In this document: positions 1-64,000 of the stretch, one piece after another
Position numbering within the stretch: the stretch's first letter is position 1
How the letters are laid out: each line of letters opens with the position of its first letter
Origin: a virus
Virus record (IMG/VR): IMGVR_UViG_3300027969_002350
Span: 26,494-90,493 of that record
Strand: one strand, 5' to 3'
DNA length: 64,000 nucleotides
Made by a program: the position numbers and the translations under genes
The notes under the pieces: generated by a model
What the model saw: only the letters and a program-made list of their open reading frames with translations
The model's database searches: none
Told to the model about the DNA's origin: nothing

Positions 1-119
1 CATTTAACTTAATGGAAAAAATGAACAAGTTGTTCAAGTGTTCAGACTTTACTGTAGTAGAATTAAAAGAAGGGTCACTAGTCAATGAGTCAGACCTTGT
101 CAAAAAAACAGATAAGTGA
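1..119 (+). CDS. Partial (5'-truncated) hypothetical phage protein, C-terminus FNLMEKMNKLFKCSDFTVVELKEG...TDK*
   Basis: Frame 3 is open from the window edge to TGA at 117-119 and overlaps the next gene. Translated by hand; not in the ORF track. Confidence 0.6.
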   Translation, partial: FNLMEKMNKLFKCSDFTVVELKEGSLVNESDLVKKTDK

Positions 120-426
120 ATCAATATTTAAACAGTTAAAAGTCTCAGTAGGGCAAGACTTAGAGTTTTTTCAAATATTTAAAAACATCAAAGGTACTAG
201 ATTTACCAGCACTGGGTTTGAGTTGGCTAAGAAACTTTGGAAAATATATCCAATAAAATTCAAACAAGAATACAGAGTACTGAACAAAACGTTGTTACTA
301 CTAGATGAGCGTATGGATTGGCCATATTATCTAAGTAAACGTCAATTGGTATTATTCAGTGAAATGGATGCGTTCGAGTTTACATTATATTCAGGTGATA
401 TAAATCTATGGTCCAACAAATTTTAA
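85..426 (+). CDS. Hypothetical phage protein
   Basis: 113-aa ORF overlapping both neighbours, operon-like packing. Confidence 0.75.
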   Translation: MSQTLSKKQISESIFKQLKVSVGQDLEFFQIFKNIKGTRFTSTGFELAKKLWKIYPIKFKQEYRVLNKTLLLLDERMDWPYYLSKRQLVLFSEMDAFEFTLYSGDINLWSNKF

Positions 427-1103
427 ACACAATCAAAGAACAAGGTTATTGCATTGTTCAAAACGCCATTAATGTTGAGGACATAGACGGTCTTAATTAT
501 TTACAAAGATATTTAGAACCACAACGAGGTCACGATTATACTGCAAAATATTTTCCAAGAAAAACTTTACACGAAGCCGGTAAACTTGCTATATGGTGGA
601 GTCAACAAGTTGTCGGTTGGGAATGTGTTAAATCTATTAATCAGAGTTTATTAGGAATTACCAAAGGCTGGTTTGATAATAACATTATCTATGTTAGTGA
701 TGTTATTACTAATGAGCCTGGTAATCAATTTGTAAAACCACACATTGATAGTCCATACCGTTTTGATCAATGGCATGAAACTTTTGAATTACTAGGCGTT
801 CAATGTATCGTGCCATTATGCAATTTTAACAAGGAAAATGGCGGTACTGGAATATATCCTGGCAGCCATTTAAAAAATTGGATTGTCAAGGACTGCTATC
901 GAGGAGTTTATACTGAAGAATTTTTAAAACATGTTGTCCAACCAGAAATGAATCCAGGAGATGTGTTGATTTACAATCCAAGAGTGCTACATAGTACCAT
1001 GCCAAATAACACAAATATAACACGAAGAGCTTTGCTAACTCACATAACTACCAAAGAATTAGCAGAAGAAATGAAATTGGTTGACAATTTGTATTTAGAA
1101 TGA
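408..1103 (+). CDS. PhyH-family 2OG-Fe(II) dioxygenase
   Basis: HxD (PHIDSP), ENGGT..YPGSH, GDVLIYNPRVLHS and distal RRAL are typical of PhyH. Confidence 0.85.
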   Translation: MVQQILNTIKEQGYCIVQNAINVEDIDGLNYLQRYLEPQRGHDYTAKYFPRKTLHEAGKLAIWWSQQVVGWECVKSINQSLLGITKGWFDNNIIYVSDVITNEPGNQFVKPHIDSPYRFDQWHETFELLGVQCIVPLCNFNKENGGTGIYPGSHLKNWIVKDCYRGVYTEEFLKHVVQPEMNPGDVLIYNPRVLHSTMPNNTNITRRALLTHITTKELAEEMKLVDNLYLE

Positions 1104-1104
1104 T

Positions 1105-1611
1105 TTAATCTTTAAAGAAACGTAGACTACAAAAATAAGCAAATTCATCGGACTCATTAGATACTTGATGCCATTGTAAAATTTGTACCTGAATTGGTTG
1201 CGTATAATATGCAGAATCTATTAATTCTACTTGATTAATATTAAGAGTAGGTGCAGGAGGCTCGACATTATAATTCATAGTAATTTGATCAACAATCGAT
1301 TTATACCAACTCATCTTAACATTATTACAATTGACTAATGGTAAATTTGTTGCTATTGGGTTCCAAGGAACAGTTGTAGTTGGTGCATCCAAATGTATTG
1401 CACTTTTATCATTAGGAGGCATTATAAAAAAAACTACACTCTGTAAGTTTTTAATGCCTAACAATGTTGCTATTTCTTTTATTTGTATTTCGGACGCTCG
1501 AAATACTCTAGTTTTTTTATCCAAAAGATCTTTATCTTTATATAAAATATCAAATAAAGCAGTAGGATTATATTCAAATTCTGTTAATTTATAATTTGGT
1601 AAAGTGTTCAT
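1105..1611 (-). CDS. Putative 2OG-Fe(II)/cupin-fold oxygenase
   Basis: IHLD...WHQVSN...SLRF facial-triad-like pattern. Start moved to ATG 1611, 5 nt after TAAATA. Confidence 0.55.
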   Translation of the reverse strand: MNTLPNYKLTEFEYNPTALFDILYKDKDLLDKKTRVFRASEIQIKEIATLLGIKNLQSVVFFIMPPNDKSAIHLDAPTTTVPWNPIATNLPLVNCNNVKMSWYKSIVDQITMNYNVEPPAPTLNINQVELIDSAYYTQPIQVQILQWHQVSNESDEFAYFCSLRFFKD

Positions 1612-1616
1612 ACAAA

Positions 1617-1622
1617 TATTTA
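1617..1622 (-). promoter_or_regulatory. T4-like late promoter core TAAATA, 5 nt upstream of ATG
   Basis: Minus strand reads CTAAATA-tttgt-ATG; the same spacing recurs at three other genes. Confidence 0.5.
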
Positions 1623-1714
1623 GTTCTTGTGTCAACGAAATACTGAGCTGCCGCGTTATATATATGTAGGGACAAAAATGTCACTACAGTTCATTAACCA
1701 AAAGGAAACGTAAA

Positions 1715-2011
1715 ATGAAAAATCTTATCGCCACACTAATCGTTGCAGTTGCCGCAACATCCGCTCTTGCCGCTGAACCAGCTAAGGTTGAAGCAGTTAA
1801 GAAACCAGAAGCTACTGCCACCGCAGTTCCTGCTACACCAAAGGAAATGCCTAAGGTTGAAAAGCCAAAGACAAAAGCTGAAAAAGATGCCGCTAAAAAG
1901 GATGCTAAACCAGCAGACACTAAAAGTGCCGCTCCAGCCGCAACTCCAGCACCTGCTGCCAAAGCAGACGAAAAGGCTGTTGCTAAGCCTGCCACAGCAC
2001 CAACTAAGTAA
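1715..2011 (+). CDS. Secreted/periplasmic Ala-Pro-Lys-rich small protein with signal peptide
   Basis: AAGGA RBS; MKNLIATLIVAVAATSALA signal peptide with AxA site; low-complexity A/P/K tail. Confidence 0.8.
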   Translation: MKNLIATLIVAVAATSALAAEPAKVEAVKKPEATATAVPATPKEMPKVEKPKTKAEKDAAKKDAKPADTKSAAPAATPAPAAKADEKAVAKPATAPTK

Positions 2012-2195
2012 TTTAGAATTAAACGATGAAGACTATGATGGTGGTTCAGACGACATAGATCTTCATCGTGGCTACAATAGACCTAAACTTATTACTGTTG
2101 ACTTAGACAATGATGATATTAGTGACTATGTAGCACTTAGATTACAACTAGCTAGAGCAAAGGCCTTAGAGGCTTATCGAGAAAAATGGGCATAA
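1887..2195 (+). CDS. Possible overlapping or frameshift-accessed ORF with acidic C-terminal domain
   Basis: The +1 frame is open 1743-2195 with in-frame ATGs at 1887 and 1902. Region 2012-2195 encodes a protein-like sequence whose stop lies in a terminator loop. Confidence 0.4.
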   Translation: MPLKRMLNQQTLKVPLQPQLQHLLPKQTKRLLLSLPQHQLSNLELNDEDYDGGSDDIDLHRGYNRPKLITVDLDNDDISDYVALRLQLARAKALEAYREKWA

Positions 2196-2208
2196 TGCCC
2201 ATTTTTCT
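2180..2208. terminator. Bidirectional intrinsic terminator
   Basis: Perfect 13-bp inverted repeat AGAAAAATGGGCA-TAA-TGCCCATTTTTCT between convergent genes, with A/T tracts on both arms. Confidence 0.75.
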
Positions 2209-3525
2209 TTATGTCCTAACAGGTAATATTTCATGTACCTTTGGGGGTGGTAATAGTTTTTCAGTGTCTGGCGGTAGGGCATCTATTATTTCAACTAACC
2301 AAGGAAATGTTACTTTCCAGTCAGTGCCTCGTTTTTTATCAAGTCTGCCTAAAAATAATGACAAATCTAATATGTGCCCGGGTTGCGTCGTAGATCCTTC
2401 TATTTCATTAAAAATGGCGGCAACATATTCTTTATAATTGGAACCTTTAGTAAAAATTTTCTCGTTTAATTCTAATAGTTCTTTAAAGTATTTTGTATAA
2501 GTACCTTTAGGCATAATATGCGGATCAAACATTATAGGGTTTATGCATTTATTATAGTTAACTTCAATGTGTTTTATTTTTTGCCATTCTACAACTTTTC
2601 TAATTAGTTTTGCAGTATACGGAATACTCAATGTACTCACTGTTAAATTAAATTGCATTTTAATGTTATCTTCTTGGCACTCGTTTAGTATGTATAATAA
2701 ATTTTCTTCAAATGTTTCCATGTCATGGCCAAAGCGAATATATTCGCTTTCAGATCCCCAACAATCAATACTAGCAGTTATTTCTACACAACGAACTGTT
2801 TTAGAAAGATCTTTAATTTTTCTAATGCCACGTTTAAATAGTTCTGGTTTGATTTGTAAGTTACTATAAATCTCAGCGTCTACTTCTAAATTAGGATGTG
2901 CAATCATCCAATCAATACAATCATATGTCTCTTGCTGGATAAAAGGTTCGCCGCCAAGAATGTCAAATGCTCGTAGACTAGAATAATTTTCTTCCATCCA
3001 AGTATAAAATTTTGCAAGACGTACTTTATAATTTGCATCTAGATCCCACGGATCCATGCCATTTACTCTGCCTTCGCCTATTGATTGTTTTTCTAATAAC
3101 CATGCACTACTTTGATTTGGTCCGCAGTAAACACATTTCATATTGCATTTATTATTAAAATGCACAGATAGCATTGTCGGTTTAACTCTTACTGCTGATG
3201 GATTAGTTAATAACTCCGATGGTACATATCTAGCATTTTCATCATTTTTTAAAAATTGTATTCGATCACTTAAACCACTGTGAAGTTCTTGATCTCTACA
3301 ATGTTCACAACCGCGGCCGTCGCTGGGCCATTCACCGCGTAACATTTTTTCTCTGTGTTCAACTACTGGTCCAGAATTATGAAAATCATAATCATCTGCT
3401 ATAAATGAATTTTTGTTCCTGTGACAGCCACTGCTCATGTTTTCCCATAGGTACAAACTAACTTGACTCCATTTTAATAGACAGGCTTTGTCGCTGGGAG
3501 GCGGAAACCATTTTGCTAATGACAT
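2209..3525 (-). CDS. Radical SAM protein with N-terminal Cys-rich auxiliary (twitch-like) domain
   Basis: CNMKCVYC, GGEP; N-terminal CLLKW..GCH..CEHC; C-terminal DKKRG. Confidence 0.9.
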   Translation of the reverse strand: MSLAKWFPPPSDKACLLKWSQVSLYLWENMSSGCHRNKNSFIADDYDFHNSGPVVEHREKMLRGEWPSDGRGCEHCRDQELHSGLSDRIQFLKNDENARYVPSELLTNPSAVRVKPTMLSVHFNNKCNMKCVYCGPNQSSAWLLEKQSIGEGRVNGMDPWDLDANYKVRLAKFYTWMEENYSSLRAFDILGGEPFIQQETYDCIDWMIAHPNLEVDAEIYSNLQIKPELFKRGIRKIKDLSKTVRCVEITASIDCWGSESEYIRFGHDMETFEENLLYILNECQEDNIKMQFNLTVSTLSIPYTAKLIRKVVEWQKIKHIEVNYNKCINPIMFDPHIMPKGTYTKYFKELLELNEKIFTKGSNYKEYVAAIFNEIEGSTTQPGHILDLSLFLGRLDKKRGTDWKVTFPWLVEIIDALPPDTEKLLPPPKVHEILPVRT

Positions 3526-3537
3526 ATTTTATCCTTT

Positions 3538-4878
3538 TTAACTACTCGTATTTATTACATTCATTTTAGCCCACCACTCTTGTAAAAATGGATAGTCTTT
3601 TATAACATCTGTTATGTATGATTTTCTTATGGTATCTGTTTTGTTTGCCCATGTAACGCCTCGGCAAAGTCTTTCTAATTGGTGAGTATTAAGTTTATCT
3701 AAATTTACATTTGTTCTATGTTCTATAATATTTGCTATTGATTCTAACTGTTGATAAGAATAAGGAAGCAATGTATCTTTATAATCTTTTATTATTGTTC
3801 TAAATTCTTCCAACCAAGGTTTTTTGTATTCACCCAAAAACTCAAATCCTAAATGCCAATTATTTTGATTAGGCTTAATCAAAGTAGCACTGGCAATATC
3901 TGCTTGTTCTTCTACTAAAAATTCAATAAACTCTCGCAGGCCAGATAGACTCAAATTTGTTAATGTGATGCCTGCTCGTATAGTATGCTCATAGTCTTCT
4001 CTTGTTTCTTTATATCTAAAACTGTTATGAATTATTCTAAAATTTGTTTTCCATTTTTCCCAGTTTAATCCAGTTCTGATATATTCAGCGGCTTTCCCGC
4101 CACTCTCTATACTTGCATGAACATACACCATGTTAAACTTGTTAATCATTTCTACAAAGTCATAACCTTTAAATTTTAATATACTAAGATTTGTTATGTA
4201 AGACATGTAAATATCTTCGTAGTCACAGTTCTGTATTAAATGATTCATAAAGTCCCAATGAACTTCGTGAAACAGCGGTTCTCCGCCCACCCATTGAATA
4301 TAGTCGAGAACTCCGGCATCGGCTGCCGCTTGCATTTCTTTTAATAAATGTTCTTGTCTTAAATCTTTATCAAAGTTAGTTATATTAGGACGAGTATCAG
4401 AATCTTCGTATCCTACATGCTCGATTCCATGTGCATCTTCCTCATGTTCAATTGCTGAGCTAGCAAACCAATCACAATGTCTACATTTATAATTGCAGAT
4501 ATTATTAAATCTATAATCAAAACTTCGCATTGGCATTGTTGTAGTACCATCTGGTGCTGTTTTTTCTAATGATTCTAGGTAAAACTTTTTATATCTTTTA
4601 TTAAAACTATCTTTATAAGAATTAACCCTAGTAACCTTGTTACCCTGTACATTGCAGTTATAACAATCTTTTGGCAATATTCCATTCATCATTTGATGTC
4701 TAATAGATTTAAGATGCGGGGAATTTTGATAATCGTCTAAACTATGAGGATTTAATAGCTCGCCCTTTTCATCAAATGCGCTAGGAGACATACTACAGAC
4801 TTTTCTAAGATAATCCGAATTGTGATGTGCATGAAGCCATGGTGCCAGACAAAAATTCTCAGGTATTACAATATTCAT
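3538..4878 (-). CDS. Radical SAM protein with N-terminal twitch-like domain
   Basis: CNYKCRHC, GGEP, FCLAPW...CYNC. Start reassigned to ATG 4878 after TATAAATA. Confidence 0.9.
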   Translation of the reverse strand: MNIVIPENFCLAPWLHAHHNSDYLRKVCSMSPSAFDEKGELLNPHSLDDYQNSPHLKSIRHQMMNGILPKDCYNCNVQGNKVTRVNSYKDSFNKRYKKFYLESLEKTAPDGTTTMPMRSFDYRFNNICNYKCRHCDWFASSAIEHEEDAHGIEHVGYEDSDTRPNITNFDKDLRQEHLLKEMQAAADAGVLDYIQWVGGEPLFHEVHWDFMNHLIQNCDYEDIYMSYITNLSILKFKGYDFVEMINKFNMVYVHASIESGGKAAEYIRTGLNWEKWKTNFRIIHNSFRYKETREDYEHTIRAGITLTNLSLSGLREFIEFLVEEQADIASATLIKPNQNNWHLGFEFLGEYKKPWLEEFRTIIKDYKDTLLPYSYQQLESIANIIEHRTNVNLDKLNTHQLERLCRGVTWANKTDTIRKSYITDVIKDYPFLQEWWAKMNVINTSS

Positions 4879-4883
4879 GCTGT

Positions 4884-4891
4884 TATTTATA
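4884..4891 (-). promoter_or_regulatory. T4-like late promoter TATAAATA
   Basis: Exact T4 gp55 consensus; TATAAATA-acagc-ATG. Confidence 0.65.
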
Positions 4892-4909
4892 GAACTGATT
4901 CTTGACAAA

Positions 4910-4938
4910 TTGACACAAATTGATTCCGAGTGTATAAT
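4910..4938 (+). promoter_or_regulatory. Sigma70 early promoter (cassette copy 1), probably leaderless transcript
   Basis: TTGACA-N17-TATAAT; ATG 6 nt downstream of -10, no SD. Confidence 0.85.
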
Positions 4939-4944
4939 TACGTT

Positions 4945-5187
4945 ATGAACAAAGAAAAAGTAAACGAAATTGTACAGTGGACTGGTGCGTTTTTTATTAC
5001 AGCCGGCCACGTCCTAAATACACTTGGTAGCGCATACCACCAAGATTTTTGGAATATTGCGGCATTTGCAGTTGGAACAACCCTGTTTTTAACATGGACA
5101 ATCCGTGTTGCAAATAAGCCACAGATGGCTGTTAACATAGCCGCATTGGCTACAATGGCAGTCGGACTATACAAAGCCTTTAATTGA
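4945..5187 (+). CDS. Small membrane protein (2-3 hydrophobic helices)
   Basis: Hydrophobic segments; ATG 4945 at the predicted +1; stop TGA lies inside the next TTGACA. Confidence 0.75.
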   Translation: MNKEKVNEIVQWTGAFFITAGHVLNTLGSAYHQDFWNIAAFAVGTTLFLTWTIRVANKPQMAVNIAALATMAVGLYKAFN

Positions 5188-5212
5188 CACAAATTGGTTT
5201 TGGCTATATAAT
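5184..5212 (+). promoter_or_regulatory. Sigma70 early promoter (copy 2), probably leaderless transcript
   Basis: TTGACAcaaattggttttggctaTATAAT; ATG 6 nt downstream. Confidence 0.85.
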
Positions 5213-5218
5213 ACTTGT

Positions 5219-5401
5219 ATGACACTAGCAAACGAACTTCCAAAAGGTCTTCAAACTGAAGACGAAATTTTAGCCGCAGGCTTTGCATTAATGAAGGAAC
5301 AACTGGGCTTAAAATCAGCCCGTTATTACTTCTATTACAATGAAGACTATCCTAGTGACTTAGTTAACGAGTATCTTTGGTTACAAGAACCCGTTAATTG
5401 A
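5219..5401 (+). CDS. Small hypothetical early protein
   Basis: 60 aa, bounded by two promoter cassettes. Confidence 0.75.
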   Translation: MTLANELPKGLQTEDEILAAGFALMKEQLGLKSARYYFYYNEDYPSDLVNEYLWLQEPVN

Positions 5402-5426
5402 CACAAATTGGTTTTGGTAGTATAAT
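5398..5426 (+). promoter_or_regulatory. Sigma70 early promoter (copy 3)
   Basis: TTGACAcaaattggttttggtagTATAAT. Confidence 0.85.
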
Positions 5427-5456
5427 ATACACATAGACAGCAAAAAAGGAACTTAT

Positions 5457-5738
5457 ATGTCATACGTAATTGTCGCAAAAGGTACAGGACTTATCGTAAC
5501 AGATGGCCCTAATCACAGTAAAGCCTACAAGACTTATGCCGCCGCTCGTGCTACTCGCACTCGTCTTTGCAATAAAGCAGGTTGGAATGCTGGTGATTTG
5601 AGCATTGTTGCTCGCGAAACTTATCGTGCGCCAGGTAGGATCACTGTTAAGAACTTGATGACTGGCAAAGATGTAGAAATCGATGCTGATACACCTTGGG
5701 CTTGTCGTGTAGACAGCGAAGCGTTTTGGTGTAATTAA
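5457..5738 (+). CDS. Small hypothetical early protein
   Basis: AAGGA RBS; 93 aa; C-terminal VKNLMTGKDVEIDADTPWAC...FWCN. Confidence 0.8.
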   Translation: MSYVIVAKGTGLIVTDGPNHSKAYKTYAAARATRTRLCNKAGWNAGDLSIVARETYRAPGRITVKNLMTGKDVEIDADTPWACRVDSEAFWCN

Positions 5739-5767
5739 TTGACACAAATTAGGTTTTATTGTATAAT
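5739..5767 (+). promoter_or_regulatory. Sigma70 early promoter (copy 4)
   Basis: TTGACAcaaattaggttttattgTATAAT directly after the upstream stop. Confidence 0.85.
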
Positions 5768-5791
5768 ACATTATCGCAACAAGGAGTTAAC

Positions 5792-6052
5792 ATGAAAGCA
5801 CTTCAAACATTTATAGACCAGAAGAACCGTTGGAACGCTATCTTCAATGGCGAACAATACGAGATCAAAACTGCCGCAGGCCGCCAAAAGGTAGCAGATA
5901 TGATTGACTCTGCATTGAGTCCTGAGAACTTGACCTGCGATGGGGAATTGCCCAGAGCAGAGGTCAATCGGAGATTCAAAGAGTTGAACTCTGCCGCTAA
6001 ACAACTTCGTCAGTTGGATCCCGGTGTTAAGTTTTACGAATACGATTATTAA
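5792..6052 (+). CDS. Small hypothetical early protein (LSPENLTCDGE motif)
   Basis: AAGGAG RBS before ATG 5792. Confidence 0.8.
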   Translation: MKALQTFIDQKNRWNAIFNGEQYEIKTAAGRQKVADMIDSALSPENLTCDGELPRAEVNRRFKELNSAAKQLRQLDPGVKFYEYDY

Positions 6053-6060
6053 GGAAAAAT

Positions 6061-6219
6061 ATGAGTGCAATGTCAGATATGTCAATTGAAATTCAAGGTA
6101 TGCTTGAAGATGGTTACTTGCCAGTAACTATTGCTCGTCAACTTGAAATTCCCATCACTTGGATCTTCGAGGAAATCGAACAAGAAGAACTAAGCCCGTT
6201 TGAAACAATCAATTCTTAA
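6061..6219 (+). CDS. 52-aa hypothetical protein MSAMSDMSIEIQGMLEDG..., possibly HTH-like
   Basis: TAAGGA RBS; fills the gap exactly; translated by hand, below the ORF-track cutoff. Confidence 0.7.
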   Translation: MSAMSDMSIEIQGMLEDGYLPVTIARQLEIPITWIFEEIEQEELSPFETINS

Positions 6220-6223
6220 AATC

Positions 6224-6457
6224 ATGAACGCATTTGACCGAGAAAACCTAGACTTCATCATGACTGCCAGTCCTGATGTTCTTAAAGAATTTTACAGCGA
6301 CATTGACACAGAAAATCTATTGTATCTTTTAAAATTGGTACAAGGTGAAATGAGTCGTTTGCGTTTGGAAGAAGTTGAGTTGCTTGACTTGGTCGAGCAC
6401 ACAGATGACGCAGACCGTGCCATCCTAGAGATGCTAGAGAAATTTGACACAAAATAA
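6224..6457 (+). CDS. Small acidic hypothetical protein
   Basis: ATG 4 nt after the upstream stop; the last codons (FDTK*) are encoded by the next promoter cassette. Confidence 0.7.
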   Translation: MNAFDRENLDFIMTASPDVLKEFYSDIDTENLLYLLKLVQGEMSRLRLEEVELLDLVEHTDDADRAILEMLEKFDTK

Positions 6458-6472
6458 TTTTGGTGTTATAAT
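6444..6472 (+). promoter_or_regulatory. Sigma70 early promoter (copy 5)
   Basis: TTGACAcaaaataattttggtgtTATAAT. Confidence 0.85.
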
Positions 6473-6493
6473 AACACTTTAATGGAGAGAATT

Positions 6494-6652
6494 ATGAAGC
6501 GAGAAATCATTACTGCTAAAGTTCCTAAACAGAAACGCCGTGCTGAGTTCTTGTTTCATAACGGTGCTTATCGCCCGCAGGTCGTTGCTAGCCAAAAAGT
6601 TTACAATCGTAAAAAATTGGTAAAAGTAGTAATTGACACAAAAGGTGATTGA
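6494..6652 (+). CDS. 52-aa basic protein MKREIITAKVPKQKRRAEFLFHNGAYRPQVVASQKVYNRKK..., weakly ArfA-like
   Basis: GGAG RBS; own promoter; translated by hand. Confidence 0.65.
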   Translation: MKREIITAKVPKQKRRAEFLFHNGAYRPQVVASQKVYNRKKLVKVVIDTKGD

Positions 6653-6661
6653 GCATACAAT
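6633..6661 (+). promoter_or_regulatory. Sigma70 early promoter (copy 6) followed by a 5' stem-loop
   Basis: TTGACA-N17-TACAAT; hairpin TACGGTGAA-TGG-TTCATCGTA at 6667-6687. Confidence 0.75.
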
Positions 6662-6722
6662 AGTGATACGGTGAATGGTTCATCGTACACATTTTTTACA
6701 CACAGAGAAAGAAAAATCTAAA

Positions 6723-6977
6723 ATGGCTACATCTAAACTTTTCAAAGTAGTTGGCGTTTCAACCCTTAATGGCAAAACTAAAGTTCGTTTTGCCAATGAC
6801 ACCGCCCGTGTCAAAATCCTTGTCAAGAACGGTCATACCGCAATTGACTTGCACGAGTTGCCTGAGGCAATGACAAAAGAAGCCGCACTGGCTCACGTTA
6901 AGGCTAATAACCTTTTTGCTATCCCTGCAGACACAGATATTTCTGCAGAAGACTTAGTAGCAGTAGCAGGCAAGTAA
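6723..6977 (+). CDS. Hypothetical phage protein MATSKLFKVVGVS...KVRFAND
   Basis: ATG 6723 after an A-rich leader; followed by a terminator. Confidence 0.8.
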   Translation: MATSKLFKVVGVSTLNGKTKVRFANDTARVKILVKNGHTAIDLHELPEAMTKEAALAHVKANNLFAIPADTDISAEDLVAVAGK

Positions 6978-6979
6978 TT

Positions 6980-7016
6980 AGGATGGGCACAGAAGTGTGC
7001 CCAATCCTTTCTTTTT
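6980..7016 (+). terminator. Intrinsic terminator
   Basis: AGGATGGGCACA-GAAG-TGTGCCCAATCCT followed by TTCTTTTT. Confidence 0.75.
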
Positions 7017-7027
7017 AGGAAATCATA

Positions 7028-7249
7028 ATGAGCAGATTACAGTTGCACGGACGCCAGTTCATGGTGTTTGATGCTAACAATAAAGATCATCGCAAGTGGT
7101 TTGCTGACTTTAATGCAACAAGACGTTGGGGTAAATGCCCTGTGCGTTTTGTAGTTAATGATGATCATGGCGACCTGATCACTCAAATCCAACGAGAACT
7201 AATCCAGTTCTATGTTGACAAAGAATTTAAAACCGTAGTAAAGAAATAA
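7028..7249 (+). CDS. Hypothetical phage protein (WGKCPVRF motif)
   Basis: AGGA RBS; 73 aa. Confidence 0.8.
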   Translation: MSRLQLHGRQFMVFDANNKDHRKWFADFNATRRWGKCPVRFVVNDDHGDLITQIQRELIQFYVDKEFKTVVKK

Positions 7250-7250
7250 A

Positions 7251-7364
7251 ATGACACAACCTGTAACAACACCTAAAGTCGGTGACAAAGTCCGTAGCTC
7301 AACTGGCGGAGTTATCACATACACTAAGACAGGTCTAATCCACACTATGTCAAAGAATCGTTAA
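7251..7364 (+). CDS. 37-aa hypothetical protein MTQPVTTPKVGDKVRSSTGG...
   Basis: Starts 1 nt after the upstream stop and ends exactly at the next TTGACA; translated by hand. Confidence 0.6.
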   Translation: MTQPVTTPKVGDKVRSSTGGVITYTKTGLIHTMSKNR

Positions 7365-7393
7365 TTGACATTAAATAGTTTTGACGTTACAAT
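7365..7393 (+). promoter_or_regulatory. Sigma70 early promoter (copy 7)
   Basis: TTGACAttaaatagttttgacgtTACAAT. Confidence 0.8.
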
Positions 7394-7428
7394 AGACACA
7401 TAGCAAAACATTTATAGGAGTATGCTAA

Positions 7429-8544
7429 ATGGCAAAAGTAAATAAAGGCGGAGTCGGCGAACCCCGTACAGTAAAGATAACAGAAGCAAAGCGTCTCGTT
7501 CGCCATGCTATGAAGAAAAAACGTCCAGTGTTCCTTTGGGGTCCTCCAGGCGTGGGTAAATCCGACCTTGCCGCTCAGTTGGCAGATGAAATGGGCGGAG
7601 CACTAATTGACGTTCGTTTGAACTTGTGGGAACCTACAGACATTAAAGGTATCCCTTACTATAACGCAAAAGAAAATGTAATGAGCTGGGCTCCTCCAGC
7701 AGAACTGCCCACTAAAGAGTTTGCCGCAAAGCATCCTGTGGTAGTGCTATTCCTAGACGAGCTTGCAGGTGCGGCTCCTGCTGTACAGGCCGCGGCTTAC
7801 CAACTTATCCTTAACCGCAAGGTAGGTACATACGAACTGCCAGACAATGTTGTTATTATGGCGGCAGGTAACCGTATGACAGACAAGGGTGTAACTTATC
7901 GTATGCCTACTCCGCTAGCTAACCGCTTTGTTCACTTTGAACTTCGTGTAGACTTTGCAGACTGGAATGTTTGGGCATTACAAAACCGTATCCACCCGGA
8001 CGTGGTAGGTTACCTTAACTACCAAAAAGCAGACCTGTACAACTTTGATCCTACAGTACACGACCGCAGTTTTGCCACTCCACGTAGTTGGATGTTCGTC
8101 AGCGACTTGCTTGATGACGACATGACAGACAACGAGCAGACAGATACTGTAGCAGGTTGTGTTGGTGAAGGTCTTGCTATTAAGTTTATGGCACACCGTA
8201 AGATTGCCGCAGACTTGCCTACTCCTACAGACGTGCTGTCTGGTAAAGTTAAAGAACTAAAGACTAAAGAAATTAGTGCTATGTATTCTTTGACAACTGG
8301 TATGTGCTACGAGCTCAAAGACAACTACGAGACTGCTAAAAAGGCAGGTAAGCTAGACACATGGCATACTAACTGTGAAAACTTTATCCAGTTTATGATG
8401 GATAATTTTGAGGCAGAGATGGTTATTATGGGTGCCCATACAGCACTTAAGAATTACAACTTGCCCTTTGACCACAAGAAGCTTAAGAACTTTCCAGACT
8501 TCTTTAAACGCTACGCTCACTTGGTAGTGGATGTCAGTAACTAA
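7429..8544 (+). CDS. MoxR-like AAA+ ATPase
   Basis: Walker A GPPGVGKS, Walker B LFLDE, AAGN sensor, LANRF arginine finger, TPRSW. Confidence 0.92.
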   Translation: MAKVNKGGVGEPRTVKITEAKRLVRHAMKKKRPVFLWGPPGVGKSDLAAQLADEMGGALIDVRLNLWEPTDIKGIPYYNAKENVMSWAPPAELPTKEFAAKHPVVVLFLDELAGAAPAVQAAAYQLILNRKVGTYELPDNVVIMAAGNRMTDKGVTYRMPTPLANRFVHFELRVDFADWNVWALQNRIHPDVVGYLNYQKADLYNFDPTVHDRSFATPRSWMFVSDLLDDDMTDNEQTDTVAGCVGEGLAIKFMAHRKIAADLPTPTDVLSGKVKELKTKEISAMYSLTTGMCYELKDNYETAKKAGKLDTWHTNCENFIQFMMDNFEAEMVIMGAHTALKNYNLPFDHKKLKNFPDFFKRYAHLVVDVSN

Positions 8545-8860
8545 GACAAACAAAGAAGGGGACTTGATCCCTTTCTTGCCTAATACAGTTGACTTGGTAT
8601 ATGGTGGCATGGACTATGCTAGAAGTGTGTTTGGTACAGCAAAAATCTCCAGAACACTGATAGTAAACTATTTTGACAATGCCAGACGTACATGGCCCAA
8701 TGCAGATATACCTCATGGCTTCAGTAGGTATTCTGTGACAAGTTGGTGTAAGGAACGTGGCATCAAACCTTTGCACTACTATACACCAATGTCAGAGAGA
8801 ACAGTTTGGTTTAGGGAAGAGTCAGACTTATTTGCATTTAAACTAAGGTTTGGAATCTAA
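8531..8860 (+). CDS. Hypothetical protein inserted between the AAA+ and VWA genes
   Basis: 109 aa; overlaps the AAA+ stop; ends immediately before a promoter cassette. Confidence 0.7.
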   Translation: MSVTKTNKEGDLIPFLPNTVDLVYGGMDYARSVFGTAKISRTLIVNYFDNARRTWPNADIPHGFSRYSVTSWCKERGIKPLHYYTPMSERTVWFREESDLFAFKLRFGI

Positions 8861-8889
8861 TTGACATTAAATAAGTTTATGTGTATAAT
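8861..8889 (+). promoter_or_regulatory. Sigma70 early promoter (copy 8)
   Basis: TTGACAttaaataagtttatgtgTATAAT. Confidence 0.85.
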
Positions 8890-8910
8890 AGATACATACA
8901 GGAGCACAAT

Positions 8911-10104
8911 ATGAAATTCACAACAAAAGATAGACTTACTAAAGCCCGTGTTAAGATGTTGCTTAAACATCCTTTCTGGGGTAACTTGGCAACTCGTCTT
9001 AAAATGGTAGAGAACAGCGAGTGGTTGACAACTGCCGCTACAGATGGTCGCCACTTTTACTATTGTGAAAAGTTTATTGAAAGTCTAGACGACGAGGAAC
9101 TAGTGTTCTTGTTTGGACACGAAGTTGGTCACATTGTCTATGACCACATGGGACGCCGTGGAGACCGAGATCCGCAATTATGGAACATGGCCGGAGACTA
9201 TCTTATCAACGACATGCTTATCCAAAACAATGTAGGCAAAAAGATTACCAAGGTGCCAATCCTTTGGGATCCTAAATTCCGTGACATGACAGCAGAAGAA
9301 GTCTATGACGACTTGTTTAAGAACGCTGTTAAGATCCAAGTTACTTTGGACATGCACATGGACGGCAGTGGCGAAGAAGGTGAAGACGGTAAAGGCAGTG
9401 ACGGCAAGTCTAAGTCAAGTGGTATTAAGATTGACGAAGAGACTGCCAAGAAGATGCGTGACGAGATGAAAGAAGCTATCCTGCAAAGTGCTCAGGCCGC
9501 AGGTGCAGGTAACGTTCCGGCAGGCATTAAACGTCTTATTAATAACTTTACTGCTCCTAAGATGCGCTGGCAAGACCTGTTGCGTATCCAATTGGAATCT
9601 AGTCTTAAAAGTAATTATAGTTTTATGCGTCCCAGCCGTAAGGGTTGGCATACAGGTGCAGTACTGCCGGGTATGTTGCCAGCAGAAGAATTGGATGTAG
9701 TAATTGGTATTGACATGTCTGGCAGTATTAGCCAAGAGATGGCACAAGACTTCTTATCAGAAGTTAAAGGCATGATGGATTTGTATCCTACTTACAAAAT
9801 CCATGTATTCTGTTTTGATACAGAAGTGTACAATCCTGTGACGTTCAGCGATGACTATGGAGATGACATTAGTACATACGAAACAATGGGTGGCGGCGGA
9901 ACTGACTTTGACGCTTGCTTCCGTTACATGAAGGAAGAAGACATTAATCCAAAACAATTTATTATGTTTACAGACGGCTACCCATACGACAGTTGGGGTG
10001 ACGAAAACTACTGCGACACGTTATTTGTTGTACATGGCAATGAACAGATAGAAGCACCATTTGGTGTAACAGCACATTATACTTTTGACAACGAAACTGT
10101 ATAA
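8911..10104 (+). CDS. Metallopeptidase-like (HExxH) plus VWA domain protein (DUF2201-like)
   Basis: TAATDG, HEVGH, MIDAS DMSGS, GGGTDF, FTDG; AGGAG RBS before ATG 8911. Confidence 0.9.
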   Translation: MKFTTKDRLTKARVKMLLKHPFWGNLATRLKMVENSEWLTTAATDGRHFYYCEKFIESLDDEELVFLFGHEVGHIVYDHMGRRGDRDPQLWNMAGDYLINDMLIQNNVGKKITKVPILWDPKFRDMTAEEVYDDLFKNAVKIQVTLDMHMDGSGEEGEDGKGSDGKSKSSGIKIDEETAKKMRDEMKEAILQSAQAAGAGNVPAGIKRLINNFTAPKMRWQDLLRIQLESSLKSNYSFMRPSRKGWHTGAVLPGMLPAEELDVVIGIDMSGSISQEMAQDFLSEVKGMMDLYPTYKIHVFCFDTEVYNPVTFSDDYGDDISTYETMGGGGTDFDACFRYMKEEDINPKQFIMFTDGYPYDSWGDENYCDTLFVVHGNEQIEAPFGVTAHYTFDNETV

Positions 10105-10118
10105 GTTTAAATAGGACC

Positions 10119-11057
10119 TCAGCGTTCTATTTTTTTGAGTATTTCTTTTATCTTAGCAGTATGCACTAGGTTAATATTATCTCGCAAGTGTGCATAAGAA
10201 ATGCCGGGATTTAAATCAAATACACTACAGATATATGTTATATCCTTCTTTACTTTTTCTAACATGATATTTTGAGAATAACTTAATTCAAAATTAGGAT
10301 ATGCAAGTTGTATCTGTTCGATATTTTTATTAAAAATTAAATCATACATATCTATGTTACGGTATCCCGGCATATCTTTTACCAGTCGACGCCCAAAGGA
10401 TTTTATCCTGTTGTTCCATTCATTTTTATAAAATTTTTGGGTAGCAATAGGATCATTGTGTAACTGTTGTTCTATTGGTATTTCTGGCTTGTCTATTGTG
10501 TAATAAAATTTTTTGTAATACATTAAAATATCAACTAACCACATTTTATCAAAAGAAAATTGGCAATAAATTTTTTGTTTCCAATTTAAATTATTGATAA
10601 GAGGATTTGTATTTTCATAATGGCATTTTAAATGTGTAAACTTTAAATCGTTGACGTCAAATAATGGCTCTATCTCTGCTAGTTCAAGTAATTGTTCAGG
10701 TGAATATTTCATCGAAGTAGGATGAATTTGTTCATAGTGTCCATGTTCTCTAACTAGAGGTTCAGTTAACTGGTATATTACATAAATTAACGCCTTATCA
10801 TATTCATCTCCATGATATTTTTCTTTTAATAATGAAGTGTGATCATTTATATATTTTTTATAATAATTATGGTTGCTGCCATTTTCTAAATATTCCAATG
10901 TTCTATCCCAATTAAACCATTCTAAATTAGGCCATTGATTTTTATCGCGTATAAAATTAGCGTCTTCAATGAACCGCATAAAGAACGCCCCCATTGCACC
11001 GCCTACCCACATTACCGGAGTTAAATTATTAATTAATAGTTCATGATTTTTGTTCAT
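10119..11057 (-). CDS. Hypothetical protein (AT-rich, late-promoter driven)
   Basis: Long ORF; start reassigned to ATG 11057 after TATAAATA-aaagc. Confidence 0.7.
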   Translation of the reverse strand: MNKNHELLINNLTPVMWVGGAMGAFFMRFIEDANFIRDKNQWPNLEWFNWDRTLEYLENGSNHNYYKKYINDHTSLLKEKYHGDEYDKALIYVIYQLTEPLVREHGHYEQIHPTSMKYSPEQLLELAEIEPLFDVNDLKFTHLKCHYENTNPLINNLNWKQKIYCQFSFDKMWLVDILMYYKKFYYTIDKPEIPIEQQLHNDPIATQKFYKNEWNNRIKSFGRRLVKDMPGYRNIDMYDLIFNKNIEQIQLAYPNFELSYSQNIMLEKVKKDITYICSVFDLNPGISYAHLRDNINLVHTAKIKEILKKIER

Positions 11058-11062
11058 GCTTT

Positions 11063-11120
11063 TATTTATATTTGACAAAGTGCAAATCTTAATGTATAAT
11101 AAGAACATATGCTATAAATA
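11063..11120. promoter_or_regulatory. Divergent promoter region: minus TATAAATA (11063-11070), plus sigma70 promoter (11072-11100), plus TATAAATA (11113-11120)
   Basis: Exact consensus matches TTGACA-N17-TATAAT and two TATAAATA copies. Confidence 0.75.
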
Positions 11121-11159
11121 AAATAGGTATATAATATATCAACCTTAAGGAGAATTTAA

Positions 11160-11426
11160 ATGAACTTGACAGATCTATCTACACTACTAGCCGCAATTGA
11201 TATCGCAGTTAAACGTGGTGCTTTCAGCGTACTAGAGATTGGTGCAGTTGGAGAAACAGCTACTAAGCTAAACAACTTCTTGCTAGAAGCTAAAAAGCAA
11301 CAAGAAGAAGCCGCTGCCGCCCAAGCCGCAGAAGCACCTGCTGATGCCGCGCCAGAAGCACCTGCTGATGCCGCGCCAGAAGCACCTGCTGAAGTTGTTG
11401 CAGAAGCTCCGGTAGAACAAGCCTAA
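11160..11426 (+). CDS. Small hypothetical protein with Ala/Pro/Glu tail
   Basis: TAAGGAG RBS; IDIAVKRGAF motif. Confidence 0.85.
   Translation: MNLTDLSTLLAAIDIAVKRGAFSVLEIGAVGETATKLNNFLLEAKKQQEEAAAAQAAEAPADAAPEAPADAAPEAPAEVVAEAPVEQA
11329..11392 (+). repeat. 24-nt coding tandem repeat (~2.7 copies, EAPADAAP)
   Basis: CAGAAGCACCTGCTGATGCCGCGC repeated exactly twice plus a partial third copy. Confidence 0.9.
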
Positions 11427-11439
11427 TTAGGAATTAACT

Positions 11440-12021
11440 ATGCCTAAGTTTACTAAACACGTAGGGCAAGTTGTTAGCACAGGTAAGAAGTGTGTTGTTG
11501 TATTTAGAACAATACCTAATGACACAACTTCTTGCCTTGTTATACAAACTGAAGATATTCCCAATCTTTATCACGACGACCTAATTAATGCGGTCGAAAG
11601 TGATACAGCTCAAGAGAATATGGACTTCTTTAAATATGCTCAACGTACACAATTCCATGATGGAAGAACTATCCTAGAAGGTAGTCATCAAAGTGGTTGG
11701 ATGAAAAAGTTTCTAACTACTGAGATTATGATGCTACCAACTTTAGAACATAAAATTCTACTCAGCGATCTTAATCAACAATTAGATCAAGCAGGTAGAA
11801 CAACTAGTGGTGATATCAGTCAACCCGCACCAGAAGGCAAGCCTGCCGGTATACTAGATGAAAAAGATATCGCTAATCAAATGCGTGGGCAAGCTGCCTT
11901 CTTCCGTAAGGAAGCAGAACGTTTACTCAAAGAAGCAAATGATTTAGATCCAACTGCGGCAACTGCCCAGCAGGTTGCTGAGGCTCCTGCGCCTAAGCGA
12001 GCATACAACAAAAAAAAGTAA
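11440..12021 (+). CDS. Hypothetical phage protein (KHVG...VVFRTIP)
   Basis: AGGA RBS; 193 aa. Confidence 0.85.
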   Translation: MPKFTKHVGQVVSTGKKCVVVFRTIPNDTTSCLVIQTEDIPNLYHDDLINAVESDTAQENMDFFKYAQRTQFHDGRTILEGSHQSGWMKKFLTTEIMMLPTLEHKILLSDLNQQLDQAGRTTSGDISQPAPEGKPAGILDEKDIANQMRGQAAFFRKEAERLLKEANDLDPTAATAQQVAEAPAPKRAYNKKK

Positions 12022-12037
12022 GTAAGGAACCCGAGTC

Positions 12038-12361
12038 ATGGCTATTAGGAAAAAGGATAGAAGTTTTGAAGAAATCCTTAAAGATGTTGTCATGGAAGAA
12101 GTTCCTATAGAATACATAACACACATTCAACTTAAACTTATAACCGGAGATGTTCTTGAATTTAATCAAGAAGAATTAGCAGGCTTAAAAGATGCCGGTG
12201 AAATTCTTAAAGCACAGGGCTTAGAGCACTTGCGTGATAATATTCAAGACATCGAGGTTTTTATTGACAGCAGTAAAATCAAGAATCGCGTCATAAAGTA
12301 TGTACGTGGTATACTAACCAGCCAATTCGGCGAAGAGAATGACACTAAGAACAGAAATTAA
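12038..12361 (+). CDS. Hypothetical phage protein
   Basis: TAAGGA RBS; overlaps the thyX start. Confidence 0.8.
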   Translation: MAIRKKDRSFEEILKDVVMEEVPIEYITHIQLKLITGDVLEFNQEELAGLKDAGEILKAQGLEHLRDNIQDIEVFIDSSKIKNRVIKYVRGILTSQFGEENDTKNRN

Positions 12362-13223
12362 TTTTGAAACAGATAAAAACTATCTTCCAGTATTGGATCA
12401 TGGTTTTGTAGGTCTTGTTGACCATATGGGCAGTGATAACGCCATCGTTCAAGCCGCTCGTGTTAGTTATGGTGCTGGCACAAAACAAGTTCAAGATGAC
12501 CGCAACTTAATCCGGTATCTAATGCGTCATGAACATACAACACCATTTGAAATGTGCGAAGTAAAGTTCCACATTAAACTTCCTATCTTTGTTATGCGAC
12601 AACTTGTACGGCATCGTACAGCCAGCATGAATGAATATAGTGCTCGCTATAGTGTGCTTACAGATGAGTTCTACATTCCAGAGTTTGAACAAATACAAAA
12701 GCAAAGCACAACTAACAAGCAAGGCAGAGAAGAAAGTGCCTGGGGCTTTGATGAGAAGCGTAGCGTACAACATGCTTTCCAACGTAGCTTTCATAATGCA
12801 TACAAAGAATATGCAAGTTTGCTGGGCAAGGAAGATTCTGGACTGGCACGTGAGCTTGCTAGGAGTGTGCTTCCAGTAGGCGGATATACAGAATTGTATT
12901 GGAAAGCCAACTTAAAGAACTTTCTGCACATGGCTCGCTTACGCATGGATCCACACGCTCAATGGGAGATCCGAGAGTTTGCAGGCGCTATGTATGACTT
13001 AGTTAAGCCATTATTTCCAGAGGCATGTACTGCATTTGAAGACTACGCTGTTAACTCAGTGAAGCTAAGTGCTGGAGAGTACGAGCTAGTTAAGAATTTA
13101 ATTAGTCATGCTAAATGGGCTTCGTTAGTCGAGCAATACGGCAATGACGAAAAAGCACTGGGCGCAGACGCAGGACTTGGTGTTCGTGAACTTAAAGAGT
13201 TTAAAGATAAATTAGGTCTGTAA
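12339..13223 (+). CDS. thyX: FAD-dependent thymidylate synthase
   Basis: AARVSY, HTTPFE, signature RHRTASMNEYSARY, ELARSVLP, HAQWEIR. Confidence 0.97.
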   Translation: MTLRTEINFETDKNYLPVLDHGFVGLVDHMGSDNAIVQAARVSYGAGTKQVQDDRNLIRYLMRHEHTTPFEMCEVKFHIKLPIFVMRQLVRHRTASMNEYSARYSVLTDEFYIPEFEQIQKQSTTNKQGREESAWGFDEKRSVQHAFQRSFHNAYKEYASLLGKEDSGLARELARSVLPVGGYTELYWKANLKNFLHMARLRMDPHAQWEIREFAGAMYDLVKPLFPEACTAFEDYAVNSVKLSAGEYELVKNLISHAKWASLVEQYGNDEKALGADAGLGVRELKEFKDKLGL

Positions 13224-13766
13224 AGGATCTACACTAAGTTCATTAATGTGAACTCCTGCAGGCTGCGAGATTATCCATTTGATATAATCAGCAGCCTGTT
13301 TTGTTGGCATTGTTTTCCTGTCAGGATGCTTGGTTTGATTATTAGATAAAGTACCAAAGCTAATCAATGTAACTTTGGGATTAGTTGCCCACACACCAGT
13401 CATACCCAAACTGTTAGCATAATCACGTAATGCTTTCTTTTCAGCATTATATAACCAATCTGTTGCTTTCATAACCCTATCAGTTGTACTACCAACACAA
13501 ATTATTAAAGTTTGTTTGTTTTCTGTTTTAAGTTTTTTGTATACTGCTTCAAGTAACAATGTTTGATTGAACTTCCACAATGCACTATTAATAATGACTA
13601 TATCGTAATCAATACTCATATCAGCAAATACTTGTTGGTGTTCTGCTTTAGTTAGATCTAACTTATGAGTTGTTCTACTTACAAAAGTAAGGTCATGTCC
13701 TGTTAGCTCTGTGTTAAGAGCTTCTGCTAATCCATACGCTGGATTACCTGATATTAATATTTTCAT
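13212..13766 (-). CDS. Short-chain dehydrogenase/reductase-like protein
   Basis: N-terminal Rossmann ILISGNPAYGLA, INSA, YxxxK (YNAEK). Confidence 0.75.
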   Translation of the reverse strand: MKILISGNPAYGLAEALNTELTGHDLTFVSRTTHKLDLTKAEHQQVFADMSIDYDIVIINSALWKFNQTLLLEAVYKKLKTENKQTLIICVGSTTDRVMKATDWLYNAEKKALRDYANSLGMTGVWATNPKVTLISFGTLSNNQTKHPDRKTMPTKQAADYIKWIISQPAGVHINELSVDPLQT

Positions 13767-14494
13767 AATTTATTTATTTCTTCCATATCGTAATATACGT
13801 TAACGTCTGTTTTTGGACAATGATCAAAAACAGAAATATCAATTTCAATGTTGTTACCTTGCATTATTTTTTTAATCAAATCAAATAATACAAAATTATT
13901 TTCGTCTGATAAATGATTTTGTAATCTATCTTCTCGTTCAAAATGCATACCTTTGTGCGGAATATTGTAAAATTCTCTTTCTAACTCGTTTACCATGCCT
14001 AAATTAAATTCGTCAGCACAATTAATATACGGATTAGAATTTCTAGTTCTACTCTCAACCATACACGGTAGCATAATTAATTTAATATTATGTTCTGCAC
14101 ATACGTTTATAATTTTTTCAATTATAGCATCGTGAACAAATATATCAAACTCGTCAGTTTGAAGGTACTTATAATATTGTTCTGCTGCCTTAATATGTTT
14201 ATAATACATCTTTGTTTCGATGTTTGGCATGCTTAATTGATGTTCAACTACAAACAAATTGCAAATGCACATATCTACAGGAACATCGGTATAAAGTCTT
14301 CCAGGCGCAGTAATTGTAAAAATAACAGTATCGTAATCTTGATAGTTTTTTATAAAATGTTGATATGCGTGGAACAAACTTGTGCCTGGTTCTGAGTGAT
14401 TAATGGCATTTCCAAATTCGTTGTGCAATAATGTTGTCCAACTAGTTGGACCATTGCTTCCTGAAAAACTATCTCCAAAAATCCCTATTTTCAT
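13763..14494 (-). CDS. SGNH/GDSL-fold hydrolase or acyltransferase-like protein
   Basis: N-terminal IFGDSF, PGTS, C-terminal NHL. Confidence 0.6.
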   Translation of the reverse strand: MKIGIFGDSFSGSNGPTSWTTLLHNEFGNAINHSEPGTSLFHAYQHFIKNYQDYDTVIFTITAPGRLYTDVPVDMCICNLFVVEHQLSMPNIETKMYYKHIKAAEQYYKYLQTDEFDIFVHDAIIEKIINVCAEHNIKLIMLPCMVESRTRNSNPYINCADEFNLGMVNELEREFYNIPHKGMHFEREDRLQNHLSDENNFVLFDLIKKIMQGNNIEIDISVFDHCPKTDVNVYYDMEEINKL

Positions 14495-15804
14495 TTAAAT
14501 AACCTTGTGTATTCTGGTGCAATATTTAATATGCTATGTCCACGTGCTTGATCCAAATACTTTGTAAACTTGACGAACTCGGGAAGTTTATCACTGTAGT
14601 CAGCACCTAACATGTATTTTGTAATACTGTTTAGTATGTTTTCTGCGTTCTTTGCAATGTCTTCTGGATACTCTGCTTTAAACTCAGCAATACATTTAGC
14701 ATAGTAGTCGACAATTTCTTGTTTCATGTCTGCAGGTAAAACACGAACGTTAACACGTTTTGGTCCGTGTGCTACATGATGTGTAATAATAGGACGCTTC
14801 TTTGTGCTATTGATCTTAGTAAAGCCACTGCTGTCTAGCTTCCATTTCATAAAACGAGGAACGTGCCAAATATTGTATGCTGTTACTGTACAGGCCATCC
14901 AGGCCATAATGTTTGGATTCTTTTCTGCATATTCGTCTAATTTCTGCAAGTTCTTGTATGCCTGTGTCCACTTTAAAGGCCAACGCTGATATTCAACTGT
15001 TTCGCCCATGCCGTCCATACTGGCACCAACACGCACTTGTTTAAACTGTGTCCACATATCTAATACACGCTGTGGCAGGTTACTCATGTTAGTGTTATAC
15101 TCAATGATCATCTTCTTACTTTGACCAGCATCAATGCATTTTTGCAAAAACTCATAATGACGTTCAATCATCATTGGTTCTCCGCCGGCCATATAAACAT
15201 GCTTGATGTTTGGAATGTTAGCTTCTATCTGTGTCCAAAATGATTCACTGTTGTGCCAGTCATAGTCAGTAGTAGATAGTCTGCCACTATCATTGCGCTC
15301 TAATTTAACTGTACCGTGCGTATCTTTGTATTCATCACTGCCATGATATTCAGTCCATTGTTCATACCAAGTGTGACTATCAGTAGGGCCGCACATACGG
15401 CAAGCAAGATTACATAAATTACCAAAACGCAAGTCGTAGTATTCTAAGTTTCTATTTTTAACCGAGCCATCTTCTTCTGTTATATAGCGAGCATCATCTA
15501 TACTAAACTTCCAGTTTTCTAATTCGTATTGTCTGCGACTGTTAAGTCCACTGGCCTCTTCTTGTTGGCATCGGCCACATTCTTGACTCCATTCTCCCAC
15601 TAGCATATTCTTGCGAACTTCTTTCATTAGTGTAGCATTACGAGCAGTTTCCATATTGTCTCTGCCAGCATTATATGGAGTGCCATCTTCGTGTCTAACT
15701 ACACCTTGATTCTCAGTTACATTGGCTTGACAGCATATACGAATGTCGCCATTATTTCGAACAGCTTGGAAGTTCCATGGTATAGGACAAAATGTATTAG
15801 TCAT
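14491..15804 (-). CDS. Radical SAM protein with N-terminal twitch-like domain
   Basis: FCPIPW..ICC..CGRC; CNLACRMC; GGEP; YNTN. Confidence 0.92.
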   Translation of the reverse strand: MTNTFCPIPWNFQAVRNNGDIRICCQANVTENQGVVRHEDGTPYNAGRDNMETARNATLMKEVRKNMLVGEWSQECGRCQQEEASGLNSRRQYELENWKFSIDDARYITEEDGSVKNRNLEYYDLRFGNLCNLACRMCGPTDSHTWYEQWTEYHGSDEYKDTHGTVKLERNDSGRLSTTDYDWHNSESFWTQIEANIPNIKHVYMAGGEPMMIERHYEFLQKCIDAGQSKKMIIEYNTNMSNLPQRVLDMWTQFKQVRVGASMDGMGETVEYQRWPLKWTQAYKNLQKLDEYAEKNPNIMAWMACTVTAYNIWHVPRFMKWKLDSSGFTKINSTKKRPIITHHVAHGPKRVNVRVLPADMKQEIVDYYAKCIAEFKAEYPEDIAKNAENILNSITKYMLGADYSDKLPEFVKFTKYLDQARGHSILNIAPEYTRLFK

Positions 15805-17167
15805 TTATTCTTCCCTTGTATTCTATTGTATCTACTATTCGTTTCCATAAATCAGGCAAGTTTCTTCTTAAGTCTTGTCCTCTTATTTTATCCAAGTCTG
15901 CTGTATATTCAACAAAAAGTTTTAATTGTTCCTTATCGACTTCTTCTTTGGCATGTAATGCATTTACTACGTTAGTATAAATCCTATACAATCCTAGTTC
16001 GGCTAGCCATTTTTTGTCATGGTCAACATCACTGTTATTCATTTGTTCCAATAAAGTATCTCTGTGCGTTACTAACTTATGCACTAGTAACTTTTTTGCA
16101 GGATATAGTGTTGGGCTTAGATATTTTGGATCATATAAAATATTAATAATCATAGTAGTAAAATCTGAGCCGTAATATCTAACTAGTACATCCCACCATT
16201 CTTTATTAGATATTTCTTTTTGTAAAGCAAACCACCACTCTAACATTTTATGAAATGTCCATACATTAAAAATACTTAATACAGGAGCCCATTTAATGTA
16301 TATACGTTCTGGATCATCTTTTTCTGTTATTAACCATTCTCTTACTGATGCTTCTACAATGTTCCATTCACTAGGAAATCGGATATAATCATTGACTGGG
16401 CCCACGCCATCGACGCTTAGATTAACAATAACTTTTTTAAATTGTTTAAGACGGCTTAATACTTTTTCTTTTGGTACCCAGCTTGCATTAGAAAAGATGT
16501 CTAGTATGATTTGATCCTGTCGTCCTGTAGATATAATCATATCGATTGCTTCAATAAAATTAGGATGCAACATTGGTTCGCCTCCTGTAAATTTAATTTC
16601 TTCAACATCCCTAAAGTCTTCGATGTCCCAGTTATTATCAACGTTAATAACTGTTTTATGAAATTTTCTATCCGAATAATACGACGCAAGTTTATTGTCG
16701 TCATCGTACCATGTAGTACTTAAACTACCATTACAAGTCCTGCATTTTAAATTACAGTGATTACCAAACGCTAGTTCAATATATCTAATTTTATTTTTTT
16801 GATTAGGATCAGCAAGTTGCTCTTGGTTGTTTTCATTCCACATCAAATTTGCTTTTTCTCGCATACTTTTATTTTTTCGACGAGCATTTTTAACTTCTGG
16901 TAGTGTACTAGTTTCTTCTTGATAACATTTTCTACAGCCTGGAACTGGTTTGCCAGCAATAATAGTTTGTCTAATTTCTTCCCACTCGGGCGAGTTTAAT
17001 GCCCCAGTAAAAGAAATATTATCAACATTGAACTTGTCAAATTTAAATTCGTTACCTTTAACTTTATAGTCAGGATGTTTAATATCAAAACGGCAGCAAG
17101 GTTTTATTTCTCCTGCTGGTTTAGTTTGAAGATGTATCCATGGGAGAATACAAAAAACATTACTCAT
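15797..17167 (-). CDS. Radical SAM protein with N-terminal twitch-like domain
   Basis: FCILPW..PCC..CRKC; CNLKCRTC; GGEP. Start at 17167 with AGGAG RBS. Confidence 0.92.
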   Translation of the reverse strand: MSNVFCILPWIHLQTKPAGEIKPCCRFDIKHPDYKVKGNEFKFDKFNVDNISFTGALNSPEWEEIRQTIIAGKPVPGCRKCYQEETSTLPEVKNARRKNKSMREKANLMWNENNQEQLADPNQKNKIRYIELAFGNHCNLKCRTCNGSLSTTWYDDDNKLASYYSDRKFHKTVINVDNNWDIEDFRDVEEIKFTGGEPMLHPNFIEAIDMIISTGRQDQIILDIFSNASWVPKEKVLSRLKQFKKVIVNLSVDGVGPVNDYIRFPSEWNIVEASVREWLITEKDDPERIYIKWAPVLSIFNVWTFHKMLEWWFALQKEISNKEWWDVLVRYYGSDFTTMIINILYDPKYLSPTLYPAKKLLVHKLVTHRDTLLEQMNNSDVDHDKKWLAELGLYRIYTNVVNALHAKEEVDKEQLKLFVEYTADLDKIRGQDLRRNLPDLWKRIVDTIEYKGRIND

Positions 17168-18326
17168 AACTCTTATCTCCTGGAAACAAAGGTAACTTAG
17201 TGCCAGGAGCACGTTTTGGAATCTTACTATCTGCACTACTTACACAACTTGTCCCGCCACAAGGCATTGGCTTGTCATATAACTTAAATCCAGTTTCAAT
17301 ATGTCCTAAAGGAACTTCGCTACAACTATAACTACGTTTTACTGTGCCGTCTGGTTCGCGAATAATAATACTGCGAAATCCACTACTACACTCCCATTTA
17401 TTAAAGTTATTAAAGTTAAAAGCATTAAAACGTTCTGCTTGATCCATAAACCAAGGCTTGCCTTCTTTATCAACAAACTCAATTTGATAGTGTGGATCAA
17501 CATCGACTTGTTTCTTACGCTGAGTATCTGCCTTGTCAATCATGAACGTAGGTTTCGGACGTTTCACTAATCCAGACTTTAATGCTTTTTCTTCTGTGTA
17601 AGCACGTTGTGGCATACCATTGTGTAACTTAGCCAACATCTCAGGTGTATAACCATCTACCACACGGCTTGCAGTAGGATCGCTTTGTGGCTTGAGTGTT
17701 ACGTTGATACCTCTATTGTGAAAGTATAAACTTAGATCATAAATCTCATTAAACTGTTCTGGCACCATAACCATATTAATAGTTATTTGTGTGTCATATT
17801 CTTGGCATAAGACTAGTTTGTCAGCAAACTCTTCTACTTTCTTATCTGTGTCAACATGTTCACGATGGCAACTTGCTGTAATACTAGCACGATGAAAATT
17901 TTTAACTGCTGGCACATATTGTTCTTCAAACCATTTCATAGGACGACTCATGTTACTGGTCATATGCACACTGGTATAGTTTGTGTTAGCCGCATCATTA
18001 TTTAAATGATTAAGGATGTCAATGTAAGCTGGATGGAATGTGGGTTCTCCTCCACTTAGACTAAAGTGGAAACTATTAAATCCATTTTCTCTAGCTTGAC
18101 GTTTTATCTCATCTACAGTATGTAACATTAAAGGTGTAGGGCGATGGTCCTTTGTGTCACTGCGAGCATACGGCCAGCAATAACTACAACGATAGTTGCA
18201 GTATCGTCCTAATAGCCACGATACGGTAAACATATCGCGGTATAGCATTGTTCTTTGACCAACTCTAACTAAGTCGTTAAATGGAATCTTAGTAAAGTCA
18301 TATTCACTGGTTTTTAAATCACTCAT
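17160..18326 (-). CDS. Radical SAM protein with C-terminal Cys-rich (SPASM/twitch-like) domain
   Basis: CNYRCSYC, GGEPT; C-terminal C..G...C...C....C..SAD..IPK. Confidence 0.9.
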   Translation of the reverse strand: MSDLKTSEYDFTKIPFNDLVRVGQRTMLYRDMFTVSWLLGRYCNYRCSYCWPYARSDTKDHRPTPLMLHTVDEIKRQARENGFNSFHFSLSGGEPTFHPAYIDILNHLNNDAANTNYTSVHMTSNMSRPMKWFEEQYVPAVKNFHRASITASCHREHVDTDKKVEEFADKLVLCQEYDTQITINMVMVPEQFNEIYDLSLYFHNRGINVTLKPQSDPTASRVVDGYTPEMLAKLHNGMPQRAYTEEKALKSGLVKRPKPTFMIDKADTQRKKQVDVDPHYQIEFVDKEGKPWFMDQAERFNAFNFNNFNKWECSSGFRSIIIREPDGTVKRSYSCSEVPLGHIETGFKLYDKPMPCGGTSCVSSADSKIPKRAPGTKLPLFPGDKSYE

Positions 18327-18552
18327 TTTTTTCGTAGATAAATTTTACTTCTTTGCCTGGTCCTGCTTCGCTGGGCAGGCCGCCATACTCTTTAATATAC
18401 CAAGTAATAGCAGCCTTGTACCATCCTGTGCTATCATGCCTACTTTCTTTATTAAACTTATATATGTTATCATTGGTTGCTTCCATGCTACTAATAATTC
18501 TAGCGGCTTCTAATTGTAACACTCTTAAGGGCATTGTGTCAAGGTCTATCAT
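18319..18552 (-). CDS. Small hypothetical protein
   Basis: 77 aa, overlapping both neighbours in the operon. Confidence 0.75.
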   Translation of the reverse strand: MIDLDTMPLRVLQLEAARIISSMEATNDNIYKFNKESRHDSTGWYKAAITWYIKEYGGLPSEAGPGKEVKFIYEKNE

Positions 18553-19751
18553 AGGTCCAAATTATTCATTAGTTTAATTAATTTATCTGTTTTCTTAACA
18601 GCTTGTTTGCGCTCTAAAAATTCCTGTGCCAGTTGTTTATAGTTATCATTGTATGCTGTACCAATTCTAAATATCATATTATCAAGAAACGTGATAAAGT
18701 TTTCGGGGTCTACATGATTAGAATTGGCAATATTATCCAACACAACTTTTTTAGCCTGTTCCATGTATTTAAGATAATATATCGGAAGATTTGCAATATC
18801 CAATTCAGTGGGTACACTTATAAAATTTCCGTACCACGTAAATTTTTTATTTGGTGCGTGAGTTTTGAATTGTTCATATATCCAAGAAATATATTGTGAA
18901 AAACTTTTTAAGTTAAAAATATTAACAGTAGGACTTAGTACTATTAATTCTGTCTTAGGATGTGTTATGTATCTAACAAAGTTTTCTTGAAAACAAGTCC
19001 AATCTAAACCGTGTCTTATAAGTTCAGCATCCTCTCCAAAACTTTCATTGCTAATGCCAATTCCCCATGACAAATTACTTGTGTCCATTTTAGCAACAAT
19101 TTTATCCATCAAGAATCGTTTACTATTGGCATTAGTACATATTTCTAATCTAATATTTTTACTGCTATTCTTTGAGCACTCATCAATAAAATCTACTAAC
19201 TCATAAAAACGATTACTGGCAGTAGGCTCTCCACCTAAAAATATAAAAATTATCTTATTAGCATACAGTTCTTTATCGATATGATTTTTAATCCACTGCT
19301 TAAAAACTGTATAATCATCCTCATTAGTATTATCTACTATTTCAATGCCTTCTTCTTGCGCTATCTTACTGCTACTACCAGACCAACAATATATGCAAGA
19401 CATATCACATATTCTATCAGGTCTAATTTCTATATAACTAATATAGCTATCACCCTCTAAGCTATTTCTTTTATCTTCAATAAAGTTATTATCCCATTTA
19501 TTGGCCCATTCTTTAAAGGCGCTATTACCTTTATTATAATCATTCCAACAGTTATTACAATCAATATGTTTAACATTTTTTAAACTTGCAATTCTTCTAT
19601 CTGTTATGTACTCATTTTTACTAATAAAATCTTCAGTTAGTTTGTCGGGAAACTGATGTGAAGCAGCCTTGCAACAATGGCTTACTGATCTTAATTCAAA
19701 ATTAATATTAATATCTGTCCAACTTTTAGAACAGTAAGTTTCGTTGCTCAT
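18549..19751 (-). CDS. Radical SAM protein with N-terminal twitch-like domain
   Basis: YCSKSW..HCC..CNNC; CDMSCIYC; GGEPT. Confidence 0.88.
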   Translation of the reverse strand: MSNETYCSKSWTDININFELRSVSHCCKAASHQFPDKLTEDFISKNEYITDRRIASLKNVKHIDCNNCWNDYNKGNSAFKEWANKWDNNFIEDKRNSLEGDSYISYIEIRPDRICDMSCIYCWSGSSSKIAQEEGIEIVDNTNEDDYTVFKQWIKNHIDKELYANKIIFIFLGGEPTASNRFYELVDFIDECSKNSSKNIRLEICTNANSKRFLMDKIVAKMDTSNLSWGIGISNESFGEDAELIRHGLDWTCFQENFVRYITHPKTELIVLSPTVNIFNLKSFSQYISWIYEQFKTHAPNKKFTWYGNFISVPTELDIANLPIYYLKYMEQAKKVVLDNIANSNHVDPENFITFLDNMIFRIGTAYNDNYKQLAQEFLERKQAVKKTDKLIKLMNNLDL

Positions 19752-20491
19752 ATACTAACTATCATAGTTTCTTGCTTTTGATTGATAGTAAAACTTTCTT
19801 CGCGTCCGCCACGTTTAAAATGCGTTTCCCCGTCTAAATATTCTTCTTTTACTGATACATTTTTACCTGCATATATATCAACAATTTTTTTATCTTTTGG
19901 TCCAATACATATAGCTACTACCGCTTCAACTGGTTGTTGAGAAAAATCATCTCCAAATTCTTTTGCAAGTAACCGAACAAATTGTTTATTGGATAATACA
20001 TCTTCCATACCGCAGGCAACAAATGCCGTGCCATAACCAAGATCCTCAGCAGTTAACTGTGCGTATGTGGCGCTAATCATTGCGTCACGTACAGCACCTT
20101 TGACCATAACATATTTAGATACAGGACTTTTAACTTCGCTGTATACTCTGTCATATACTTCTGTTCCTTTACTTTCTACAAGATCAACCATTTGATGCTC
20201 TGGAGCAGGGTTTGTTATATAAAGTAATACCAACGGGGCTTTAGTTTGTAGCAGATATATTTCTTTACCAAGTTCGTCATTACACGATGTAATATTATCA
20301 CATAGTTCTGACTTTAATCTTTTACCGGCTGCAGAGTCTGTCAACGCAAACACTTTGTATCCATATATTTTGTTTTTACTTGGTGCACGACGGGCACTAT
20401 CCAAAATAGTTTGAACATCGTCTTCGTTGATTTCGTCGGTCATTAACCTAGTAGTAAATCTAGATTTAATTAATTCATTCACTGTTGACAT
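19748..20491 (-). CDS. Nitroreductase-family flavoprotein
   Basis: SRFTTR, RAPSKN, LTAEDLGYGTAFV; AGGAG RBS. Confidence 0.8.
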   Translation of the reverse strand: MSTVNELIKSRFTTRLMTDEINEDDVQTILDSARRAPSKNKIYGYKVFALTDSAAGKRLKSELCDNITSCNDELGKEIYLLQTKAPLVLLYITNPAPEHQMVDLVESKGTEVYDRVYSEVKSPVSKYVMVKGAVRDAMISATYAQLTAEDLGYGTAFVACGMEDVLSNKQFVRLLAKEFGDDFSQQPVEAVVAICIGPKDKKIVDIYAGKNVSVKEEYLDGETHFKRGGREESFTINQKQETMIVSI

Positions 20492-20519
20492 TTTCTCTCC
20501 TTAAATTATTATATACGCA

Positions 20520-20533
20520 GATAAATATTTATA
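20520..20533. promoter_or_regulatory. Palindromic bidirectional late promoter (ATAAATATTTAT)
   Basis: GATAAATA on plus and TATAAATA on minus overlap, between divergent genes. Confidence 0.55.
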
Positions 20534-20553
20534 GATAATAACCGGAGAATAGC

Positions 20554-21294
20554 ATGGCAGACGATTTAGTAAACGAATATGGTGTAAGTAACGAGGACCC
20601 AAAATCATTTGCTAATAGGAACAACCATCCTGCTAACATAAAATATCCACAGAATTTAACAAATGGTAGAGAAGTTAATATGTCTAGTGACATTCCATTT
20701 TTACCAATAGACGATTGGAAGGATACTGCTGATTGGAATCAAATGTTGTTTGAAGCAAAACGCTTACAAAAGCATTATGTACAGCATAGAAGTCACGAGT
20801 TACATGCAGGCTGGAGTAGTTTATGTATACACGGTCTTAGTAGTGTTCATACAGAAAGCAGTCACACATATGGATTTACAGATGCAGATGCTCCTTGGCG
20901 CTGGACCGATGTAGCTGATTGGTGTCCCACGATTAGAGCATTCTTTAAGGATCAATTTGATTATAAAAAATACTTTAGAATACGCATTATGAAATTGGCT
21001 CCTGGCGGATGGATCGTACCGCATAAAGATAGCATGACTCAAGACGAAAATCATATAGGACCAGTTAATATTGCCATCAATCATCCTGCAGATTGTCACT
21101 TCTATATGGATAACATTGGTTATTTGCCGTGGGAGGCAGGGCGAGCAATTAAACTGAACTTATATAATGTACACCAAGTGTATAATCATAGCAACGAGGA
21201 TAGATATCATATCATTGCACACGGCCATGCAGGAGATAGTTGGTCCAATCGATTATATCATAATTACAATAATTGGAAGAAAATATATGAATAA
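20554..21294 (+). CDS. Aspartyl/asparaginyl beta-hydroxylase-like 2OG-Fe(II) oxygenase
   Basis: RIRIMKLAPGGWIVPHKD...HQVYNHSNEDRYHII; GGAG RBS. Confidence 0.8.
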   Translation: MADDLVNEYGVSNEDPKSFANRNNHPANIKYPQNLTNGREVNMSSDIPFLPIDDWKDTADWNQMLFEAKRLQKHYVQHRSHELHAGWSSLCIHGLSSVHTESSHTYGFTDADAPWRWTDVADWCPTIRAFFKDQFDYKKYFRIRIMKLAPGGWIVPHKDSMTQDENHIGPVNIAINHPADCHFYMDNIGYLPWEAGRAIKLNLYNVHQVYNHSNEDRYHIIAHGHAGDSWSNRLYHNYNNWKKIYE

Positions 21295-22792
21295 TACACG
21301 CATTTCAAATGCGCTTATATACGACAAAAAAGACATAGGCTTAGATGAAGATATTAGACAAAGTTTAAAAATATTTCATAAACGAAATATATCTATAGAT
21401 ATTGTTAAATTGCCGTCACTGGGAAATATATCAGATAATGAAGACATTGCAATTCAAGAAACTGCCGATAATCCAAATAACTACGACTATGTAATTTTAA
21501 CATGGGAAGGTACGATCCCAAATATATATTACTATCACGAGCCGTGTATTAAACATGTAATAGACTTAAACGAAAAGACCAACGGAGAATGGTTAGTCAG
21601 CGGACAAATAATGGATCAATACGAAAACCGAAAAATGTTCGAAGATGCTGATGCAGATAAATGGAAAGGAAGTTTTTATCTATTTCCTATAACAGCTATT
21701 GTTAATTTAAAGAAGTGGAGAGAACTTGGACGGCCTGCTTGGGGACAATCTAGCTTAGTCGCCGTACAACATATAATTCCAAAAAGAAGCGACGATAATA
21801 TACACGATAACTATACTCCATTGATGCTTACTACAGGGACGGAGGTTACAGAAACGCCAGTCAAAAAAGGCTGGAATATTATCGACGTTTCAATAAAAAA
21901 TAATTTACCTATTTACAATCTGAGTACAGACATAAGACAAAATCAAACTTATTTGTATCCAGAGAATAATCCAACAATGTTTAATAATTTTTGGCGTAGC
22001 TTATATACTATGCCAAAGTTAACTGATCAATACGTAAAAGTATTACAAACTGTATTACCAAGTAAAAATCCTATTCGTATCAATGGCAATAAATGGGGTT
22101 GTTTTATTCGCAATACAGAAGAACATATTGTAGAACGATTTGTAGATATATTCGAAAAGCATATGTACGGTGTAGATACAATGATAGTCCCTTGCAGTGG
22201 ATTTAAAGATCTAGTTATTGCATCTAAAAAACCAAAAGGTGTAAATATTAAACAAGTAATACATTTTGATATTCTTAAAGGATGCGTAGATATCAGACAA
22301 CATATTGTGAAAGGATGGGATGGCACCAGAGATCATTTTACTATATTATTAACCAATATAAAAGAATACTATCAAAAAAAATATAATCATCCAAATTGCT
22401 TTCAAATGGGATCAATGGATACATTTGATGATGCTTATTTGGATATTTTAAAGAATTTTGACAATGAAGAGCATTTAAAAGATAACTGGTTAGAATTCAA
22501 ACAGTTAAATCATAAATTCATACACAGCGATATTCTTTCAGAACCTTGGCTAGTCACCAAACATGTTAAAAATAGTAATGTGTATTTGTGGTTAAGCGAC
22601 ATTGCTGGCTGGAGAGAAAATATCATTGGTTATGGATACAAGACATTGCGAAATCAATTATCATCTGTTGCTGAACATTTAAAGCGCAATAACTGTATTG
22701 GCATAGTTGACTATAAGGATCCTGCTACTGATTTGCAATTACTTCAAGAATTTGATGAATTTATAACATTTTTAAAACAAGATATTCAATGA
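21287..22792 (+). CDS. Two-domain hypothetical protein
   Basis: Start at ATG 21287 overlapping the upstream stop; C-terminal half resembles the N-terminus of the next gene. Confidence 0.75.
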   Translation: MNNTRISNALIYDKKDIGLDEDIRQSLKIFHKRNISIDIVKLPSLGNISDNEDIAIQETADNPNNYDYVILTWEGTIPNIYYYHEPCIKHVIDLNEKTNGEWLVSGQIMDQYENRKMFEDADADKWKGSFYLFPITAIVNLKKWRELGRPAWGQSSLVAVQHIIPKRSDDNIHDNYTPLMLTTGTEVTETPVKKGWNIIDVSIKNNLPIYNLSTDIRQNQTYLYPENNPTMFNNFWRSLYTMPKLTDQYVKVLQTVLPSKNPIRINGNKWGCFIRNTEEHIVERFVDIFEKHMYGVDTMIVPCSGFKDLVIASKKPKGVNIKQVIHFDILKGCVDIRQHIVKGWDGTRDHFTILLTNIKEYYQKKYNHPNCFQMGSMDTFDDAYLDILKNFDNEEHLKDNWLEFKQLNHKFIHSDILSEPWLVTKHVKNSNVYLWLSDIAGWRENIIGYGYKTLRNQLSSVAEHLKRNNCIGIVDYKDPATDLQLLQEFDEFITFLKQDIQ

Positions 22793-24852
22793 AACCCTTT
22801 TCAATTATAAAAGAACACGAAGCTACTTACGGCAAAGGTATTTTAAATAATACGTTTACTAGATTTGTGGGGCCTGCTGACAGCATTTTTAATATGCTAG
22901 TACGTAGTATTGGGCAACGCAAAGAAAAAAGAGCAAACGAACAATTACATTTTGTTATATACGACAAGAATCCTGCACACCTAGAAATGTTCAAATATTT
23001 GTTAGCATGGGATGGCAAGGTAGAAACTAACAAAGAATACGATTACTCTGACTTATTAAATTATATTGAACAAGGAAAAATAAAGTTTGGACTACAACTT
23101 GCTCCTTTTGTTTTACGTTATATGAAAAGTTCTCCATTAGATAAAACTATAAGATATGATTATGATAACTTTACCGAATCGTGGAACATCTTTAAAAAGC
23201 ATAAGTTTACATTCTTACATATAGACTTGATTGAAGAGAATGAAAAGTTTATTGATTATATAGACAAACTTCCATTGCTCAGGAAAAAACTAAGTCAATT
23301 TGTTAAAATTGATATTAATCCATCTGACTATGATGCAAAAAAATATCAAGATTCAATAGACAACATTCTTCATAATTTATGGATTAAGAATATTAAAAAT
23401 TATCCCAGCGTTGTGCAAATTGCAACCAATAATTCAAATGAAGAAGATTATGCAGGTAAACTATATGCCAAACGCAATCCTAGTTTTTGTGTATTACCTT
23501 GGATGCACATACAATACAAGCCTACTGGCCAAAGTAAACTATGTTGCAGATATGATACTGTTCACGAACACAAACAAAATGATGTAAATAGAACATTGGG
23601 TAATTTATCCGAACTTGTTCCAGAACGTTTAGACTTAGTAATACAAAAAAGTACTATGGAAGAAAGTTTCTTCAGTAATTATTGGGATACTGCAAGAAAG
23701 TATACTGATAATAATCAAGCTATTTCTGGTTGTCACAAATGCTATAAAGAAGAAAGCGGTGCGGGAGAAGTTGCTACATCAATGCGACTGGGTACTGCTA
23801 TTTTGTACAACGAAGGGTATTTACATAAAAGGCCTGCACACGAAAAGCCAGAAATAAAATTCTTAGAAGTGGGCTTTGGTAATTACTGCAACCTTGCTTG
23901 TTTATCTTGTAATAGTACACTTAGCACAACCTGGAACAATGACGAATTAGAATTAAATAAAATTGTTGGTTCAAGACTTAAACGAGACGTGTTTCCTAAA
24001 TTGGATAACTTAAAATTTATTCCCAATGAAGAAACACTTAACAGTTTACGCATTATTAAATTCACTGGTGGTGAGCCAATGATTAATCCTGAATTTATTA
24101 AATTTATAGACTTAATTTGTGAAAATGGAAATCCTGCACAAATCAGTTTAGAAATATATACTAATTGTAGTTACATTCCAAGTCCAAAGTTATTAGAAAA
24201 TTTAACTAAATTTGAAGCAGTACAATTAAATTTAAGTATAGACGCATATGGACAAGCCAATGACTATATTCGGTATGGTAGCGTATGGGAAGGTACTTCA
24301 AAGCAAACAGTTAGCAATGCCATAGATCATTGGTTGGATTTTGGTAAACAATACGATAACATCAGTATCATAATGTCTTCTACACTAAGTGCTCTTAATA
24401 TATTAGAAGTACCAAAATTAATGACATGGTGGATGGACAAGTATAAAGATTCTGGCAATAAAATTGTTGTTCATCGAAGTAAATTATTGGCCACAGAATA
24501 CGACGGCTTCTTCAAATTACAGCCTGCTCATGATCCTAGTTATATTAATTTAAATATTTTACCAAAAGAATATTATGCCGATGTATCTAAATGGATAGAA
24601 AAATATCGTGAAGAGTTTGTTGTAAAATATGCAGACTTGGGGGGTATTCCAGAATGTATTGGTGCTAGTTTATTAAAGCTAGAACAACTTATCAACAAAG
24701 CAAAAGGCAATAAAGATTCTGCACAAGACTTTATTAACTACATCGAATCTATGGATAAGGTACGAAAGAATTCCGGGGATGCTATTATACCAGAGTTGAT
24801 TAACAAAGTTAAAGAATACTTGCTAACTCAGGATATACCTCAGCAAAACTAG
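22789..24852 (+). CDS. Fusion protein: unknown N-terminal domain plus twitch-like domain plus radical SAM
   Basis: FCVLPW..LCC..CHKC from about residue 235; CNLACLSC; GGEP. Confidence 0.88.
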   Translation: MKPFSIIKEHEATYGKGILNNTFTRFVGPADSIFNMLVRSIGQRKEKRANEQLHFVIYDKNPAHLEMFKYLLAWDGKVETNKEYDYSDLLNYIEQGKIKFGLQLAPFVLRYMKSSPLDKTIRYDYDNFTESWNIFKKHKFTFLHIDLIEENEKFIDYIDKLPLLRKKLSQFVKIDINPSDYDAKKYQDSIDNILHNLWIKNIKNYPSVVQIATNNSNEEDYAGKLYAKRNPSFCVLPWMHIQYKPTGQSKLCCRYDTVHEHKQNDVNRTLGNLSELVPERLDLVIQKSTMEESFFSNYWDTARKYTDNNQAISGCHKCYKEESGAGEVATSMRLGTAILYNEGYLHKRPAHEKPEIKFLEVGFGNYCNLACLSCNSTLSTTWNNDELELNKIVGSRLKRDVFPKLDNLKFIPNEETLNSLRIIKFTGGEPMINPEFIKFIDLICENGNPAQISLEIYTNCSYIPSPKLLENLTKFEAVQLNLSIDAYGQANDYIRYGSVWEGTSKQTVSNAIDHWLDFGKQYDNISIIMSSTLSALNILEVPKLMTWWMDKYKDSGNKIVVHRSKLLATEYDGFFKLQPAHDPSYINLNILPKEYYADVSKWIEKYREEFVVKYADLGGIPECIGASLLKLEQLINKAKGNKDSAQDFINYIESMDKVRKNSGDAIIPELINKVKEYLLTQDIPQQN

Positions 24853-26065
24853 TATCGTTTTGTTTGTCCATAAAGTTAATATACTCGGCGGTTTCGCCGA
24901 GTGCTGATGAATAGTCTTCGGCATTCATATAGTTAATTGCATGATCACCATAACGAACAATACGTTTCTTTTGTTGTTGTTTACGTTTTTCATTGCTCCA
25001 TTGTGCGTGTGTCCACAATGCAGGATCATCTAATGTTAGTTTAAAATTATTCCAGTCTTCTGTGACCTTTGCTTTGATGGCAGCTGGCAATACTTTAGGA
25101 TTAATAGGCTTAGGATATTGAACCATACTTGTATGAAACAATCCGCCTGCGGCATTGACAAATTTAACAATGTCAACTAATCTAGTAATATTATAAATGC
25201 TAACAGTAGTAGTCAAACTCATTTCTATGTTAGTAAGTGCATGTAATTTTTGTACATTATCTACAATCTTATATATGTCGCCGTTAGTTCTAAAATAACT
25301 AAATGTAGTATCATCTCCGTCAATACTTACACGAAGTATAATCTTTTTAAACTTGGGCCAGTGATCCAAGACATTATAGTACCCTAGACCTAATGCTACC
25401 AAGTTACTGTTATAACTTAATGTTATGTTCTGTGCATGATCTGCCATGGCATCAATCATTTCCCAATGACGCTTTTGTTGTAATGGTTCTCCACCGGCAA
25501 TCAATACTTCACGCAAATAAGGAATAGCATTTTTAAACTCTTCAAAACTCCGCTCGGGTAAACTAATGTGTTTCTTTTCTAGTCTGCCTGCGCCGTGCTT
25601 GGTAAAGAATGTTTTAACTTCAGGATCTTTAAATGCTAGTACTTCCCATTGACTACTATAAGTAGGGCTACAATGTCTACAACGCAGATTACAAGTATTA
25701 TCAAAGCGAATCTCTATACTTCTTGGCTGATAAGGCATTGAATAGTCTTCTGCAACATTAGACAGTATTTCATCAAAGTCCATATTGTAACTATCTTTGT
25801 ATGTTTCATTACATGTTTGTCGTGTACTAGCAACTCCGCTATCCTCAAAGTCCCAACAACTGCGACAGCCAGTAGGACGCTCTTCATTTAATACAGCTCT
25901 ACGAAGTTCTTTTGTTTCTTTACTATTCCATATTTCACTTAATGTTTGACTGCGGTAATCTCCAATACGATCCGGATAACGCCAGCAAGCACCTACTTTA
26001 CCTTCGTGCTTAATGTTCTGATGTATAAAAGGCATTATACAGAATGTTTTGCTGTCTTTGTTCAT
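24809..26065 (-). CDS. Radical SAM protein with N-terminal twitch-like domain
   Basis: FCIMPF..ACW..CRSC; CNLRCRHC; GGEP. Confidence 0.92.
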   Translation of the reverse strand: MNKDSKTFCIMPFIHQNIKHEGKVGACWRYPDRIGDYRSQTLSEIWNSKETKELRRAVLNEERPTGCRSCWDFEDSGVASTRQTCNETYKDSYNMDFDEILSNVAEDYSMPYQPRSIEIRFDNTCNLRCRHCSPTYSSQWEVLAFKDPEVKTFFTKHGAGRLEKKHISLPERSFEEFKNAIPYLREVLIAGGEPLQQKRHWEMIDAMADHAQNITLSYNSNLVALGLGYYNVLDHWPKFKKIILRVSIDGDDTTFSYFRTNGDIYKIVDNVQKLHALTNIEMSLTTTVSIYNITRLVDIVKFVNAAGGLFHTSMVQYPKPINPKVLPAAIKAKVTEDWNNFKLTLDDPALWTHAQWSNEKRKQQQKKRIVRYGDHAINYMNAEDYSSALGETAEYINFMDKQNDTSFAEVYPELASIL

Positions 26066-27123
26066 TGCTTTAATATGTTTTCTTTATTCAGCTTATCGTT
26101 AACATAAAGAGTTGTGTTCTCTTGACTTCCGCATGTGTGTAAACATGTAATTAAATTGCCGTTTTCTATTGTGTCATTCCATTTTGAACTTATATTATAC
26201 TGCATTTTTAGCACGTCGTCAACCGAATGTAAATTCAAATCAAAGTCTTTTAAATTGTAATTCTCATTAAGATTCCAACTGCCAGGACTATCGTGTGTAT
26301 GTGTGCCCAAATAACAACAAGGCATTAATAGCCCGTTTGACGACAAATATATATCTTTACGTTCTAAGCTCTTACAAGTAATTTTATTTCCATTTAATTT
26401 AGAATAATTTTTAATATCAAATTTGAACAGCGTGATTGGTATATGTTCTTCCTTGCCTACATTAGTATGTCTAAATTGTTCTTGATTGGGAGGCTCTAAG
26501 GTAAAAACTTGTTTGCCTTCTATCATAACTTTAAAGTCTTTTTTGCCACGAAACTTTTGAGTTACTTTTAATCTAAACTTAATGCCCAGTTCTTCTGCTA
26601 ATTGCTTTGCTTCATTAACTTGATGTTCATTATGTTTAAATGCTATGAAATTCCATTGTGCTTGGCCGCCAGCGGCAACATAGGCTTTTAAGTTGACATA
26701 TACTTTATCATATTTGACACCAATTCTATATTTCCCTAGTGCTTCGTTGTCAGTTCCATCTAAGGCAAAGTTAATCATTACATTAGGACGAGCAAGACTA
26801 GCCCACCATTCTTCGCCACGATAGCCGCCATTAGTATCAACACTAACACTTTTACATCCGTTGTCTATTAAGTAGTTGACAAACTCCGGCAATGATTTAT
26901 TTAAGCAAGGGTCACCGTATACTCCACTAAAGTATACATGGTCGAGTTGTCTGGTAAATTCTTTAGTAAACAACTTATAAAAAACTTCAGGAGTTAAGTC
27001 TCCTTCTTCCAAATCTGGTTGCACAAATCCATCACCAGTGTATCTACTACACATAGGACATTGGCTGTTACAACGACTGCTTGCTTCAACGTGTATTAAT
27101 CTAATATCTTCTTTAGCTATCAT
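26062..27123 (-). CDS. Radical SAM protein with C-terminal SPASM-like domain
   Basis: EASSRCNSQCPMC, GVYGDP; C-terminal C..PCC..CLHTC; start at the ATGA overlap, 27123. Confidence 0.9.
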   Translation of the reverse strand: MIAKEDIRLIHVEASSRCNSQCPMCSRYTGDGFVQPDLEEGDLTPEVFYKLFTKEFTRQLDHVYFSGVYGDPCLNKSLPEFVNYLIDNGCKSVSVDTNGGYRGEEWWASLARPNVMINFALDGTDNEALGKYRIGVKYDKVYVNLKAYVAAGGQAQWNFIAFKHNEHQVNEAKQLAEELGIKFRLKVTQKFRGKKDFKVMIEGKQVFTLEPPNQEQFRHTNVGKEEHIPITLFKFDIKNYSKLNGNKITCKSLERKDIYLSSNGLLMPCCYLGTHTHDSPGSWNLNENYNLKDFDLNLHSVDDVLKMQYNISSKWNDTIENGNLITCLHTCGSQENTTLYVNDKLNKENILKQ

Positions 27124-27941
27124 TTTGCAATAGTGGTCATCATACTTAAACCACATTTCATAGTCACACCATTCCTTGGAAAGTTTGTTCCGCTGTGTGC
27201 TTGGCATCTATCAAAAACAACTATGCCGCCACGCTTCCAGTTATACACCCCTTCTAATTCAAATCCATCTAACCATTCGCGCTTGAAATGACTAAAGTAG
27301 TTTTTATAATCTTCATCGCTGATTGTGCGCTTATTCCAATCTACATCCCATACTGTGCCGTCTCGATGATAACAAGGCATTCCTCGATAATCACTGATAG
27401 TATAAAATACATTTGTTTCATACTGTGGACTATTTTTAGCAAAGTTTGTTCCGTACATCATAAATCTATTCTTAAAGATAGCAGTCCCTGCCATAGGATT
27501 TTCTTCTTCTTTATTAGTATGACAAACCCATAGCGGGATAATAAACTGTTTGCCCGGAACGCTGTTACTGTCCTTTAATGTATTTGGATTTCCTGTGTCA
27601 ATATGCAAATTATAAGGTGTTGCTGTGATTAAGAAGTTGCCTTCCCATATTGTTTCATTGGTCAATTCTGGAATTACTTCTTTTAGTTTGCCAAAGAATT
27701 TATCCTGTATACGTTTATTATCTACGTTAAAGTGCAACGTTCCGTTATGCTTAACTCTGCGTGTTCGATGTTCACGATGCATTAAATCTTCTAACCAAAC
27801 TAATTCTTCTTCGTCAAATACATTATCTACAGCATAGCTACTATCACTCCAAGTACTCATCCATTTTGGATGTTCTATTGGATCTACAGGAATAAATTCT
27901 TTTACTATATTATCTCCTGGTACGTATTCTAAATTAACCAT
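27120..27941 (-). CDS. Putative 2OG-Fe(II) oxygenase-like protein
   Basis: LHIDTG...GTAIF...FDRCQAHSG...K. Confidence 0.55.
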   Translation of the reverse strand: MVNLEYVPGDNIVKEFIPVDPIEHPKWMSTWSDSSYAVDNVFDEEELVWLEDLMHREHRTRRVKHNGTLHFNVDNKRIQDKFFGKLKEVIPELTNETIWEGNFLITATPYNLHIDTGNPNTLKDSNSVPGKQFIIPLWVCHTNKEEENPMAGTAIFKNRFMMYGTNFAKNSPQYETNVFYTISDYRGMPCYHRDGTVWDVDWNKRTISDEDYKNYFSHFKREWLDGFELEGVYNWKRGGIVVFDRCQAHSGTNFPRNGVTMKCGLSMMTTIAK

Positions 27942-28689
27942 GATAATGTTCCTTTATATATTTTAATATGTAATCTGCCAAAAACTCATTGCCGTCGTGA
28001 TCCCAATGTCGACAGCTAGCTGGAGATATACCAGATTCCACTAGAAAATTATTTGCATTAATGTCATAATTTAAATCATCTTTAAATTTTATCATTGGAA
28101 TAGTATGGCCTAATTGTATTGGCTCTATTGTTTCAGGTTCGGCTAACATTTCAAAGAAATAATGTTCTATATTTAATGATTCTAATAATGTATGCATCAT
28201 TACTACTTTTCGATTAATTTCCTCGACGTCATTGGTTCTATGATGAAATGTCGAATAATATATTTCAAAAAAATGTCGTTCTCTTTTATTAAATTGATCT
28301 GCATTTTTTTTACGATCTATTGTTGTAAATTCATCTTCGGCAATTAAATTATCAAGAGTGTTAATATTGATCATCCAGCTTCCTAGTGAAATATATTTTA
28401 CATAATCATCATAACAATATATCAATTCTTTACGTGACAATTCAGTTAATGAGATTATAACTACTAAATCCGCAGTATTATTATTTTTTAAATGTTCAAA
28501 AAGTACCCTTTCTGATCTATCATTGCTGCCGCCAGGAGCTCCTAAATTGATACTATCTCTAAAGTTACCCAATCTTTCTAATTTTTTAACCCAACTTCGT
28601 TCGTGACATGTTATTGGGTCATTATCTTCTCCAAGAGTTCCAAATACATGACTACAACCTACAGCAACCAATGTCTTTCCTTCAAACAT
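27934..28689 (-). CDS. SGNH/GDSL-fold protein
   Basis: GCSH, INLG..GGSN, C-terminal HW..DG. Confidence 0.65.
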   Translation of the reverse strand: MFEGKTLVAVGCSHVFGTLGEDNDPITCHERSWVKKLERLGNFRDSINLGAPGGSNDRSERVLFEHLKNNNTADLVVIISLTELSRKELIYCYDDYVKYISLGSWMININTLDNLIAEDEFTTIDRKKNADQFNKRERHFFEIYYSTFHHRTNDVEEINRKVVMMHTLLESLNIEHYFFEMLAEPETIEPIQLGHTIPMIKFKDDLNYDINANNFLVESGISPASCRHWDHDGNEFLADYILKYIKEHYHG

Positions 28690-29386
28690 TTTTCATTTCC
28701 TTTATGCGATTATAAAATAATTCTGCTAAGAATTGATGTGCATCATGATCGAAATGTCCAGTATAATCTGGAACATACCCTTGTTCCATAATATAACGGA
28801 TTGCATTAGTTGCATCACCGTATTTGTTTTTAAAATTTAGTAATGGTAATTTAATTCCAAATGGATTATCGACAATGCTACCACCATGGCAATGTAATTC
28901 TATAAAATAATGTTCTATATTAAATTTGTTTAAAAATGTATTTAAGAATAATAGTGTTCTATTAATCATAACTGTTTCGTATTGTGTACTATGAAATTTT
29001 CCATATAAAATTTCCATAAAGGTTATTTCTTTAGGATCACTTGTAAATTCTTTATTAACACTCCAGGGACCAAACGGTTTCATTGTATAGAAATGAGTGA
29101 ATGTTTGATCTGGTAATGGAATTTCAAATCTAGATAAATCGGTTAAGCCGAATGCAATAACTAAATTTGAAACTTCGTGTGTTTCTAAGTATTCCATCAA
29201 TACACGTTCAGAGCGTTGATTGCTTGCTCCTTCTAATGATAGATTGATACTGTTTTTAAAATTTCCTATATTCTCTAATTTTTTGACCCAACTGCGTTCA
29301 TGACAACTTAATGGATTAATATCCTCACCTAGCGGAGCAAATGTATGACTACACCCAACTCCTAGTAGTGTCTTACCTTCAAACAT
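28682..29386 (-). CDS. SGNH/GDSL-fold protein (tandem paralog of the preceding gene)
   Basis: GCSH, INLS..GASN, GHFDHDAH. Confidence 0.65.
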   Translation of the reverse strand: MFEGKTLLGVGCSHTFAPLGEDINPLSCHERSWVKKLENIGNFKNSINLSLEGASNQRSERVLMEYLETHEVSNLVIAFGLTDLSRFEIPLPDQTFTHFYTMKPFGPWSVNKEFTSDPKEITFMEILYGKFHSTQYETVMINRTLLFLNTFLNKFNIEHYFIELHCHGGSIVDNPFGIKLPLLNFKNKYGDATNAIRYIMEQGYVPDYTGHFDHDAHQFLAELFYNRIKEMKNV

Positions 29387-30779
29387 CTTTAAAAATATCT
29401 TTCATCTCTGGGAAGGTAGTATAAAAATTAGTACCTCGCTGTTTATCTAATAGCTCTAAGTATTCTTTCATTTCTGGCAAACGCACACTCCAGTCTTCAC
29501 TCTTAGCAAATTTAACCATACCGCGAAGACGATCTATACCGTAATCTGCATTTAACCATTGTTCTTCAGTTACTTTACCTTGATGCCATGCTGGCACGCC
29601 TTTTTGCCAATTAGCTTTCCACCACGGAATAAACTCTTCGTACTTGCGTTCAATCTCATCTTTAAACCATGCTGGCAATATCTTAACATTTAAATGTGGT
29701 GGATGATAAACAAAGTGATAGTTAATGCCGCCAGCACCAAATGGCCACATGTTAATCTTCTTAAAGCCATGTTCTAGCTTCCACTTTAAAAACTCTGGGA
29801 TATAATAAATGTTCAGTGCTTGCACGGCACAGGCAATTGATATCTCTACATTTTTTCCTGTCTCGTTATCTAACTGTCTAAATGCTTCTAAGTTTCTTTC
29901 CCACTTACTTGGATAACGAATATAATCATTACGTTCTTCTATAGCATCAACACTATAGTGATAACGAACTAGTTTAAAATGACTCCATAATTCAAATAAA
30001 TCTTCACGCCACTCGACACCATTGCTGTTATAACGTATTTCCATGTCCTTGGCATAGCCACGCTTAATACATTCTTCTAGAATAGCATAATGCTCTTCAA
30101 TGATTAAAGGCTCGCCTCCAGCAAAGTAAAGCTGTTTCATATTAGGAATCTGTTCCCATAACTGTTCCCAGAATTGAGGATTGCTCTTATGCCAATTATA
30201 ACTGGCACCGTTCTCTTGTCCTTTGTTACCCCATTGCATACTATCTTTAAGTACAGGATTAGTAACGTTAGGATACATCTTTTGCCATTCAGGAACCCAT
30301 AAACTACTATCATGCGGACTACACATCACACATGCCAGGTTACATTTAGTACCAAACCTCATGTCAATATAAGCAATATGCGGGGGGACGCTACCGTCTT
30401 CTTGGGTGTCTTCTAATAGTTTGTCTAGATCGACACGTTGGCTCCAGTATTTTGTTTCCCATTCACGTTTAGATTTATGTCCTTCACGTTCTTCCTTGTA
30501 ACACTTAGTACAGCTATCTGGTTCTTCACCTGCTAGCATTTTAAGTCTTGTATTCTTCATGTAGTCATTATTCCAACTACTTAGAAAGTCTGTGTGATTT
30601 AAATTTGCGGGTTTACCATCGGCATTTTTGAGAATACCGACTTCGCCGCCATGAATTTTGTCGTTTGTTGGGCCTACTGAACTTGCATTGGCGGTACAGC
30701 AGACTCGCATATGTCCGTTGGGTCGTGTGCTTAAATGTACCCACGGAAGGATACAAAATGTTTTACTTGGAGTTGTCAT
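29379..30779 (-). CDS. Radical SAM protein with N-terminal twitch-like domain
   Basis: FCILPW..VCC..CTKC; CNLACVMC; GGEP. Confidence 0.92.
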   Translation of the reverse strand: MTTPSKTFCILPWVHLSTRPNGHMRVCCTANASSVGPTNDKIHGGEVGILKNADGKPANLNHTDFLSSWNNDYMKNTRLKMLAGEEPDSCTKCYKEEREGHKSKREWETKYWSQRVDLDKLLEDTQEDGSVPPHIAYIDMRFGTKCNLACVMCSPHDSSLWVPEWQKMYPNVTNPVLKDSMQWGNKGQENGASYNWHKSNPQFWEQLWEQIPNMKQLYFAGGEPLIIEEHYAILEECIKRGYAKDMEIRYNSNGVEWREDLFELWSHFKLVRYHYSVDAIEERNDYIRYPSKWERNLEAFRQLDNETGKNVEISIACAVQALNIYYIPEFLKWKLEHGFKKINMWPFGAGGINYHFVYHPPHLNVKILPAWFKDEIERKYEEFIPWWKANWQKGVPAWHQGKVTEEQWLNADYGIDRLRGMVKFAKSEDWSVRLPEMKEYLELLDKQRGTNFYTTFPEMKDIFKDV

Positions 30780-30784
30780 ACTAG

Positions 30785-30821
30785 TATTTAATCAACAAAG
30801 CCGGATAGACCTGTTGATTAA
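30785..30821 (-). promoter_or_regulatory. Late promoter TTAAATA overlapping a 10-bp inverted repeat
   Basis: TTAAATA-ctagt-ATG; TTAATCAACA (30788-30797) and TGTTGATTAA (30812-30821). Confidence 0.5.
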
Positions 30822-30828
30822 GAAATTA

Positions 30829-31146
30829 TTAATCTTTTCCTTGTTGCTGTACTTTACGGACAAAAGGATGTTTCGGAGAGTCGGTGCCACAGGTATCTAG
30901 ACAAGTCGAAAATGGTTCGTCTGTATCAAAAGAGTCTTTTAATTTATCGTATGCTTTGATAATATCTTCTTTAGCATTAGTAATAAAAATTCTTTTATAG
31001 TCCTCCCCTAAAAACTTTTCTAAGGCATTGTGGCGTCTCTTTGTACTTACTAACCAGCAACAAGGTGCAACTAAGCCAGTAAACTCAATAAAAACACCCG
31101 GATGTTTAACGCAAAACGGATTTACTTTTTTGTTGGTTGAATTCAT
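30829..31146 (-). CDS. Stand-alone SPASM-like Fe-S domain
   Basis: PFC...GLVAPCCW...CLDTC matches the C-termini of neighbouring radical SAMs; GAGG RBS. Confidence 0.75.
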   Translation of the reverse strand: MNSTNKKVNPFCVKHPGVFIEFTGLVAPCCWLVSTKRRHNALEKFLGEDYKRIFITNAKEDIIKAYDKLKDSFDTDEPFSTCLDTCGTDSPKHPFVRKVQQQGKD

Positions 31147-31777
31147 TTTCTATTTCCTCAAATGGGCGACTAGGTGCTAACCAATCATTTCCTCCCGGTA
31201 CAACAACTAATGCATGTTGTAATTCAAAACCTATTCCTAATTCAATACTTTTTTCATAAGCATCCATGATCGTATTTTCATTAAATGAAAATACGATATG
31301 TTTCCATTTAATTCTAGCTTTTTTAACTTTTGTATTATTGACTTTGACACATGATTTAATAGCGGTTTCAACATCTTCCCATTCTGAATTAACTCGATAT
31401 TGCATATAGTTTTCCGGACTGCCGTCTATACTAAAGAACAACAAATCATGTTCATTAAATTCAGCCATTAACCTTTCCCACCACTCTGCAGATTTGCCTG
31501 AGCCGTTGGTATGTGTTATAATTTGACAAGTAGGATGTGCTTGTTTAACTGAGCGCACTAGTCCAATAAAATCTTTACTGTATATTGGATCTCCCCAATT
31601 ACCGCAAAACGTAATAACTTCTGGATTGCAGCCAAGCAAGAATTCTTTGAAATATTCAATATCCATATCAAACATATTGTGAATATACTTGTTATGCGGT
31701 GTTGTTCTTGTACATTCTAAACAAAGCAATCTACATCGGTTTGTTAATCCAACATGTAAGCATGTAAAATCAATCAT
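31106..31777 (-). CDS. Radical SAM core lacking its SPASM domain (split gene)
   Basis: CRLLCLEC, GNWGDP, HTNGS, FSIDG; only 223 aa. Confidence 0.82.
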   Translation of the reverse strand: MIDFTCLHVGLTNRCRLLCLECTRTTPHNKYIHNMFDMDIEYFKEFLLGCNPEVITFCGNWGDPIYSKDFIGLVRSVKQAHPTCQIITHTNGSGKSAEWWERLMAEFNEHDLLFFSIDGSPENYMQYRVNSEWEDVETAIKSCVKVNNTKVKKARIKWKHIVFSFNENTIMDAYEKSIELGIGFELQHALVVVPGGNDWLAPSRPFEEIENEFNQQKSKSVLR

Positions 31778-31786
31778 ATAATTTCC

Positions 31787-32854
31787 TTATATTAAAGTAT
31801 AGTTACCTATCGGTAATACTTCTAGTTTTTTCACATTGCATACTTCAGTGCAACGATGAATACGATCAATTTTATTTATACCGTGTTCTTTTGATTGCCA
31901 ACTACTAACTAAGTTGTCTGTGTAAAATTCGTGTGCTAGTATTTCTTCAACAGAATATTTAGTCAGGTCGTTCCAGTCATTACTGCCATACGATTCAAAT
32001 AATCGTTGTTGTAAAATTTCTGCTCGGCCACGATCCATGTTCATAAACCCATTGTGTAAAAAACAGCAGGGCCATAGCTTACTATCAAAACCAATGAAAT
32101 ACATTTTCTTTGTTTGATTATTACATTGTATTTCATTATCTACTGAATCTTTAAATGCTTCATTAACTGAGTCGATGGTACTTTTATAATCTTTGCGCTT
32201 TATATTATCTACTTTAATTTTTTGAATTAATTGTAAACCTAGACTAGTTGCCACGCTTCTATCATGTCTGCTCATAAACTCTTTAAACTGCATCTTAACA
32301 CTTAATGCTTTTGCATCCATAATCTGATGCTCATTCCAAGGGAATATTAAATATTGCCAGCCTGCATTGCCTCCTGCGCCAATAAAAGCATTTGCATTTT
32401 CTATAATCTTAGACCATGTAGTATTTTGTCTGTATATATGATTAGTATCTTCCATGCCATCAATACTAAATTTAACCATATGTCTGTCATGCTTCTTTAG
32501 CACTTGAGCTAATTTAGTCCAGTATTTTACACTACGTAAGCTGGCATTTGTATGAATTATAATATTGTATTTGCCCACAGTACTTGCAAAATCTAAGAAA
32601 TCTAAAAATTCAGGATGCATTAAAGGATCGTCGATTGTTCCACAAAACTCTAACTCGATGACTGATTTAAATTCTGGTGCTAGTAAAATCTTTTTGAATG
32701 TTTCAAATTTAATATATTCTTTATCAGGAATAACATATTTCTTTTCATTGAACGAATTACCGTCTGTTCTAACACAGCCCAGACATAGTGCATTGCACAT
32801 GCTACTAAGTTCGAATTGTAGCTTGGTGGCCGCGGATAGATATGTATTATTCAT
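31787..32854 (-). CDS. Radical SAM protein with C-terminal SPASM-like domain
   Basis: CNALCLGC, GTIDDP, HTNAS; WPCC...CTEVC. Confidence 0.9.
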   Translation of the reverse strand: MNNTYLSAATKLQFELSSMCNALCLGCVRTDGNSFNEKKYVIPDKEYIKFETFKKILLAPEFKSVIELEFCGTIDDPLMHPEFLDFLDFASTVGKYNIIIHTNASLRSVKYWTKLAQVLKKHDRHMVKFSIDGMEDTNHIYRQNTTWSKIIENANAFIGAGGNAGWQYLIFPWNEHQIMDAKALSVKMQFKEFMSRHDRSVATSLGLQLIQKIKVDNIKRKDYKSTIDSVNEAFKDSVDNEIQCNNQTKKMYFIGFDSKLWPCCFLHNGFMNMDRGRAEILQQRLFESYGSNDWNDLTKYSVEEILAHEFYTDNLVSSWQSKEHGINKIDRIHRCTEVCNVKKLEVLPIGNYTLI

Positions 32855-33818
32855 AATTAAGTTCTTTTGGTATTAACACATCAGCAGTACACATGCACCA
32901 ATCTTCTTTACATTTTACTGACTGTGTTAGCAGGCCACTAAAATTAAAAATACTAGTAAATGGTTTTAATTGTGCTGTTCTGCATGTTGCCATATATATA
33001 GAACCAGTATCATCTACATATATATGATCCATGCCCATATTACAGTCCCATCCTTTAAATTTATTTGTTCTATTGTTAACGGCTTCTACTTCGTCAAATC
33101 TAGAAACAACATCAAATTCGTCTTTAATAAAAGTATTACCATAATAGTTATGAATAGGTGCAGGTTTAATTGCTCCACGAATGTTCAATCCTGTATTTGC
33201 AGATAACCAACTTAATTGTTCGGTATTATATTCATAACTAATAGATAGTCCACTTTGATTGTTGTTTCTTTGAAATACCCTACTAGGTTCTAACGTTATG
33301 TTAGGCATATCTTTAAGTCTTTCAAATGCATCTACACTTTTTTCCCAGTAAGGAGAAACTGGATACATTAAAGTAACTATGCCGATATTAGTTTGTGTGC
33401 CAATGAATCTAATTTTTTCAAATATTTCTTCATCTGCACTTTCTGGGTGATAGCTAATTGTAACTTTATAAATTTTAGGGGCATATTCCCTCCACCATTC
33501 TATGCTTCTACTTCCGTTTGTATTAACATATACACACCAACCAGCTTCATTACAAAAATCAATAATTGTTTCTAAACTGGGACTAATAGTAGGTTCACCA
33601 CCATTTACAAATACATGTACGCTTCTTCCGATAACTTCTTTTTGTATGTTGGTAAGAAATTTTTTAATTATTACAGGATCTTCTTGTTTACTTTTAAAAA
33701 CATTTGTACCTGTGTGGAGGGATGGCGGACAATAGCTACAATGATACGTGCAAAGAGTATTCAATGTCCAATCAATAATAAATCGATTTGTCTCATTGTA
33801 AATTTTAATAGTTTTCAT
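32847..33818 (-). CDS. Radical SAM protein (paralog of 17160-18326)
   Basis: CTYHCSYC, GGEPT, TNGSR; C-terminal GWDC..G...C...C...CMC.AD..IPK. Confidence 0.9.
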   Translation of the reverse strand: MKTIKIYNETNRFIIDWTLNTLCTYHCSYCPPSLHTGTNVFKSKQEDPVIIKKFLTNIQKEVIGRSVHVFVNGGEPTISPSLETIIDFCNEAGWCVYVNTNGSRSIEWWREYAPKIYKVTISYHPESADEEIFEKIRFIGTQTNIGIVTLMYPVSPYWEKSVDAFERLKDMPNITLEPSRVFQRNNNQSGLSISYEYNTEQLSWLSANTGLNIRGAIKPAPIHNYYGNTFIKDEFDVVSRFDEVEAVNNRTNKFKGWDCNMGMDHIYVDDTGSIYMATCRTAQLKPFTSIFNFSGLLTQSVKCKEDWCMCTADVLIPKELNYE

Positions 33819-34987
33819 TTAAATTGTTCTTTAAAGGCATCGTATTTAGTACCACATGTCTTGGCACAAACTGCTAACTTACCTTCTGCACAACTGGGCT
33901 TAGTCCACGATCCTGGAACAACTTCTTGGATGAATTTGCCGTTGATAACATCATTTAAATCGTGTACACGCAGATCTAAACTGTCAAGGCCTGCACTATC
34001 AATAGCATCCCAAATTTGGCCGCCGCGTTCTTTCCAATACCAAACATACATCTGCCCAGCTGTCCAACAACATGGCTGTAGATATCCTTCTGCTGTAATG
34101 TAAATGCTTTTTTCTTCAGCAACTTTACATTTAACTTCAACAGAGTCCCAGTACTTTTCCATGTCTTTTTTCTTATCAAGATCTAAATTAAATTTCTGGC
34201 TACCTATTTTACCTTCAAGTTCTGCTACAGTTGAAATAAAATCAATTTTAACTTCACCTTTGTCTTTACTTAAACTTTCTAATTGCTTTAATGCGGCATT
34301 TTGATATTCGGGATTCTTAGGCATACTTAACAACGTAGTTTCGTTGCCTTTACGATTTCCTGCTTGATGTTCTGCTTTAACTGCACCTCTAGTATTGCTA
34401 AAGAACCTATTGGACTTTTTGACATTAAACTTTTCAAAGCCCATGCTAGTTGCTAATGCTCTAGCTTCTTCAACTTGATGTTCGTTATGTCCAAATACAA
34501 TATAGTCCCAACGAGCTCTACCGCCGGCGGCTATAAAGGCTTCTGCATTACGCATAATGTTTTTCCATACCGTGCCTTGTCGATACAAGTGATTAGTATC
34601 TTCTAAGCCGTCTACACTGAATACAACATAATGACTTTTACCCATAGCGGCAGGCAACTTACTCCACCATTCAGGAGTTTTAGCACTGGCATTTGTGTGA
34701 AAGCTCAATTGCATTTTAGCATTGTGGCTGCGAATATATTCAAATATCTCTAATGTATCTCTGGCACTAATTGGGTCACCATAGTTGCCGCACATATACA
34801 ATCGTTTTAATTGTTTGATGAATTTAGGTTTTAGTATTGTTTTAACATCATCTAAGCTAAGTTCAGCGTCATGTAATTGTGGATTAACTTCGCCGCCATT
34901 GATGTTTCTAGCACATTGAGGACAACTAGCATTACAGCGTTCTGTAACTTCTAAGTGAACTGTGGCGATTTCATTAGCTTTATACAT
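33815..34987 (-). CDS. Radical SAM protein with C-terminal SPASM-like domain
   Basis: CNASCPQC, GNYGDP, HTNAS; QPCCW...CAKTC. Confidence 0.92.
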   Translation of the reverse strand: MYKANEIATVHLEVTERCNASCPQCARNINGGEVNPQLHDAELSLDDVKTILKPKFIKQLKRLYMCGNYGDPISARDTLEIFEYIRSHNAKMQLSFHTNASAKTPEWWSKLPAAMGKSHYVVFSVDGLEDTNHLYRQGTVWKNIMRNAEAFIAAGGRARWDYIVFGHNEHQVEEARALATSMGFEKFNVKKSNRFFSNTRGAVKAEHQAGNRKGNETTLLSMPKNPEYQNAALKQLESLSKDKGEVKIDFISTVAELEGKIGSQKFNLDLDKKKDMEKYWDSVEVKCKVAEEKSIYITAEGYLQPCCWTAGQMYVWYWKERGGQIWDAIDSAGLDSLDLRVHDLNDVINGKFIQEVVPGSWTKPSCAEGKLAVCAKTCGTKYDAFKEQFK

Positions 34988-35838
34988 TATTTGATACCAT
35001 AGATCATAAATCTTTTATATTTGGGAAAAGCTGTTTCTCCCCTAAAATGAACTATATTTAATGGGTATTTTTTTAAAAAAACTCCAAAATTTTCACAATA
35101 GTTTATATGGTCGTATTCGGGACTACTATTTGATTGTATTAAAACTGTAGTACCTGGTTTTAACTTTTCAAACCAAACATTACTCATATGCTCTGCACTT
35201 GTGTTAATAATTAAATCAGGATTTAAAATACTATTATTAAAAATAATATTGTTATTTGCATCAAACGCTTCTTCCATAGTTCTGTTATCAACTTGTGCAT
35301 TTGAATTTATAATTTTAACTAATGGATTAATACTACTGTCTGGATCTATACTGTATAGATTGGAATATGTAATATCTTTTAAAAATAAACTATGATGTGT
35401 AAGCCAGCCGCCAATTAACAATACATTATCAAAATTTAATTTAAATTTATTTAATGTTTCTGCCATCCAAAGTTTACTTAGGATTTGACTTTTACTAAAG
35501 ACCGTTGCAATTATATCATTATTTAACAATGTAATATTGTGCAATTTTTTCAACACTACATCATTGGGCCATATAGAAGTCATAATATAGATTAATTCAC
35601 TGGTAACTAGTTTATCTTCAGCGCATATGTTAGTATAAAAATTTAAACGTTCGTTTCTGTTTAAGTTTGAATACAATTCATAATCGCTAGCAATCAAATC
35701 TTTTAACGGCCATGTTTTTAATTTAGGCTCAGAATATTTCATATTAATAATATGACGTATAAAGTTTTTCTTTTCTGGTTCATTAATAAAGTTAAAAAAC
35801 TTTTCAATTCCAAAAAGCCAAGAGAGTTGATCATCCAT
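34987..35838 (-). CDS. Class I SAM-dependent methyltransferase-like protein
   Basis: VLLIGGW (motif I-like), SIDPD, DLIINTSAEHM. Confidence 0.65.
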   Translation of the reverse strand: MDDQLSWLFGIEKFFNFINEPEKKNFIRHIINMKYSEPKLKTWPLKDLIASDYELYSNLNRNERLNFYTNICAEDKLVTSELIYIMTSIWPNDVVLKKLHNITLLNNDIIATVFSKSQILSKLWMAETLNKFKLNFDNVLLIGGWLTHHSLFLKDITYSNLYSIDPDSSINPLVKIINSNAQVDNRTMEEAFDANNNIIFNNSILNPDLIINTSAEHMSNVWFEKLKPGTTVLIQSNSSPEYDHINYCENFGVFLKKYPLNIVHFRGETAFPKYKRFMIYGIK

Positions 35839-36511
35839 TTAAACCCGTCCATTCTGTAAATTTACCACGTAGCCATTTAAAATTATTTACTAAAGTAAAA
35901 TCTGCATTTTCTTCTTTAGTGTATGCAACACCTTGTCTTGCACCTTGTATAGCAAAGTATCCATACTGCGTTTCTATACCTGCTTCGCACCACATAGTTA
36001 ACCGTTCTTGACTTTCTTGATCATTATTATTTTTATTAATACCAGCACTAAGTTTAACTGCTTCACGAAATGCTGTTCTCCACGTACTGTATGGATTATA
36101 ATTAAACCTATGCTCTGTGGCTAGTATGTTTAACTTAATATAACTATCAGCAAGTGTAGTAGTCATATCAGGTCGGTCTAAGCGTTCTGCACTAAAACAA
36201 TCCTTACTAAATAATTTAATACCACCGTGTCCATATATTAAACCATTAATGGGATTTTTACTGCGAAATACCGCGACACTCTTTGGCGTTAGTTCTATTT
36301 GTTTATCAAATGTAAAACTATCTACTATCCACGAGTCAGCATCTACTACATAGAATCTATCGCCTTCACAGAGACCGGCTATGTGTTTATGACTTTCAAA
36401 TATATTCCCTACTGCGGCAACTGCTTGAGCATTGTCAGTTTTAGATTGCAGTCGTTCCCAATTATCATTGAGATTGCTTTCATCAGAATATAAAAAATAA
36501 ACAGGTAACAT
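35831..36511 (-). CDS. Putative glycosyltransferase (GT-A-like, VDAD family)
   Basis: FLYSDE, VVDAD, NGLIYGHGGIKL, AFREAVKL. Confidence 0.6.
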   Translation of the reverse strand: MLPVYFLYSDESNLNDNWERLQSKTDNAQAVAAVGNIFESHKHIAGLCEGDRFYVVDADSWIVDSFTFDKQIELTPKSVAVFRSKNPINGLIYGHGGIKLFSKDCFSAERLDRPDMTTTLADSYIKLNILATEHRFNYNPYSTWRTAFREAVKLSAGINKNNNDQESQERLTMWCEAGIETQYGYFAIQGARQGVAYTKEENADFTLVNNFKWLRGKFTEWTGLNG

Positions 36512-36512
36512 T

Positions 36513-37523
36513 TTAATATTTAGGTAACTCGAAACCAAATAATGGTAATGCGCTTTGATTTAATAATGCAGGCCATCCTAGTCCCTTGCCAGGACTAATA
36601 TGTACATGTTTGAACCATATGCTTTGATTTGAATCAAGTTCTACTAATGGTAATCCTAATTGTGCTTTTAAATCCGTCATTAATTTATGACTGCGTTCAT
36701 TAATATACTCACCTTGTTTTAATTGTAATATTTGATTATCCCATAACTTATTAAACCAGTCATAGTCTGAAATTACAGTATGATCAAAGTAGTCCAGATA
36801 TAGCATGTGGGCCGCTAACCGAGCACCATATATAACCCAATCTCCGTTTTCTACATCGCGTCCCACTGTCATCCAAATTAACCAACGTGCAAAGTTAGCT
36901 GGGTACATTTTATGTTTAAAATCCTTAGGAGATACTTTATGTCCTTGATCGAGGCCCATTTTAACACCTTCACGAAAGCCCGCTCTAAATGCTTGTTTAG
37001 GAGTTGCATTATTATAAACAACGCCATAAGTATTGTTCATTTGTTTGTACTGATCTGCATCCCAGCAAAAATCAACATTATGAGTACTATCGCCTTTTGC
37101 TGCCGCTTCGTGGCTTTTCATATTTTTAACATGTTCAGAATACCATAATTTAATTCCGCCATTACCATAGACTAAGCCATTGACGATATTACGACTACTC
37201 CAACTTAGTGTAGCAAATTTGATATCAGAAGTAATCTCGATACTTTTTTTCCATATTTCACTATCTACAAAACAATCAGCATCTACTGTAAAAAATCTAT
37301 CAGTGCCTGCGGTTTCTGCAGCCGCTTTGTGTGCCGCATCAAAGCCTTTGACTCCGTGTACCCTGTACACTAATTCCGGATTAGGATGATTGTTTTTTAA
37401 ATGATTATAATTATCATCTGCATTAGGCTCATCAAAACTTAAAAACACAACAGGTGGTGTTTTTAATTGTATTATTTGATTTTTTTTATTTAATCCGCTA
37501 TCAAAAGAATTTATTAAACTCAT
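36513..37523 (-). CDS. Putative glycosyltransferase (GT-A-like, VDAD family)
   Basis: FLSFDEP, GVKGFDAAH, TVDAD, NGLVYGNGGIKLW, GFREGVK. Confidence 0.6.
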   Translation of the reverse strand: MSLINSFDSGLNKKNQIIQLKTPPVVFLSFDEPNADDNYNHLKNNHPNPELVYRVHGVKGFDAAHKAAAETAGTDRFFTVDADCFVDSEIWKKSIEITSDIKFATLSWSSRNIVNGLVYGNGGIKLWYSEHVKNMKSHEAAAKGDSTHNVDFCWDADQYKQMNNTYGVVYNNATPKQAFRAGFREGVKMGLDQGHKVSPKDFKHKMYPANFARWLIWMTVGRDVENGDWVIYGARLAAHMLYLDYFDHTVISDYDWFNKLWDNQILQLKQGEYINERSHKLMTDLKAQLGLPLVELDSNQSIWFKHVHISPGKGLGWPALLNQSALPLFGFELPKY

Positions 37524-38238
37524 TCCTCATCCATTCATAATCGTTAATTAACTGTAAAGAAGACTTATCTTCTTTACAGTTTTCTCCATATTTTTTTCCT
37601 TGTATTGCACCTGCAATACAATATTTTCCAAATTTCTTATTTTTTCCAACTGTTGTCCAAATATTTAATCTATGCTCTGCTTCTTTTTTTAGCTTAGAAA
37701 TTTCATCTTGATGCAATATATCAACAATTTCTTTATTTGTTATATTAGTTGCTAGTTTAGCACACTCCCTAAATGCACTTCTAAATGTGTTAAACTCATC
37801 ATAATTAAATGCAGTTATGTTACTAACTTTGTCAATTACTTTAGTTGTTAATCCAAAGCCGGTTGTAAAATCAATAACATCTTTATCATCACATAATAGA
37901 GGTTGCTTAGGTAATATTTTAACACCTCCGTGGCCATAAATCAAGTCATTTATTGGATTTATGCTGTACCAAATATAAATGCTGTTGCTTTCAGGTTGGC
38001 CCCAGAGATCTAAATATTTAGATGGAGTAAAGTTAAAATTAAAATTGTCGACTATTATTGCGTCGCTGTCGACAACATAAAAATTATCAGTGAAGCTTCT
38101 ACGAGCACATTCTTGATGAGCGGCGGCAAAACCTTTTACACCATTAACTCGTCTAGCATTTGGTACTAGCTCTTTGAGTCTGGCATAATTTTCATCTGCA
38201 TACGGCTCATTGTAACTAAGGAAAAAAACATCTAGCAT
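37501..38238 (-). CDS. Putative glycosyltransferase (GT-A-like, VDAD family)
   Basis: FLSYNEP, GVKG, VVDSD, YGHGGVK, AFRECAKL. Confidence 0.6.
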   Translation of the reverse strand: MLDVFFLSYNEPYADENYARLKELVPNARRVNGVKGFAAAHQECARRSFTDNFYVVDSDAIIVDNFNFNFTPSKYLDLWGQPESNSIYIWYSINPINDLIYGHGGVKILPKQPLLCDDKDVIDFTTGFGLTTKVIDKVSNITAFNYDEFNTFRSAFRECAKLATNITNKEIVDILHQDEISKLKKEAEHRLNIWTTVGKNKKFGKYCIAGAIQGKKYGENCKEDKSSLQLINDYEWMRNEFNKFF

Positions 38239-38262
38239 TATACTAGTATTTAATATTTTTAC

Positions 38263-39735
38263 TCACGTTACTACCGGTACGTTGTACTTTAAGTAGAAGT
38301 CTCGAGCATCTTGAATATTATTAACCATTGGATGTCCTTTGATGTTCAAGCTAGTATTAAGTAACATTGGACAGCCAGTAAGGCTATGCCAATCTTCGAG
38401 TAGTTTTCTAAAGCCAGGACTATCATTCTTACTAACAGTTTGTACACGACTAGTGCCATCTTTGTGTATAATAGCAGGAAACTCTTCTGGACGAGTACAC
38501 TTAGCAACAAATTGCATAAACGGGCTCGCTGTTATGTTTGTAGGCATATCAAAATAATTGTGGACATACTCTTCTAAGATTGCCGGTGCGAATGGTCTGA
38601 ATTGTTGTCTGCGTTTGATTGCGTTAACGGTGTCTTTGATTTCTGATCCACGGGGGTCTGCCAGTAGACTGCGGTGGCCAAGTGCTCTAGGACCAAACTC
38701 TGCACGTCCGGAGGCAACGCCCACAATTTTATCTTTTGTAAGTACGCTAATAGTTTCATCAACTGGATATTCCTTTCCCATGTTTGTGCCAAGATACGCA
38801 CCCGGCCAATTAACTTGCTCGCCAAAGAAAGCGGCAACTGCACCAACACTACTTCCGGCATCTCCTGGATTTGGCATGATCCATACCTTGTCCCAGTCCC
38901 CTGTAATCTCACTGTTGGCCACACAATTAAGAGCACAGCCGCCCATTAATACAATGTTCTTGCTAGGTAAGTTTGCTCTTGCCCAACGACTAATACCTTG
39001 TAATATTTCAGTATACACTTGTTGAGTTGCGGCAGCAATATCAAATGTATCTTGTTCTTTTAATAAATCCAAACGCCAATCAGGACAGCCACGATGTAAG
39101 TTACGTTTGAATTTAACTTCTGGACCGTTGACTACTGCGAAGAAATCTTCATATATAGCTGCCTTGTGTTTGTTGGGATCACCATAAGCAGCCATACCCA
39201 TGAGAATATATTCTTCTTCGTTGGGCTTTAATCCTATGCGCTGTGTCATAGCACTGAACCAAAGTCCGAGACTATCTGGATACCCTTGTGTATACACTTT
39301 CTTTAGTTCATTGCCTGCGCCTTGCCATACAGTAAGAGTTTCAAATTCGCCTATGCTGTCAATAACAACAACTGTGGCATCATTTAGTCCACTTGTATAA
39401 TAACCAGCGGCAGCATGGCTTTTATGATGTTCACCTATAACTAAAGGTTGATTCAAATTGTATTTTGCTAGATAAGATTTAACATCATTCTCTTTAGTTC
39501 TATCACCCTGGCCAGCAGTATATTGTCTAGCTGTTTTTAAGTCAGGATTTTCATACCAAACAATTAAGTCCGGCCGACCATATTGTTCAGCATCTTCGAT
39601 AATGCCGGCGCAAAGATCTCCGTCATTTTTAATTCCAGAGTATCGTTCGCTATGTGCCGCAAATTGTAATTGTTTATCGTGCCAAACTGATACGGCTGCA
39701 TCGTGACTATTAGCACTAATTCCCCAAATGTTCAT
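38263..39735 (-). CDS. Carbamoyltransferase (NodU/CmcH/TobZ family)
   Basis: HDAA, SERYSGIK, HHKSHAA, GGCALN, GDAG, EFGPRALGHRS, LNTSLN. Confidence 0.95.
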   Translation of the reverse strand: MNIWGISANSHDAAVSVWHDKQLQFAAHSERYSGIKNDGDLCAGIIEDAEQYGRPDLIVWYENPDLKTARQYTAGQGDRTKENDVKSYLAKYNLNQPLVIGEHHKSHAAAGYYTSGLNDATVVVIDSIGEFETLTVWQGAGNELKKVYTQGYPDSLGLWFSAMTQRIGLKPNEEEYILMGMAAYGDPNKHKAAIYEDFFAVVNGPEVKFKRNLHRGCPDWRLDLLKEQDTFDIAAATQQVYTEILQGISRWARANLPSKNIVLMGGCALNCVANSEITGDWDKVWIMPNPGDAGSSVGAVAAFFGEQVNWPGAYLGTNMGKEYPVDETISVLTKDKIVGVASGRAEFGPRALGHRSLLADPRGSEIKDTVNAIKRRQQFRPFAPAILEEYVHNYFDMPTNITASPFMQFVAKCTRPEEFPAIIHKDGTSRVQTVSKNDSPGFRKLLEDWHSLTGCPMLLNTSLNIKGHPMVNNIQDARDFYLKYNVPVVT

Positions 39736-40799
39736 CGGTATATAAACGGATCTCTTTTGCGTAGTTCTTCTAAGCGTTTTTTAAGTTTAATTTGAAATTG
39801 AACTTCAGGATGTTCGTAATCGAATGTTTTATAATGATCTAATAAATCAGTAATTTTTTTTGTCAAGGCCAATTTAAACTTATCATAATCGATGCTTGAA
39901 ATAATAGCTCTATATTCATTGCTATTAAAACCATAATGTCCACTAACACTTACTGCAATATTCTTGTCAGTAATGCCTTCAGGGACCCATCGTTGCCAAA
40001 AATTTAAACTATAAATAAAATCTTCAAATCTTAGCCATAAATCTGTAGGAGCAAACTCTTTTAATAAATCTGTTTGTACTTTGCCTAACTGTGGAGCAAT
40101 ATTTAAACTATCTATACCTGCTGTTATTCTATTTTGTATGTCTTCTTCTGTAAAATAGTCCGCATTATGTTCTTTAAATAAAAACCCTGCCGCACGTATT
40201 TGTTCTCCAATTTCTTGATTACGGTTGATATCAAATGTACCTGCTTGATTATCCTTAGTTAAACTGCCTGTTTGCGTAACAAAGAATTTAATATTTTTCT
40301 TATATGGATTTAAAAATCCTAGCTGTACATCTATTCTAGCAAGACTACTGTTAATATCTATACCTGTGTTGTCTTCACTGCCAAACTCTAACATGATGTC
40401 TGGATTCAAACTTAGCGCATATTCAATTAATCTCTTTGCGTAGTATAGTTGGTTATCGTCAATACGACTAACGTCAATATGAATTAAATCAAAACCATTA
40501 GCAATGTCGGCGGCTATAGTTTTCATACAACGATCTATGGCATCCTCTAATGGTAGTCCTCGATCTAAATCACTGAAGTATGGTCCGCAATGATCTCTGC
40601 ATAATAGTAAATTTAGATTTTTATATTGTTTTATCTGTTTAACTAATTCAGTAGTAGTACAAACATAACCAGTAACATAGTCTACTTGGTTTCTACTTGC
40701 AATAATCATTAATGGATAGTTGTTTTCTTTTGTGTATGTTGCAAGAATTTCAATAATCTCTTTACTCATTGGGCCAAAGCCCAATTTAAACTGTTTCAT
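39732..40799 (-). CDS. GatZ/KbaZ-like (tagatose-bisphosphate aldolase/epimerase-type) TIM-barrel protein with a C-terminal basic RDPFIY extension
   Basis: ASRNQVD, RDHCGP, IHID, EHNADY, NIAPQL; start reassigned to 40799. Confidence 0.75.
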   Translation of the reverse strand: MKQFKLGFGPMSKEIIEILATYTKENNYPLMIIASRNQVDYVTGYVCTTTELVKQIKQYKNLNLLLCRDHCGPYFSDLDRGLPLEDAIDRCMKTIAADIANGFDLIHIDVSRIDDNQLYYAKRLIEYALSLNPDIMLEFGSEDNTGIDINSSLARIDVQLGFLNPYKKNIKFFVTQTGSLTKDNQAGTFDINRNQEIGEQIRAAGFLFKEHNADYFTEEDIQNRITAGIDSLNIAPQLGKVQTDLLKEFAPTDLWLRFEDFIYSLNFWQRWVPEGITDKNIAVSVSGHYGFNSNEYRAIISSIDYDKFKLALTKKITDLLDHYKTFDYEHPEVQFQIKLKKRLEELRKRDPFIYR

Positions 40800-41526
40800 A
40801 TTGTTTGCTTTCAATTTCGTTGTATACTTGTTCGTTGGACTTAATTCCTGTGTAGATTTCAAATTGCTTTAAAAACTGAGCCTTATAAAACTCACGTCCA
40901 GATACATATTTAACTCTAGCAATCTTACATTGTTCTTGCAATTCGTTGTCTTTAATTGCCAAGTCAATAACTATCCTAGCATCTGGAGGTATTTGTCCAA
41001 GCCTATAAGGACTGTCAAAAGTGCTAGTGCCTAGTGCAGTACAATTAATCACTACATCACTGTAAGAATAACGATTATTCCATGTTCCGGCATTTTTGGT
41101 ACAGACATTTAAGTTACCGTAATGTTGTTCTTCTAAATATTTAACAAACATACTACCAATGGCTCCGCCACCTAAAATAGTGATTTTGTCATTTTGTCGA
41201 ATTTCTTTACAAACATATTCAACACCTGCAAGATCAGCATTGTATCCGTGTGTTATACCTTTGTCTATTCTTATAGTGTTACAACTGTTATACATATCAA
41301 CATACGGATGCTGATTATTTAACAATGGCATTACTACTCGTTTGAATGGCATGCTTATGCTAATACCGCTAACGCCGGCTTCGATTGCATCTTTAATACT
41401 TTGTTCAACATTATCACAGGCTAATGCAGTATAGGTTGCATTTATGTTATAGTGCTTGAAGAATTCTGTATAAAAGTATTCACCAGTCTTTCCTGGATAC
41501 TGACTTAGGCTTATAAATTTTTTCAT
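40786..41526 (-). CDS. Shikimate dehydrogenase (AroE)-like oxidoreductase
   Basis: SMPFK, CNT, YNAD, LGGGAIG, INCT. Confidence 0.75.
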   Translation of the reverse strand: MKKFISLSQYPGKTGEYFYTEFFKHYNINATYTALACDNVEQSIKDAIEAGVSGISISMPFKRVVMPLLNNQHPYVDMYNSCNTIRIDKGITHGYNADLAGVEYVCKEIRQNDKITILGGGAIGSMFVKYLEEQHYGNLNVCTKNAGTWNNRYSYSDVVINCTALGTSTFDSPYRLGQIPPDARIVIDLAIKDNELQEQCKIARVKYVSGREFYKAQFLKQFEIYTGIKSNEQVYNEIESKQYETV

Positions 41527-41861
41527 CGTTTGTATGCTCTTATCTGTTTTATTTTATTATCTTGATCAAACTCTATAACGTCAACTACCTGTGCTACTAT
41601 TGAATTATTAATTATAACTTTTATTTCTGCTATAACTGTGTCTAATCCTACAGCAATTTTATCGACATCAATTCTTATTGCTTCAACCGAGTTAAAGAAG
41701 TTTTGATTAAATTTTAAAATATTATCTTTACCTACTATTTGCACTTCCCAGTCTGTTAATACGATGCTATCACTGAACAATACTTCTAATGATGCGGCAT
41801 CTTTTTTACAGAAGCTTTGAAAGTACATTAATGCTATTTGGCTCTGTGTTGGATTACTCAT
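41523..41861 (-). CDS. SnoaL/NTF2-like protein
   Basis: 112 aa; YFQSF..KD...LFSD.I.L.DW...VVDVIEFD...KI..IRAY pattern. Confidence 0.75.
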   Translation of the reverse strand: MSNPTQSQIALMYFQSFCKKDAASLEVLFSDSIVLTDWEVQIVGKDNILKFNQNFFNSVEAIRIDVDKIAVGLDTVIAEIKVIINNSIVAQVVDVIEFDQDNKIKQIRAYKR

Positions 41862-43386
41862 TATCTAGCTCCGCAAATAGTTTAATGCCTAAGTACCATA
41901 AGAATATATCAAATGGCGCAGTATGCAATGGACTCATGTTCCAAAAAATAATTGGTATCAGTTGTTGTACTTTTTTGTAGTCTAAATTGTTAGTCAAAAT
42001 ATACTTCTTTAAACGTTCCTGATATACTGTAATATGTTCTACACTAGGGATACTCAGCGTTACACTATCATTATCAATTTCAATGTTAAAGTTATGATTC
42101 TTAATGTTAGCGTAGTTAATAATTAACCCACCTGCCATCTTGGCCAAGTCATAGTATATATCACCATATTCAACTATGCCTGCAAACTCGTGTCGCCAAT
42201 CTATAATTTTAAACTCTCCGCTGTCACTGATTACGATATTATCAAACTGCAAATCACCGTGTAAGAATCCCGGGCGTGTAACAGTAGATAGATATTCCCA
42301 ATCTATTTTATTGAGATAATAACTATAATCTTTGACTGTAACACCATCAATGTTAGTAACATTTTTTATGTTAGGATACTTTTCCAAAAACTTACTAATA
42401 CGGGCTAGACTTTTTGTTTTATAAAACTCAATACTTGCGGCATGTATGTCAGCATCGCAGTCTTTCCATACATTTGTTTCTAGCCAATTTAATAATTCAC
42501 CGAATGCCACCGGGTTATTAAACTCGTAGAGCGTCTTACCAGGAAAGAAATCATAGGCCATGTAGTTACCGCTGTGCGTACAGTTACCGGGGAATACGTA
42601 AGGATTAGCCAGTACTTTATCATATTTCTTTTTTGCTATGCTATTATCTAGCCACCATTTGACAACTCTATTGTTACATATATAAGTTACTTCGTCTTTT
42701 TTTGTAAAGTCGAACTTTTGACTTTTACTTAATTCAGTTTGATAAATTGTAGGACTACCAAAGTCTAACCACGAGTTAAGACTGGCTGTGTCACTGCCTA
42801 ATTTAATAATACCAATAAATTCATTGCTGTTACTTGATTCTAGTTTAGCAAAGAAATCTGTGTAATCATTAATATACATTAAACCTGTAAATGCTGTCCA
42901 GAATTTAGGAGCACGTTGTTTAAATCTAATATCTGTAATACGGAAACTATTACCAGTATTAAACATTGTATATAGATGTGTGTCTTGTTCAGGAACTTGC
43001 TTGACAAAATAACAATCATTATTACTGACTTTGCTTACCACTTGTTCGTCAAAGTATGTATCGCAAGGTACATACCAAAAAGGTGTATTGATTAAATCTC
43101 GACATTGCAATAACGTATATCCAGTACCAGACTTTGCACTAGTCCAATCATCAATGTCTATGAATTCAATGTTTCTGTCGCTGTATGCTACACTACAAAA
43201 GTCTATAATTTGTTCTTTGAAATAACCTACAGGTATAATAAATTTTGTATCTTTGGGAAAACTATCAATAATATGTGCCAACACCGGCTTATCTTTATAA
43301 GGTAATAATGCTTTATTAAGATTTTTGGTATAATTGCCCATTCTACTACCCGTGCCAGCAGTAGGTATAATAACAGTATTACTCAT
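41854..43386 (-). CDS. Bifunctional sugar nucleotidyltransferase plus APH/choline-kinase-like phosphotransferase
   Basis: N-terminal PTAGTGSRM...KALLP; C-terminal HGDLQFDN, IIDWR, YDLAK; start at 43386. Confidence 0.85.
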   Translation of the reverse strand: MSNTVIIPTAGTGSRMGNYTKNLNKALLPYKDKPVLAHIIDSFPKDTKFIIPVGYFKEQIIDFCSVAYSDRNIEFIDIDDWTSAKSGTGYTLLQCRDLINTPFWYVPCDTYFDEQVVSKVSNNDCYFVKQVPEQDTHLYTMFNTGNSFRITDIRFKQRAPKFWTAFTGLMYINDYTDFFAKLESSNSNEFIGIIKLGSDTASLNSWLDFGSPTIYQTELSKSQKFDFTKKDEVTYICNNRVVKWWLDNSIAKKKYDKVLANPYVFPGNCTHSGNYMAYDFFPGKTLYEFNNPVAFGELLNWLETNVWKDCDADIHAASIEFYKTKSLARISKFLEKYPNIKNVTNIDGVTVKDYSYYLNKIDWEYLSTVTRPGFLHGDLQFDNIVISDSGEFKIIDWRHEFAGIVEYGDIYYDLAKMAGGLIINYANIKNHNFNIEIDNDSVTLSIPSVEHITVYQERLKKYILTNNLDYKKVQQLIPIIFWNMSPLHTAPFDIFLWYLGIKLFAELDNE

Positions 43387-43819
43387 GTTCGTAACTAACT
43401 CTTCCATGTGTCCTACCACCGTCATCTTGTAAACGAATTACATCATCCAGTTCGGTGGTACTGGTTTCCATAAACTCTAAATCTGTCGTGGCCATAACAC
43501 GATGAACATAACCTGGAGTTACATTAAATACAACACCTTCTTTAAGATCGATAACTTCAAATGTAGATTCGTATTCTTCAACTTGTTTACTAGTCATGCC
43601 ATGTTCTAAAAACTTTGCAATATCTAATGGTTCCTTACTACGATGTAATACACCCGTGCCGCTTAAAACATAGTTAGTTTCTATTTTGTATTCGTGTACT
43701 TGTAAACTAGTCCTATTACCTGCTTTAAATAAGATTCGTTTGCTGGCGTAAGGAGTAGCAGAGCCATCAGCAATCCACAATTCATAACCCCAGTGTTTAG
43801 TTACTTTTTTTATGCTCAT
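43379..43819 (-). CDS. Cupin (type II mannose-6-phosphate isomerase-like)
   Basis: KHWGYE, SLQVH..K.ET, VHR, DDVIRLQD. Confidence 0.85.
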   Translation of the reverse strand: MSIKKVTKHWGYELWIADGSATPYASKRILFKAGNRTSLQVHEYKIETNYVLSGTGVLHRSKEPLDIAKFLEHGMTSKQVEEYESTFEVIDLKEGVVFNVTPGYVHRVMATTDLEFMETSTTELDDVIRLQDDGGRTHGRVSYEHE

Positions 43820-44456
43820 TTGTATTTCCTATTATAAAATTATACATTCTATTTGCTACTTCGATATGGCCTTGTTCATTAAAATGCCAATCTCCCTGCG
43901 GTGAATTAAACAATGGATCTAACCAATATTCTTTATGTAAGTCTAACCAATTTTTCCAATTGATATAATCTCCGGGTGCCGTAATTAAATTATTAACTTT
44001 TGTATACTGTGTTTCATCAATGAGCCAAGTATACACATTTTTATATCCAAGGTGCTGTAATGTTTGAATTTTTTTATGCCATCGACTTTCGTTGTGTATA
44101 ACAATAATTTCACATCCTTTTAGTAATAAACCCAGGTCGCCTTGGCTATCTCGTTTTACTAATTCTTCAAATGTAACTCTACTAAAAAAACTAGGATTAA
44201 TTATAACATAGTCTTCTTTATCCCAGGTCATTATATCTTCGTCTATCCTGTCGTTAATGTAATTCCAACCAGCGCCGGCACAGCTTTTAGTTATGCATTT
44301 AAGATTTAATTTATTAGCAAGGTGCGTTCCCCAATAATCTGTTCCATGAAAGTATCTAGATTTATCTGCATTGAAAATAGTAGGTAACTCATTAGGAACA
44401 AGTCCAAAAGGTTCACTAAAACTACAACCATAAATCCAAAGTTTATTCATTTCCAT
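43797..44456 (-). CDS. SGNH/GDSL-fold protein
   Basis: YGCSFS, GAG, DWHFNEQGH. Confidence 0.65.
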   Translation of the reverse strand: MEMNKLWIYGCSFSEPFGLVPNELPTIFNADKSRYFHGTDYWGTHLANKLNLKCITKSCAGAGWNYINDRIDEDIMTWDKEDYVIINPSFFSRVTFEELVKRDSQGDLGLLLKGCEIIVIHNESRWHKKIQTLQHLGYKNVYTWLIDETQYTKVNNLITAPGDYINWKNWLDLHKEYWLDPLFNSPQGDWHFNEQGHIEVANRMYNFIIGNTNEHKKSN

Positions 44457-45244
44457 TCATTTTCTTTTAACTTTGCTAATACTATATTGTATGCTTCTTC
44501 ATGTCCTTCTGGGCCAGTGTGCCATGTTTTAATCTCGTCAGGATATTTGACACTCAATTCACCCCACGATAGTCTAACTAAATTTTCTTCATCCATATAC
44601 TTAGCATACCCTTCGGGCTCTTGAGTTAACATTAAATGTTTAATATTATTTTTCTTTAACAATCGATGTGCCATTGTCATCACTCCAATACTATGTAGTC
44701 GATTTATCCTAGGATCATGTACAGTCGTAGCAAAGTCATACAATGTTTTAATACGTTCTTTTGGTTCATTTTGAAATCTAGCGTAATAGCCAGAATATTT
44801 GTCATCTTTTCTAAATGTTTCCCAATAGTCGATTACGCCCATATAGTTTTCAGTGAACATGCCTCCTTTATAGTTAGGATCATCTTGCATAGGATGTTTG
44901 TCTAATACTTGATGATATGTTTCTACTCTATAAGGAGGGTATTGATGATAATTAACATCAACATTGGTTATTTCATGTCCAAACTCATAGTCCAGTGGAA
45001 ACCAATCAACTCTGTCGTAACTTGTATGACTTACTAATACGATGTCATCTTTAGTGGCAATATTTTTTACTGCATATTCTGCCTGTAAGTATATACTAAG
45101 ATTTGTACTCGATCCTTTAGCAAGATTAACTAATTCTCGTTTAAGTTTTTTTGATAGTAATACTCCATAAGGTTCGGTATGTAAATCTATACACCCAATA
45201 CCAATATTAAAACTGTCACCGCATATTATTAATTTTTTAGACAT
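44447..45244 (-). CDS. SGNH/GDSL-fold protein
   Basis: CGDSF, NLAKGSSTN, WHTGPEGH; start at 45244. Confidence 0.65.
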   Translation of the reverse strand: MSKKLIICGDSFNIGIGCIDLHTEPYGVLLSKKLKRELVNLAKGSSTNLSIYLQAEYAVKNIATKDDIVLVSHTSYDRVDWFPLDYEFGHEITNVDVNYHQYPPYRVETYHQVLDKHPMQDDPNYKGGMFTENYMGVIDYWETFRKDDKYSGYYARFQNEPKERIKTLYDFATTVHDPRINRLHSIGVMTMAHRLLKKNNIKHLMLTQEPEGYAKYMDEENLVRLSWGELSVKYPDEIKTWHTGPEGHEEAYNIVLAKLKENEWK

Positions 45245-46034
45245 TGCCGACTCTTTCTTCCCACCATTCATACTGTTTAGATCTTAGATCTTTAACGCTA
45301 TATTCGATATTTAACATTCCATTAGTAAACATTTCTGTTGTATTATCTCTTAAAATTACAGTCTCTAAATAACGCTGTAGCAAATCATCAATGGTTATTC
45401 CTCGTTCGATTAAATATCTTGCTAATAGACTATGTACATCGTACTTGTGTATAATAGTATCATTGTAAAATTGTACATAATAATCAAAAAATCCGGCTAA
45501 TAGTTTAAACATTTCCCAATCAACCATTAAACAGATATCTGTTGTTGACAAGTAACCACTATTAATATCTGTATTTAATGGGCCTACACCATGTACATGT
45601 TTAGGTATCGGTAGTTGACTATCAAAAGTTCTTATAGGTATTCGGTGAGTAAGATAAAGATCTGGGCGTATTAATAATATCTTATTATATTGTTTTGTTG
45701 ACTGAACAATTTCTAATAACTGATAAGCATATTTCCATTTAAATGCCATTCCTATAGTAGGATGATATACTAGTTCAGGATGTGATTTTAAAGTCTGTTC
45801 AGAAAACATCATTTTGGTATTTAACAAAATGTTAACAGATGAAAATACCACACTAATTTTATCAATGACACTTGATATAACATCGATTGTTGTATTTTCT
45901 TGCAATGTAGTAGATTGCGGATTATAAATTTTATCCTCTGTAATTAAATAATAGTCAGCGTCAATTAACCAACTACTAGATGCATTGACTAGATGCCGCA
46001 TAACACCAGAAACTATTACTGCTGTATTTGTCAT
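45237..46034 (-). CDS. Putative glycosyltransferase-like protein (SGxxR...RxD family)
   Basis: AVIVSGVMR, LLIRPD. Confidence 0.45.
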   Translation of the reverse strand: MTNTAVIVSGVMRHLVNASSSWLIDADYYLITEDKIYNPQSTTLQENTTIDVISSVIDKISVVFSSVNILLNTKMMFSEQTLKSHPELVYHPTIGMAFKWKYAYQLLEIVQSTKQYNKILLIRPDLYLTHRIPIRTFDSQLPIPKHVHGVGPLNTDINSGYLSTTDICLMVDWEMFKLLAGFFDYYVQFYNDTIIHKYDVHSLLARYLIERGITIDDLLQRYLETVILRDNTTEMFTNGMLNIEYSVKDLRSKQYEWWEERVGNV

Positions 46035-46969
46035 TAATATAATTTGTATTGTTTAATATAATTAGCCAATTCTTTTGCCCAAGCTTCGTGTGCTTCGGGG
46101 CTAGGATGCCAGCCAACTAAAGGAGGAACAACTGTATTCATAGGATTTTCAATATAGCTCTTAAACGTATTAGCAGGTTGATTTTTTTTATAGAATCTAA
46201 TTGGATTTATACTATCCCATAAAGCAGAATAATCATTAATATGTATAATACGTTTTAAAGGATTTGTAGTCTGTTGATATTCGTGGCCACCTATTCTTCC
46301 TTTAATTTTTTCTATCTCATCTTTAATATTTAAATCTTGCCATTGGCCCGGAGATGCATTTGGTGTTTGATAAAAGCTATTAAAACACATCCACTTAATA
46401 TTATGTGCTTCGCAAAAATTTTGTAATTGTAAAACATTTAATACATAACGCGGAATATATTCTTCGGCGTTCCATAAATATGCTACATATAATTCCCAAA
46501 ATTTTTCTTGTTCTTTACTTTGGAAATGCGGTACTTGTGGCCATAGTCTAAAAGGATGACTTAGCTGTATACTATCATCTATGTACCAAAAACTATTTCG
46601 TTCAGGACTACTCCATCCAATTATAACAAATAAATTATCAGTAGGAATATTATTTGCTAGATACTTTTGAGAGATGTAATTTATTGTTCTGCGTAAAATA
46701 GTACCGTTATCATCAGCCGGCCAACTAAGATTTGTCACTGGAACATTTAATAATTTTGCAAGATGTGTTGGAAATATTTTTGGAATTCGATATGCGTCAT
46801 TTTCTTTTAAAAAATCATATGCACCGGGATGTGTCGTAGAATCATATTGCTTTGATATTTCTGGATCTGTAATTTCACAACCAAAAACCCAACTATCACC
46901 GTCGCAGATTATTTCCGGAGGCGTATTACCATCAAACAAATCAATTAAACTTTTAGATATACCACTCAA
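46034..46969 (-). CDS. SGNH/GDSL-fold protein
   Basis: DGDSWVFG, IGWSSPER, WHPSPEAH. Confidence 0.65.
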   Translation of the reverse strand: MSGISKSLIDLFDGNTPPEIICDGDSWVFGCEITDPEISKQYDSTTHPGAYDFLKENDAYRIPKIFPTHLAKLLNVPVTNLSWPADDNGTILRRTINYISQKYLANNIPTDNLFVIIGWSSPERNSFWYIDDSIQLSHPFRLWPQVPHFQSKEQEKFWELYVAYLWNAEEYIPRYVLNVLQLQNFCEAHNIKWMCFNSFYQTPNASPGQWQDLNIKDEIEKIKGRIGGHEYQQTTNPLKRIIHINDYSALWDSINPIRFYKKNQPANTFKSYIENPMNTVVPPLVGWHPSPEAHEAWAKELANYIKQYKLY

Positions 46970-47870
46970 ACCATTTACTCCTAATTTCGTTGTAATTATA
47001 TACAGAATCTAATTTTGCTTCTACTGCGGTGCTTCTCATTACTGCATACTCAAAAGGACGACCGCCTTCTGGATGAATACTGAGTTTTGTCATGTACTTG
47101 TATAATAAACATCCCGGACCGTACCATAAGGTTGGATCCAAATTTAACCCATCTTGATTCTTTATTTGATATGTCATGGGTTTTTCTACATTATGAGTAT
47201 CATATAAATCGCCAATTAAATCCATTGTCGGGCTATCTCCATAAAATAAAACATCGTCAAAATTGTTATAATTAAATTCACTTGCAAATTTACTAATAGG
47301 AGTCGAAGTATAACACACGCCTGGCCACACTCTTTGTAAGGGAAATTTGTTTGCTGGATTATATATAACATCTAGTCTTGCTTTAATTACTAAGTCATAT
47401 TGAAAACTGTGCTGTAGTTCATACTCTCGTTTTAATAATAAACTTCTTGCAAAACTATAAAACATCGGGTCCCACGCTCTATCAAATCTTTCTTTTACAT
47501 ATTTTTCTACAATAATATCTTTTGGATTGTATGCGTTTTTTATATCATCATCATCATCATGTACTACATCAGTATACACAGTAATATCAGTTTTTGGTAA
47601 TCTCCAAGAATTGGTGTCCCAGGTGTGAATAAAATAATCAGTTTCAACATCTAATCCAATTTCAGGATGAGGATATTCATGTTCAAAGAATCTTTTTATG
47701 TTGGCTAATGACTCTCTCCAATAGCGAGCTTGCCCGCTGAAACATACTGCTATTCTAAATTTCTTTTTAGGTGGCGGATCCGGTGGAGGTGGGATATCAA
47801 TCTTAGGTGCTACTACGTTTAGTTTGCCATTAGTCGAATCTATTTCAATATTAAATAAGCTCATGTCCAC
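46953..47870 (-). CDS. Putative glycosyltransferase-like protein (SGxxR...RxD family)
   Basis: AVCFSGQAR, FIHTW, YDLVIKARLD. Confidence 0.5.
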   Translation of the reverse strand: MDMSLFNIEIDSTNGKLNVVAPKIDIPPPPDPPPKKKFRIAVCFSGQARYWRESLANIKRFFEHEYPHPEIGLDVETDYFIHTWDTNSWRLPKTDITVYTDVVHDDDDDIKNAYNPKDIIVEKYVKERFDRAWDPMFYSFARSLLLKREYELQHSFQYDLVIKARLDVIYNPANKFPLQRVWPGVCYTSTPISKFASEFNYNNFDDVLFYGDSPTMDLIGDLYDTHNVEKPMTYQIKNQDGLNLDPTLWYGPGCLLYKYMTKLSIHPEGGRPFEYAVMRSTAVEAKLDSVYNYNEIRSKWFEWYI

Positions 47871-48696
47871 CCAATTCTCCTTCTAAGCCGGATTTTATTT
47901 TTCGATTTAAATAGTCCTGACCCCTATAAATTTTAGGATCAACTGTTAACGGACTTATTTCAATGTTAAACATCTTTGCATAAAAATATAACGCATGTTC
48001 GGTGCCGATTAAATTCTTATTAAACGTTCGTTGGCCTATGACCGGCAGCCATCTATAAAACTCACATATCCTATTAAATGTAACGCTATCAGCAAACCAA
48101 AATACATCACCCAATCTATGAAAGGGAAACTGTACATCATCCTTAGCAGTATGGCAGCTATAAAATGTATTACTATTTGGATAAACTAAGTCTTTGGAAA
48201 CAAAATGTTTAATTTGATAATCTTCAAAAAACATATCAGTTCTCATCCTAATACATACATCATATCTAAAATTGTTGTCATATTCATATTTCTTTTTTAG
48301 ATGGCTGGCATGCATTATACTATAAAATTGGCCTGCGCACCATTCCAGCTTAGTAATACCATGTTCATTTATATGTGGGAAATTTCTATCACGTGTTTCT
48401 TGAATTTTATTTTTATTTGATGTTTCGTCTTCAAATAAAAATGAAATAGGATTCAACGAAGAAACTATACTACGCTTTTCATCTTCCGATATTGTTTCGC
48501 CTGGGACCGTCATATAATCCCATCCTTCGTGCATTAATAATCTATGCGGCGGCGTATTATAATCCCACATGTGGAAAAATATATCAACTGAATCAACTTT
48601 ATAATTAGCTTTTATTGTTTCAATAAATTTGTGCCAAGTTAAATGACATTTTTCCCATGTTCGTGGCTGGCCGCTTAAACAAATAGCAACTCTCAT
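47851..48696 (-). CDS. Putative glycosyltransferase-like protein (SGxxR...RxD family)
   Basis: AICLSGQPR, FHMWD, YDVCIRMRTD. Confidence 0.5.
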   Translation of the reverse strand: MRVAICLSGQPRTWEKCHLTWHKFIETIKANYKVDSVDIFFHMWDYNTPPHRLLMHEGWDYMTVPGETISEDEKRSIVSSLNPISFLFEDETSNKNKIQETRDRNFPHINEHGITKLEWCAGQFYSIMHASHLKKKYEYDNNFRYDVCIRMRTDMFFEDYQIKHFVSKDLVYPNSNTFYSCHTAKDDVQFPFHRLGDVFWFADSVTFNRICEFYRWLPVIGQRTFNKNLIGTEHALYFYAKMFNIEISPLTVDPKIYRGQDYLNRKIKSGLEGELGGHELI

Positions 48697-50093
48697 TTAG
48701 AATTTTTCCATTTAGTGTAGTATGGCTCAAATTCTGGAAACGTTTCTAAAAAGTTAGTGCCGCGACGTTTATCATGTTCATCAACGAATGCAACTAAATC
48801 TTTTTGATATACTGTTACTTCCTCGGGATCTTTTTGATTCATAGTTAATTCATATATGCGTTTAAATTTTTCTGCCTCCCATTTAAAGAATCCTTGATTA
48901 GCACTTCCGTACCATTCACCATTTTCTAAATTACGATACATCATTGTTACTTGATCAAAAATATACTCTTTAGCCCATGACGATGGCATAACATGAAAGA
49001 TACTTTGATGTGCCGGGTGTCTTAGAAACGGTGCATCTAAAATTAACGGGGCATGAACTGCATCGTGTCCTCCAAATTCGTTTTTAATAGCTAATACATC
49101 TTGTAAGAACAACGAATAAGTGGGAATACTAAGCACATTGTACGTACTCATGATAGTAATAGTACACTCGGGTATTTCTTTTAACACTCTGCGAATATTA
49201 CTTAACCATAAATCATAATTTAAGCCGTCACGTATATATTCTGCTGCCTTACCATGAGCATCACAGCTTGTAAAGATTTTAAACTTTTTAACTTTCTTTT
49301 CTTCACAGATAATTTTAACCTTTTCAAGGAACTTGTCAAATAACTGTGATGGTACACACAAGTTACTATTAATACTCAAATGTATATCTGGGTTAGGATT
49401 CTCGATCACATAATCAAGAACTTTAAAGGTATCCTTACTTAGTAACGGCTCGCCGCCGGTTACACGAAAATGCTGTAACTCTTTATAAACTGTGGGCCAC
49501 CATTTCCAAAATGCGTCCACGTAAGGGTTATATTGATTATGCGGGATTGGCATTTGGTCAATTTGTTTTAGTCCTGCAATATCATTAAAGTTGCCATGAG
49601 TAGGATAAGGACCGTGTTGTTTAATTTCTTCCATCCATAGGCTACTCACTTGTGGACTACAATAGCTACATTTAAAATTACAGACGTTACTAAAACTAAC
49701 TTCTAAATAACTTGGAGCAACATCTTGATCCCAGGGCATCTTACTTACTTCTTCAAAATGAGGCTTTGCCCATACGTCATAACTTTTGTAAATTCTATCG
49801 CTAAGAGCATCGGGGGCGCTGTCTTCTACTTTCCAACAATAGTCGCATTCTTTTGGACGTACACCTTCTAACATTAATTTACGTTGTTCTTTTTTGAACT
49901 TAGTATTATGTAACGCACTAGGATTGGCAGCTAATTCATCTAAAGGAATTTTGTGTGTAGTAGGATGATGACAACTATGGTTGTGTCCTGTCTGTAAATG
50001 CAATGTTACTTGCTTCCATTTAGCAATACAAAAACTTGGACTAACATCGTTAATCTTTTTTTGAAATGCAATGATATCTTTATTATGTTCCAT
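48693..50093 (-). CDS. Radical SAM protein with N-terminal twitch-like domain
   Basis: FCIAKW..SCHH..CDYC; CNFKCSYC; GGEP. Confidence 0.92.
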   Translation of the reverse strand: MEHNKDIIAFQKKINDVSPSFCIAKWKQVTLHLQTGHNHSCHHPTTHKIPLDELAANPSALHNTKFKKEQRKLMLEGVRPKECDYCWKVEDSAPDALSDRIYKSYDVWAKPHFEEVSKMPWDQDVAPSYLEVSFSNVCNFKCSYCSPQVSSLWMEEIKQHGPYPTHGNFNDIAGLKQIDQMPIPHNQYNPYVDAFWKWWPTVYKELQHFRVTGGEPLLSKDTFKVLDYVIENPNPDIHLSINSNLCVPSQLFDKFLEKVKIICEEKKVKKFKIFTSCDAHGKAAEYIRDGLNYDLWLSNIRRVLKEIPECTITIMSTYNVLSIPTYSLFLQDVLAIKNEFGGHDAVHAPLILDAPFLRHPAHQSIFHVMPSSWAKEYIFDQVTMMYRNLENGEWYGSANQGFFKWEAEKFKRIYELTMNQKDPEEVTVYQKDLVAFVDEHDKRRGTNFLETFPEFEPYYTKWKNSK

Positions 50094-50094
50094 A

Positions 50095-51066
50095 TTAATT
50101 TATTGAATTATTGACTTGGTTTTCTTTAACCTGGGCGCCAAGCCTGGGTGGATTAATCCAACTTTCTTTAAACATTTTGCTACCGTTGAAGTCTAATTCT
50201 GCTACCTCTAATCCTAGATTAGTGCGTAGAGATTCGCCTAACTTAAAAATTTCATCTTGTAGTTTTTTCTTATCATATGTCCAACCAGAAGTTAGACATT
50301 TTTCGTTGCCGCCCTCGAACTGTGGCTGTACACTATCTTTCCAAAATGCATCATGCCATTCAAAGTCTCGGACTAATGTAAAATCAAAATCTTGTCTAGC
50401 TAAATTTGACATGTAACATCCTAGTCTAGTTCCATACATTGCCCATAGTCCGTTGTCAATATCCGAACCAACACTGGCCCATACTAATAAACGTTTATAG
50501 TTTCTATCATGTACACGTTCTTTAAGTCTCCGCGGATCAACAAGTCCACCTCCTTCTAAGGCAAGTTTAACACCTTCTCTGAATCCTGCACGATATGCTT
50601 GATAAGCACTAGCATTGTTATGTACATCACTATAGATATTATTCATTTGATGATAGTAAATATCCCAACAAAAATCTACCTGTGCCTTGGGATCATCTGC
50701 GGCTTCGTGTGTTTTCATTTGTTCTACAACATGCTTAGGCCAAAGTTTAATTCCGCCATTACCATAAACTAATCCGTTGACAACATTTTTGCCAGCCCAT
50801 GATATAACATCGTGTCTGTTAATCCTTGTCATGTCTAATTCAATAGTTAGAAACTCGTCACGAACAATGTTGTCAGCATCAACTGTAATAAATCTATCTG
50901 TTTCGGCTGAGGCTGCGGCAGCTTTATGTGCCGCATCAAAGCCTTTGACTCCGTGTACCCGTTTGGCCCATGGTGCTTTATTGCAAAGATCAGCAAAATT
51001 TTTATCTGCGTTTGGTTCATCGTAGCTTAAAAATACGATATCAAAACTAGTAATAGGTACAAGCAT
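50095..51066 (-). CDS. Putative glycosyltransferase (GT-A-like, VDAD family)
   Basis: FLSYDEP, GVKGFDAAH, TVDAD, NGLVYGNGGIKLW. Confidence 0.6.
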   Translation of the reverse strand: MLVPITSFDIVFLSYDEPNADKNFADLCNKAPWAKRVHGVKGFDAAHKAAAASAETDRFITVDADNIVRDEFLTIELDMTRINRHDVISWAGKNVVNGLVYGNGGIKLWPKHVVEQMKTHEAADDPKAQVDFCWDIYYHQMNNIYSDVHNNASAYQAYRAGFREGVKLALEGGGLVDPRRLKERVHDRNYKRLLVWASVGSDIDNGLWAMYGTRLGCYMSNLARQDFDFTLVRDFEWHDAFWKDSVQPQFEGGNEKCLTSGWTYDKKKLQDEIFKLGESLRTNLGLEVAELDFNGSKMFKESWINPPRLGAQVKENQVNNSIN

Positions 51067-52027
51067 TTTCTTCCTCGGTATGTAAGTGAAGGTAGTTACA
51101 AAGTAATCTAACTTCTTTATCTGTACTTAATATTATTTCAAACTGATTATAATTATTAAGTTGTTCACTGTTTAATTTAATCGAACCCAGCATCTTTGCT
51201 GGATCATATTTCTGATAAAAATATAAAATAAGATCATCGCTCAATCTAAACGACTGTATATCATTTATTGTACTTTGCAATTTTAACACATTTCCATGCT
51301 GTTTGTAAAGTAAATTGGGTTTGTATTCAAAATTATTCGAAGTAGGTTGTTCAAAAAACTCTGTGCCCACTGATATAATTTGATTATCATTGTAATATAA
51401 AAAGCCAATATTTTTTAACTGTTCGGCATTATCTGGCAACCATGGACATTTGTAAGTTATTTCATGTGCTTCAAATAGTTCTTTTGTAGAGATTGTAAAT
51501 TTACCCAGTAAACGTGAAGGTTCATTTTTTTCCGTGCAATATATTTCTATATACAAAGGTAATTCTTCCAAATCTTTTTCTGTGAGTTTTTCTATTGAGA
51601 AATTGAACTTAAAAATATCGTCATCAAAACGTATATGTATATTTTTAGATACAATATCGCAGATTAAATGAATATATGAATGTTCTGCGGTAGTAGCAAA
51701 AATAAAATCAAATTCACTTTTATGTCGTTGTCTATGCTGTATTAATTCTAACAGGCCATTATCATGATTTTTTTTAATTTTTAATTTAGACAGCGATAAT
51801 TTATTATTAAATACCTTGGTTGTTAAGTTAGATGGATTTACTTTAATGATGACATTTCGACGCGATGATGCTAGTATCTCTATGGGAGAAATGCTTGCTA
51901 TACTGTAAGTCAATCGATCATATTCTACATAAACCTGCTGTTCTTTTTTTACATTTCTTTTTTTAAGAACACGAGGTTGTATATCAAACTCGTCGTCCTC
52001 GCTGGTATCTTCTAACAAATTACTCAT
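51047..52027 (-). CDS. Hypothetical protein
   Basis: 326-aa ORF in the operon; no motif recognised. Confidence 0.75.
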   Translation of the reverse strand: MSNLLEDTSEDDEFDIQPRVLKKRNVKKEQQVYVEYDRLTYSIASISPIEILASSRRNVIIKVNPSNLTTKVFNNKLSLSKLKIKKNHDNGLLELIQHRQRHKSEFDFIFATTAEHSYIHLICDIVSKNIHIRFDDDIFKFNFSIEKLTEKDLEELPLYIEIYCTEKNEPSRLLGKFTISTKELFEAHEITYKCPWLPDNAEQLKNIGFLYYNDNQIISVGTEFFEQPTSNNFEYKPNLLYKQHGNVLKLQSTINDIQSFRLSDDLILYFYQKYDPAKMLGSIKLNSEQLNNYNQFEIILSTDKEVRLLCNYLHLHTEEENACTYY

Positions 52028-52843
52028 TTATTTTTTTAAATTTAGTAAAGTTTCTTCAGTTAACCAGCCAATTGTTTCATATTTAACTAACCCTAATTGT
52101 ACAAAATTTTCAATTTTAAGAGTACTAGAGTCATTGACCCAATAAGTTAAAAATTCACTCCATCGTCTAGTCCAATTATTATTAACAAAATTATTTTCTT
52201 GTTTTGATAAATCTATACAATGCATAAAATCATATGTAGAAATTTTGCCACTGGTTATTACTTGTAATAATGATAGTACCCAGCCGACCCATATAAACTT
52301 AGGGAACGATGGCATCTCATGTTCTTTATCTGCAAAAAAATTAATATAATTGTCTTGATCATAATTGGCACATAATATAGTAGCCAGGCCAAAAATGTTA
52401 TCACAACCCTTATCTTTATTAAAAAATATAGCATTAGGAATACTACAAAGTCCAAAATTTTTTAATTCTGTACTTGGATTATTGTACAATACCGGATCTA
52501 TGATTTGACTATTAAACGAATATCGATTCCTGGGTAGTATGATAGAATCTAAACCTCTAAGATTTTCCCATACTGTAGTGTCAAATGCTGTTAATAATTG
52601 ATCAGGCAATAACGCAATAGTCTTAGTATACGGAGTTGCTAACAACGCTTGAAAATAGCATAATGTAGGATTTTTGTCTTTTAAATAGATAACTTTATCT
52701 GCTTTTATGAATTTGATATCCTTATTGTTGACAATGACGCTAACAGGACGAGTAGGATCTATTTTTTTAATACTATGAATTAATAAATCTATTTCGACTT
52801 GATTGTCTACATCTCCGTTTACTATTAGATAACCTTCACTCAT
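52028..52843 (-). CDS. Degenerate nucleotide-diphospho-sugar transferase-like protein
   Basis: GYLIV...SIK, TPYTKTIALLPD aligns with SPYKQTLMIDVD of its neighbour. Confidence 0.5.
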   Translation of the reverse strand: MSEGYLIVNGDVDNQVEIDLLIHSIKKIDPTRPVSVIVNNKDIKFIKADKVIYLKDKNPTLCYFQALLATPYTKTIALLPDQLLTAFDTTVWENLRGLDSIILPRNRYSFNSQIIDPVLYNNPSTELKNFGLCSIPNAIFFNKDKGCDNIFGLATILCANYDQDNYINFFADKEHEMPSFPKFIWVGWVLSLLQVITSGKISTYDFMHCIDLSKQENNFVNNNWTRRWSEFLTYWVNDSSTLKIENFVQLGLVKYETIGWLTEETLLNLKK

Positions 52844-53732
52844 AGATAAGTTCCTTAAGTTTAGGGTAGTGTCTTAAAATTGCCATTTTATTCATTAAGT
52901 GTATGTTTTCGTTTATTACTCTGCTACAGATATTTTTCCATAATTCTTTAGGATCAGGGCACAATAAAACGTAATCGCTGAGTGATTTAAATTCCACAAT
53001 GTCATCAATTTGTTCACTGAACCTCATTGCTTTTCCTGGAAGCTCTGATACAATATTTCCCGAATCGTGTCCGTTTAATACATGTGTTGCAATACTGGCA
53101 GCATAGTCGGTTCTGAACAATGCGCCCGGAAACTTGTACAGCCATTTATAATATTGATAATTCTCTTTGACATGTTCCCATATTCCAAAGAATAATTTAG
53201 CCACTTCACTATCGCTTCTCCAATAAACAACAGTACTCCACCACATGTCTATACCATCTGGATGTAGTTTTTGTTCCCAGATACGTGGCTTATAATTACG
53301 AACACTGATAGCATCTTTATACATTGCTAGTTCATAATTAGTATCAAATATTGTATCTAAACTATTATTGCCCACAATGTAATCAACGTCGATCATTAAA
53401 GTTTGTTTGTAAGGACTTTTTTGAAAGATGCTGTGTTTATTCTTATTATTGAATTGTGTACTAAATTCTGTCCAAGGACTATCTCTATGCATCCTTGTAT
53501 TACGTTCGTGTTGAATATCTTCTACAATAATATGGTCAAAAGTATCAGCAAGTTGCTCCATGGTTAATTCTGCTTGTAACACGTTGTATGTTTTTAAATC
53601 CGTAAGCAAGGTTACATGATTGTTTTTCATGTGACGTTTTACGTTTGATGCTGCCACAATGGCTAATTTTTCATAATCAATTTTGCCGTTGTTATATGCA
53701 ATCAGCAAAACACCTTTATCAAATTTAGGCAT
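52836..53732 (-). CDS. Nucleotide-diphospho-sugar transferase (GT-A, GT8-like)
   Basis: KGVLLIAYNN, SPYKQTLMIDVD (DxD), FRTDYA, HLMNK. Confidence 0.6.
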   Translation of the reverse strand: MPKFDKGVLLIAYNNGKIDYEKLAIVAASNVKRHMKNNHVTLLTDLKTYNVLQAELTMEQLADTFDHIIVEDIQHERNTRMHRDSPWTEFSTQFNNKNKHSIFQKSPYKQTLMIDVDYIVGNNSLDTIFDTNYELAMYKDAISVRNYKPRIWEQKLHPDGIDMWWSTVVYWRSDSEVAKLFFGIWEHVKENYQYYKWLYKFPGALFRTDYAASIATHVLNGHDSGNIVSELPGKAMRFSEQIDDIVEFKSLSDYVLLCPDPKELWKNICSRVINENIHLMNKMAILRHYPKLKELIYE

Positions 53733-54078
53733 TTAATCCAACCAATCCTTTAGTGTCTCGCTGTTTTCTTATTTTTTCATAGCTATTGTAGTATTCGTTG
53801 AGAGCTTCTGTGTATGCACTAAACAATCTAGTATGAAAATCTTCCAACGCTGTTATTAAAATTGGATTATTGTTGTCGTCGATGACAACAAACTGTTCTA
53901 CTTTTTTATCTATTAAGTGTTGAACAAAATTGATTAGTTCTAAAGTTGCAGTAAACATAGAATTAGAATACCCGATAGTTAACATCGTATTCATTCGTTG
54001 TTTTAAATTAAGTTTTTGATTGTTTAAAGTTAAGCGGTAGTTACTGAACTCTAACGCTTCTTTTAATTTGTCGTCCAT
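53725..54078 (-). CDS. Hypothetical phage protein
   Basis: GGAG RBS; preceded by TATAAATA. Confidence 0.8.
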   Translation of the reverse strand: MDDKLKEALEFSNYRLTLNNQKLNLKQRMNTMLTIGYSNSMFTATLELINFVQHLIDKKVEQFVVIDDNNNPILITALEDFHTRLFSAYTEALNEYYNSYEKIRKQRDTKGLVGLNA

Positions 54079-54106
54079 TTTGACTCCATTATATACTAGT
54101 ATAATG

Positions 54107-54114
54107 TATTTATA
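54107..54114 (-). promoter_or_regulatory. T4-like late promoter TATAAATA at the head of the enzyme cluster
   Basis: Exact consensus in the intergenic gap. Confidence 0.65.
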
Positions 54115-54132
54115 TTAGCAAAATGAAATATT

Positions 54133-55170
54133 TTAAGGAGTTGTTACTGATCCAGAATAAAGTGGTTGAGTAATAGAGAACGTTGCACTACCACTAGATT
54201 TTGTAGTGGCCTTATTACTTTCAATGTGCAAAGTATGAACACCATTTACCGCAGAGGTATCGGCACTATGTAATACGACCCGAAGTATTAAGCTAACTGG
54301 ACCATTAATATAATTGCCATTTGTTGCAACAATTGATCCATATACTTTTATATTTTTAGTACTACAACCGTAACCGTAACCGTAACCATATCCGTAACCA
54401 TATCCGTAACTGTTATCATTGCAATGTCCATATCCGTAACCATATCCGTAACCGTAACCATATCCGTAACCATATCCGTAACCTCCACCGCCTTTACTGT
54501 TACAAGTTAACAATAATTGTTCAGTGGAGTTTAGATCCCTAAAACCTTTATTTTCACTGATAATGTTAGCAGTAGTTGATATTGTATTAGTTAATTTTAA
54601 ACTAACAACTCCAAATCTAGCATACAGAGATTGCCATAACGCAGATGCTCCAGAACCGGTGCCAGTTAAACTCAAATTGATACTACTATCACTGTTAAAG
54701 AAATAACGAGCTTTGTCGTAAGTATCAAACTGTAATGTTACTGTATAAGTTAAATTAGAATTCCAAACGGTGCTTCTAACTACAGAACCCAATGTAGATA
54801 ATGCTCGTTGTCCATTTGCTGAAGTATTATGCCTGTTATCAATATCAGTTGCTACAGTTTCTATATCATTCCAAATACTTGCTGTAATTTTTTGGCCAAT
54901 GATAACTCTATCTAATTCATAGACGCTTCCTGTGTGCTCTGCACCTAAATTAATTCTATCAATTAGTTCATTAACTAATGCCGCTGTGATTTTTGTTCCA
55001 GTGTTAGAAAAGTTGGCAGATAGATTCCCCCATCCATAGCCTTGTCTTATTTTATCATTTAAAACTGTTCTAGGAATACTACCAGTATAAATGTCAGCAA
55101 AAACTTTATTGGTGCTGTTAACCAACACATTATAGTCTTGCGACGTAATTAACTGACCTTTAGTTGCCAA
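54133..55170 (-). CDS. Putative virion structural protein with YG-repeat insert (TTG start)
   Basis: Ser/Thr/Gly-rich; GYGWG, ITA..WN, ARYFFN motifs; lies in the structural module. Confidence 0.7.
   Translation of the reverse strand: MATKGQLITSQDYNVLVNSTNKVFADIYTGSIPRTVLNDKIRQGYGWGNLSANFSNTGTKITAALVNELIDRINLGAEHTGSVYELDRVIIGQKITASIWNDIETVATDIDNRHNTSANGQRALSTLGSVVRSTVWNSNLTYTVTLQFDTYDKARYFFNSDSSINLSLTGTGSGASALWQSLYARFGVVSLKLTNTISTTANIISENKGFRDLNSTEQLLLTCNSKGGGGYGYGYGYGYGYGYGYGYGHCNDNSYGYGYGYGYGYGYGCSTKNIKVYGSIVATNGNYINGPVSLILRVVLHSADTSAVNGVHTLHIESNKATTKSSGSATFSITQPLYSGSVTTP
54367..54480 (-). repeat. Coding hexamer repeat (TAY GGW)n encoding (YG)9-HCNDNS-(YG)7
   Basis: Read directly from the sequence; codon pairs TACGGA/TATGGT/TACGGT. 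Confidence 0.95.
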
Positions 55171-55171
55171 T

Positions 55172-56113
55172 TTATCTTACTCCGACTGCAACTTCGACAG
55201 ATCCGACACCGTCACTAGTTTTGTCATTTAATGCTCTTCCAATAATGTTTATAGGATTATATTCGTCAGTGGCCATGCCCACGCCTTCGACTTCACTAGA
55301 AACAATGCGTTGGCCTTTACGTACTAGGCCTTTTACTAGACAAGGAACACGACCTTTAAGTGCCACAGGATAAGCATTTTCTTGCATTTTCATTTTGCTG
55401 TTTAGCAAGAAGCCAGGAGCTGTTGATATAATACCAAATACTTCTTCATCGTAGGCTTTAATTGTTTTAGTAATTTCCATTTCGCCACCGAGACGTACAA
55501 TGTTACCAGGAACAAGTTCTACGTCACTTCTATATATTTCTGCCATGTCAGCAAATTCTGCTTCCATAGCACGGCCACGAATTTTAAAATTACCATAATC
55601 AGCGCCGGTGCCATCAACACCGTCATTCATATTAATACCGCAACCAATTGTTGGGAATCTACTCTGTAGGCCAGTGTCTGCATGTGGTGTATAACTAGCG
55701 GCTTCACTGCTAATAATAGCAACAATAGTTCCTATAGTAGCGTTTAGTGTAGCACCTACATGTATTTTAATAGCATGATGGAATTGACCTGCAATATCTT
55801 TAATTAATGCTGTGCTAAAACCATCAACTGGACCTCCAATTAAATCTGTTCCACCAATTGGATTCCATTTATTGCCATCATAGATGCTGACAACTCGTTT
55901 ATTGCTATTCCACCAAAATTGTCCTACTATTGGATTTGTAGGCTCTACTGGATTGCTAAAATTTTCTAGCATTTGAACTAGGTTTTCTGCCATTATTTCG
56001 CCGTAAGCGGAATAATTTTTACCTAGCAACTTGATAGGAGTAGTTGTATCTACTGTCCTGTCTGCAACGATAGTTAATCGTGTGCCGTCTGTTTTTGTAA
56101 CATCATATGCCAT
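55172..56113 (-). CDS. Putative virion structural (baseplate/fibre-associated) protein
   Basis: N-terminal GKNYSAYGE..AENLV.MLENF..P.NP..GQ.WW; C-terminal ADMAE...VALKGRVPC domain of the kind seen in phage fibre proteins. Confidence 0.7.
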   Translation of the reverse strand: MAYDVTKTDGTRLTIVADRTVDTTTPIKLLGKNYSAYGEIMAENLVQMLENFSNPVEPTNPIVGQFWWNSNKRVVSIYDGNKWNPIGGTDLIGGPVDGFSTALIKDIAGQFHHAIKIHVGATLNATIGTIVAIISSEAASYTPHADTGLQSRFPTIGCGINMNDGVDGTGADYGNFKIRGRAMEAEFADMAEIYRSDVELVPGNIVRLGGEMEITKTIKAYDEEVFGIISTAPGFLLNSKMKMQENAYPVALKGRVPCLVKGLVRKGQRIVSSEVEGVGMATDEYNPINIIGRALNDKTSDGVGSVEVAVGVR

Positions 56114-56148
56114 TCTTCAAAATTCCTTTATTGTTATATTTACCTATT

Positions 56149-56760
56149 TTAATTTACTCTGATTCGTAAAGTATAGATAATTTGTATTACCCTGTTTGCT
56201 GATTTTTGCACTGGATCAAATACAATATGACTTAACAAATAACCAGTATTTTTACCGTTTCGCCCTTTACTTTTTAAACCCAATTCGTTGAAAATATAGT
56301 CACCATTTAACGCTTCGGGGTTACTAACTAAATTATTCTCACTAGATGAATTGGGTTCATTTTCTTCTAAGGTTAATGTTATAACTAAATCAGTATAGTT
56401 CAACCCAGAGGTATGTGTTACAATAACATTATTATTTGTAGGATCTGTATTATTACCACTGTCTACTTGATCAACTACTTTATAATATGTAGCATTATAT
56501 AATCCTGCTTCAATTCCGGTTGATAAGTTATCAGTTACATCATTATACGTTATGTTACCAGTTTCGTCAATAATAAGGCCGCCATTGCCTAAATGCATCT
56601 CATAAATATGACTGTCGTTATTACCTTGTAACATAGTTGCAATTATTAATGTCATAGTTTCTGGATTAATTGCATTGTGTTTGCTGACAAAGATTTCTTG
56701 GGTTTGTGGATCCCAAATTCTTACATGTCCGTCAATATTAATATTTGTCGAATCTATCAT
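56149..56760 (-). CDS. Putative virion structural protein
   Basis: GHVRIWDP, FNELGLKS, HIVFDPVQKSANRVIQIIYTLRI; TTAAATA and AGGA upstream. Confidence 0.65.
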   Translation of the reverse strand: MIDSTNINIDGHVRIWDPQTQEIFVSKHNAINPETMTLIIATMLQGNNDSHIYEMHLGNGGLIIDETGNITYNDVTDNLSTGIEAGLYNATYYKVVDQVDSGNNTDPTNNNVIVTHTSGLNYTDLVITLTLEENEPNSSSENNLVSNPEALNGDYIFNELGLKSKGRNGKNTGYLLSHIVFDPVQKSANRVIQIIYTLRIRVN

Positions 56761-56801
56761 TTTATTTCCTGTATACTGTATTTAACTAAATTTTTAACTA
56801 C

Positions 56802-59800
56802 TCAGTTAAAAACTATAGTATCTCCTGCTTGTTCTCCACCAAAACCTATTAAAATTTCTTCGTCGTCGATGTATAAAGTCTCATCAAAACCCAAACTTGT
56901 ATTTTCAATTAATTGTTTTGTAACTGTAGAACTACGTATTTTATCTCTGTAACTCTTAACACTAGAATAGAAACCAGTTAGTACCGATACATTATCTCGT
57001 TGTAATGTATTTGTTCCGCTTAATGTTTGTCCGATTAAATTAATCGGTTCGATAGTGCTAGATTTTTGCAACCAGTCTACATTGATTTGCTCGCTTAATA
57101 TGTATCTAAACATAGTACACGTTAATTTAGAATAGCTAGTTTCATAGGAATCAACAAAAACATTGTTACGGAATGCTTCCATTAAGGCATAAAATACATT
57201 ACATAAATCAAAATCCCAAGGAACATTAATTTGTTCCCATTTTGATCCATCCCATGTCCCTTTTGAATCAAACAACTCGTCGCTTAGTTTAATTGCACCT
57301 TTATTATTATCAGGATCTGCTTGTCTGAACACTAATTTATAGCCACCGTTAACGTCTTTTTCAAATATTGTATTATCATTCTTGACTTTAATATATGAAT
57401 TAGTTGTCACCGATAACGCATACATATCTGCTAATGATTGTACAGTTGCTGATATTTTTTTAGTAGAATCATAATCTTCACTTTGAAAATCTGTAAATGT
57501 CCAATAATTTTTAACATTAACAAGATCTCCAAACAATGGATATGCAGTTTGATTCAATATTTCATCCCAGTTTGTCAGTGAACTAATATCTATATTCAAT
57601 AACAATTGATTTGCTCGTTTAACAAATGTACGTCTAGCTTCGTAGATATTCTTAAACCAACTTTGTGGATTTGGTCGAATAGAATTTCCAAGTTGCGAAT
57701 ATCGGTGAAGTTTAATCATATCTGGAACATTTTTAGTAATATCAAATCTAAATGTAGTAGCATCAATCTCTTCTAAACAAACTACAGTCTGCCATTTTGA
57801 AGGTCTGAATTGGCCAATTGTCGTGTTTCTACAAACATAAAAATCTCCGTTATATTTTACAAAATCACTTTGACTATATAAGCGACTCGATGAATACGTT
57901 GTATAGTTTGCAGTAACCTTATAATGAATACCGCCAGCAATACTGTCGCGGAAGCGTGTGTGTATCCACTGCGGCATTGTTTCAGTTGTGTTTGCTTCTG
58001 ATACAAATAACCATTGTTGGTGCTTTTCTTCGCCTTTAAGTTTTTTCTTAATCTGTACGACCGTGCTACTATTGTTTAATAAATGTCCAACGCCTTTTAA
58101 CATAATACTATTTGAATTAATAGGAGCATACCACGATAAGCCGGCAGCACTTGGATTTAATAATATTTTACTTAATTGGCTAGTAGCATACACTCTAACG
58201 TTTTTGCTTTCTGCGCTAATAGTATTTTTATTCTTAACCCAGAAATAATAAACAGTATAAAGTTTACCGCTAACATAGTCTTGTTCTTCAACCCAGTGGC
58301 AATTATCTTTACCAGAACTAGAATCTAAATATGCTTCACCGCTGGCAACTTGTCCAAATGCTATTCCGTTAGTTTCTACTAATTTATTCCATTGTGTTGG
58401 ATGTACTGGGCTTTTTGTCCATTCATATATATCAGGTAGTGTGCCATCTACAGTTGTACCCCAATAGCGCGATCTAGATGTAACGTCGCCGCTTTCATAA
58501 TCATTGAATTGACAAGTACTAGTGTTCCACCAACGGCGGCCGAGATACTCTTCATACCAACCCTGACTTGCGTAAACGCTTTTAAATGCATCTGTTGTTC
58601 TAGTATATTTTGCAGGATCTACTCTGCCGATAACATCAATATCGTCTTTGAATACTTTTGGAAGATAGAGTTTACGGGGATCAAATAAATCTAACTTAGC
58701 CAATACTTTGTTGGCATTATAATCATATATCATTACATGTTCGATATCGCTGTGATCTAAAGGTAAAGAATCTGTTTTGATAATTGTTTTTGTAATAACG
58801 TTAGACTGCATCATTTTATAAACATTATAATTACCAAAGTCAAAACTAGTGTCGCCTGTGTTAGTTCCCAGGCTGTCGTCGATTATAGCAATAGGATACG
58901 AAGCATCGTATCCGCTAGTTGTAATAGGTAACGTAATTTCAGTTGTTCCTAACGCATTACTCAAAGGATTAAATTTCTTTTTCCAAGAATATCCTTTGGC
59001 GTCTGTTGCTAAATTTAGTTCACTGATATTTTTAAATCTTACAGGTTTGAATACAAACAGTTTACCCGTTTTTATAGTTTCAGTAATTCTAGTATCTATA
59101 TAAAATTTAAAGTTATCTTCGATAGATTCTATTTTCCATATACCATTAGCGTCAGCATTAGTGCCATTTGCATTAATAACTAATACATAATCTCCAACTT
59201 CGGCACGGTGTGCAATATTACAAGATATTCTAGCTTGACTAACATCAGTGAGCCCGGTACATACTTCGTTGATTGAAATATTTCTGTCAATGGTTTGTAA
59301 TACTTGCCAAGTACTAGGAGTAAACATACTATTACCCGACTTGCTTAGATTAGGATTTGTTTTATCATAATTTGAAACAAATATATTGGGCAAAAATGGT
59401 TCATCGACTGCTGAAAACTTGTCACTATTATTGATCCATGCATTGGGACTAACTGTAGTTAATGCATAATATAAGTATCCGTTGTATCTAACTAAATCGT
59501 ATTTTTTATATGACGACGTTATCGAATACGTGTTAATATTATATAACTCGGCAAAGTTTCCATATAAATTTGGCAAGTCGTCGAGGGTCGAGATACTATA
59601 ATTTGTATCGCCAGTAATTATAGGTCCGCTGGTTTTTAAATCGGTATAAGATCTGTCTAATTTTGTAAAACTAATATTCTTATTCTGTGGTTTATAAATC
59701 CATTTCTGTGACTTATGTGTAATATAATGAATGTTTGGATTTACCTTTTCATCATTTTTATTAATGAAACTAATGACCTGAGGATTTTTAGTAACATCAT

Positions 59801-62800
59801 CAGATGTTAATTCAAATTCATAGAATTCAATATTTTTAGTATTTCCAAATTCTCCAAGGCGTACCATATACTCTTCTAAAGGAGCAGTAGTATTACCATC
59901 ACTATGAGTCAATGGTTCTAATCCTGTAAATACTTGACTAGTGCCTTTCATATACGTAATAGAGTTTTTAAATAATACTTCAGAGTCGTCTTGTAAGAAA
60001 AGTTGTCGTAATTCAGGATTTCTGTTTAGTCCGAACTGTGCCCGACTTGCATCAAGCAATGTATTATCTTCGATTACATTTTCTATATCTAATAAATTTC
60101 TGCCGACTTCAGAGTATGTATCGTAGTTAGGAATAATAGAATTATCACTTACGACATAACCAGGAACAAAATATTTTCCATCCCATTCTTGACTCTTTTT
60201 GCCGCCAAGGACAAAACTGCGCTTAGTAGTACACTGATCCGGTAAGAAATAAATATCACCAAATACACTGGTCGAATCTAAATGTACCACTGATTCATAC
60301 GTAGCAAATGTTAATTTAATTCCATATACTGGATTATTTGTATTTTTAGATTTAATAATAATACCGCCGCCGCGTTCAACTAATAAATCTTTACTAAACA
60401 ATGGCTTATTTTTTCTATCAACACATTGTCCAACATTCTCATTTGTACCTTCTAAGTTTTCTAACTGGCCGTAGGCAGTAGATAAAACAATACCCGACGC
60501 CGCTGGATTTAAATCAATATAGTTGCCGGGTGCAATATTATCATTACTCCAGAATATAAACTGGCTGGCACTCATTTGCCAATTACGCAAATCATATGTT
60601 TCTACTTCTTCAAATTTAAATCCTTGTGCTTCTAAATATTTGCCGTAGCCAACAATAATATCATAAATTTGTTGCCGGCTCGTAAATTCTTGTCCGTATG
60701 TTACAGCAATTATATTAGATGTATAAACATTTTTTTCTTTAATTACTACTGAGCCTATAGTTTTTGGTGTAGTGGCGCTATTTGCCACTGGCTCAAAATA
60801 ATTAAGATAACCACGCTCATTAGCAAAACCATGAATAGAATATGCACTACCGTTCCATATAACTCTTAGAGCTGAATAAAAAATTTCTTTACTGGAATAA
60901 TGTTTAATTAGTCTAACCTGATAATTTTCTTCTGGTATAAACAATGTTTTACGTTGACTAGAAATACTAGTGCTTTCTATTCTAATATTATTTTTGTTAC
61001 TAAATCCATTTAACAAAAATTCTTTATTAACTGCTAAATTATTAAATTTGTCTATTACTGTTGATTTAAAATCTTTATTATTCAATGCACAGAATTCTGC
61101 AAATAAACTTTCGATACCGGCTGTATATTCTACATTGCCGTCGACAACTTGTCTATGATAATAATGCTCTATACTACCTTGAAGCCAAAACTCGCTTGTT
61201 TTGTCTAAATTAATTCCCCATGCATTTTTAATTGTTTGCCCAGGAACCCAATTTAAATTTACATATTTTGCAGGACTTGCTAAGAATTTTAATTTTGCTT
61301 CGGCTGCTAATCCACGTTGCGTATTTAAGAATACTGTTTCAAAAGGACCCTGATCACTTACAACCCAATCGCGATCTTTTTCTAATACACTAGCACCGAG
61401 CCATAATAAATTTAAAGGTGCAATTAATTTCCCATCAATATCTACTGGAAAGTCTTCATGATCATTTACATTACTAATTCTTGCAAAGAATGGATTAATT
61501 CTAGGTGCATCAGGTGTATTTCTATTACCCGTTCGTAACGATTTTTCTAATGCTGTTCGTTTAACAGGATCAGTCCAGCTATAATGTGTATCCCACCACA
61601 ATGGTTTTAATGTATATCCTAACATCTCCCATGGATGTGTGTGCGGACGGTCAGTATCATACAAATACTTGTAAATAGCTCTCCACGATCCTGTAGTAGA
61701 GTTTGCATCGTCACCCGAACCAATTTGATATATTAAAGTAAACGGATCTGATTCTTCATAATCAGAGTTAGCCATAATGAAAATATTATTTTCTGCCATC
61801 CATGTTAATACTTCACTGTTAACAACTGTACGTATTTCAGACCATGCATATCTGCCATTTCTAAAATATCCAGGCTGTTCTTCTAATAACTCGGCATTAC
61901 TATTATTCTCTACATCATATGCAATGTTGCCCCAAATAGCTTTTTCGTATTCAAACAACAACTGATCTATTATATTGATAGGATAGGTATCTACATCAAC
62001 ACCTTCGTTCAAATAATAACGTGTTCCGTCGTGTCTACATAAAAAATATTTTGTGCTTGCATAGCTAGTGTCGGCATATATCTCAGGACGGTAAACAGGG
62101 CTTAATCCGATTTTTGCTAAACTTGCAGGTATTTTAGAATTAAATTCTTCTACCCATTGTCTAATAGTTACTGTTGTTCCTGTAAATGATGGATCTAATA
62201 CTATGGAAGTATAATAACCATCTGATGAAGATAGTGTATAATCTATATTTCGCATTAGTAATCTATTATTAGCAACTATGTGCAATAGTGTTTCTTTGCC
62301 TGCTCGATGATTAATTAAATTCAATCCGTCATTGAGTGGGATTTCAAATACCGTAGATATTGTTATTGTTTTTTCAAAGTAATCTGTAGTATTTCCCCAA
62401 CCTAACATATTACTATGATACCAGAAATTTTCATTGTTAGTCTGATTTAAAAATATACGTTTGGTTGCCAAGTTTAAAATGTCTAGACTAGATATTATTG
62501 AAGTGTCGGTTGTATTAATAATTTGTTCTAGTTCGTAAATTAATTTACTTAAGAACATGTCATAGTGCTTGCCTTGCTTAATAATAATTTCACTAAAATC
62601 ATAGGGCAAATTAGTTGTTATAATTGCTGCCTTGACTAATGGATAATTATGCTTTAATAGGGTGCCGCCGCCCATACTAGAATTAATTAAACTAGAATCA
62701 TTTTGAGTTGTTTCTTTAGAATTAGATGCATTTGATTTTAAATTAATTACATGTTGATATAATGCATAATAATTAATAGTATCTAATTTAGAATTTAATG

Positions 62801-64000
62801 GATTTGTAGTTAAACTCAGTGGAGCAGTCCTACTAGTAGGAGCAGATAATACTGTATCTAAACAAATTTTATCTCCGTATAAAGATTTTTGATTTAATAT
62901 CGGAGACGATACAAGTTGTTGATAATAATTTAATGAGCCGTCACTATTTGTAATATCATTTATAGTGTAATCATACGACTCGTATATTGGATTTGTTTTA
63001 TCTCGAAGATATGCAAATTGAATAAATCTCCATTTATTTAAAGGACGAATAATTGCAGATTTTGTTACATTGTTTGCAACCCAAAATAATCTTGTTGTAT
63101 CTATATTTAATTTATTATCTATATATCCAGATCCTATGTCTATACTAGAAGATAAATCTAATTCAATTACTCCGTTGTTTATACCATTATTATAACAATA
63201 TGGCTCTTCTATCAACACCGGAGTTGATATATTGTTAATAATTTCTGTAGTATAAAAAGTTATTGGAAAAGGTAAATCGTGACAAATAATTTTAAAGATG
63301 TCTCCTGAAACTAGAGGTATAATTTGTTCTAATATATGAAAACCTCGTTTGCTAGAAAATCTAACTAAGCCGTGGCCTTCTATATTGTAATAGAATTTTA
63401 ATTTTTCCTTATCATCGTAGAATATATGTATAGTGTCAAATCCCATTGCCGTTGGAATCAATTTTCCCGACCATTGTACATCAGTATTATCATCATAAAA
63501 TAAATCCTGTGTTTGTCTAGTAATATCTAAACCTCGACGAGGTTGATAAAAAGATATAGGAGTTACAGAATTGAAATTATACCCGTAAGGTCCTTTTATA
63601 GCAACTTCTTCGCCTGTAGTTATATGATTATAATAAAATGTTTTATCAATATCTGTAGTAAACTTAATTTGATTTGGACTAACATTTAAGGAATTATTTT
63701 CATCTATCAAATCAAAATCAATATTACTGACTGTAATGTAACGTTCTAACGTATAATCAAATACGCTTCCTGGAGCAAAGTCTAATATCGTAGCTCCTTT
63801 GTAGTCACTTTCGTTAAAAGTTTCTAAATTAATATTGTCGCTAGTATAAAATTCAAATTTTGGTGATTGATTTTTTGTTGTTTTATTTTGTGCAAATTGC
63901 CAAATATCATTTTTAAATAAAACTTTATTATATCTAATATTCGAGTTCGCAACTACCAATGCTCCGTCACCCGAGACAACTGGGATACTAAGTGCAAAAG
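56802..64000 (-). CDS. Very large (>2390 aa) putative virion structural protein, 5'-truncated by the window edge
   Basis: Frame is open to the window end; YDTDRPHTHPWEMLG and YEWTKS motifs; next to structural genes. Confidence 0.75.
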   Translation of the reverse strand, partial: FALSIPVVSGDGALVVANSNIRYNKVLFKNDIWQFAQNKTTKNQSPKFEFYTSDNINLETFNESDYKGATILDFAPGSVFDYTLERYITVSNIDFDLIDENNSLNVSPNQIKFTTDIDKTFYYNHITTGEEVAIKGPYGYNFNSVTPISFYQPRRGLDITRQTQDLFYDDNTDVQWSGKLIPTAMGFDTIHIFYDDKEKLKFYYNIEGHGLVRFSSKRGFHILEQIIPLVSGDIFKIICHDLPFPITFYTTEIINNISTPVLIEEPYCYNNGINNGVIELDLSSSIDIGSGYIDNKLNIDTTRLFWVANNVTKSAIIRPLNKWRFIQFAYLRDKTNPIYESYDYTINDITNSDGSLNYYQQLVSSPILNQKSLYGDKICLDTVLSAPTSRTAPLSLTTNPLNSKLDTINYYALYQHVINLKSNASNSKETTQNDSSLINSSMGGGTLLKHNYPLVKAAIITTNLPYDFSEIIIKQGKHYDMFLSKLIYELEQIINTTDTSIISSLDILNLATKRIFLNQTNNENFWYHSNMLGWGNTTDYFEKTITISTVFEIPLNDGLNLINHRAGKETLLHIVANNRLLMRNIDYTLSSSDGYYTSIVLDPSFTGTTVTIRQWVEEFNSKIPASLAKIGLSPVYRPEIYADTSYASTKYFLCRHDGTRYYLNEGVDVDTYPINIIDQLLFEYEKAIWGNIAYDVENNSNAELLEEQPGYFRNGRYAWSEIRTVVNSEVLTWMAENNIFIMANSDYEESDPFTLIYQIGSGDDANSTTGSWRAIYKYLYDTDRPHTHPWEMLGYTLKPLWWDTHYSWTDPVKRTALEKSLRTGNRNTPDAPRINPFFARISNVNDHEDFPVDIDGKLIAPLNLLWLGASVLEKDRDWVVSDQGPFETVFLNTQRGLAAEAKLKFLASPAKYVNLNWVPGQTIKNAWGINLDKTSEFWLQGSIEHYYHRQVVDGNVEYTAGIESLFAEFCALNNKDFKSTVIDKFNNLAVNKEFLLNGFSNKNNIRIESTSISSQRKTLFIPEENYQVRLIKHYSSKEIFYSALRVIWNGSAYSIHGFANERGYLNYFEPVANSATTPKTIGSVVIKEKNVYTSNIIAVTYGQEFTSRQQIYDIIVGYGKYLEAQGFKFEEVETYDLRNWQMSASQFIFWSNDNIAPGNYIDLNPAASGIVLSTAYGQLENLEGTNENVGQCVDRKNKPLFSKDLLVERGGGIIIKSKNTNNPVYGIKLTFATYESVVHLDSTSVFGDIYFLPDQCTTKRSFVLGGKKSQEWDGKYFVPGYVVSDNSIIPNYDTYSEVGRNLLDIENVIEDNTLLDASRAQFGLNRNPELRQLFLQDDSEVLFKNSITYMKGTSQVFTGLEPLTHSDGNTTAPLEEYMVRLGEFGNTKNIEFYEFELTSDDVTKNPQVISFINKNDEKVNPNIHYITHKSQKWIYKPQNKNISFTKLDRSYTDLKTSGPIITGDTNYSISTLDDLPNLYGNFAELYNINTYSITSSYKKYDLVRYNGYLYYALTTVSPNAWINNSDKFSAVDEPFLPNIFVSNYDKTNPNLSKSGNSMFTPSTWQVLQTIDRNISINEVCTGLTDVSQARISCNIAHRAEVGDYVLVINANGTNADANGIWKIESIEDNFKFYIDTRITETIKTGKLFVFKPVRFKNISELNLATDAKGYSWKKKFNPLSNALGTTEITLPITTSGYDASYPIAIIDDSLGTNTGDTSFDFGNYNVYKMMQSNVITKTIIKTDSLPLDHSDIEHVMIYDYNANKVLAKLDLFDPRKLYLPKVFKDDIDVIGRVDPAKYTRTTDAFKSVYASQGWYEEYLGRRWWNTSTCQFNDYESGDVTSRSRYWGTTVDGTLPDIYEWTKSPVHPTQWNKLVETNGIAFGQVASGEAYLDSSSGKDNCHWVEEQDYVSGKLYTVYYFWVKNKNTISAESKNVRVYATSQLSKILLNPSAAGLSWYAPINSNSIMLKGVGHLLNNSSTVVQIKKKLKGEEKHQQWLFVSEANTTETMPQWIHTRFRDSIAGGIHYKVTANYTTYSSSRLYSQSDFVKYNGDFYVCRNTTIGQFRPSKWQTVVCLEEIDATTFRFDITKNVPDMIKLHRYSQLGNSIRPNPQSWFKNIYEARRTFVKRANQLLLNIDISSLTNWDEILNQTAYPLFGDLVNVKNYWTFTDFQSEDYDSTKKISATVQSLADMYALSVTTNSYIKVKNDNTIFEKDVNGGYKLVFRQADPDNNKGAIKLSDELFDSKGTWDGSKWEQINVPWDFDLCNVFYALMEAFRNNVFVDSYETSYSKLTCTMFRYILSEQINVDWLQKSSTIEPINLIGQTLSGTNTLQRDNVSVLTGFYSSVKSYRDKIRSSTVTKQLIENTSLGFDETLYIDDEEILIGFGGEQAGDTIVFN

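What the first reader, a model, noticed from the sequence alone, without database searches (positions are those of the whole stretch)
13212..54114. ~41 kb phage radical-SAM/glycosylation supercluster linked to the structural module: candidate virion-decoration system
Seen: 13 CxxxCxxC radical SAM genes here (15 in the window), interleaved with 6 SGNH-fold genes, about 9 glycosyltransferase-like genes, a NodU/CmcH carbamoyltransferase, a methyltransferase, 2 oxygenases, a nitroreductase, an SDR and a sugar-activation cassette. Genes are tightly coupled, and 24.8-54 kb continues the minus-strand run of structural genes, with TAAATA motifs in the gaps. Known: these families build and tailor glycans and modified peptides; TATAAATA is the T4 late promoter; DNA-modification genes in T4-like phages are usually pre-replicative. 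Inference: a late assembly line that glycosylates and radically tailors virion proteins (surface shielding, adhesion or stability) rather than auxiliary metabolism. I know of no characterised phage pathway of this size, though similar genes may be common in uncultured phages.
Basis: partly seen in the sequence, partly recalled or inferred. Interest (0 to 1): 0.9.

Follow-up and report, generated by a model that had tools for sequence, protein, structure and literature searches.

The report
Jumbo-phage fibre-linked sugar-tailoring gene island
An uncultured giant phage carries, directly behind its tail-fibre genes, a 41-kb block of soluble sugar-transferring, sugar-activating and radical-chemistry enzymes that probably builds an unusual sugar coat for the fibres, but neither the product nor the target has been tested.

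Summary
There are 13 CxxxCxxC genes in 13212-54114 and 15 in the window. Eight of the 15 pass the NCBIfam cut-off for the uncharacterised N-terminal-twitch radical SAM family NF033640.

The window is the end of a 90-kb fragment of a jumbo phage. Its only cultured relative with this system is Ralstonia phage RsoM2USA.

A gene order of fibre genes, g62, GT8-like g61, then GT-A g58 is kept in related viral contigs. g61 is present in 54 of 54 loci with enough flank and g62 in 53 of 54. What follows g58 is hypervariable. Some relatives have no radical SAM gene there, so the glycosyltransferases are the core and the radical SAM genes are accessories.

No membrane protein is encoded in the block. The fibre-type gene just upstream carries a Tyr/Gly-only loop, kept at one position in its family.

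Best reading (0.45): a virion fibre glycan built and edited in the cytoplasm. Timing, product and acceptor are untested.

Similar islands are in print at the genomic level (PMC7029224). This scan noted the same kind on other DNA: 208 findings in at least 183 genomes hold the search words.

The parts
13212..14494 (-). g20 (184 aa, Rossmann-like start, SDR not confirmed) and g21 (243 aa, GDS motif, SGNH-like candidate)
   Evidence: No Pfam or PHROG hit. adh_short scores only E 0.17. g21 links to g52 at 57% by hhalign.
14491..17236 (-). g22 and g23, N-terminal-twitch radical SAM enzymes
   Evidence: NF033640 at 383 and 286 bits, cut-off 170. CxxxCxxC present.
17160..18326 (-). g24, radical SAM without the N-terminal twitch domain (paralogue of g39)
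   Evidence: PF04055 at 52.7 bits. g24 to g39 E 6e-13.
18319..18552 (-). Conserved 77-aa ORF missing from the 80-aa ORF list, function unknown
   Evidence: tblastn finds it in 8 distant loci at 49-64% identity. No Pfam hit.
18549..20491 (-). g25 (N-twitch-like radical SAM, just under cut-off) and g26 (nitroreductase family)
   Evidence: NF033640 at 153 bits, below the 170 cut-off. PF00881 at 29.0 bits.
20554..24852 (+). Plus-strand insert: g27 Asp/Arg beta-hydroxylase-family 2OG oxygenase, g28 unknown (541 aa), g29 N-twitch radical SAM with a 230-aa N-terminal extension
   Evidence: PF05118 E 9.1e-9. NF033640 at 250.7 bits over residues 231-670.
24809..27207 (-). g30 (N-twitch radical SAM) and g31 (radical SAM, other architecture)
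   Evidence: NF033640 at 324.5 bits. PF04055 at 39.9 bits.
27120..29386 (-). g32 unknown; g33 and g34 are tandem paralogues, SGNH-like candidates
   Evidence: g33 to g34 E 8.5e-61. g33 to g54 at 75% by hhalign. DUF6071 weak, E 0.0026.
29379..30779 (-). g35, the best-conserved N-twitch radical SAM
   Evidence: NF033640 at 431 bits. 4863 proteins at E<=1e-10, the best 120 listed at 70-91% identity.
30829..34987 (-). g36 (105 aa, Cys-rich) and g37, g38, g39, g40: radical SAM genes without the N-twitch
   Evidence: CxxxCxxC in g37-g40. Paralogy of g31/g37/g38/g40 and g24/g39. PF04055 for g39 and g40.
34987..35838 (-). g41, a conserved core gene; methyltransferase-like motifs only
   Evidence: Best-matched to 34 ORFs in 34 loci. 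Invariant G-G-W..D and E-H. PDB profile search gave nothing significant.
35831..38238 (-). g42, g43, g44: GT-A glycosyltransferase paralogues of g58
   Evidence: Paralogy. They share the invariant DxD of alignment A1.
38263..39735 (-). g45, NodU/CmcH-family carbamoyltransferase
   Evidence: PF16861 at 182.5 bits and PF02543 at 119.8 bits. 46% identical to an RsoM2USA gene.
39732..43819 (-). g46-g50 sugar cassette: GatZ/class II aldolase-like, AroE-like dehydrogenase, SnoaL-like, nucleotidyltransferase-kinase fusion, cupin
   Evidence: Pfam and NCBIfam family-level hits. Kept in close relatives.
43797..46969 (-). g51 and g52 (SGNH-like candidates), g53 (DUF7796-like family), g54 (DUF6071/SGNH-like)
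   Evidence: PF19547 at 43.6 bits for g54. hhalign links.
46953..48696 (-). g55 and g56, paralogues of g53; DUF7796-like, fold unassigned
   Evidence: hhalign 100% for g55-g56 and 94.5-94.7% to g53. Atlas neighbours are DUF7796 clusters. PDB profile search found nothing significant.
48693..50093 (-). g57, the N-twitch radical SAM next to the core
   Evidence: NF033640 at 340.8 bits. 40% identical to the RsoM2USA gene annotated as RsoM2USA_349.
50095..51066 (-). g58, core GT-A glycosyltransferase (DxD at D63/D65)
   Evidence: AF2 pLDDT 90.4. Foldseek best E 3.1e-4, all top rows GT-A enzymes. VIA Z 11.4, rmsd 2.9, 142 aligned. No Pfam hit.
51047..52843 (-). g59 (unknown) and g60 (GT8-like paralogue of g61 with the DxD replaced by PDQ)
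   Evidence: hhalign g60-g61 99.5%.
52836..53732 (-). g61, core GT8-like (glycogenin-like) glycosyltransferase; D115xD117 invariant, H217 in at least 90% of rows
   Evidence: Profile against PDB: glycogenin-1 E 0.0022. AF2 pLDDT 91.9. Foldseek glycogenin E 1.2e-7. VIA Z 14.8, tied within 1 Z with UGGT, LARGE1, GlyE and LgtC at 13.8.
53725..54078 (-). g62, conserved 117-aa core protein of unknown fold
   Evidence: Present in 53 of 54 loci. No family or PDB match.
54107..54114 (-). Exact TATAAATA, 36 nt before the g62 start, in the 54-nt gap after the fibre genes
54133..55170 (-). g63, fibre-type protein with the loop GGGG(YG)9-HCNDNS-(YG)7-C (nt 54364-54492); candidate acceptor
   Evidence: Sequence. 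The loop is kept at one alignment position in homologues down to 29% identity. It is the only Tyr/Gly-rich ORF among 2068 ORFs of the loci.
55172..63959 (-). g64 (tail-fibre-like), g65, and g66 (giant virion protein, cut by the contig end)
   Evidence: PHROG hits: tail fibre, virion structural protein phrog_10938 E 7.8e-167. The RsoM2USA counterpart ORF361 was found in virions by MS (PMC8504454, passages).
2209..5010 (-). g05 and g06, two further N-twitch radical SAM genes outside the given interval
   Evidence: NF033640 at 218 and 243 bits.

Best explanation
This is a phage-encoded, fully soluble (cytoplasmic) glycan assembly and tailoring island, wired to the tail-fibre operon.

Shown:
- A conserved core always follows the fibre genes: small protein g62, GT8-like transferase g61 with its degenerate paralogue g60, GT-A transferases g58/g42-44, and g41.
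- Downstream of g58 lies a hypervariable set of radical SAM enzymes (mostly the uncharacterised N-terminal-twitch family), SGNH-like proteins, a carbamoyltransferase and a sugar kinase/nucleotidyltransferase cassette.

Inferred:
- The cassette makes one or more nucleotide sugars, the radical SAM enzymes edit them, and other enzymes add or trim carbamoyl or acyl groups.
- The transferases attach and extend the glycan on a virion fibre protein while virions assemble in the cytoplasm.
- The most likely acceptor is the fibre-type protein encoded directly upstream (g63), whose Tyr/Gly-only loop offers many hydroxyl acceptors.
- The variable enzyme set would then give each phage lineage a different fibre glycan, serving adhesion, shielding or stability.
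For: (1) Synteny. Of 54 related viral loci with at least 5 kb upstream of the g58 homologue, 54 have g61, 53 have g62 and 43 have a recognisable fibre-type gene (g63/g64/g65) within 5.5 kb. The same order follows the MS-confirmed giant virion protein in cultured phage RsoM2USA (PMC8504454, passages).

(2) Coupling. g30 to g66 form one strand run. 27 of 36 junctions overlap, and all 5 longer gaps carry TAAATA, including the gaps before structural genes g64 and g65.

(3) The core is made of transferases. g61 is nearest to glycogenin and other GT8/GT24 enzymes by profile and by fold. g58 has a GT-A fold with an invariant DxD. Relatives L031 and L041 keep the core but have no CxxxCxxC gene in 20 kb.

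(4) No 19-residue window reaches 1.6 on the Kyte-Doolittle scale in g20-g62, except one borderline case in g53. So no flippase, polymerase or lipid-carrier transferase is encoded.

(5) The Tyr/Gly loop is confined to the gene next to the core and is kept in place while its length and unit (YG or YGG) vary.

(6) Precedents. XacN1, a relative of RsoM2USA, has at least two virion glycoproteins (PMC5852040, passage; its Supplementary Fig. S4 not seen). Mimivirus R707 is a glycogenin paralogue proposed for protein O-glycans (PMC9614988, passages).
Against: There is no direct evidence for any glycan, acceptor or expression time.

The core persists where the upstream protein has no Tyr/Gly loop: in the distant clade and in RsoM2USA.

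The top rank of glycogenin for g61 is a tie. LgtC, which acts on lipooligosaccharide, scores Z 13.8 against 14.8.

Neither g61 nor g58 matches a Pfam glycosyltransferase model.

Authors of the closest published description favour host O-chain modification (PMC7029224).

Arrays of the same radical SAM families occur in two bacterial MAGs that gave no match to g61 (both MAGs may be incomplete). So that module does not need a virion.

TAAATA also precedes non-structural genes.
Confidence: 0.45

Rival explanations
1. Host envelope remodelling. The soluble transferases add edited sugars to host LPS core, O-unit or capsule intermediates at the cytoplasmic face. The host's own export machinery then displays them, changing receptors to block superinfection or to stop progeny being lost on cell debris.
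For: This is the reading published for the pelagimyophage host-recognition cluster, where GT8 is the commonest family and radical SAM cassettes occur (PMC7029224, passages). LgtC-type GT8 enzymes are within 1 Z of the top hit for g61. In the Bacteriovoracaceae-labelled MAG locus L087, g58-type and g41-type genes and radical SAM genes sit beside an ORF with a hydrophobic N-terminus and a GT2-like ORF; these two assignments are my reading of the N-termini only.
Against: No lipid-carrier transferase, flippase or polymerase is encoded. The tight and deep linkage is to fibre genes, not to early genes. Peripheral LPS transferases would also lack membrane segments, so this rival is weakened but not excluded.
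Confidence: 0.2
2. Soluble small-molecule pathway. The island makes a carbamoylated, radically tailored glycoside, cyclitol or modified nucleotide that acts in the infected cell or on competitors. Fibre linkage would be incidental to a hypervariable hotspot.
For: The gene set resembles glycoside natural-product clusters: carbamoyltransferase, AroE-like, aldolase-like and SnoaL-like genes, a kinase-nucleotidyltransferase, and twitch-type radical SAM enzymes. MoaA and viperin, which act on nucleotides, are among the runner-up NCBIfam hits, far below their cut-offs. Similar arrays occur in bacterial MAGs. The island sits between two conserved anchors, the fibres and thyX, and expands and shrinks between them.
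Against: The conserved part is transferases next to a fibre gene, not the tailoring genes. There is no exporter or resistance gene. The sugar cassette is present only in close relatives.
Confidence: 0.12
3. Direct radical (RiPP-like) modification of the fibre protein. The radical SAM enzymes cross-link or splice the Tyr-Gly loop of g63, and the transferases are secondary.
For: Twitch and SPASM domains are typical of peptide-modifying radical SAM enzymes. The loop is flanked by Cys residues.
Against: Loci with a YGG loop but no CxxxCxxC gene exist: L031 and L041. Matches to RiPP maturase models are far below their cut-offs, for example 20-30 bits against 300-650. No PqqD-like recognition domain was detected.
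Confidence: 0.07
4. DNA hypermodification. The transferases and tailoring enzymes decorate modified bases in phage DNA.
For: Phage glycosyltransferases that hypermodify DNA are known (cited in PMC12619734, passage). One end of the island abuts thyX. Radical SAM enzymes occur in thymidine hypermodification pathways (recalled).
Against: The island is co-transcribed in layout with fibre genes. No hydroxymethylase, DNA glycosylase-like or base-kinase family was found in it. A separate sugar-nucleotide gene group lies beside the DNA polymerase 10-20 kb upstream. thyX changes orientation relative to the core between loci.
Confidence: 0.06

Closest known systems
Host recognition cluster (HRC) of pelagimyophages and cyanomyophages (Zaragoza-Solas et al. 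2020, PMC7029224; passages read)
   Same: A large hypervariable region (mean 44.6 kb in pelagimyophages) next to the tail fibres. It holds many glycosyltransferases, with GT8 the commonest family, LPS-type sugar genes and radical SAM cassettes that come and go between close relatives.
   Different: It was described in T4-like genomes and interpreted as host O-chain modification, with no experiment. Here the host genome is a jumbo phage related to RsoM2USA. A fixed core order (g62, g61, g58) can be defined. No membrane protein is present.
Virion glycosylation in mycobacteriophages (Freeman et al. 2023; seen only as a citation and one sentence in PMC12619734) and in chloroviruses and mimiviruses (PMC9614988, passages)
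   Same: Virus-encoded transferases next to or acting on structural proteins. Mimivirus R707 is a glycogenin-like GT8 proposed to build protein O-glycans. The PBCV-1 capsid transferase A64R is among the structural neighbours of g58.
   Different: None of those systems has a set of 13-15 radical SAM enzymes. No product is known here, and the phage families are unrelated.
NCBIfam NF033640, N_Twi_rSAM (twitch domain-containing radical SAM protein)
   Same: Eight window genes pass its cut-off of 170 bits, scoring 218-431. The N-terminal Cys ligands, CxxxCxxC and GGE are conserved.
   Different: The family is a catalogue entry. I found no paper giving it a reaction. None of the 14 control genomes has a member over the cut-off.
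Ralstonia phage RsoM2USA, genes annotated RsoM2USA_347-354 and 199-203 (MG752970)
   Same: Homologues of g62, g61, g58, g57, g44 and g41 lie in the same order after the giant virion protein. A second locus holds SGNH-like genes, a radical SAM gene and a carbamoyltransferase.
   Different: It is much smaller, with two N-twitch genes found. It has no Tyr/Gly loop. All these genes are annotated as hypothetical.

Membership tests
Radical SAM superfamily (PF04055) | CxxxCxxC cluster motif and a match to the Pfam model over its cut-off | tested here: met
   15 ORFs have the motif. 13 places match in the 90-kb record, 10 of them over 29.5 bits. g37 and g38 have the motif but no Pfam hit. NCBIfam radical SAM models match both well below their cut-offs, best E 1e-12 for g37 and 2.3e-13 for g38.
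NF033640 N_Twi_rSAM | Whole-protein score over the curated 170 bits | tested here: met
   g05 218, g06 243, g22 383, g23 286, g29 251, g30 325, g35 431, g57 341 bits. g25 at 153 bits is not met.
NF033640 N_Twi_rSAM | N-terminal Cys ligands for an auxiliary cluster ahead of the core | tested here: met
   C90 and C93 are invariant; C9 and C28 are kept in at least 90% of 24 aligned sequences. Pfam SPASM matches the N-termini of g23, g30 and g35.
GT8 / glycogenin-like retaining transferases (for g61) | GT-A fold closest to GT8 structures | tested here: met
   Foldseek glycogenin E 1.2e-7. VIA Z 14.8, rmsd 3.9, 224 aligned. Profile against PDB E 0.0022.
GT8 / glycogenin-like retaining transferases (for g61) | DxD and downstream His metal ligands | tested here: met
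   D115 and D117 are invariant and H217 is kept in at least 90% of 27 sequences. The assignment of these residues to metal binding is recalled, not modelled.
GT8 / glycogenin-like retaining transferases (for g61) | Match to a Pfam glycosyltransferase model (the GT8 model is Glyco_transf_8; name recalled) | tested here: not met
   No Pfam family at E<=0.01. None of the 120 listed homologues carries a precomputed Pfam domain.
GT8 / glycogenin-like retaining transferases (for g61) | Transfer to a tyrosine hydroxyl | not testable with these tools
   Needs an enzyme assay or MS.
GT-A (GT2-like) transferases (for g58, g42-44) | GT-A fold with DxD | tested here: met
   VIA Z 11.4 over residues 2-150. 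D63 and D65 are invariant in 35 sequences. No Pfam hit.
NodU/CmcH carbamoyltransferase (for g45) | Both Pfam domains over cut-off | tested here: met
   182.5 and 119.8 bits. It is not NodU itself: the NCBIfam equivalog scores 140 bits against a cut-off of 1000.
SGNH hydrolases (for g21, g33, g34, g51, g52, g54) | Match to an SGNH-type model and a GDS block | tested here: inconclusive
   g54: DUF6071 at 43.6 bits, over its cut-off, but Lipase_GDSL at 16.9 bits, under its cut-off. The others are joined only by hhalign links of 57-87%. GDS or GCS motifs are visible at the N-termini.
T4-type late transcription | TATAAATA-type box at about -10 of late genes | tested here: inconclusive
   The motif is enriched before starts, 18 against 2.7 expected, and is present in all 5 gaps of the run. 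It is also found before g12, g14 and g16. No gp55-type factor was sought and no timing data were used.
Pelagimyophage-type host recognition cluster | Hypervariable fibre-adjacent region with GT8 and radical SAM cassettes | tested here: met
   A T4-like genome backbone was not tested. The relatives found are jumbo phages.
RiPP radical SAM maturases (PlpX, SCIFF, sactipeptide types) | Score over an equivalog cut-off | tested here: not met
   The best such hits score 20-41 bits against cut-offs of 300-650.

The most novel reading that the evidence does not exclude
The distal fibre protein g63 displays a loop made only of Tyr and Gly. The glycogenin-like transferase g61 primes this loop by O-glycosylating its tyrosines, and the GT-A paralogues extend the chains. 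The interchangeable set of up to 15 radical SAM enzymes rewrites the sugars. The result would be a lineage-specific, Tyr-anchored glycan brush at the fibre tip: a virus-made glyco-adhesin or shield with chemistry not yet described for any enzyme family.
Probability: 0.2. Interest if true: 0.85.

Novelty: new variant of a known kind. Interest (0 to 1): 0.64.

Why it matters
If the reading holds, a large clade of environmental jumbo phages spends up to a tenth of its genome on a private glycan factory for its host-recognition organelle. At least 140 viral contigs carry the core, and related contigs hold 7-19 radical SAM matches each.

It would give a first biological context and a testable substrate class to NF033640. 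That radical SAM family has thousands of environmental members (4863 proteins at E<=1e-10 for g35) and no known reaction.

It would also decide between two published-style readings of fibre-adjacent sugar genes in marine phages: virion decoration or host O-chain change.

A cultured phage with the minimal system, RsoM2USA, makes this directly testable.

Tried and rejected
DNA search of the phage collection with 13 kb and 24 kb of the window found nothing.

PHROGs gave no hit for 10 of 10 unknown cluster proteins and for 6 of 10.

PDB profile searches of g58, g41, g62 and g55/g56 gave nothing significant.

A last Pfam pass at E<=5 on ten unassigned proteins gave only chance-level rows.

The Atlas placed g58 and g56 in unnamed viral clusters.

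Complex prediction with g61 + g63 + g62 as partner returned 'no answer'.

I looked for the 33-residue peptide mentioned in earlier notes. None was found among ORFs of 20-79 aa lying mostly outside the annotated genes. I found a conserved 77-aa ORF instead.

The deazaguanine genes noted upstream by another reader were not confirmed by Pfam. Only DNA polymerase B, a cytidylyltransferase-like protein, a UDP-glucose/GDP-mannose dehydrogenase and a 5'-3' exonuclease matched.

Exact TATAAATA is not enriched in the window as a whole, 7 against 15.25 expected. Only its placement is notable.

The moraphage paper (PMC12619734) mentions four core glycosyltransferase groups but no radical SAM. Whether it is the same lineage was not tested.

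No expression data were sought (look-up of sequencing runs and read laying were not used).

Full report
WHAT THE WINDOW IS. The window is the last 64 kb of a 90,493-base IMG/VR virus record with an estimated completeness of 25%. That implies a genome of roughly 350 kb. Related contigs of 231-285 kb are rated 65-86% complete.

A DUF2201 metallopeptidase/VWA protein (g14) is 37-45% identical to proteins of PA5oct-like, Phosso and Atu_ph07 jumbo phages among the listed records. Nucleotide searches of 50,697 phage records found nothing.

I numbered 66 ORFs g01-g66. The finding covers g20-g62, which is 43 genes that fill the interval completely.

THE OBSERVATION. The radical SAM count is exact: 13 CxxxCxxC ORFs in the interval and 15 in the window. 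Thirteen places match PF04055, 10 of them over its cut-off.

NCBIfam sorts these genes into architectures. Eight (g05, g06, g22, g23, g29, g30, g35, g57) pass the cut-off of NF033640, 'twitch domain-containing radical SAM protein'. g25 falls just short at 153 bits against 170.

In an alignment of 24 of these proteins the CxxxCxxC triad, a GGE motif and two N-terminal cysteines are invariant. Two more N-terminal cysteines are kept in at least 90% of sequences. These look like intact enzymes with an auxiliary cluster ahead of the core.

The other six form two paralogue groups without the N-terminal domain: g24/g39 and g31/g37/g38/g40.

The carbamoyltransferase, the nitroreductase and one 2OG oxygenase are confirmed. 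The SDR, the methyltransferase and the second oxygenase are not. The sugar cassette g46-g50 has family-level hits only. These include a nucleotidyltransferase-kinase fusion whose two Pfam hits sit a fraction of a bit under their cut-offs.

THE TRANSFERASES. Four paralogues (g42, g43, g44, g58) had no Pfam or PHROG hit. An AlphaFold model of g58 built on 35 sequences (pLDDT 90.4) matches only GT-A glycosyltransferases. Foldseek's best E-value is 3.1e-4. VIA gives Z 11.4, rmsd 2.9 over 142 residues. D63xD65 is invariant.

g61 matches glycogenin-1 by sequence profile (E 0.0022) and by fold (pLDDT 91.9; Foldseek 1.2e-7; VIA Z 14.8). D115xD117 is invariant.

That top rank is a tie. UGGT, LARGE1, the Skp1 galactosyltransferase, GlyE and LgtC lie within about 1 Z. 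The fold therefore says GT8/GT24-like, not which acceptor is used.

g60 is a full-length paralogue of g61 (hhalign 99.5%) in which the DxD reads PDQ. It may be a non-catalytic partner.

g53, g55 and g56 form a further family near DUF7796 with no assigned fold.

LINKAGE TO THE FIBRES. g66 is a giant virion protein (phrog_10938, E 7.8e-167) and g64 has tail-fibre-type matches.

A scan of IMG/VR with g58 found 140 stretches that encode a relative, and 80 loci were kept. Mapping all window proteins onto them shows the order g66-g65-g64-g63-g62-g61-(g60-g59)-g58.

Of 54 loci with at least 5 kb upstream of g58, 54 have g61, 53 have g62 and 43 have a recognisable g63/g64/g65 homologue. Downstream, 51 of 69 loci have a radical SAM homologue within 3.2 kb. 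Among 51 loci with a full 10 kb downstream, the number of radical SAM genes ranges from 0 to 8.

Loci L031 and L041 have fibre genes, g62, g61, two diverged ORFs, g58, g44-type and g41-type genes, then a few ORFs and thyX. They have no CxxxCxxC ORF at all.

In the window, thyX (g19) also bounds the island. The 41 kb therefore looks like an expansion between two conserved anchors.

Among cultured or deposited phages only RsoM2USA has homologues of g44, g57 and g61. There they follow the giant protein ORF361 in the same order. ORF361 was identified in virions by mass spectrometry (PMC8504454, passages read).

A POSSIBLE ACCEPTOR. g63 is the gene directly before g62. It contains GGGG(YG)9-HCNDNS-(YG)7-C, encoded with mixed synonymous codons.

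In 15 aligned homologues down to 29% identity, a loop made almost only of Tyr and Gly sits at the same position. Its length and unit (YG or YGG) vary. Among 2068 ORFs of the fetched loci, Tyr/Gly-rich windows occur only in g63 homologues, and only g63 has them in the window.

The loop is absent in the more distant clade and in RsoM2USA, where the core persists. It cannot be the universal acceptor. It remains the best candidate in this lineage. The pairing with a glycogenin-like enzyme is suggestive, no more.

WHAT ARGUES ABOUT THE TARGET. No protein of g20-g62 has a membrane-like segment apart from a borderline stretch in g53. The island therefore lacks the flippase, polymerase and lipid-carrier enzymes of envelope polysaccharide pathways. 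Peripheral LPS transferases would pass this test too.

The run g30-g66 is one strand, with 27 overlaps in 36 junctions. Each of the five gaps over 12 nt holds TAAATA, including an exact TATAAATA before g62. A longer form, TAAATAC(N)AGT, occurs five times in the 90 kb. Each time it lies just before a gene start: g05, g35, g44, structural gene g65 and one upstream gene.

TAAATA is enriched before starts, 18 against 2.7 expected. It also precedes g12, g14 and g16, and nothing here measures timing.

The same radical SAM families form arrays in two bacterial MAGs. One is labelled Parcubacteria, with 8 N-twitch genes over the cut-off in one array. By my reading of the N-termini, it also has YrdC-like, carbamoyltransferase-sized and GT-B-like ORFs. 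The other is labelled Bacteriovoracaceae, with 10 over the cut-off plus g58-type and g41-type genes. Neither gave a match to g61. Binning errors cannot be excluded, and an empty search of an incomplete MAG does not show absence.

This fits a mobile sugar-tailoring module that phages have coupled to a fibre-linked transferase core.

WHAT IS KNOWN. Zaragoza-Solas et al. described a mean 44.6-kb hypervariable 'host recognition cluster' beside pelagimyophage tail fibres. It has GT8-rich transferases and radical SAM cassettes, and they proposed host O-chain modification (PMC7029224, passages).

Nishimura et al. noted a T4-like marine viral genome with 12 radical SAM genes (PMC5332604, passage).

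XacN1 virions contain at least two glycoproteins (PMC5852040, passage; supplement not seen), but XacN1 lacks this core. Mimivirus R707 is a glycogenin paralogue proposed for protein O-glycans (PMC9614988, passages).

I found no paper giving NF033640 a reaction or tying these islands to a product. One three-term search returned nothing. Two others returned papers that give the family no reaction (read).

This scan has met the same kind of island many times: 208 findings in at least 183 genomes hold the search words, and the eight notes shown reached similar readings. I checked the parts I reuse.

VERDICT. The feature is real and larger than most of its kind. Its conserved heart is a transferase operon attached to the fibre genes, and the radical SAM enzymes are a variable tailoring layer.

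Virion fibre glycosylation is the best-supported reading (0.45). The rivals are host envelope remodelling (0.20), a soluble product (0.12), direct radical protein modification (0.07) and DNA modification (0.06).

It is a new variant of a genomically described but functionally untested kind.

Noticed in passing
window 18319-18552 (-): A 77-aa ORF in what looked like a 222-nt gap is conserved at 49-64% identity in 8 distant loci. In L057 it lies directly before a g40-type radical SAM gene. It has no family match.
   Followed up: partly
window 3554, 30790, 38252, 56784 (-) and genome 10251 (+): The extended motif TAAATAC(N)AGT occurs 5 times in the 90 kb, always 11-33 nt before a start codon. In g35 and g44 the start follows within 11-14 nt, so those transcripts could be nearly leaderless.
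   Followed up: partly
window 52028-52843 (-), g60: A full-length paralogue of the GT8-like g61 has lost the DxD (PDQ at the aligned position). It is possibly a pseudo-enzyme partner.
   Followed up: partly
L031-L033, L036 (g63 homologues of 844-1238 aa): In some relatives the Tyr/Gly-loop domain is the C-terminal part of a much longer fibre protein. That places the loop at the distal end.
   Followed up: no
L089 (MAG labelled Parcubacteria, 1.27-Mb contig) and L087 (MAG labelled Bacteriovoracaceae): Arrays of 8 and 10 N-twitch radical SAM genes over the cut-off occur in bacterial MAGs. They come with carbamoyltransferase-sized or g58-type neighbours, and neither MAG gave a match to the GT8-like core gene. 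Mis-binning of viral DNA is not excluded.
   Followed up: partly
window 3538-5010 (g06) and 10119-11108 (g15): An exact TATAAATA lies inside the annotated 5' ends (4884-4891 and 11063-11070). The real starts are probably further downstream than the longest ORF. The N-twitch model begins at residue 51 of g06.
   Followed up: no
genome 11.5-23.5 kb (L083, L084): Beside the DNA polymerase lie a cytidylyltransferase-like gene and a UDP-glucose/GDP-mannose dehydrogenase. The deazaguanine genes proposed there by another reader gave no Pfam hit at E<=0.001.
   Followed up: partly
window 408-1103 (g02), 7429-10104 (g12-g14): A PhyH-family dioxygenase and a MoxR-type AAA ATPase with a DUF2201 metallopeptidase/VWA protein lie in the plus-strand block upstream of the island.
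   Followed up: no

Follow-up and report, generated by a model that had tools for sequence, protein, structure and literature searches.

A tyrosine/glycine loop that is hypervariable in length and selected at the protein level interrupts a protein of the fibre/baseplate module in an uncultured freshwater jumbo myovirus, and we favour a role for this loop in host binding, a reading to which we give about as much credence as doubt. The protein is encoded on the minus strand at 54133..55170 of the window (the whole 64 000-nucleotide stretch of DNA that was analysed), where the open reading frame list and its translation give a 345-aa product from a TTG start. A conserved N-terminal domain of ~220 residues is followed by the tract and then by a C-terminal domain of ~75 residues; the tract sits at the junction of the two, between the conserved strands '...GFRDLNSTEQLLLTCNSK' and 'TKNIKVYGSIV...'. 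With its three Cys it occupies 54364..54504 and reads C223-NSK-GGGG-(YG)9-HCNDNS-(YG)7-C269 (script count, codon list, tandem repeat finder and unitigs). On the minus strand its elements are C223 (54502-54504), GGGG (residues 227-230; 54481-54492), (YG)9 (residues 231-248; 54427-54480), HCNDNS (residues 249-254; 54409-54426), (YG)7 (residues 255-268; 54367-54408) and C269 (54364-54366). An earlier, sequence-only reading of this DNA had reported 16 YG dipeptides after GGGG with three Cys, which the script count on the translation confirms; Cys 223, 250 and 269 are the only ones in the protein. The span given for the tract at that stage, 54358-54495, covers the repeat but misses C223.

At the DNA level, the tract is an imperfect tandem repeat with periods of 6, 18 and 30 and 69-71% matches (tandem repeat finder). 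Its main building block is the 12-nt unit TAC GGA TAT GGT, so that the alternating synonymous codons noticed earlier were correctly described. Among the Tyr codons of the tract, TAC and TAT stand at 10:6, whereas elsewhere in the gene they stand at 1:10 (Fisher p = 0.008); perfect 6-nt arrays reach at most five copies across the 15 homologs examined and three in the window. A tract is present at the same site in 24/24 close homologs, which upholds the claim that selection holds it in frame; these homologs, and 26 of the 29 first-scan loci, carry 8-23 YG. Since no other open reading frame of the window contains (YG)≥3, and since the tract recurs at the same place in every close homolog, it is not a product of chance. 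The Tyr-Gly tract is selected at the protein level.

The sequence-only reading had itself raised the prospect of an assembly artefact. That the tract arose by collapse or expansion of a microsatellite during assembly, or is a non-coding repeat beneath a spurious reading frame, is highly improbable: it is tiled by exact unitigs in the best-matching sequencing run, possibly that of the source sample, positions 54381-54481, spanning the HCNDNS centre, are matched exactly in a run of another study, and the frame is kept open in >100 loci of the same gene order. The tract is thus real in its essentials, but no single unitig covers all of it and the exact repeat number consequently rests on the original assembly. 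Also on the side of an artefact, the depth at 54370-54436 is inflated by other YG-coding repeats of the same samples; neither this spike nor the stretches that lack cover in some runs were counted as evidence. A further run yielded a contig with six gap positions over 54023-54453, i.e. a 6-position gap variant.

By sequence, the tract protein is a member of an uncharacterised family of fibre/baseplate-module virion proteins, in which the virion annotation is carried only by a distant, tract-less member, gp360 of Pseudomonas phage PA5oct (YP_010678854.1). The tract protein itself had no match in Pfam, PHROG, NCBIfam or the PDB sequences; a profile search of the PDB with the family alignment returned nothing usable; the ESM Atlas returned viral hypothetical clusters only; and megablast of 53000-57000 together with tblastn of the protein against 50,697 phage records found nothing. 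There are 72 homologs, and 299 representative clusters at E <= 1e-3. The PA5oct-type phages and Ralstonia phage RsoM2USA were reached only with a more distant marine homolog (P0037) as the query. The tract family aligns with PA5oct gp360 over 253 columns (hhalign 99.6%, E = 7e-24), and the N-terminal domain of the family typified by gp360 shares the motifs ITAxDYN, GWG/GYGQ, ARYFFNSGG and GFYDLT. The homology extends from the N-terminal domain into the beginning of the C-terminal one; gp360 differs in that its C-terminal part is longer and unrelated and in that it has no Tyr/Gly tract, which hhalign sets as an insertion. Other relatives fuse the family domain to fn3, Big_13, SprB or subtilase modules, which are typical of surface proteins.

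The gene order points the same way. PA5oct gp355, gp357, gp358, gp359 and gp360 are syntenic with genes of the window and carry the record note 'ESI-MS/MS'; in both, a giant virion protein, a small protein and fibre-like proteins precede the family protein, which is the last of the block. In the window, all on the minus strand, the giant virion structural protein (56802..63998; >2385 aa, running off the window) matches phrog_10938 'virion structural protein' (7.8e-167) and PA5oct gp355 (tblastn 8e-69), and is the VrlC-position protein ahead of the fibre genes and the enzyme island. The next gene encodes a conserved 203-aa structural-module protein (56149..56760; phrog_11259, 6.9e-54), a homolog of PA5oct gp357 (tblastn 3.6e-25 to the gp357 region). 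Directly upstream of the tract gene lies a short fibre-like protein of 313 aa (55172..56113), with PHROG matches that include 'tail fiber protein'; its N-terminal part resembles PA5oct gp358 and gp359 (tblastn to gp359 'virion structural protein'), and its C-terminal part is like tail-fibre C-termini, with a weak match to Peptidase_G2, an autoproteolytic chaperone-type domain. The synteny with PA5oct backs the earlier placement of the tract gene as the last structural-type gene before an enzyme run, although in PA5oct itself no GT-like or radical SAM genes follow gp360.

Downstream, also on the minus strand, the tract gene is followed directly by a small conserved 117-aa protein (53725..54078), recognised by synteny in all flanked loci and without a family match in Pfam, PHROG or NCBIfam. 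Next comes a candidate GT-A-like (GT8-like) glycosyltransferase (52836..53732; w52836), in which the family alignment reveals an invariant D-x-D (MIDVDY). Language-model features alone place it, in the atlas, at 0.95-0.97 to nucleotide-diphospho-sugar transferase and Glyco_transf_8 clusters; its family has only weak, sub-threshold glycosyltransferase matches in Pfam at E <= 5, no match among PDB sequences and nothing usable in a PDB profile search. A second conserved enzyme-like protein (50095..51066; w50095), defined by family alignment and synteny, has an invariant D-A-D and is possibly GT-A; 1-3 paralogs of it occur in relatives, Glycos_transf_2 is matched only at E >= 0.1 and in 3/15 members (Pfam, E <= 5), and a PDB profile search with its family gave nothing usable. 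The first radical SAM gene of the island (48693..50093; NF033640, 1.1e-101) encodes a 466-aa protein of the N-terminal-twitch type with CxxxCxxC at residue 138, in which residues 18-459 align to model positions 1-398; freshwater-clade orthologs of it lie ~4 kb downstream from the tract gene. A radical SAM of this type comes next at 22/29 first-scan loci, the other seven of which end ≤4.2 kb from the gene. The earlier statement that GT-like and radical SAM genes follow immediately on a structural-module gene is therefore borne out.

The arrangement resembles the host recognition cluster of pelagimyophages and cyanomyophages (Zaragoza-Solas et al. 2020), a hypervariable island behind a giant VrlC-type gene that holds fibre genes, glycosyltransferases and radical SAM cassettes, according to passages of that paper (PMC7029224). 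The window likewise has fibre, glycosyltransferase and radical SAM genes in an island behind a VrlC-type gene. It differs in that those passages contain neither this protein family nor a Tyr-Gly tract, and in that the present lineage, unlike the phages of that cluster, is a jumbo phage, with contigs of up to 285 kb estimated to be 86% complete.

The loop might be a modification acceptor, as the sequence-only reading proposed: the GT8-like/GT-A-like enzymes 2-5 genes downstream would O-glycosylate its Tyr, or the radical SAMs would cross-link, splice or otherwise alter them, and the virion would display a decorated, multivalent loop. We regard this as unlikely. In its favour, in 66/66 cases the gene is followed by the small protein and the pair of GT-like genes, and an N-terminal-twitch radical SAM is next in both the freshwater and marine clades. 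Against it, the presence of the tract and of a radical SAM do not covary: among 66 unique family proteins with ≥9 kb of downstream sequence, 40 had both a tract and a radical SAM within 9 kb, 15 had a radical SAM with a weak tract or none, 10 had a tract without a radical SAM and one had neither. The (GGY)n clade has long tracts and no adjacent radical SAM, with 1-8 distant ones per contig. Conversely, the enzyme module occurs beside tract-less proteins at loci L028/L029 and in Ralstonia phage RsoM2USA (MG752970.1), the one cultured phage in which the complete module turned up. There, the family domain of gp355 is followed by a 123-aa protein, w52836-like gp353 (31% identity), w50095-like gp350 (46%) and a 473-aa radical SAM, gp349, within gp354-gp349; gp355 differs in that its loop is short and not Tyr-rich ('...IYSWTSAAMAFTVDV...') and in that a fibre N-terminal motif is fused ahead of the family domain.

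One measure did favour the modification of the loop. Over nine whole contigs of the freshwater clade, the number of YG tracked the number of radical SAM proteins (rho 0.96), with L003 (19 YG, 10 matches) and L102 (9 YG, 11 matches), in which matches to radical SAM extend up to the end of the contig, and L014, where the island side is cut off, left out; with L003 included, the whole-contig rho was 0.75. Nine marine contigs gave a rho of 0.38 for YG and of 0.80 for the number of Tyr, a post hoc measure; the marine radical SAMs were counted with NF033640 (E <= 1e-3) instead of PF04055, and absolute numbers are not comparable between the two sets. With a uniform 9-kb count the correlation was gone (rho 0.0, n = 13; -0.31, n = 49). 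The whole-contig correlation is thus suggestive and was not reproduced with a uniform measure. As a separate observation, neither the rho of 0.96 nor the marine Tyr rho of 0.80 is explained by a binding loop.

The radical SAM enzymes themselves do not look like peptide maturases. Of 15 such proteins scanned, nine passed only NF033640 and none passed a peptide-maturase model, the best scoring 20-41 bits against cut-offs of 300-650; the nif11-like maturase model of NCBIfam, which we take to stand for the spliceases, gave 25.8 bits against a cut-off of 518.7. The neighbouring radical SAM has its auxiliary-cluster domain at the N-terminus (SPASM match at residues 9-71), in place of an N-terminal recognition element and a C-terminal SPASM, and we found no additional recognition domain. 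A search for a PqqD-like partner with PF05402 (E <= 0.1) came up empty on the 90.5-kb contig, which represents ~25% of the genome and on which divergent Y proteins could be missed, and no PqqD match appeared among the 37 proteins scanned. All 16 tract Tyr lie in GYG, SYG or GYGC/H contexts and so formally fit XYG, which passages on spliceotide systems give as the splice motif (PMC11414181). Apart from this fit and the radical SAM genes near the tract, the window differs from the tyramine-excising PlpX/PlpY/PlpA systems in its N-terminal-twitch radical SAMs, in having no PqqD-like Y protein and in showing no covariation of tract and enzyme. The proposal that the radical SAM cluster acts on the tract as on a RiPP-like substrate is thus supported neither by covariation, the check that the sequence-only reading had suggested, nor by enzyme type or partner, and in our reading the loop does not depend on the radical SAM island.

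A narrower version, in which the loop would be a multivalent acceptor O-glycosylated by the always-adjacent GT8-like/GT-A-like enzymes, with the sugars tailored by the radical SAM island in most clades, seems to us doubtful. Glycogenin, a GT8 enzyme, glucosylates a tyrosine, and phage glycosyltransferases glycosylate virion proteins of mycobacteriophages; the atlas matches and DxD of w52836 would be compatible with such a role. If it were true, the fibre tip would carry a brush of unusual Tyr-linked glycans, with a density tuned by repeat slippage: a glycogenin-like chemistry on the virion that would also explain the tracking of YG and radical SAM numbers in whole contigs of the freshwater clade. 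Against modification of the loop in general, the island also encodes an NTP transferase, a carbamoyltransferase, an aldolase and a cupin, sugar-nucleotide-type enzymes that fit small-molecule or sugar chemistry, and the GT-like genes adjoin the family gene also where the tract is absent. The adjacency of the GT-like pair at 66/66 loci fits a modified and an unmodified loop equally.

Of the 30 closest pairs listed, 26 were non-identical, and tract length was unequal in all of these; it differs even between relatives with 96% identity in the N-domain and 100% in the C-domain; the 76 unique tract-bearing relatives have 6-24 Tyr per tract. In 106 aligned superfamily members the loop is Gly/Tyr-rich, with short forms like 'SGGGYYS', and it has expanded as (YG)n, (GGY)n, (SGY)n, (GAY)n, (GEY)n and (NGY)n. 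Turn-like interruptions (NGGN, NCYD, NCGG, HRCPGD, HCNDNS, EDCNGG) divide the tract into arms. The bracketing by three Cys described earlier is true of this protein and is not conserved: internal Cys occur in 22 of the 76 relatives, flanking Cys in 25 and both in 12, in contexts that vary (GYGCGY, GYGCYGG, NCYD, EDCNGG). With both types in 12/76, we rejected the three-Cys bracket as a disulfide or metal site conserved in the family. What does reappear in separate clades is a Cys at the centre with Asp, Asn or His beside it.

Such a loop may also serve structure or cohesion and have no specificity for a ligand, as a rigid beta-ribbon spacer or self-associating Tyr zipper that joins neighbouring copies on the baseplate or sets the reach of the C-terminal domain, in which case variation in its length would matter little to selection. 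We hold this to be possible, if on the unlikely side. Loops of low complexity can, besides, be neutral spacers, which speaks against the binding reading. Strict alternation puts all Tyr on one strand face, the interruptions split the tract into arms and the wide length range is as expected under weak constraint; published work describes GYGYGYG peptides that self-assemble into cross-beta fibrils and a YG domain in PEX13 that forms a cohesive conduit. However, the arms are often unequal or multiple (8+2+2+4 in L001), a poor fit to a simple hairpin, and the independent expansions with different small residues keep Tyr constant, an indication that selection acts on the Tyr side chains.

A binding loop would accommodate these features as follows. 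Replication slippage would have expanded a Gly/Tyr-rich loop into (YG)n in this lineage, with selection keeping the peptide repeat whilst synonymous changes erode the DNA repeat. The tyrosines would form an array open to the outside, probably as a ribbon of two strands that turns at HCNDNS, though its exposure, geometry and oligomeric state are what we infer. The self-assembling GYGYGYG peptides and the cohesive YG domain of PEX13 are analogies for this reading as well. It might then act as a sticky, easily re-tuned and paratope-like binding surface for the host envelope, with occasional Cys arising from Tyr or Gly codons by one-base changes; from codon counts and the genetic code, 28 of the 36 Gly/Tyr codons of the tract lie one base from a Cys codon. 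The adhesive loop on the virion offered by the sequence-only reading is this same explanation, which we prefer as the most likely, with the binding itself resting on inference.

A near parallel in composition and pattern lies outside phages. Passages on bovine antibodies (PMC7366855) describe germline DH segments that read SCYSGYGYGYGCGYGYGY and similar (IGHD6-3, IGHD7-4, IGHD8-2), GGT and TAT codons that readily mutate to Cys in the antigen-binding CDR-H3, and an ultralong CDR-H3 in which the binding loop is carried on a beta-ribbon stalk. The tract shares with them Cys-punctuated GYGYGY runs and codons one base from Cys; the antibody differs in being a vertebrate molecule diversified by AID hypermutation, whereas the phage tract varies between genomes by slippage and point mutation. 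We regard the resemblance as convergence and not homology. Among phages, the gp38 adhesins of T2/T6-type phages also combine Gly-rich elements and hypervariability in a distal fibre region, as an easily re-tuned receptor-binding surface; next to an N-terminal attachment domain, five conserved Gly-rich motifs separate four hypervariable segments, according to passages in PMC3157838. The tract protein does not have this architecture: there is no sequence relationship (the tract protein having no Pfam or PHROG match), and gp38 segments are non-repetitive whereas the tract is a single dipeptide-repeat loop of varying length. Among the papers listed by literature searches for such tracts, none describes a Tyr-Gly repeat in a phage protein.

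These results identify a conserved, uncharacterised virion protein family in which a single loop changes faster than any other element of the structural module, in abundant uncultured jumbo myophages of lakes and oceans about whose host recognition almost nothing is known. The loop has converged on the Tyr/Gly/Cys chemistry of vertebrate antibody binding. If it is a receptor-binding surface, repeat slippage would be a simple means of tuning host range, distinct from both diversity-generating retroelements and the segment shuffling of gp38 type. The loop also offers a concrete protein target for probing the role of the large islands of glycosyltransferase and radical SAM genes.

The tract gene is a minus-strand ORF (54133-55170) with a TTG start and a 345-aa product. 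A script count confirmed that it encodes the Cys-flanked (YG)9-HCNDNS-(YG)7 insert of the sequence-only reading, as C223-NSK-GGGG-(YG)9-H-C250-NDNS-(YG)7-C269; the interval first proposed covered the repeat but left out the first Cys, the bracketed tract running from 54364 to 54504 (minus strand). By the same count these are the only three Cys in the protein. No other ORF of the window contains (YG)3 or longer. At the DNA level the tract repeats imperfectly in tandem (period 6/18/30, 69-71% matches), mainly through the 12-nt unit TAC GGA TAT GGT, with a Tyr codon usage (TAC 10 : TAT 6) distinct from that elsewhere in the gene (TAC 1 : TAT 10; Fisher p = 0.008). Perfect 6-nt arrays are short (3 copies in the window and at most 5 in the 15 homologs examined), and thus the peptide repeat is kept while the DNA drifts.

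It is highly improbable that the tract is an artefact, since it is tiled by Logan unitigs from four runs in three studies, the runs being labelled freshwater or lake metagenomes. The run that holds it best is perhaps the source sample; 54381-54481, including the HCNDNS centre, is matched exactly in a run of a different study, and a contig from one run shows six gap positions across 54023-54453. The exact YG copy number comes from the assembly, as no single unitig spans the tract end to end. At 54370-54436, summed contig depth in three freshwater runs exceeded the flanking depth by factors of hundreds to thousands; similar YG-coding repeats, at a likeness of at least 90%, are therefore present on many further contigs of these samples.

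Sequence and profile searches of Pfam, PHROGs, NCBIfam and PDB gave no match to the tract protein. Homologs were nevertheless numerous (72 in a word-indexed search; 299 representative clusters at E <= 1e-3), most of them matching residues about 1-230, and the family assignment is new here. The 90.5-kb contig that contains the window is viral and an estimated 25% of a genome; the largest related contigs reach 285 kb (estimated 86%), which marks this as a jumbo phage lineage. Upstream of the tract gene lie w55172 (55172-56113), encoding a fibre-like protein of 313 aa that matches gp358/gp359 of Pseudomonas phage PA5oct; w56149, encoding a 203-aa protein (phrog_11259; PA5oct gp357, E 3.6e-25); and a gene for a giant virion structural protein (phrog_10938, 7.8e-167). 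Residues 1-117 of the w55172 product match the N-termini of the two PA5oct fibre-module genes and its last 130 residues match the C-terminal ends of tail fibres, where a weak Peptidase_G2 match suggests an autoproteolytic chaperone domain.

PA5oct has the same gene order, with gp355 as the giant gene and gp360 as the homolog of the tract protein (hhalign 99.6%); each of gp355, gp357, gp358, gp359 and gp360 is marked 'ESI-MS/MS'. Unlike the window protein, gp360 lacks the tract, which the profile alignment shows as inserted between 'EQLLLTCNSK' and 'TKNIKVYGSIV'. In longer relatives the family domain is fused to fn3, Big_13, SprB and subtilase modules. In L127, L128, L134, L146, L147 and the homolog P0083 it is terminal in proteins of 1059-1241 aa; P0083 also contains a subtilase (Peptidase_S8) domain, and L134 a long (GGY)n tract.

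A Gly/Tyr tract occupies the identical place in 24/24 close homologs. A first scan of 29 IMG/VR loci found 8-23 YG in 26, another Tyr-rich form in L027 and no tract in L028 and L029. In a marine clade (78 loci) a pair of shorter YG runs lies within a 60-80-residue Tyr/Gly/Ser/Ala segment, and a third clade (including L159, L160, L162, L164, L186 and L134) has (GGY)n tracts of comparable length, often split by EDCNGG, ADCGG or DNCHTGG. These acidic-Cys interruptions (also ADCGGAGG) resemble HCNDNS, and a central Cys adjoining Asp, Asn or His recurs across different repeat types. The loop is Gly/Tyr-rich in all 106 members of the superfamily alignment, from 'GGGYYS'-type turns to long (YG)n, (GGY)n, (SGY)n, (GAY)n, (GEY)n or (NGY)n arrays; the constant is Tyr spaced by small residues. 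That the Gly/Tyr loop is an ancient element, lengthened into several types of repeat, is a new finding here. Tract length changes faster than any other feature: of the 30 closest pairs listed, only the 4 without a difference in the compared domains had the tract in common, and it differed in the other 26, even at 96% N-domain and 100% C-domain identity. The three-Cys bracket, true of the window protein, was rejected as a conserved feature: among 76 unique tract-bearing relatives, Cys was internal in 22, flanking in 25 and both in only 12.

Downstream of the tract gene follow a 117-aa protein, w52836, two unknown-function proteins, w50095 and a radical SAM (rSAM) protein that matches the N-terminal-twitch model NF033640 end to end. 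The w52836 product, with an invariant DVD motif, is probably a glycosyltransferase (GT), judging from its likeness to nucleotide-diphospho-sugar transferase and GT8 clusters in language-model features (0.95-0.97), Pfam being sub-threshold. The w50095 product (invariant DAD motif) is a possible glycosyltransferase, its GT2 hints being weaker still. The cultured 344-kb Ralstonia phage RsoM2USA holds the whole module (MG752970.1 217327-223553; L187 12328-18554), comprising the family protein with a short, non-Tyr loop, the small protein gp354, the two GT-like proteins gp353 and gp350, and the rSAM gp349, all annotated 'hypothetical protein'. A NAD-dependent epimerase/dehydratase gene and a tail sheath gene lie directly upstream of it.

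The window has at least 13 rSAM domains. Of 15 rSAM proteins scanned, 9 passed NF033640 and none passed a peptide-maturase model; no PqqD-like protein was found on the 90.5-kb contig. Such genes are extraordinarily abundant across the lineage (window 2209-50093; related contigs G001-G020), mostly as paralogs with an N-terminal twitch domain: PF04055 matches number 13 on this contig, 8-19 on each related freshwater contig with an uncut island, and NF033640 matches 10-21 per marine contig. In the proteins of 24809-26065 and 29379-30779, a SPASM-type auxiliary cluster domain (residues 9-71 and 9-94; Pfam) precedes the rSAM core, the opposite of the usual order.

The sequence-only reading had suggested the tract as a possible substrate of the enzyme cluster, with covariation between tract and enzyme content as a check. 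Covariation with rSAM content did not bear this out, as each occurs without the other. Among 66 unique family proteins whose genes are followed by 9 kb or more of sequence, 40 had both, 15 had rSAM with a weak or no tract, 10 had a tract without rSAM and 1 had neither. An rSAM ORF lay downstream in 22/29 first-scan loci, the remaining 7 ending within 4.2 kb of the gene. With three truncated contigs left out, YG count followed PF04055 matches nearly one-to-one in 9 freshwater-clade contigs (rho 0.96; kinship ignored), a whole-contig correlation that we do not count as support for an enzyme link; 9 marine contigs gave rho 0.38 for YG and 0.80 for Tyr count (a post-hoc measure; kinship ignored). 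A uniform count of rSAM ORFs in the first 9 kb showed no relation (rho 0.0, n=13; 0.32, n=36; -0.31, n=49). This negative result on rSAM coupling of the Gly/Tyr loop is new here. That the tract is a modification acceptor at all is, in our judgement, unlikely: two GT-like genes adjoin in 66/66 loci, but L029 and RsoM2USA have the enzymes without the tract, and the (GGY)n clade has its tract with no rSAM within 9 kb, the 1-8 rSAM per contig all being distant.

The favoured reading, at about even probability and by analogy, is that the tract is a paratope-like loop, adhesive or receptor-binding, with slippage as the means of tuning. In an extended strand, strictly alternating Tyr and Gly would bring every Tyr to the same face, and the turn-like interruptions, with their many Asn, Gly, Asp and Cys residues, would split the tract into arms; the likely outcome would be a protruding ribbon or flexible Tyr brush where the C-terminal domain begins. 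The closest published analogues found are non-phage proteins. Bovine germline DH segments (SCYSGYGYGYGCGYGYGY and similar) have the identical pattern in antigen-binding CDR-H3, and their Gly/Tyr codons are noted for one-step mutation to Cys (PMC7366855). In the tract, a single base change would turn 28/36 Gly/Tyr codons into Cys codons, and relatives differ in where Cys falls, with contexts such as GYGCGY. Also among these analogues, GYGYGYG peptides are reported to self-assemble and the YG domain of PEX13 to be cohesive, which would accord as well with a structural element that is passive or cohesive, a rival reading that we consider rather unlikely.

For the adhesive or receptor-binding loop, the nearest phage proteins in logic are gp38 adhesins, described as a Gly-rich framework with hypervariable segments (PMC3157838), although they have no sequence relationship to the tract protein. 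The island context corresponds to the 'host recognition cluster' described for marine myophages (PMC7029224). No paper among those listed in the literature searches describes a Tyr-Gly tract in a phage protein. The tract would be an instance of the hypervariable binding loops known from distal proteins of phages, and would be of greater interest if tyrosine glycosylation proved true.
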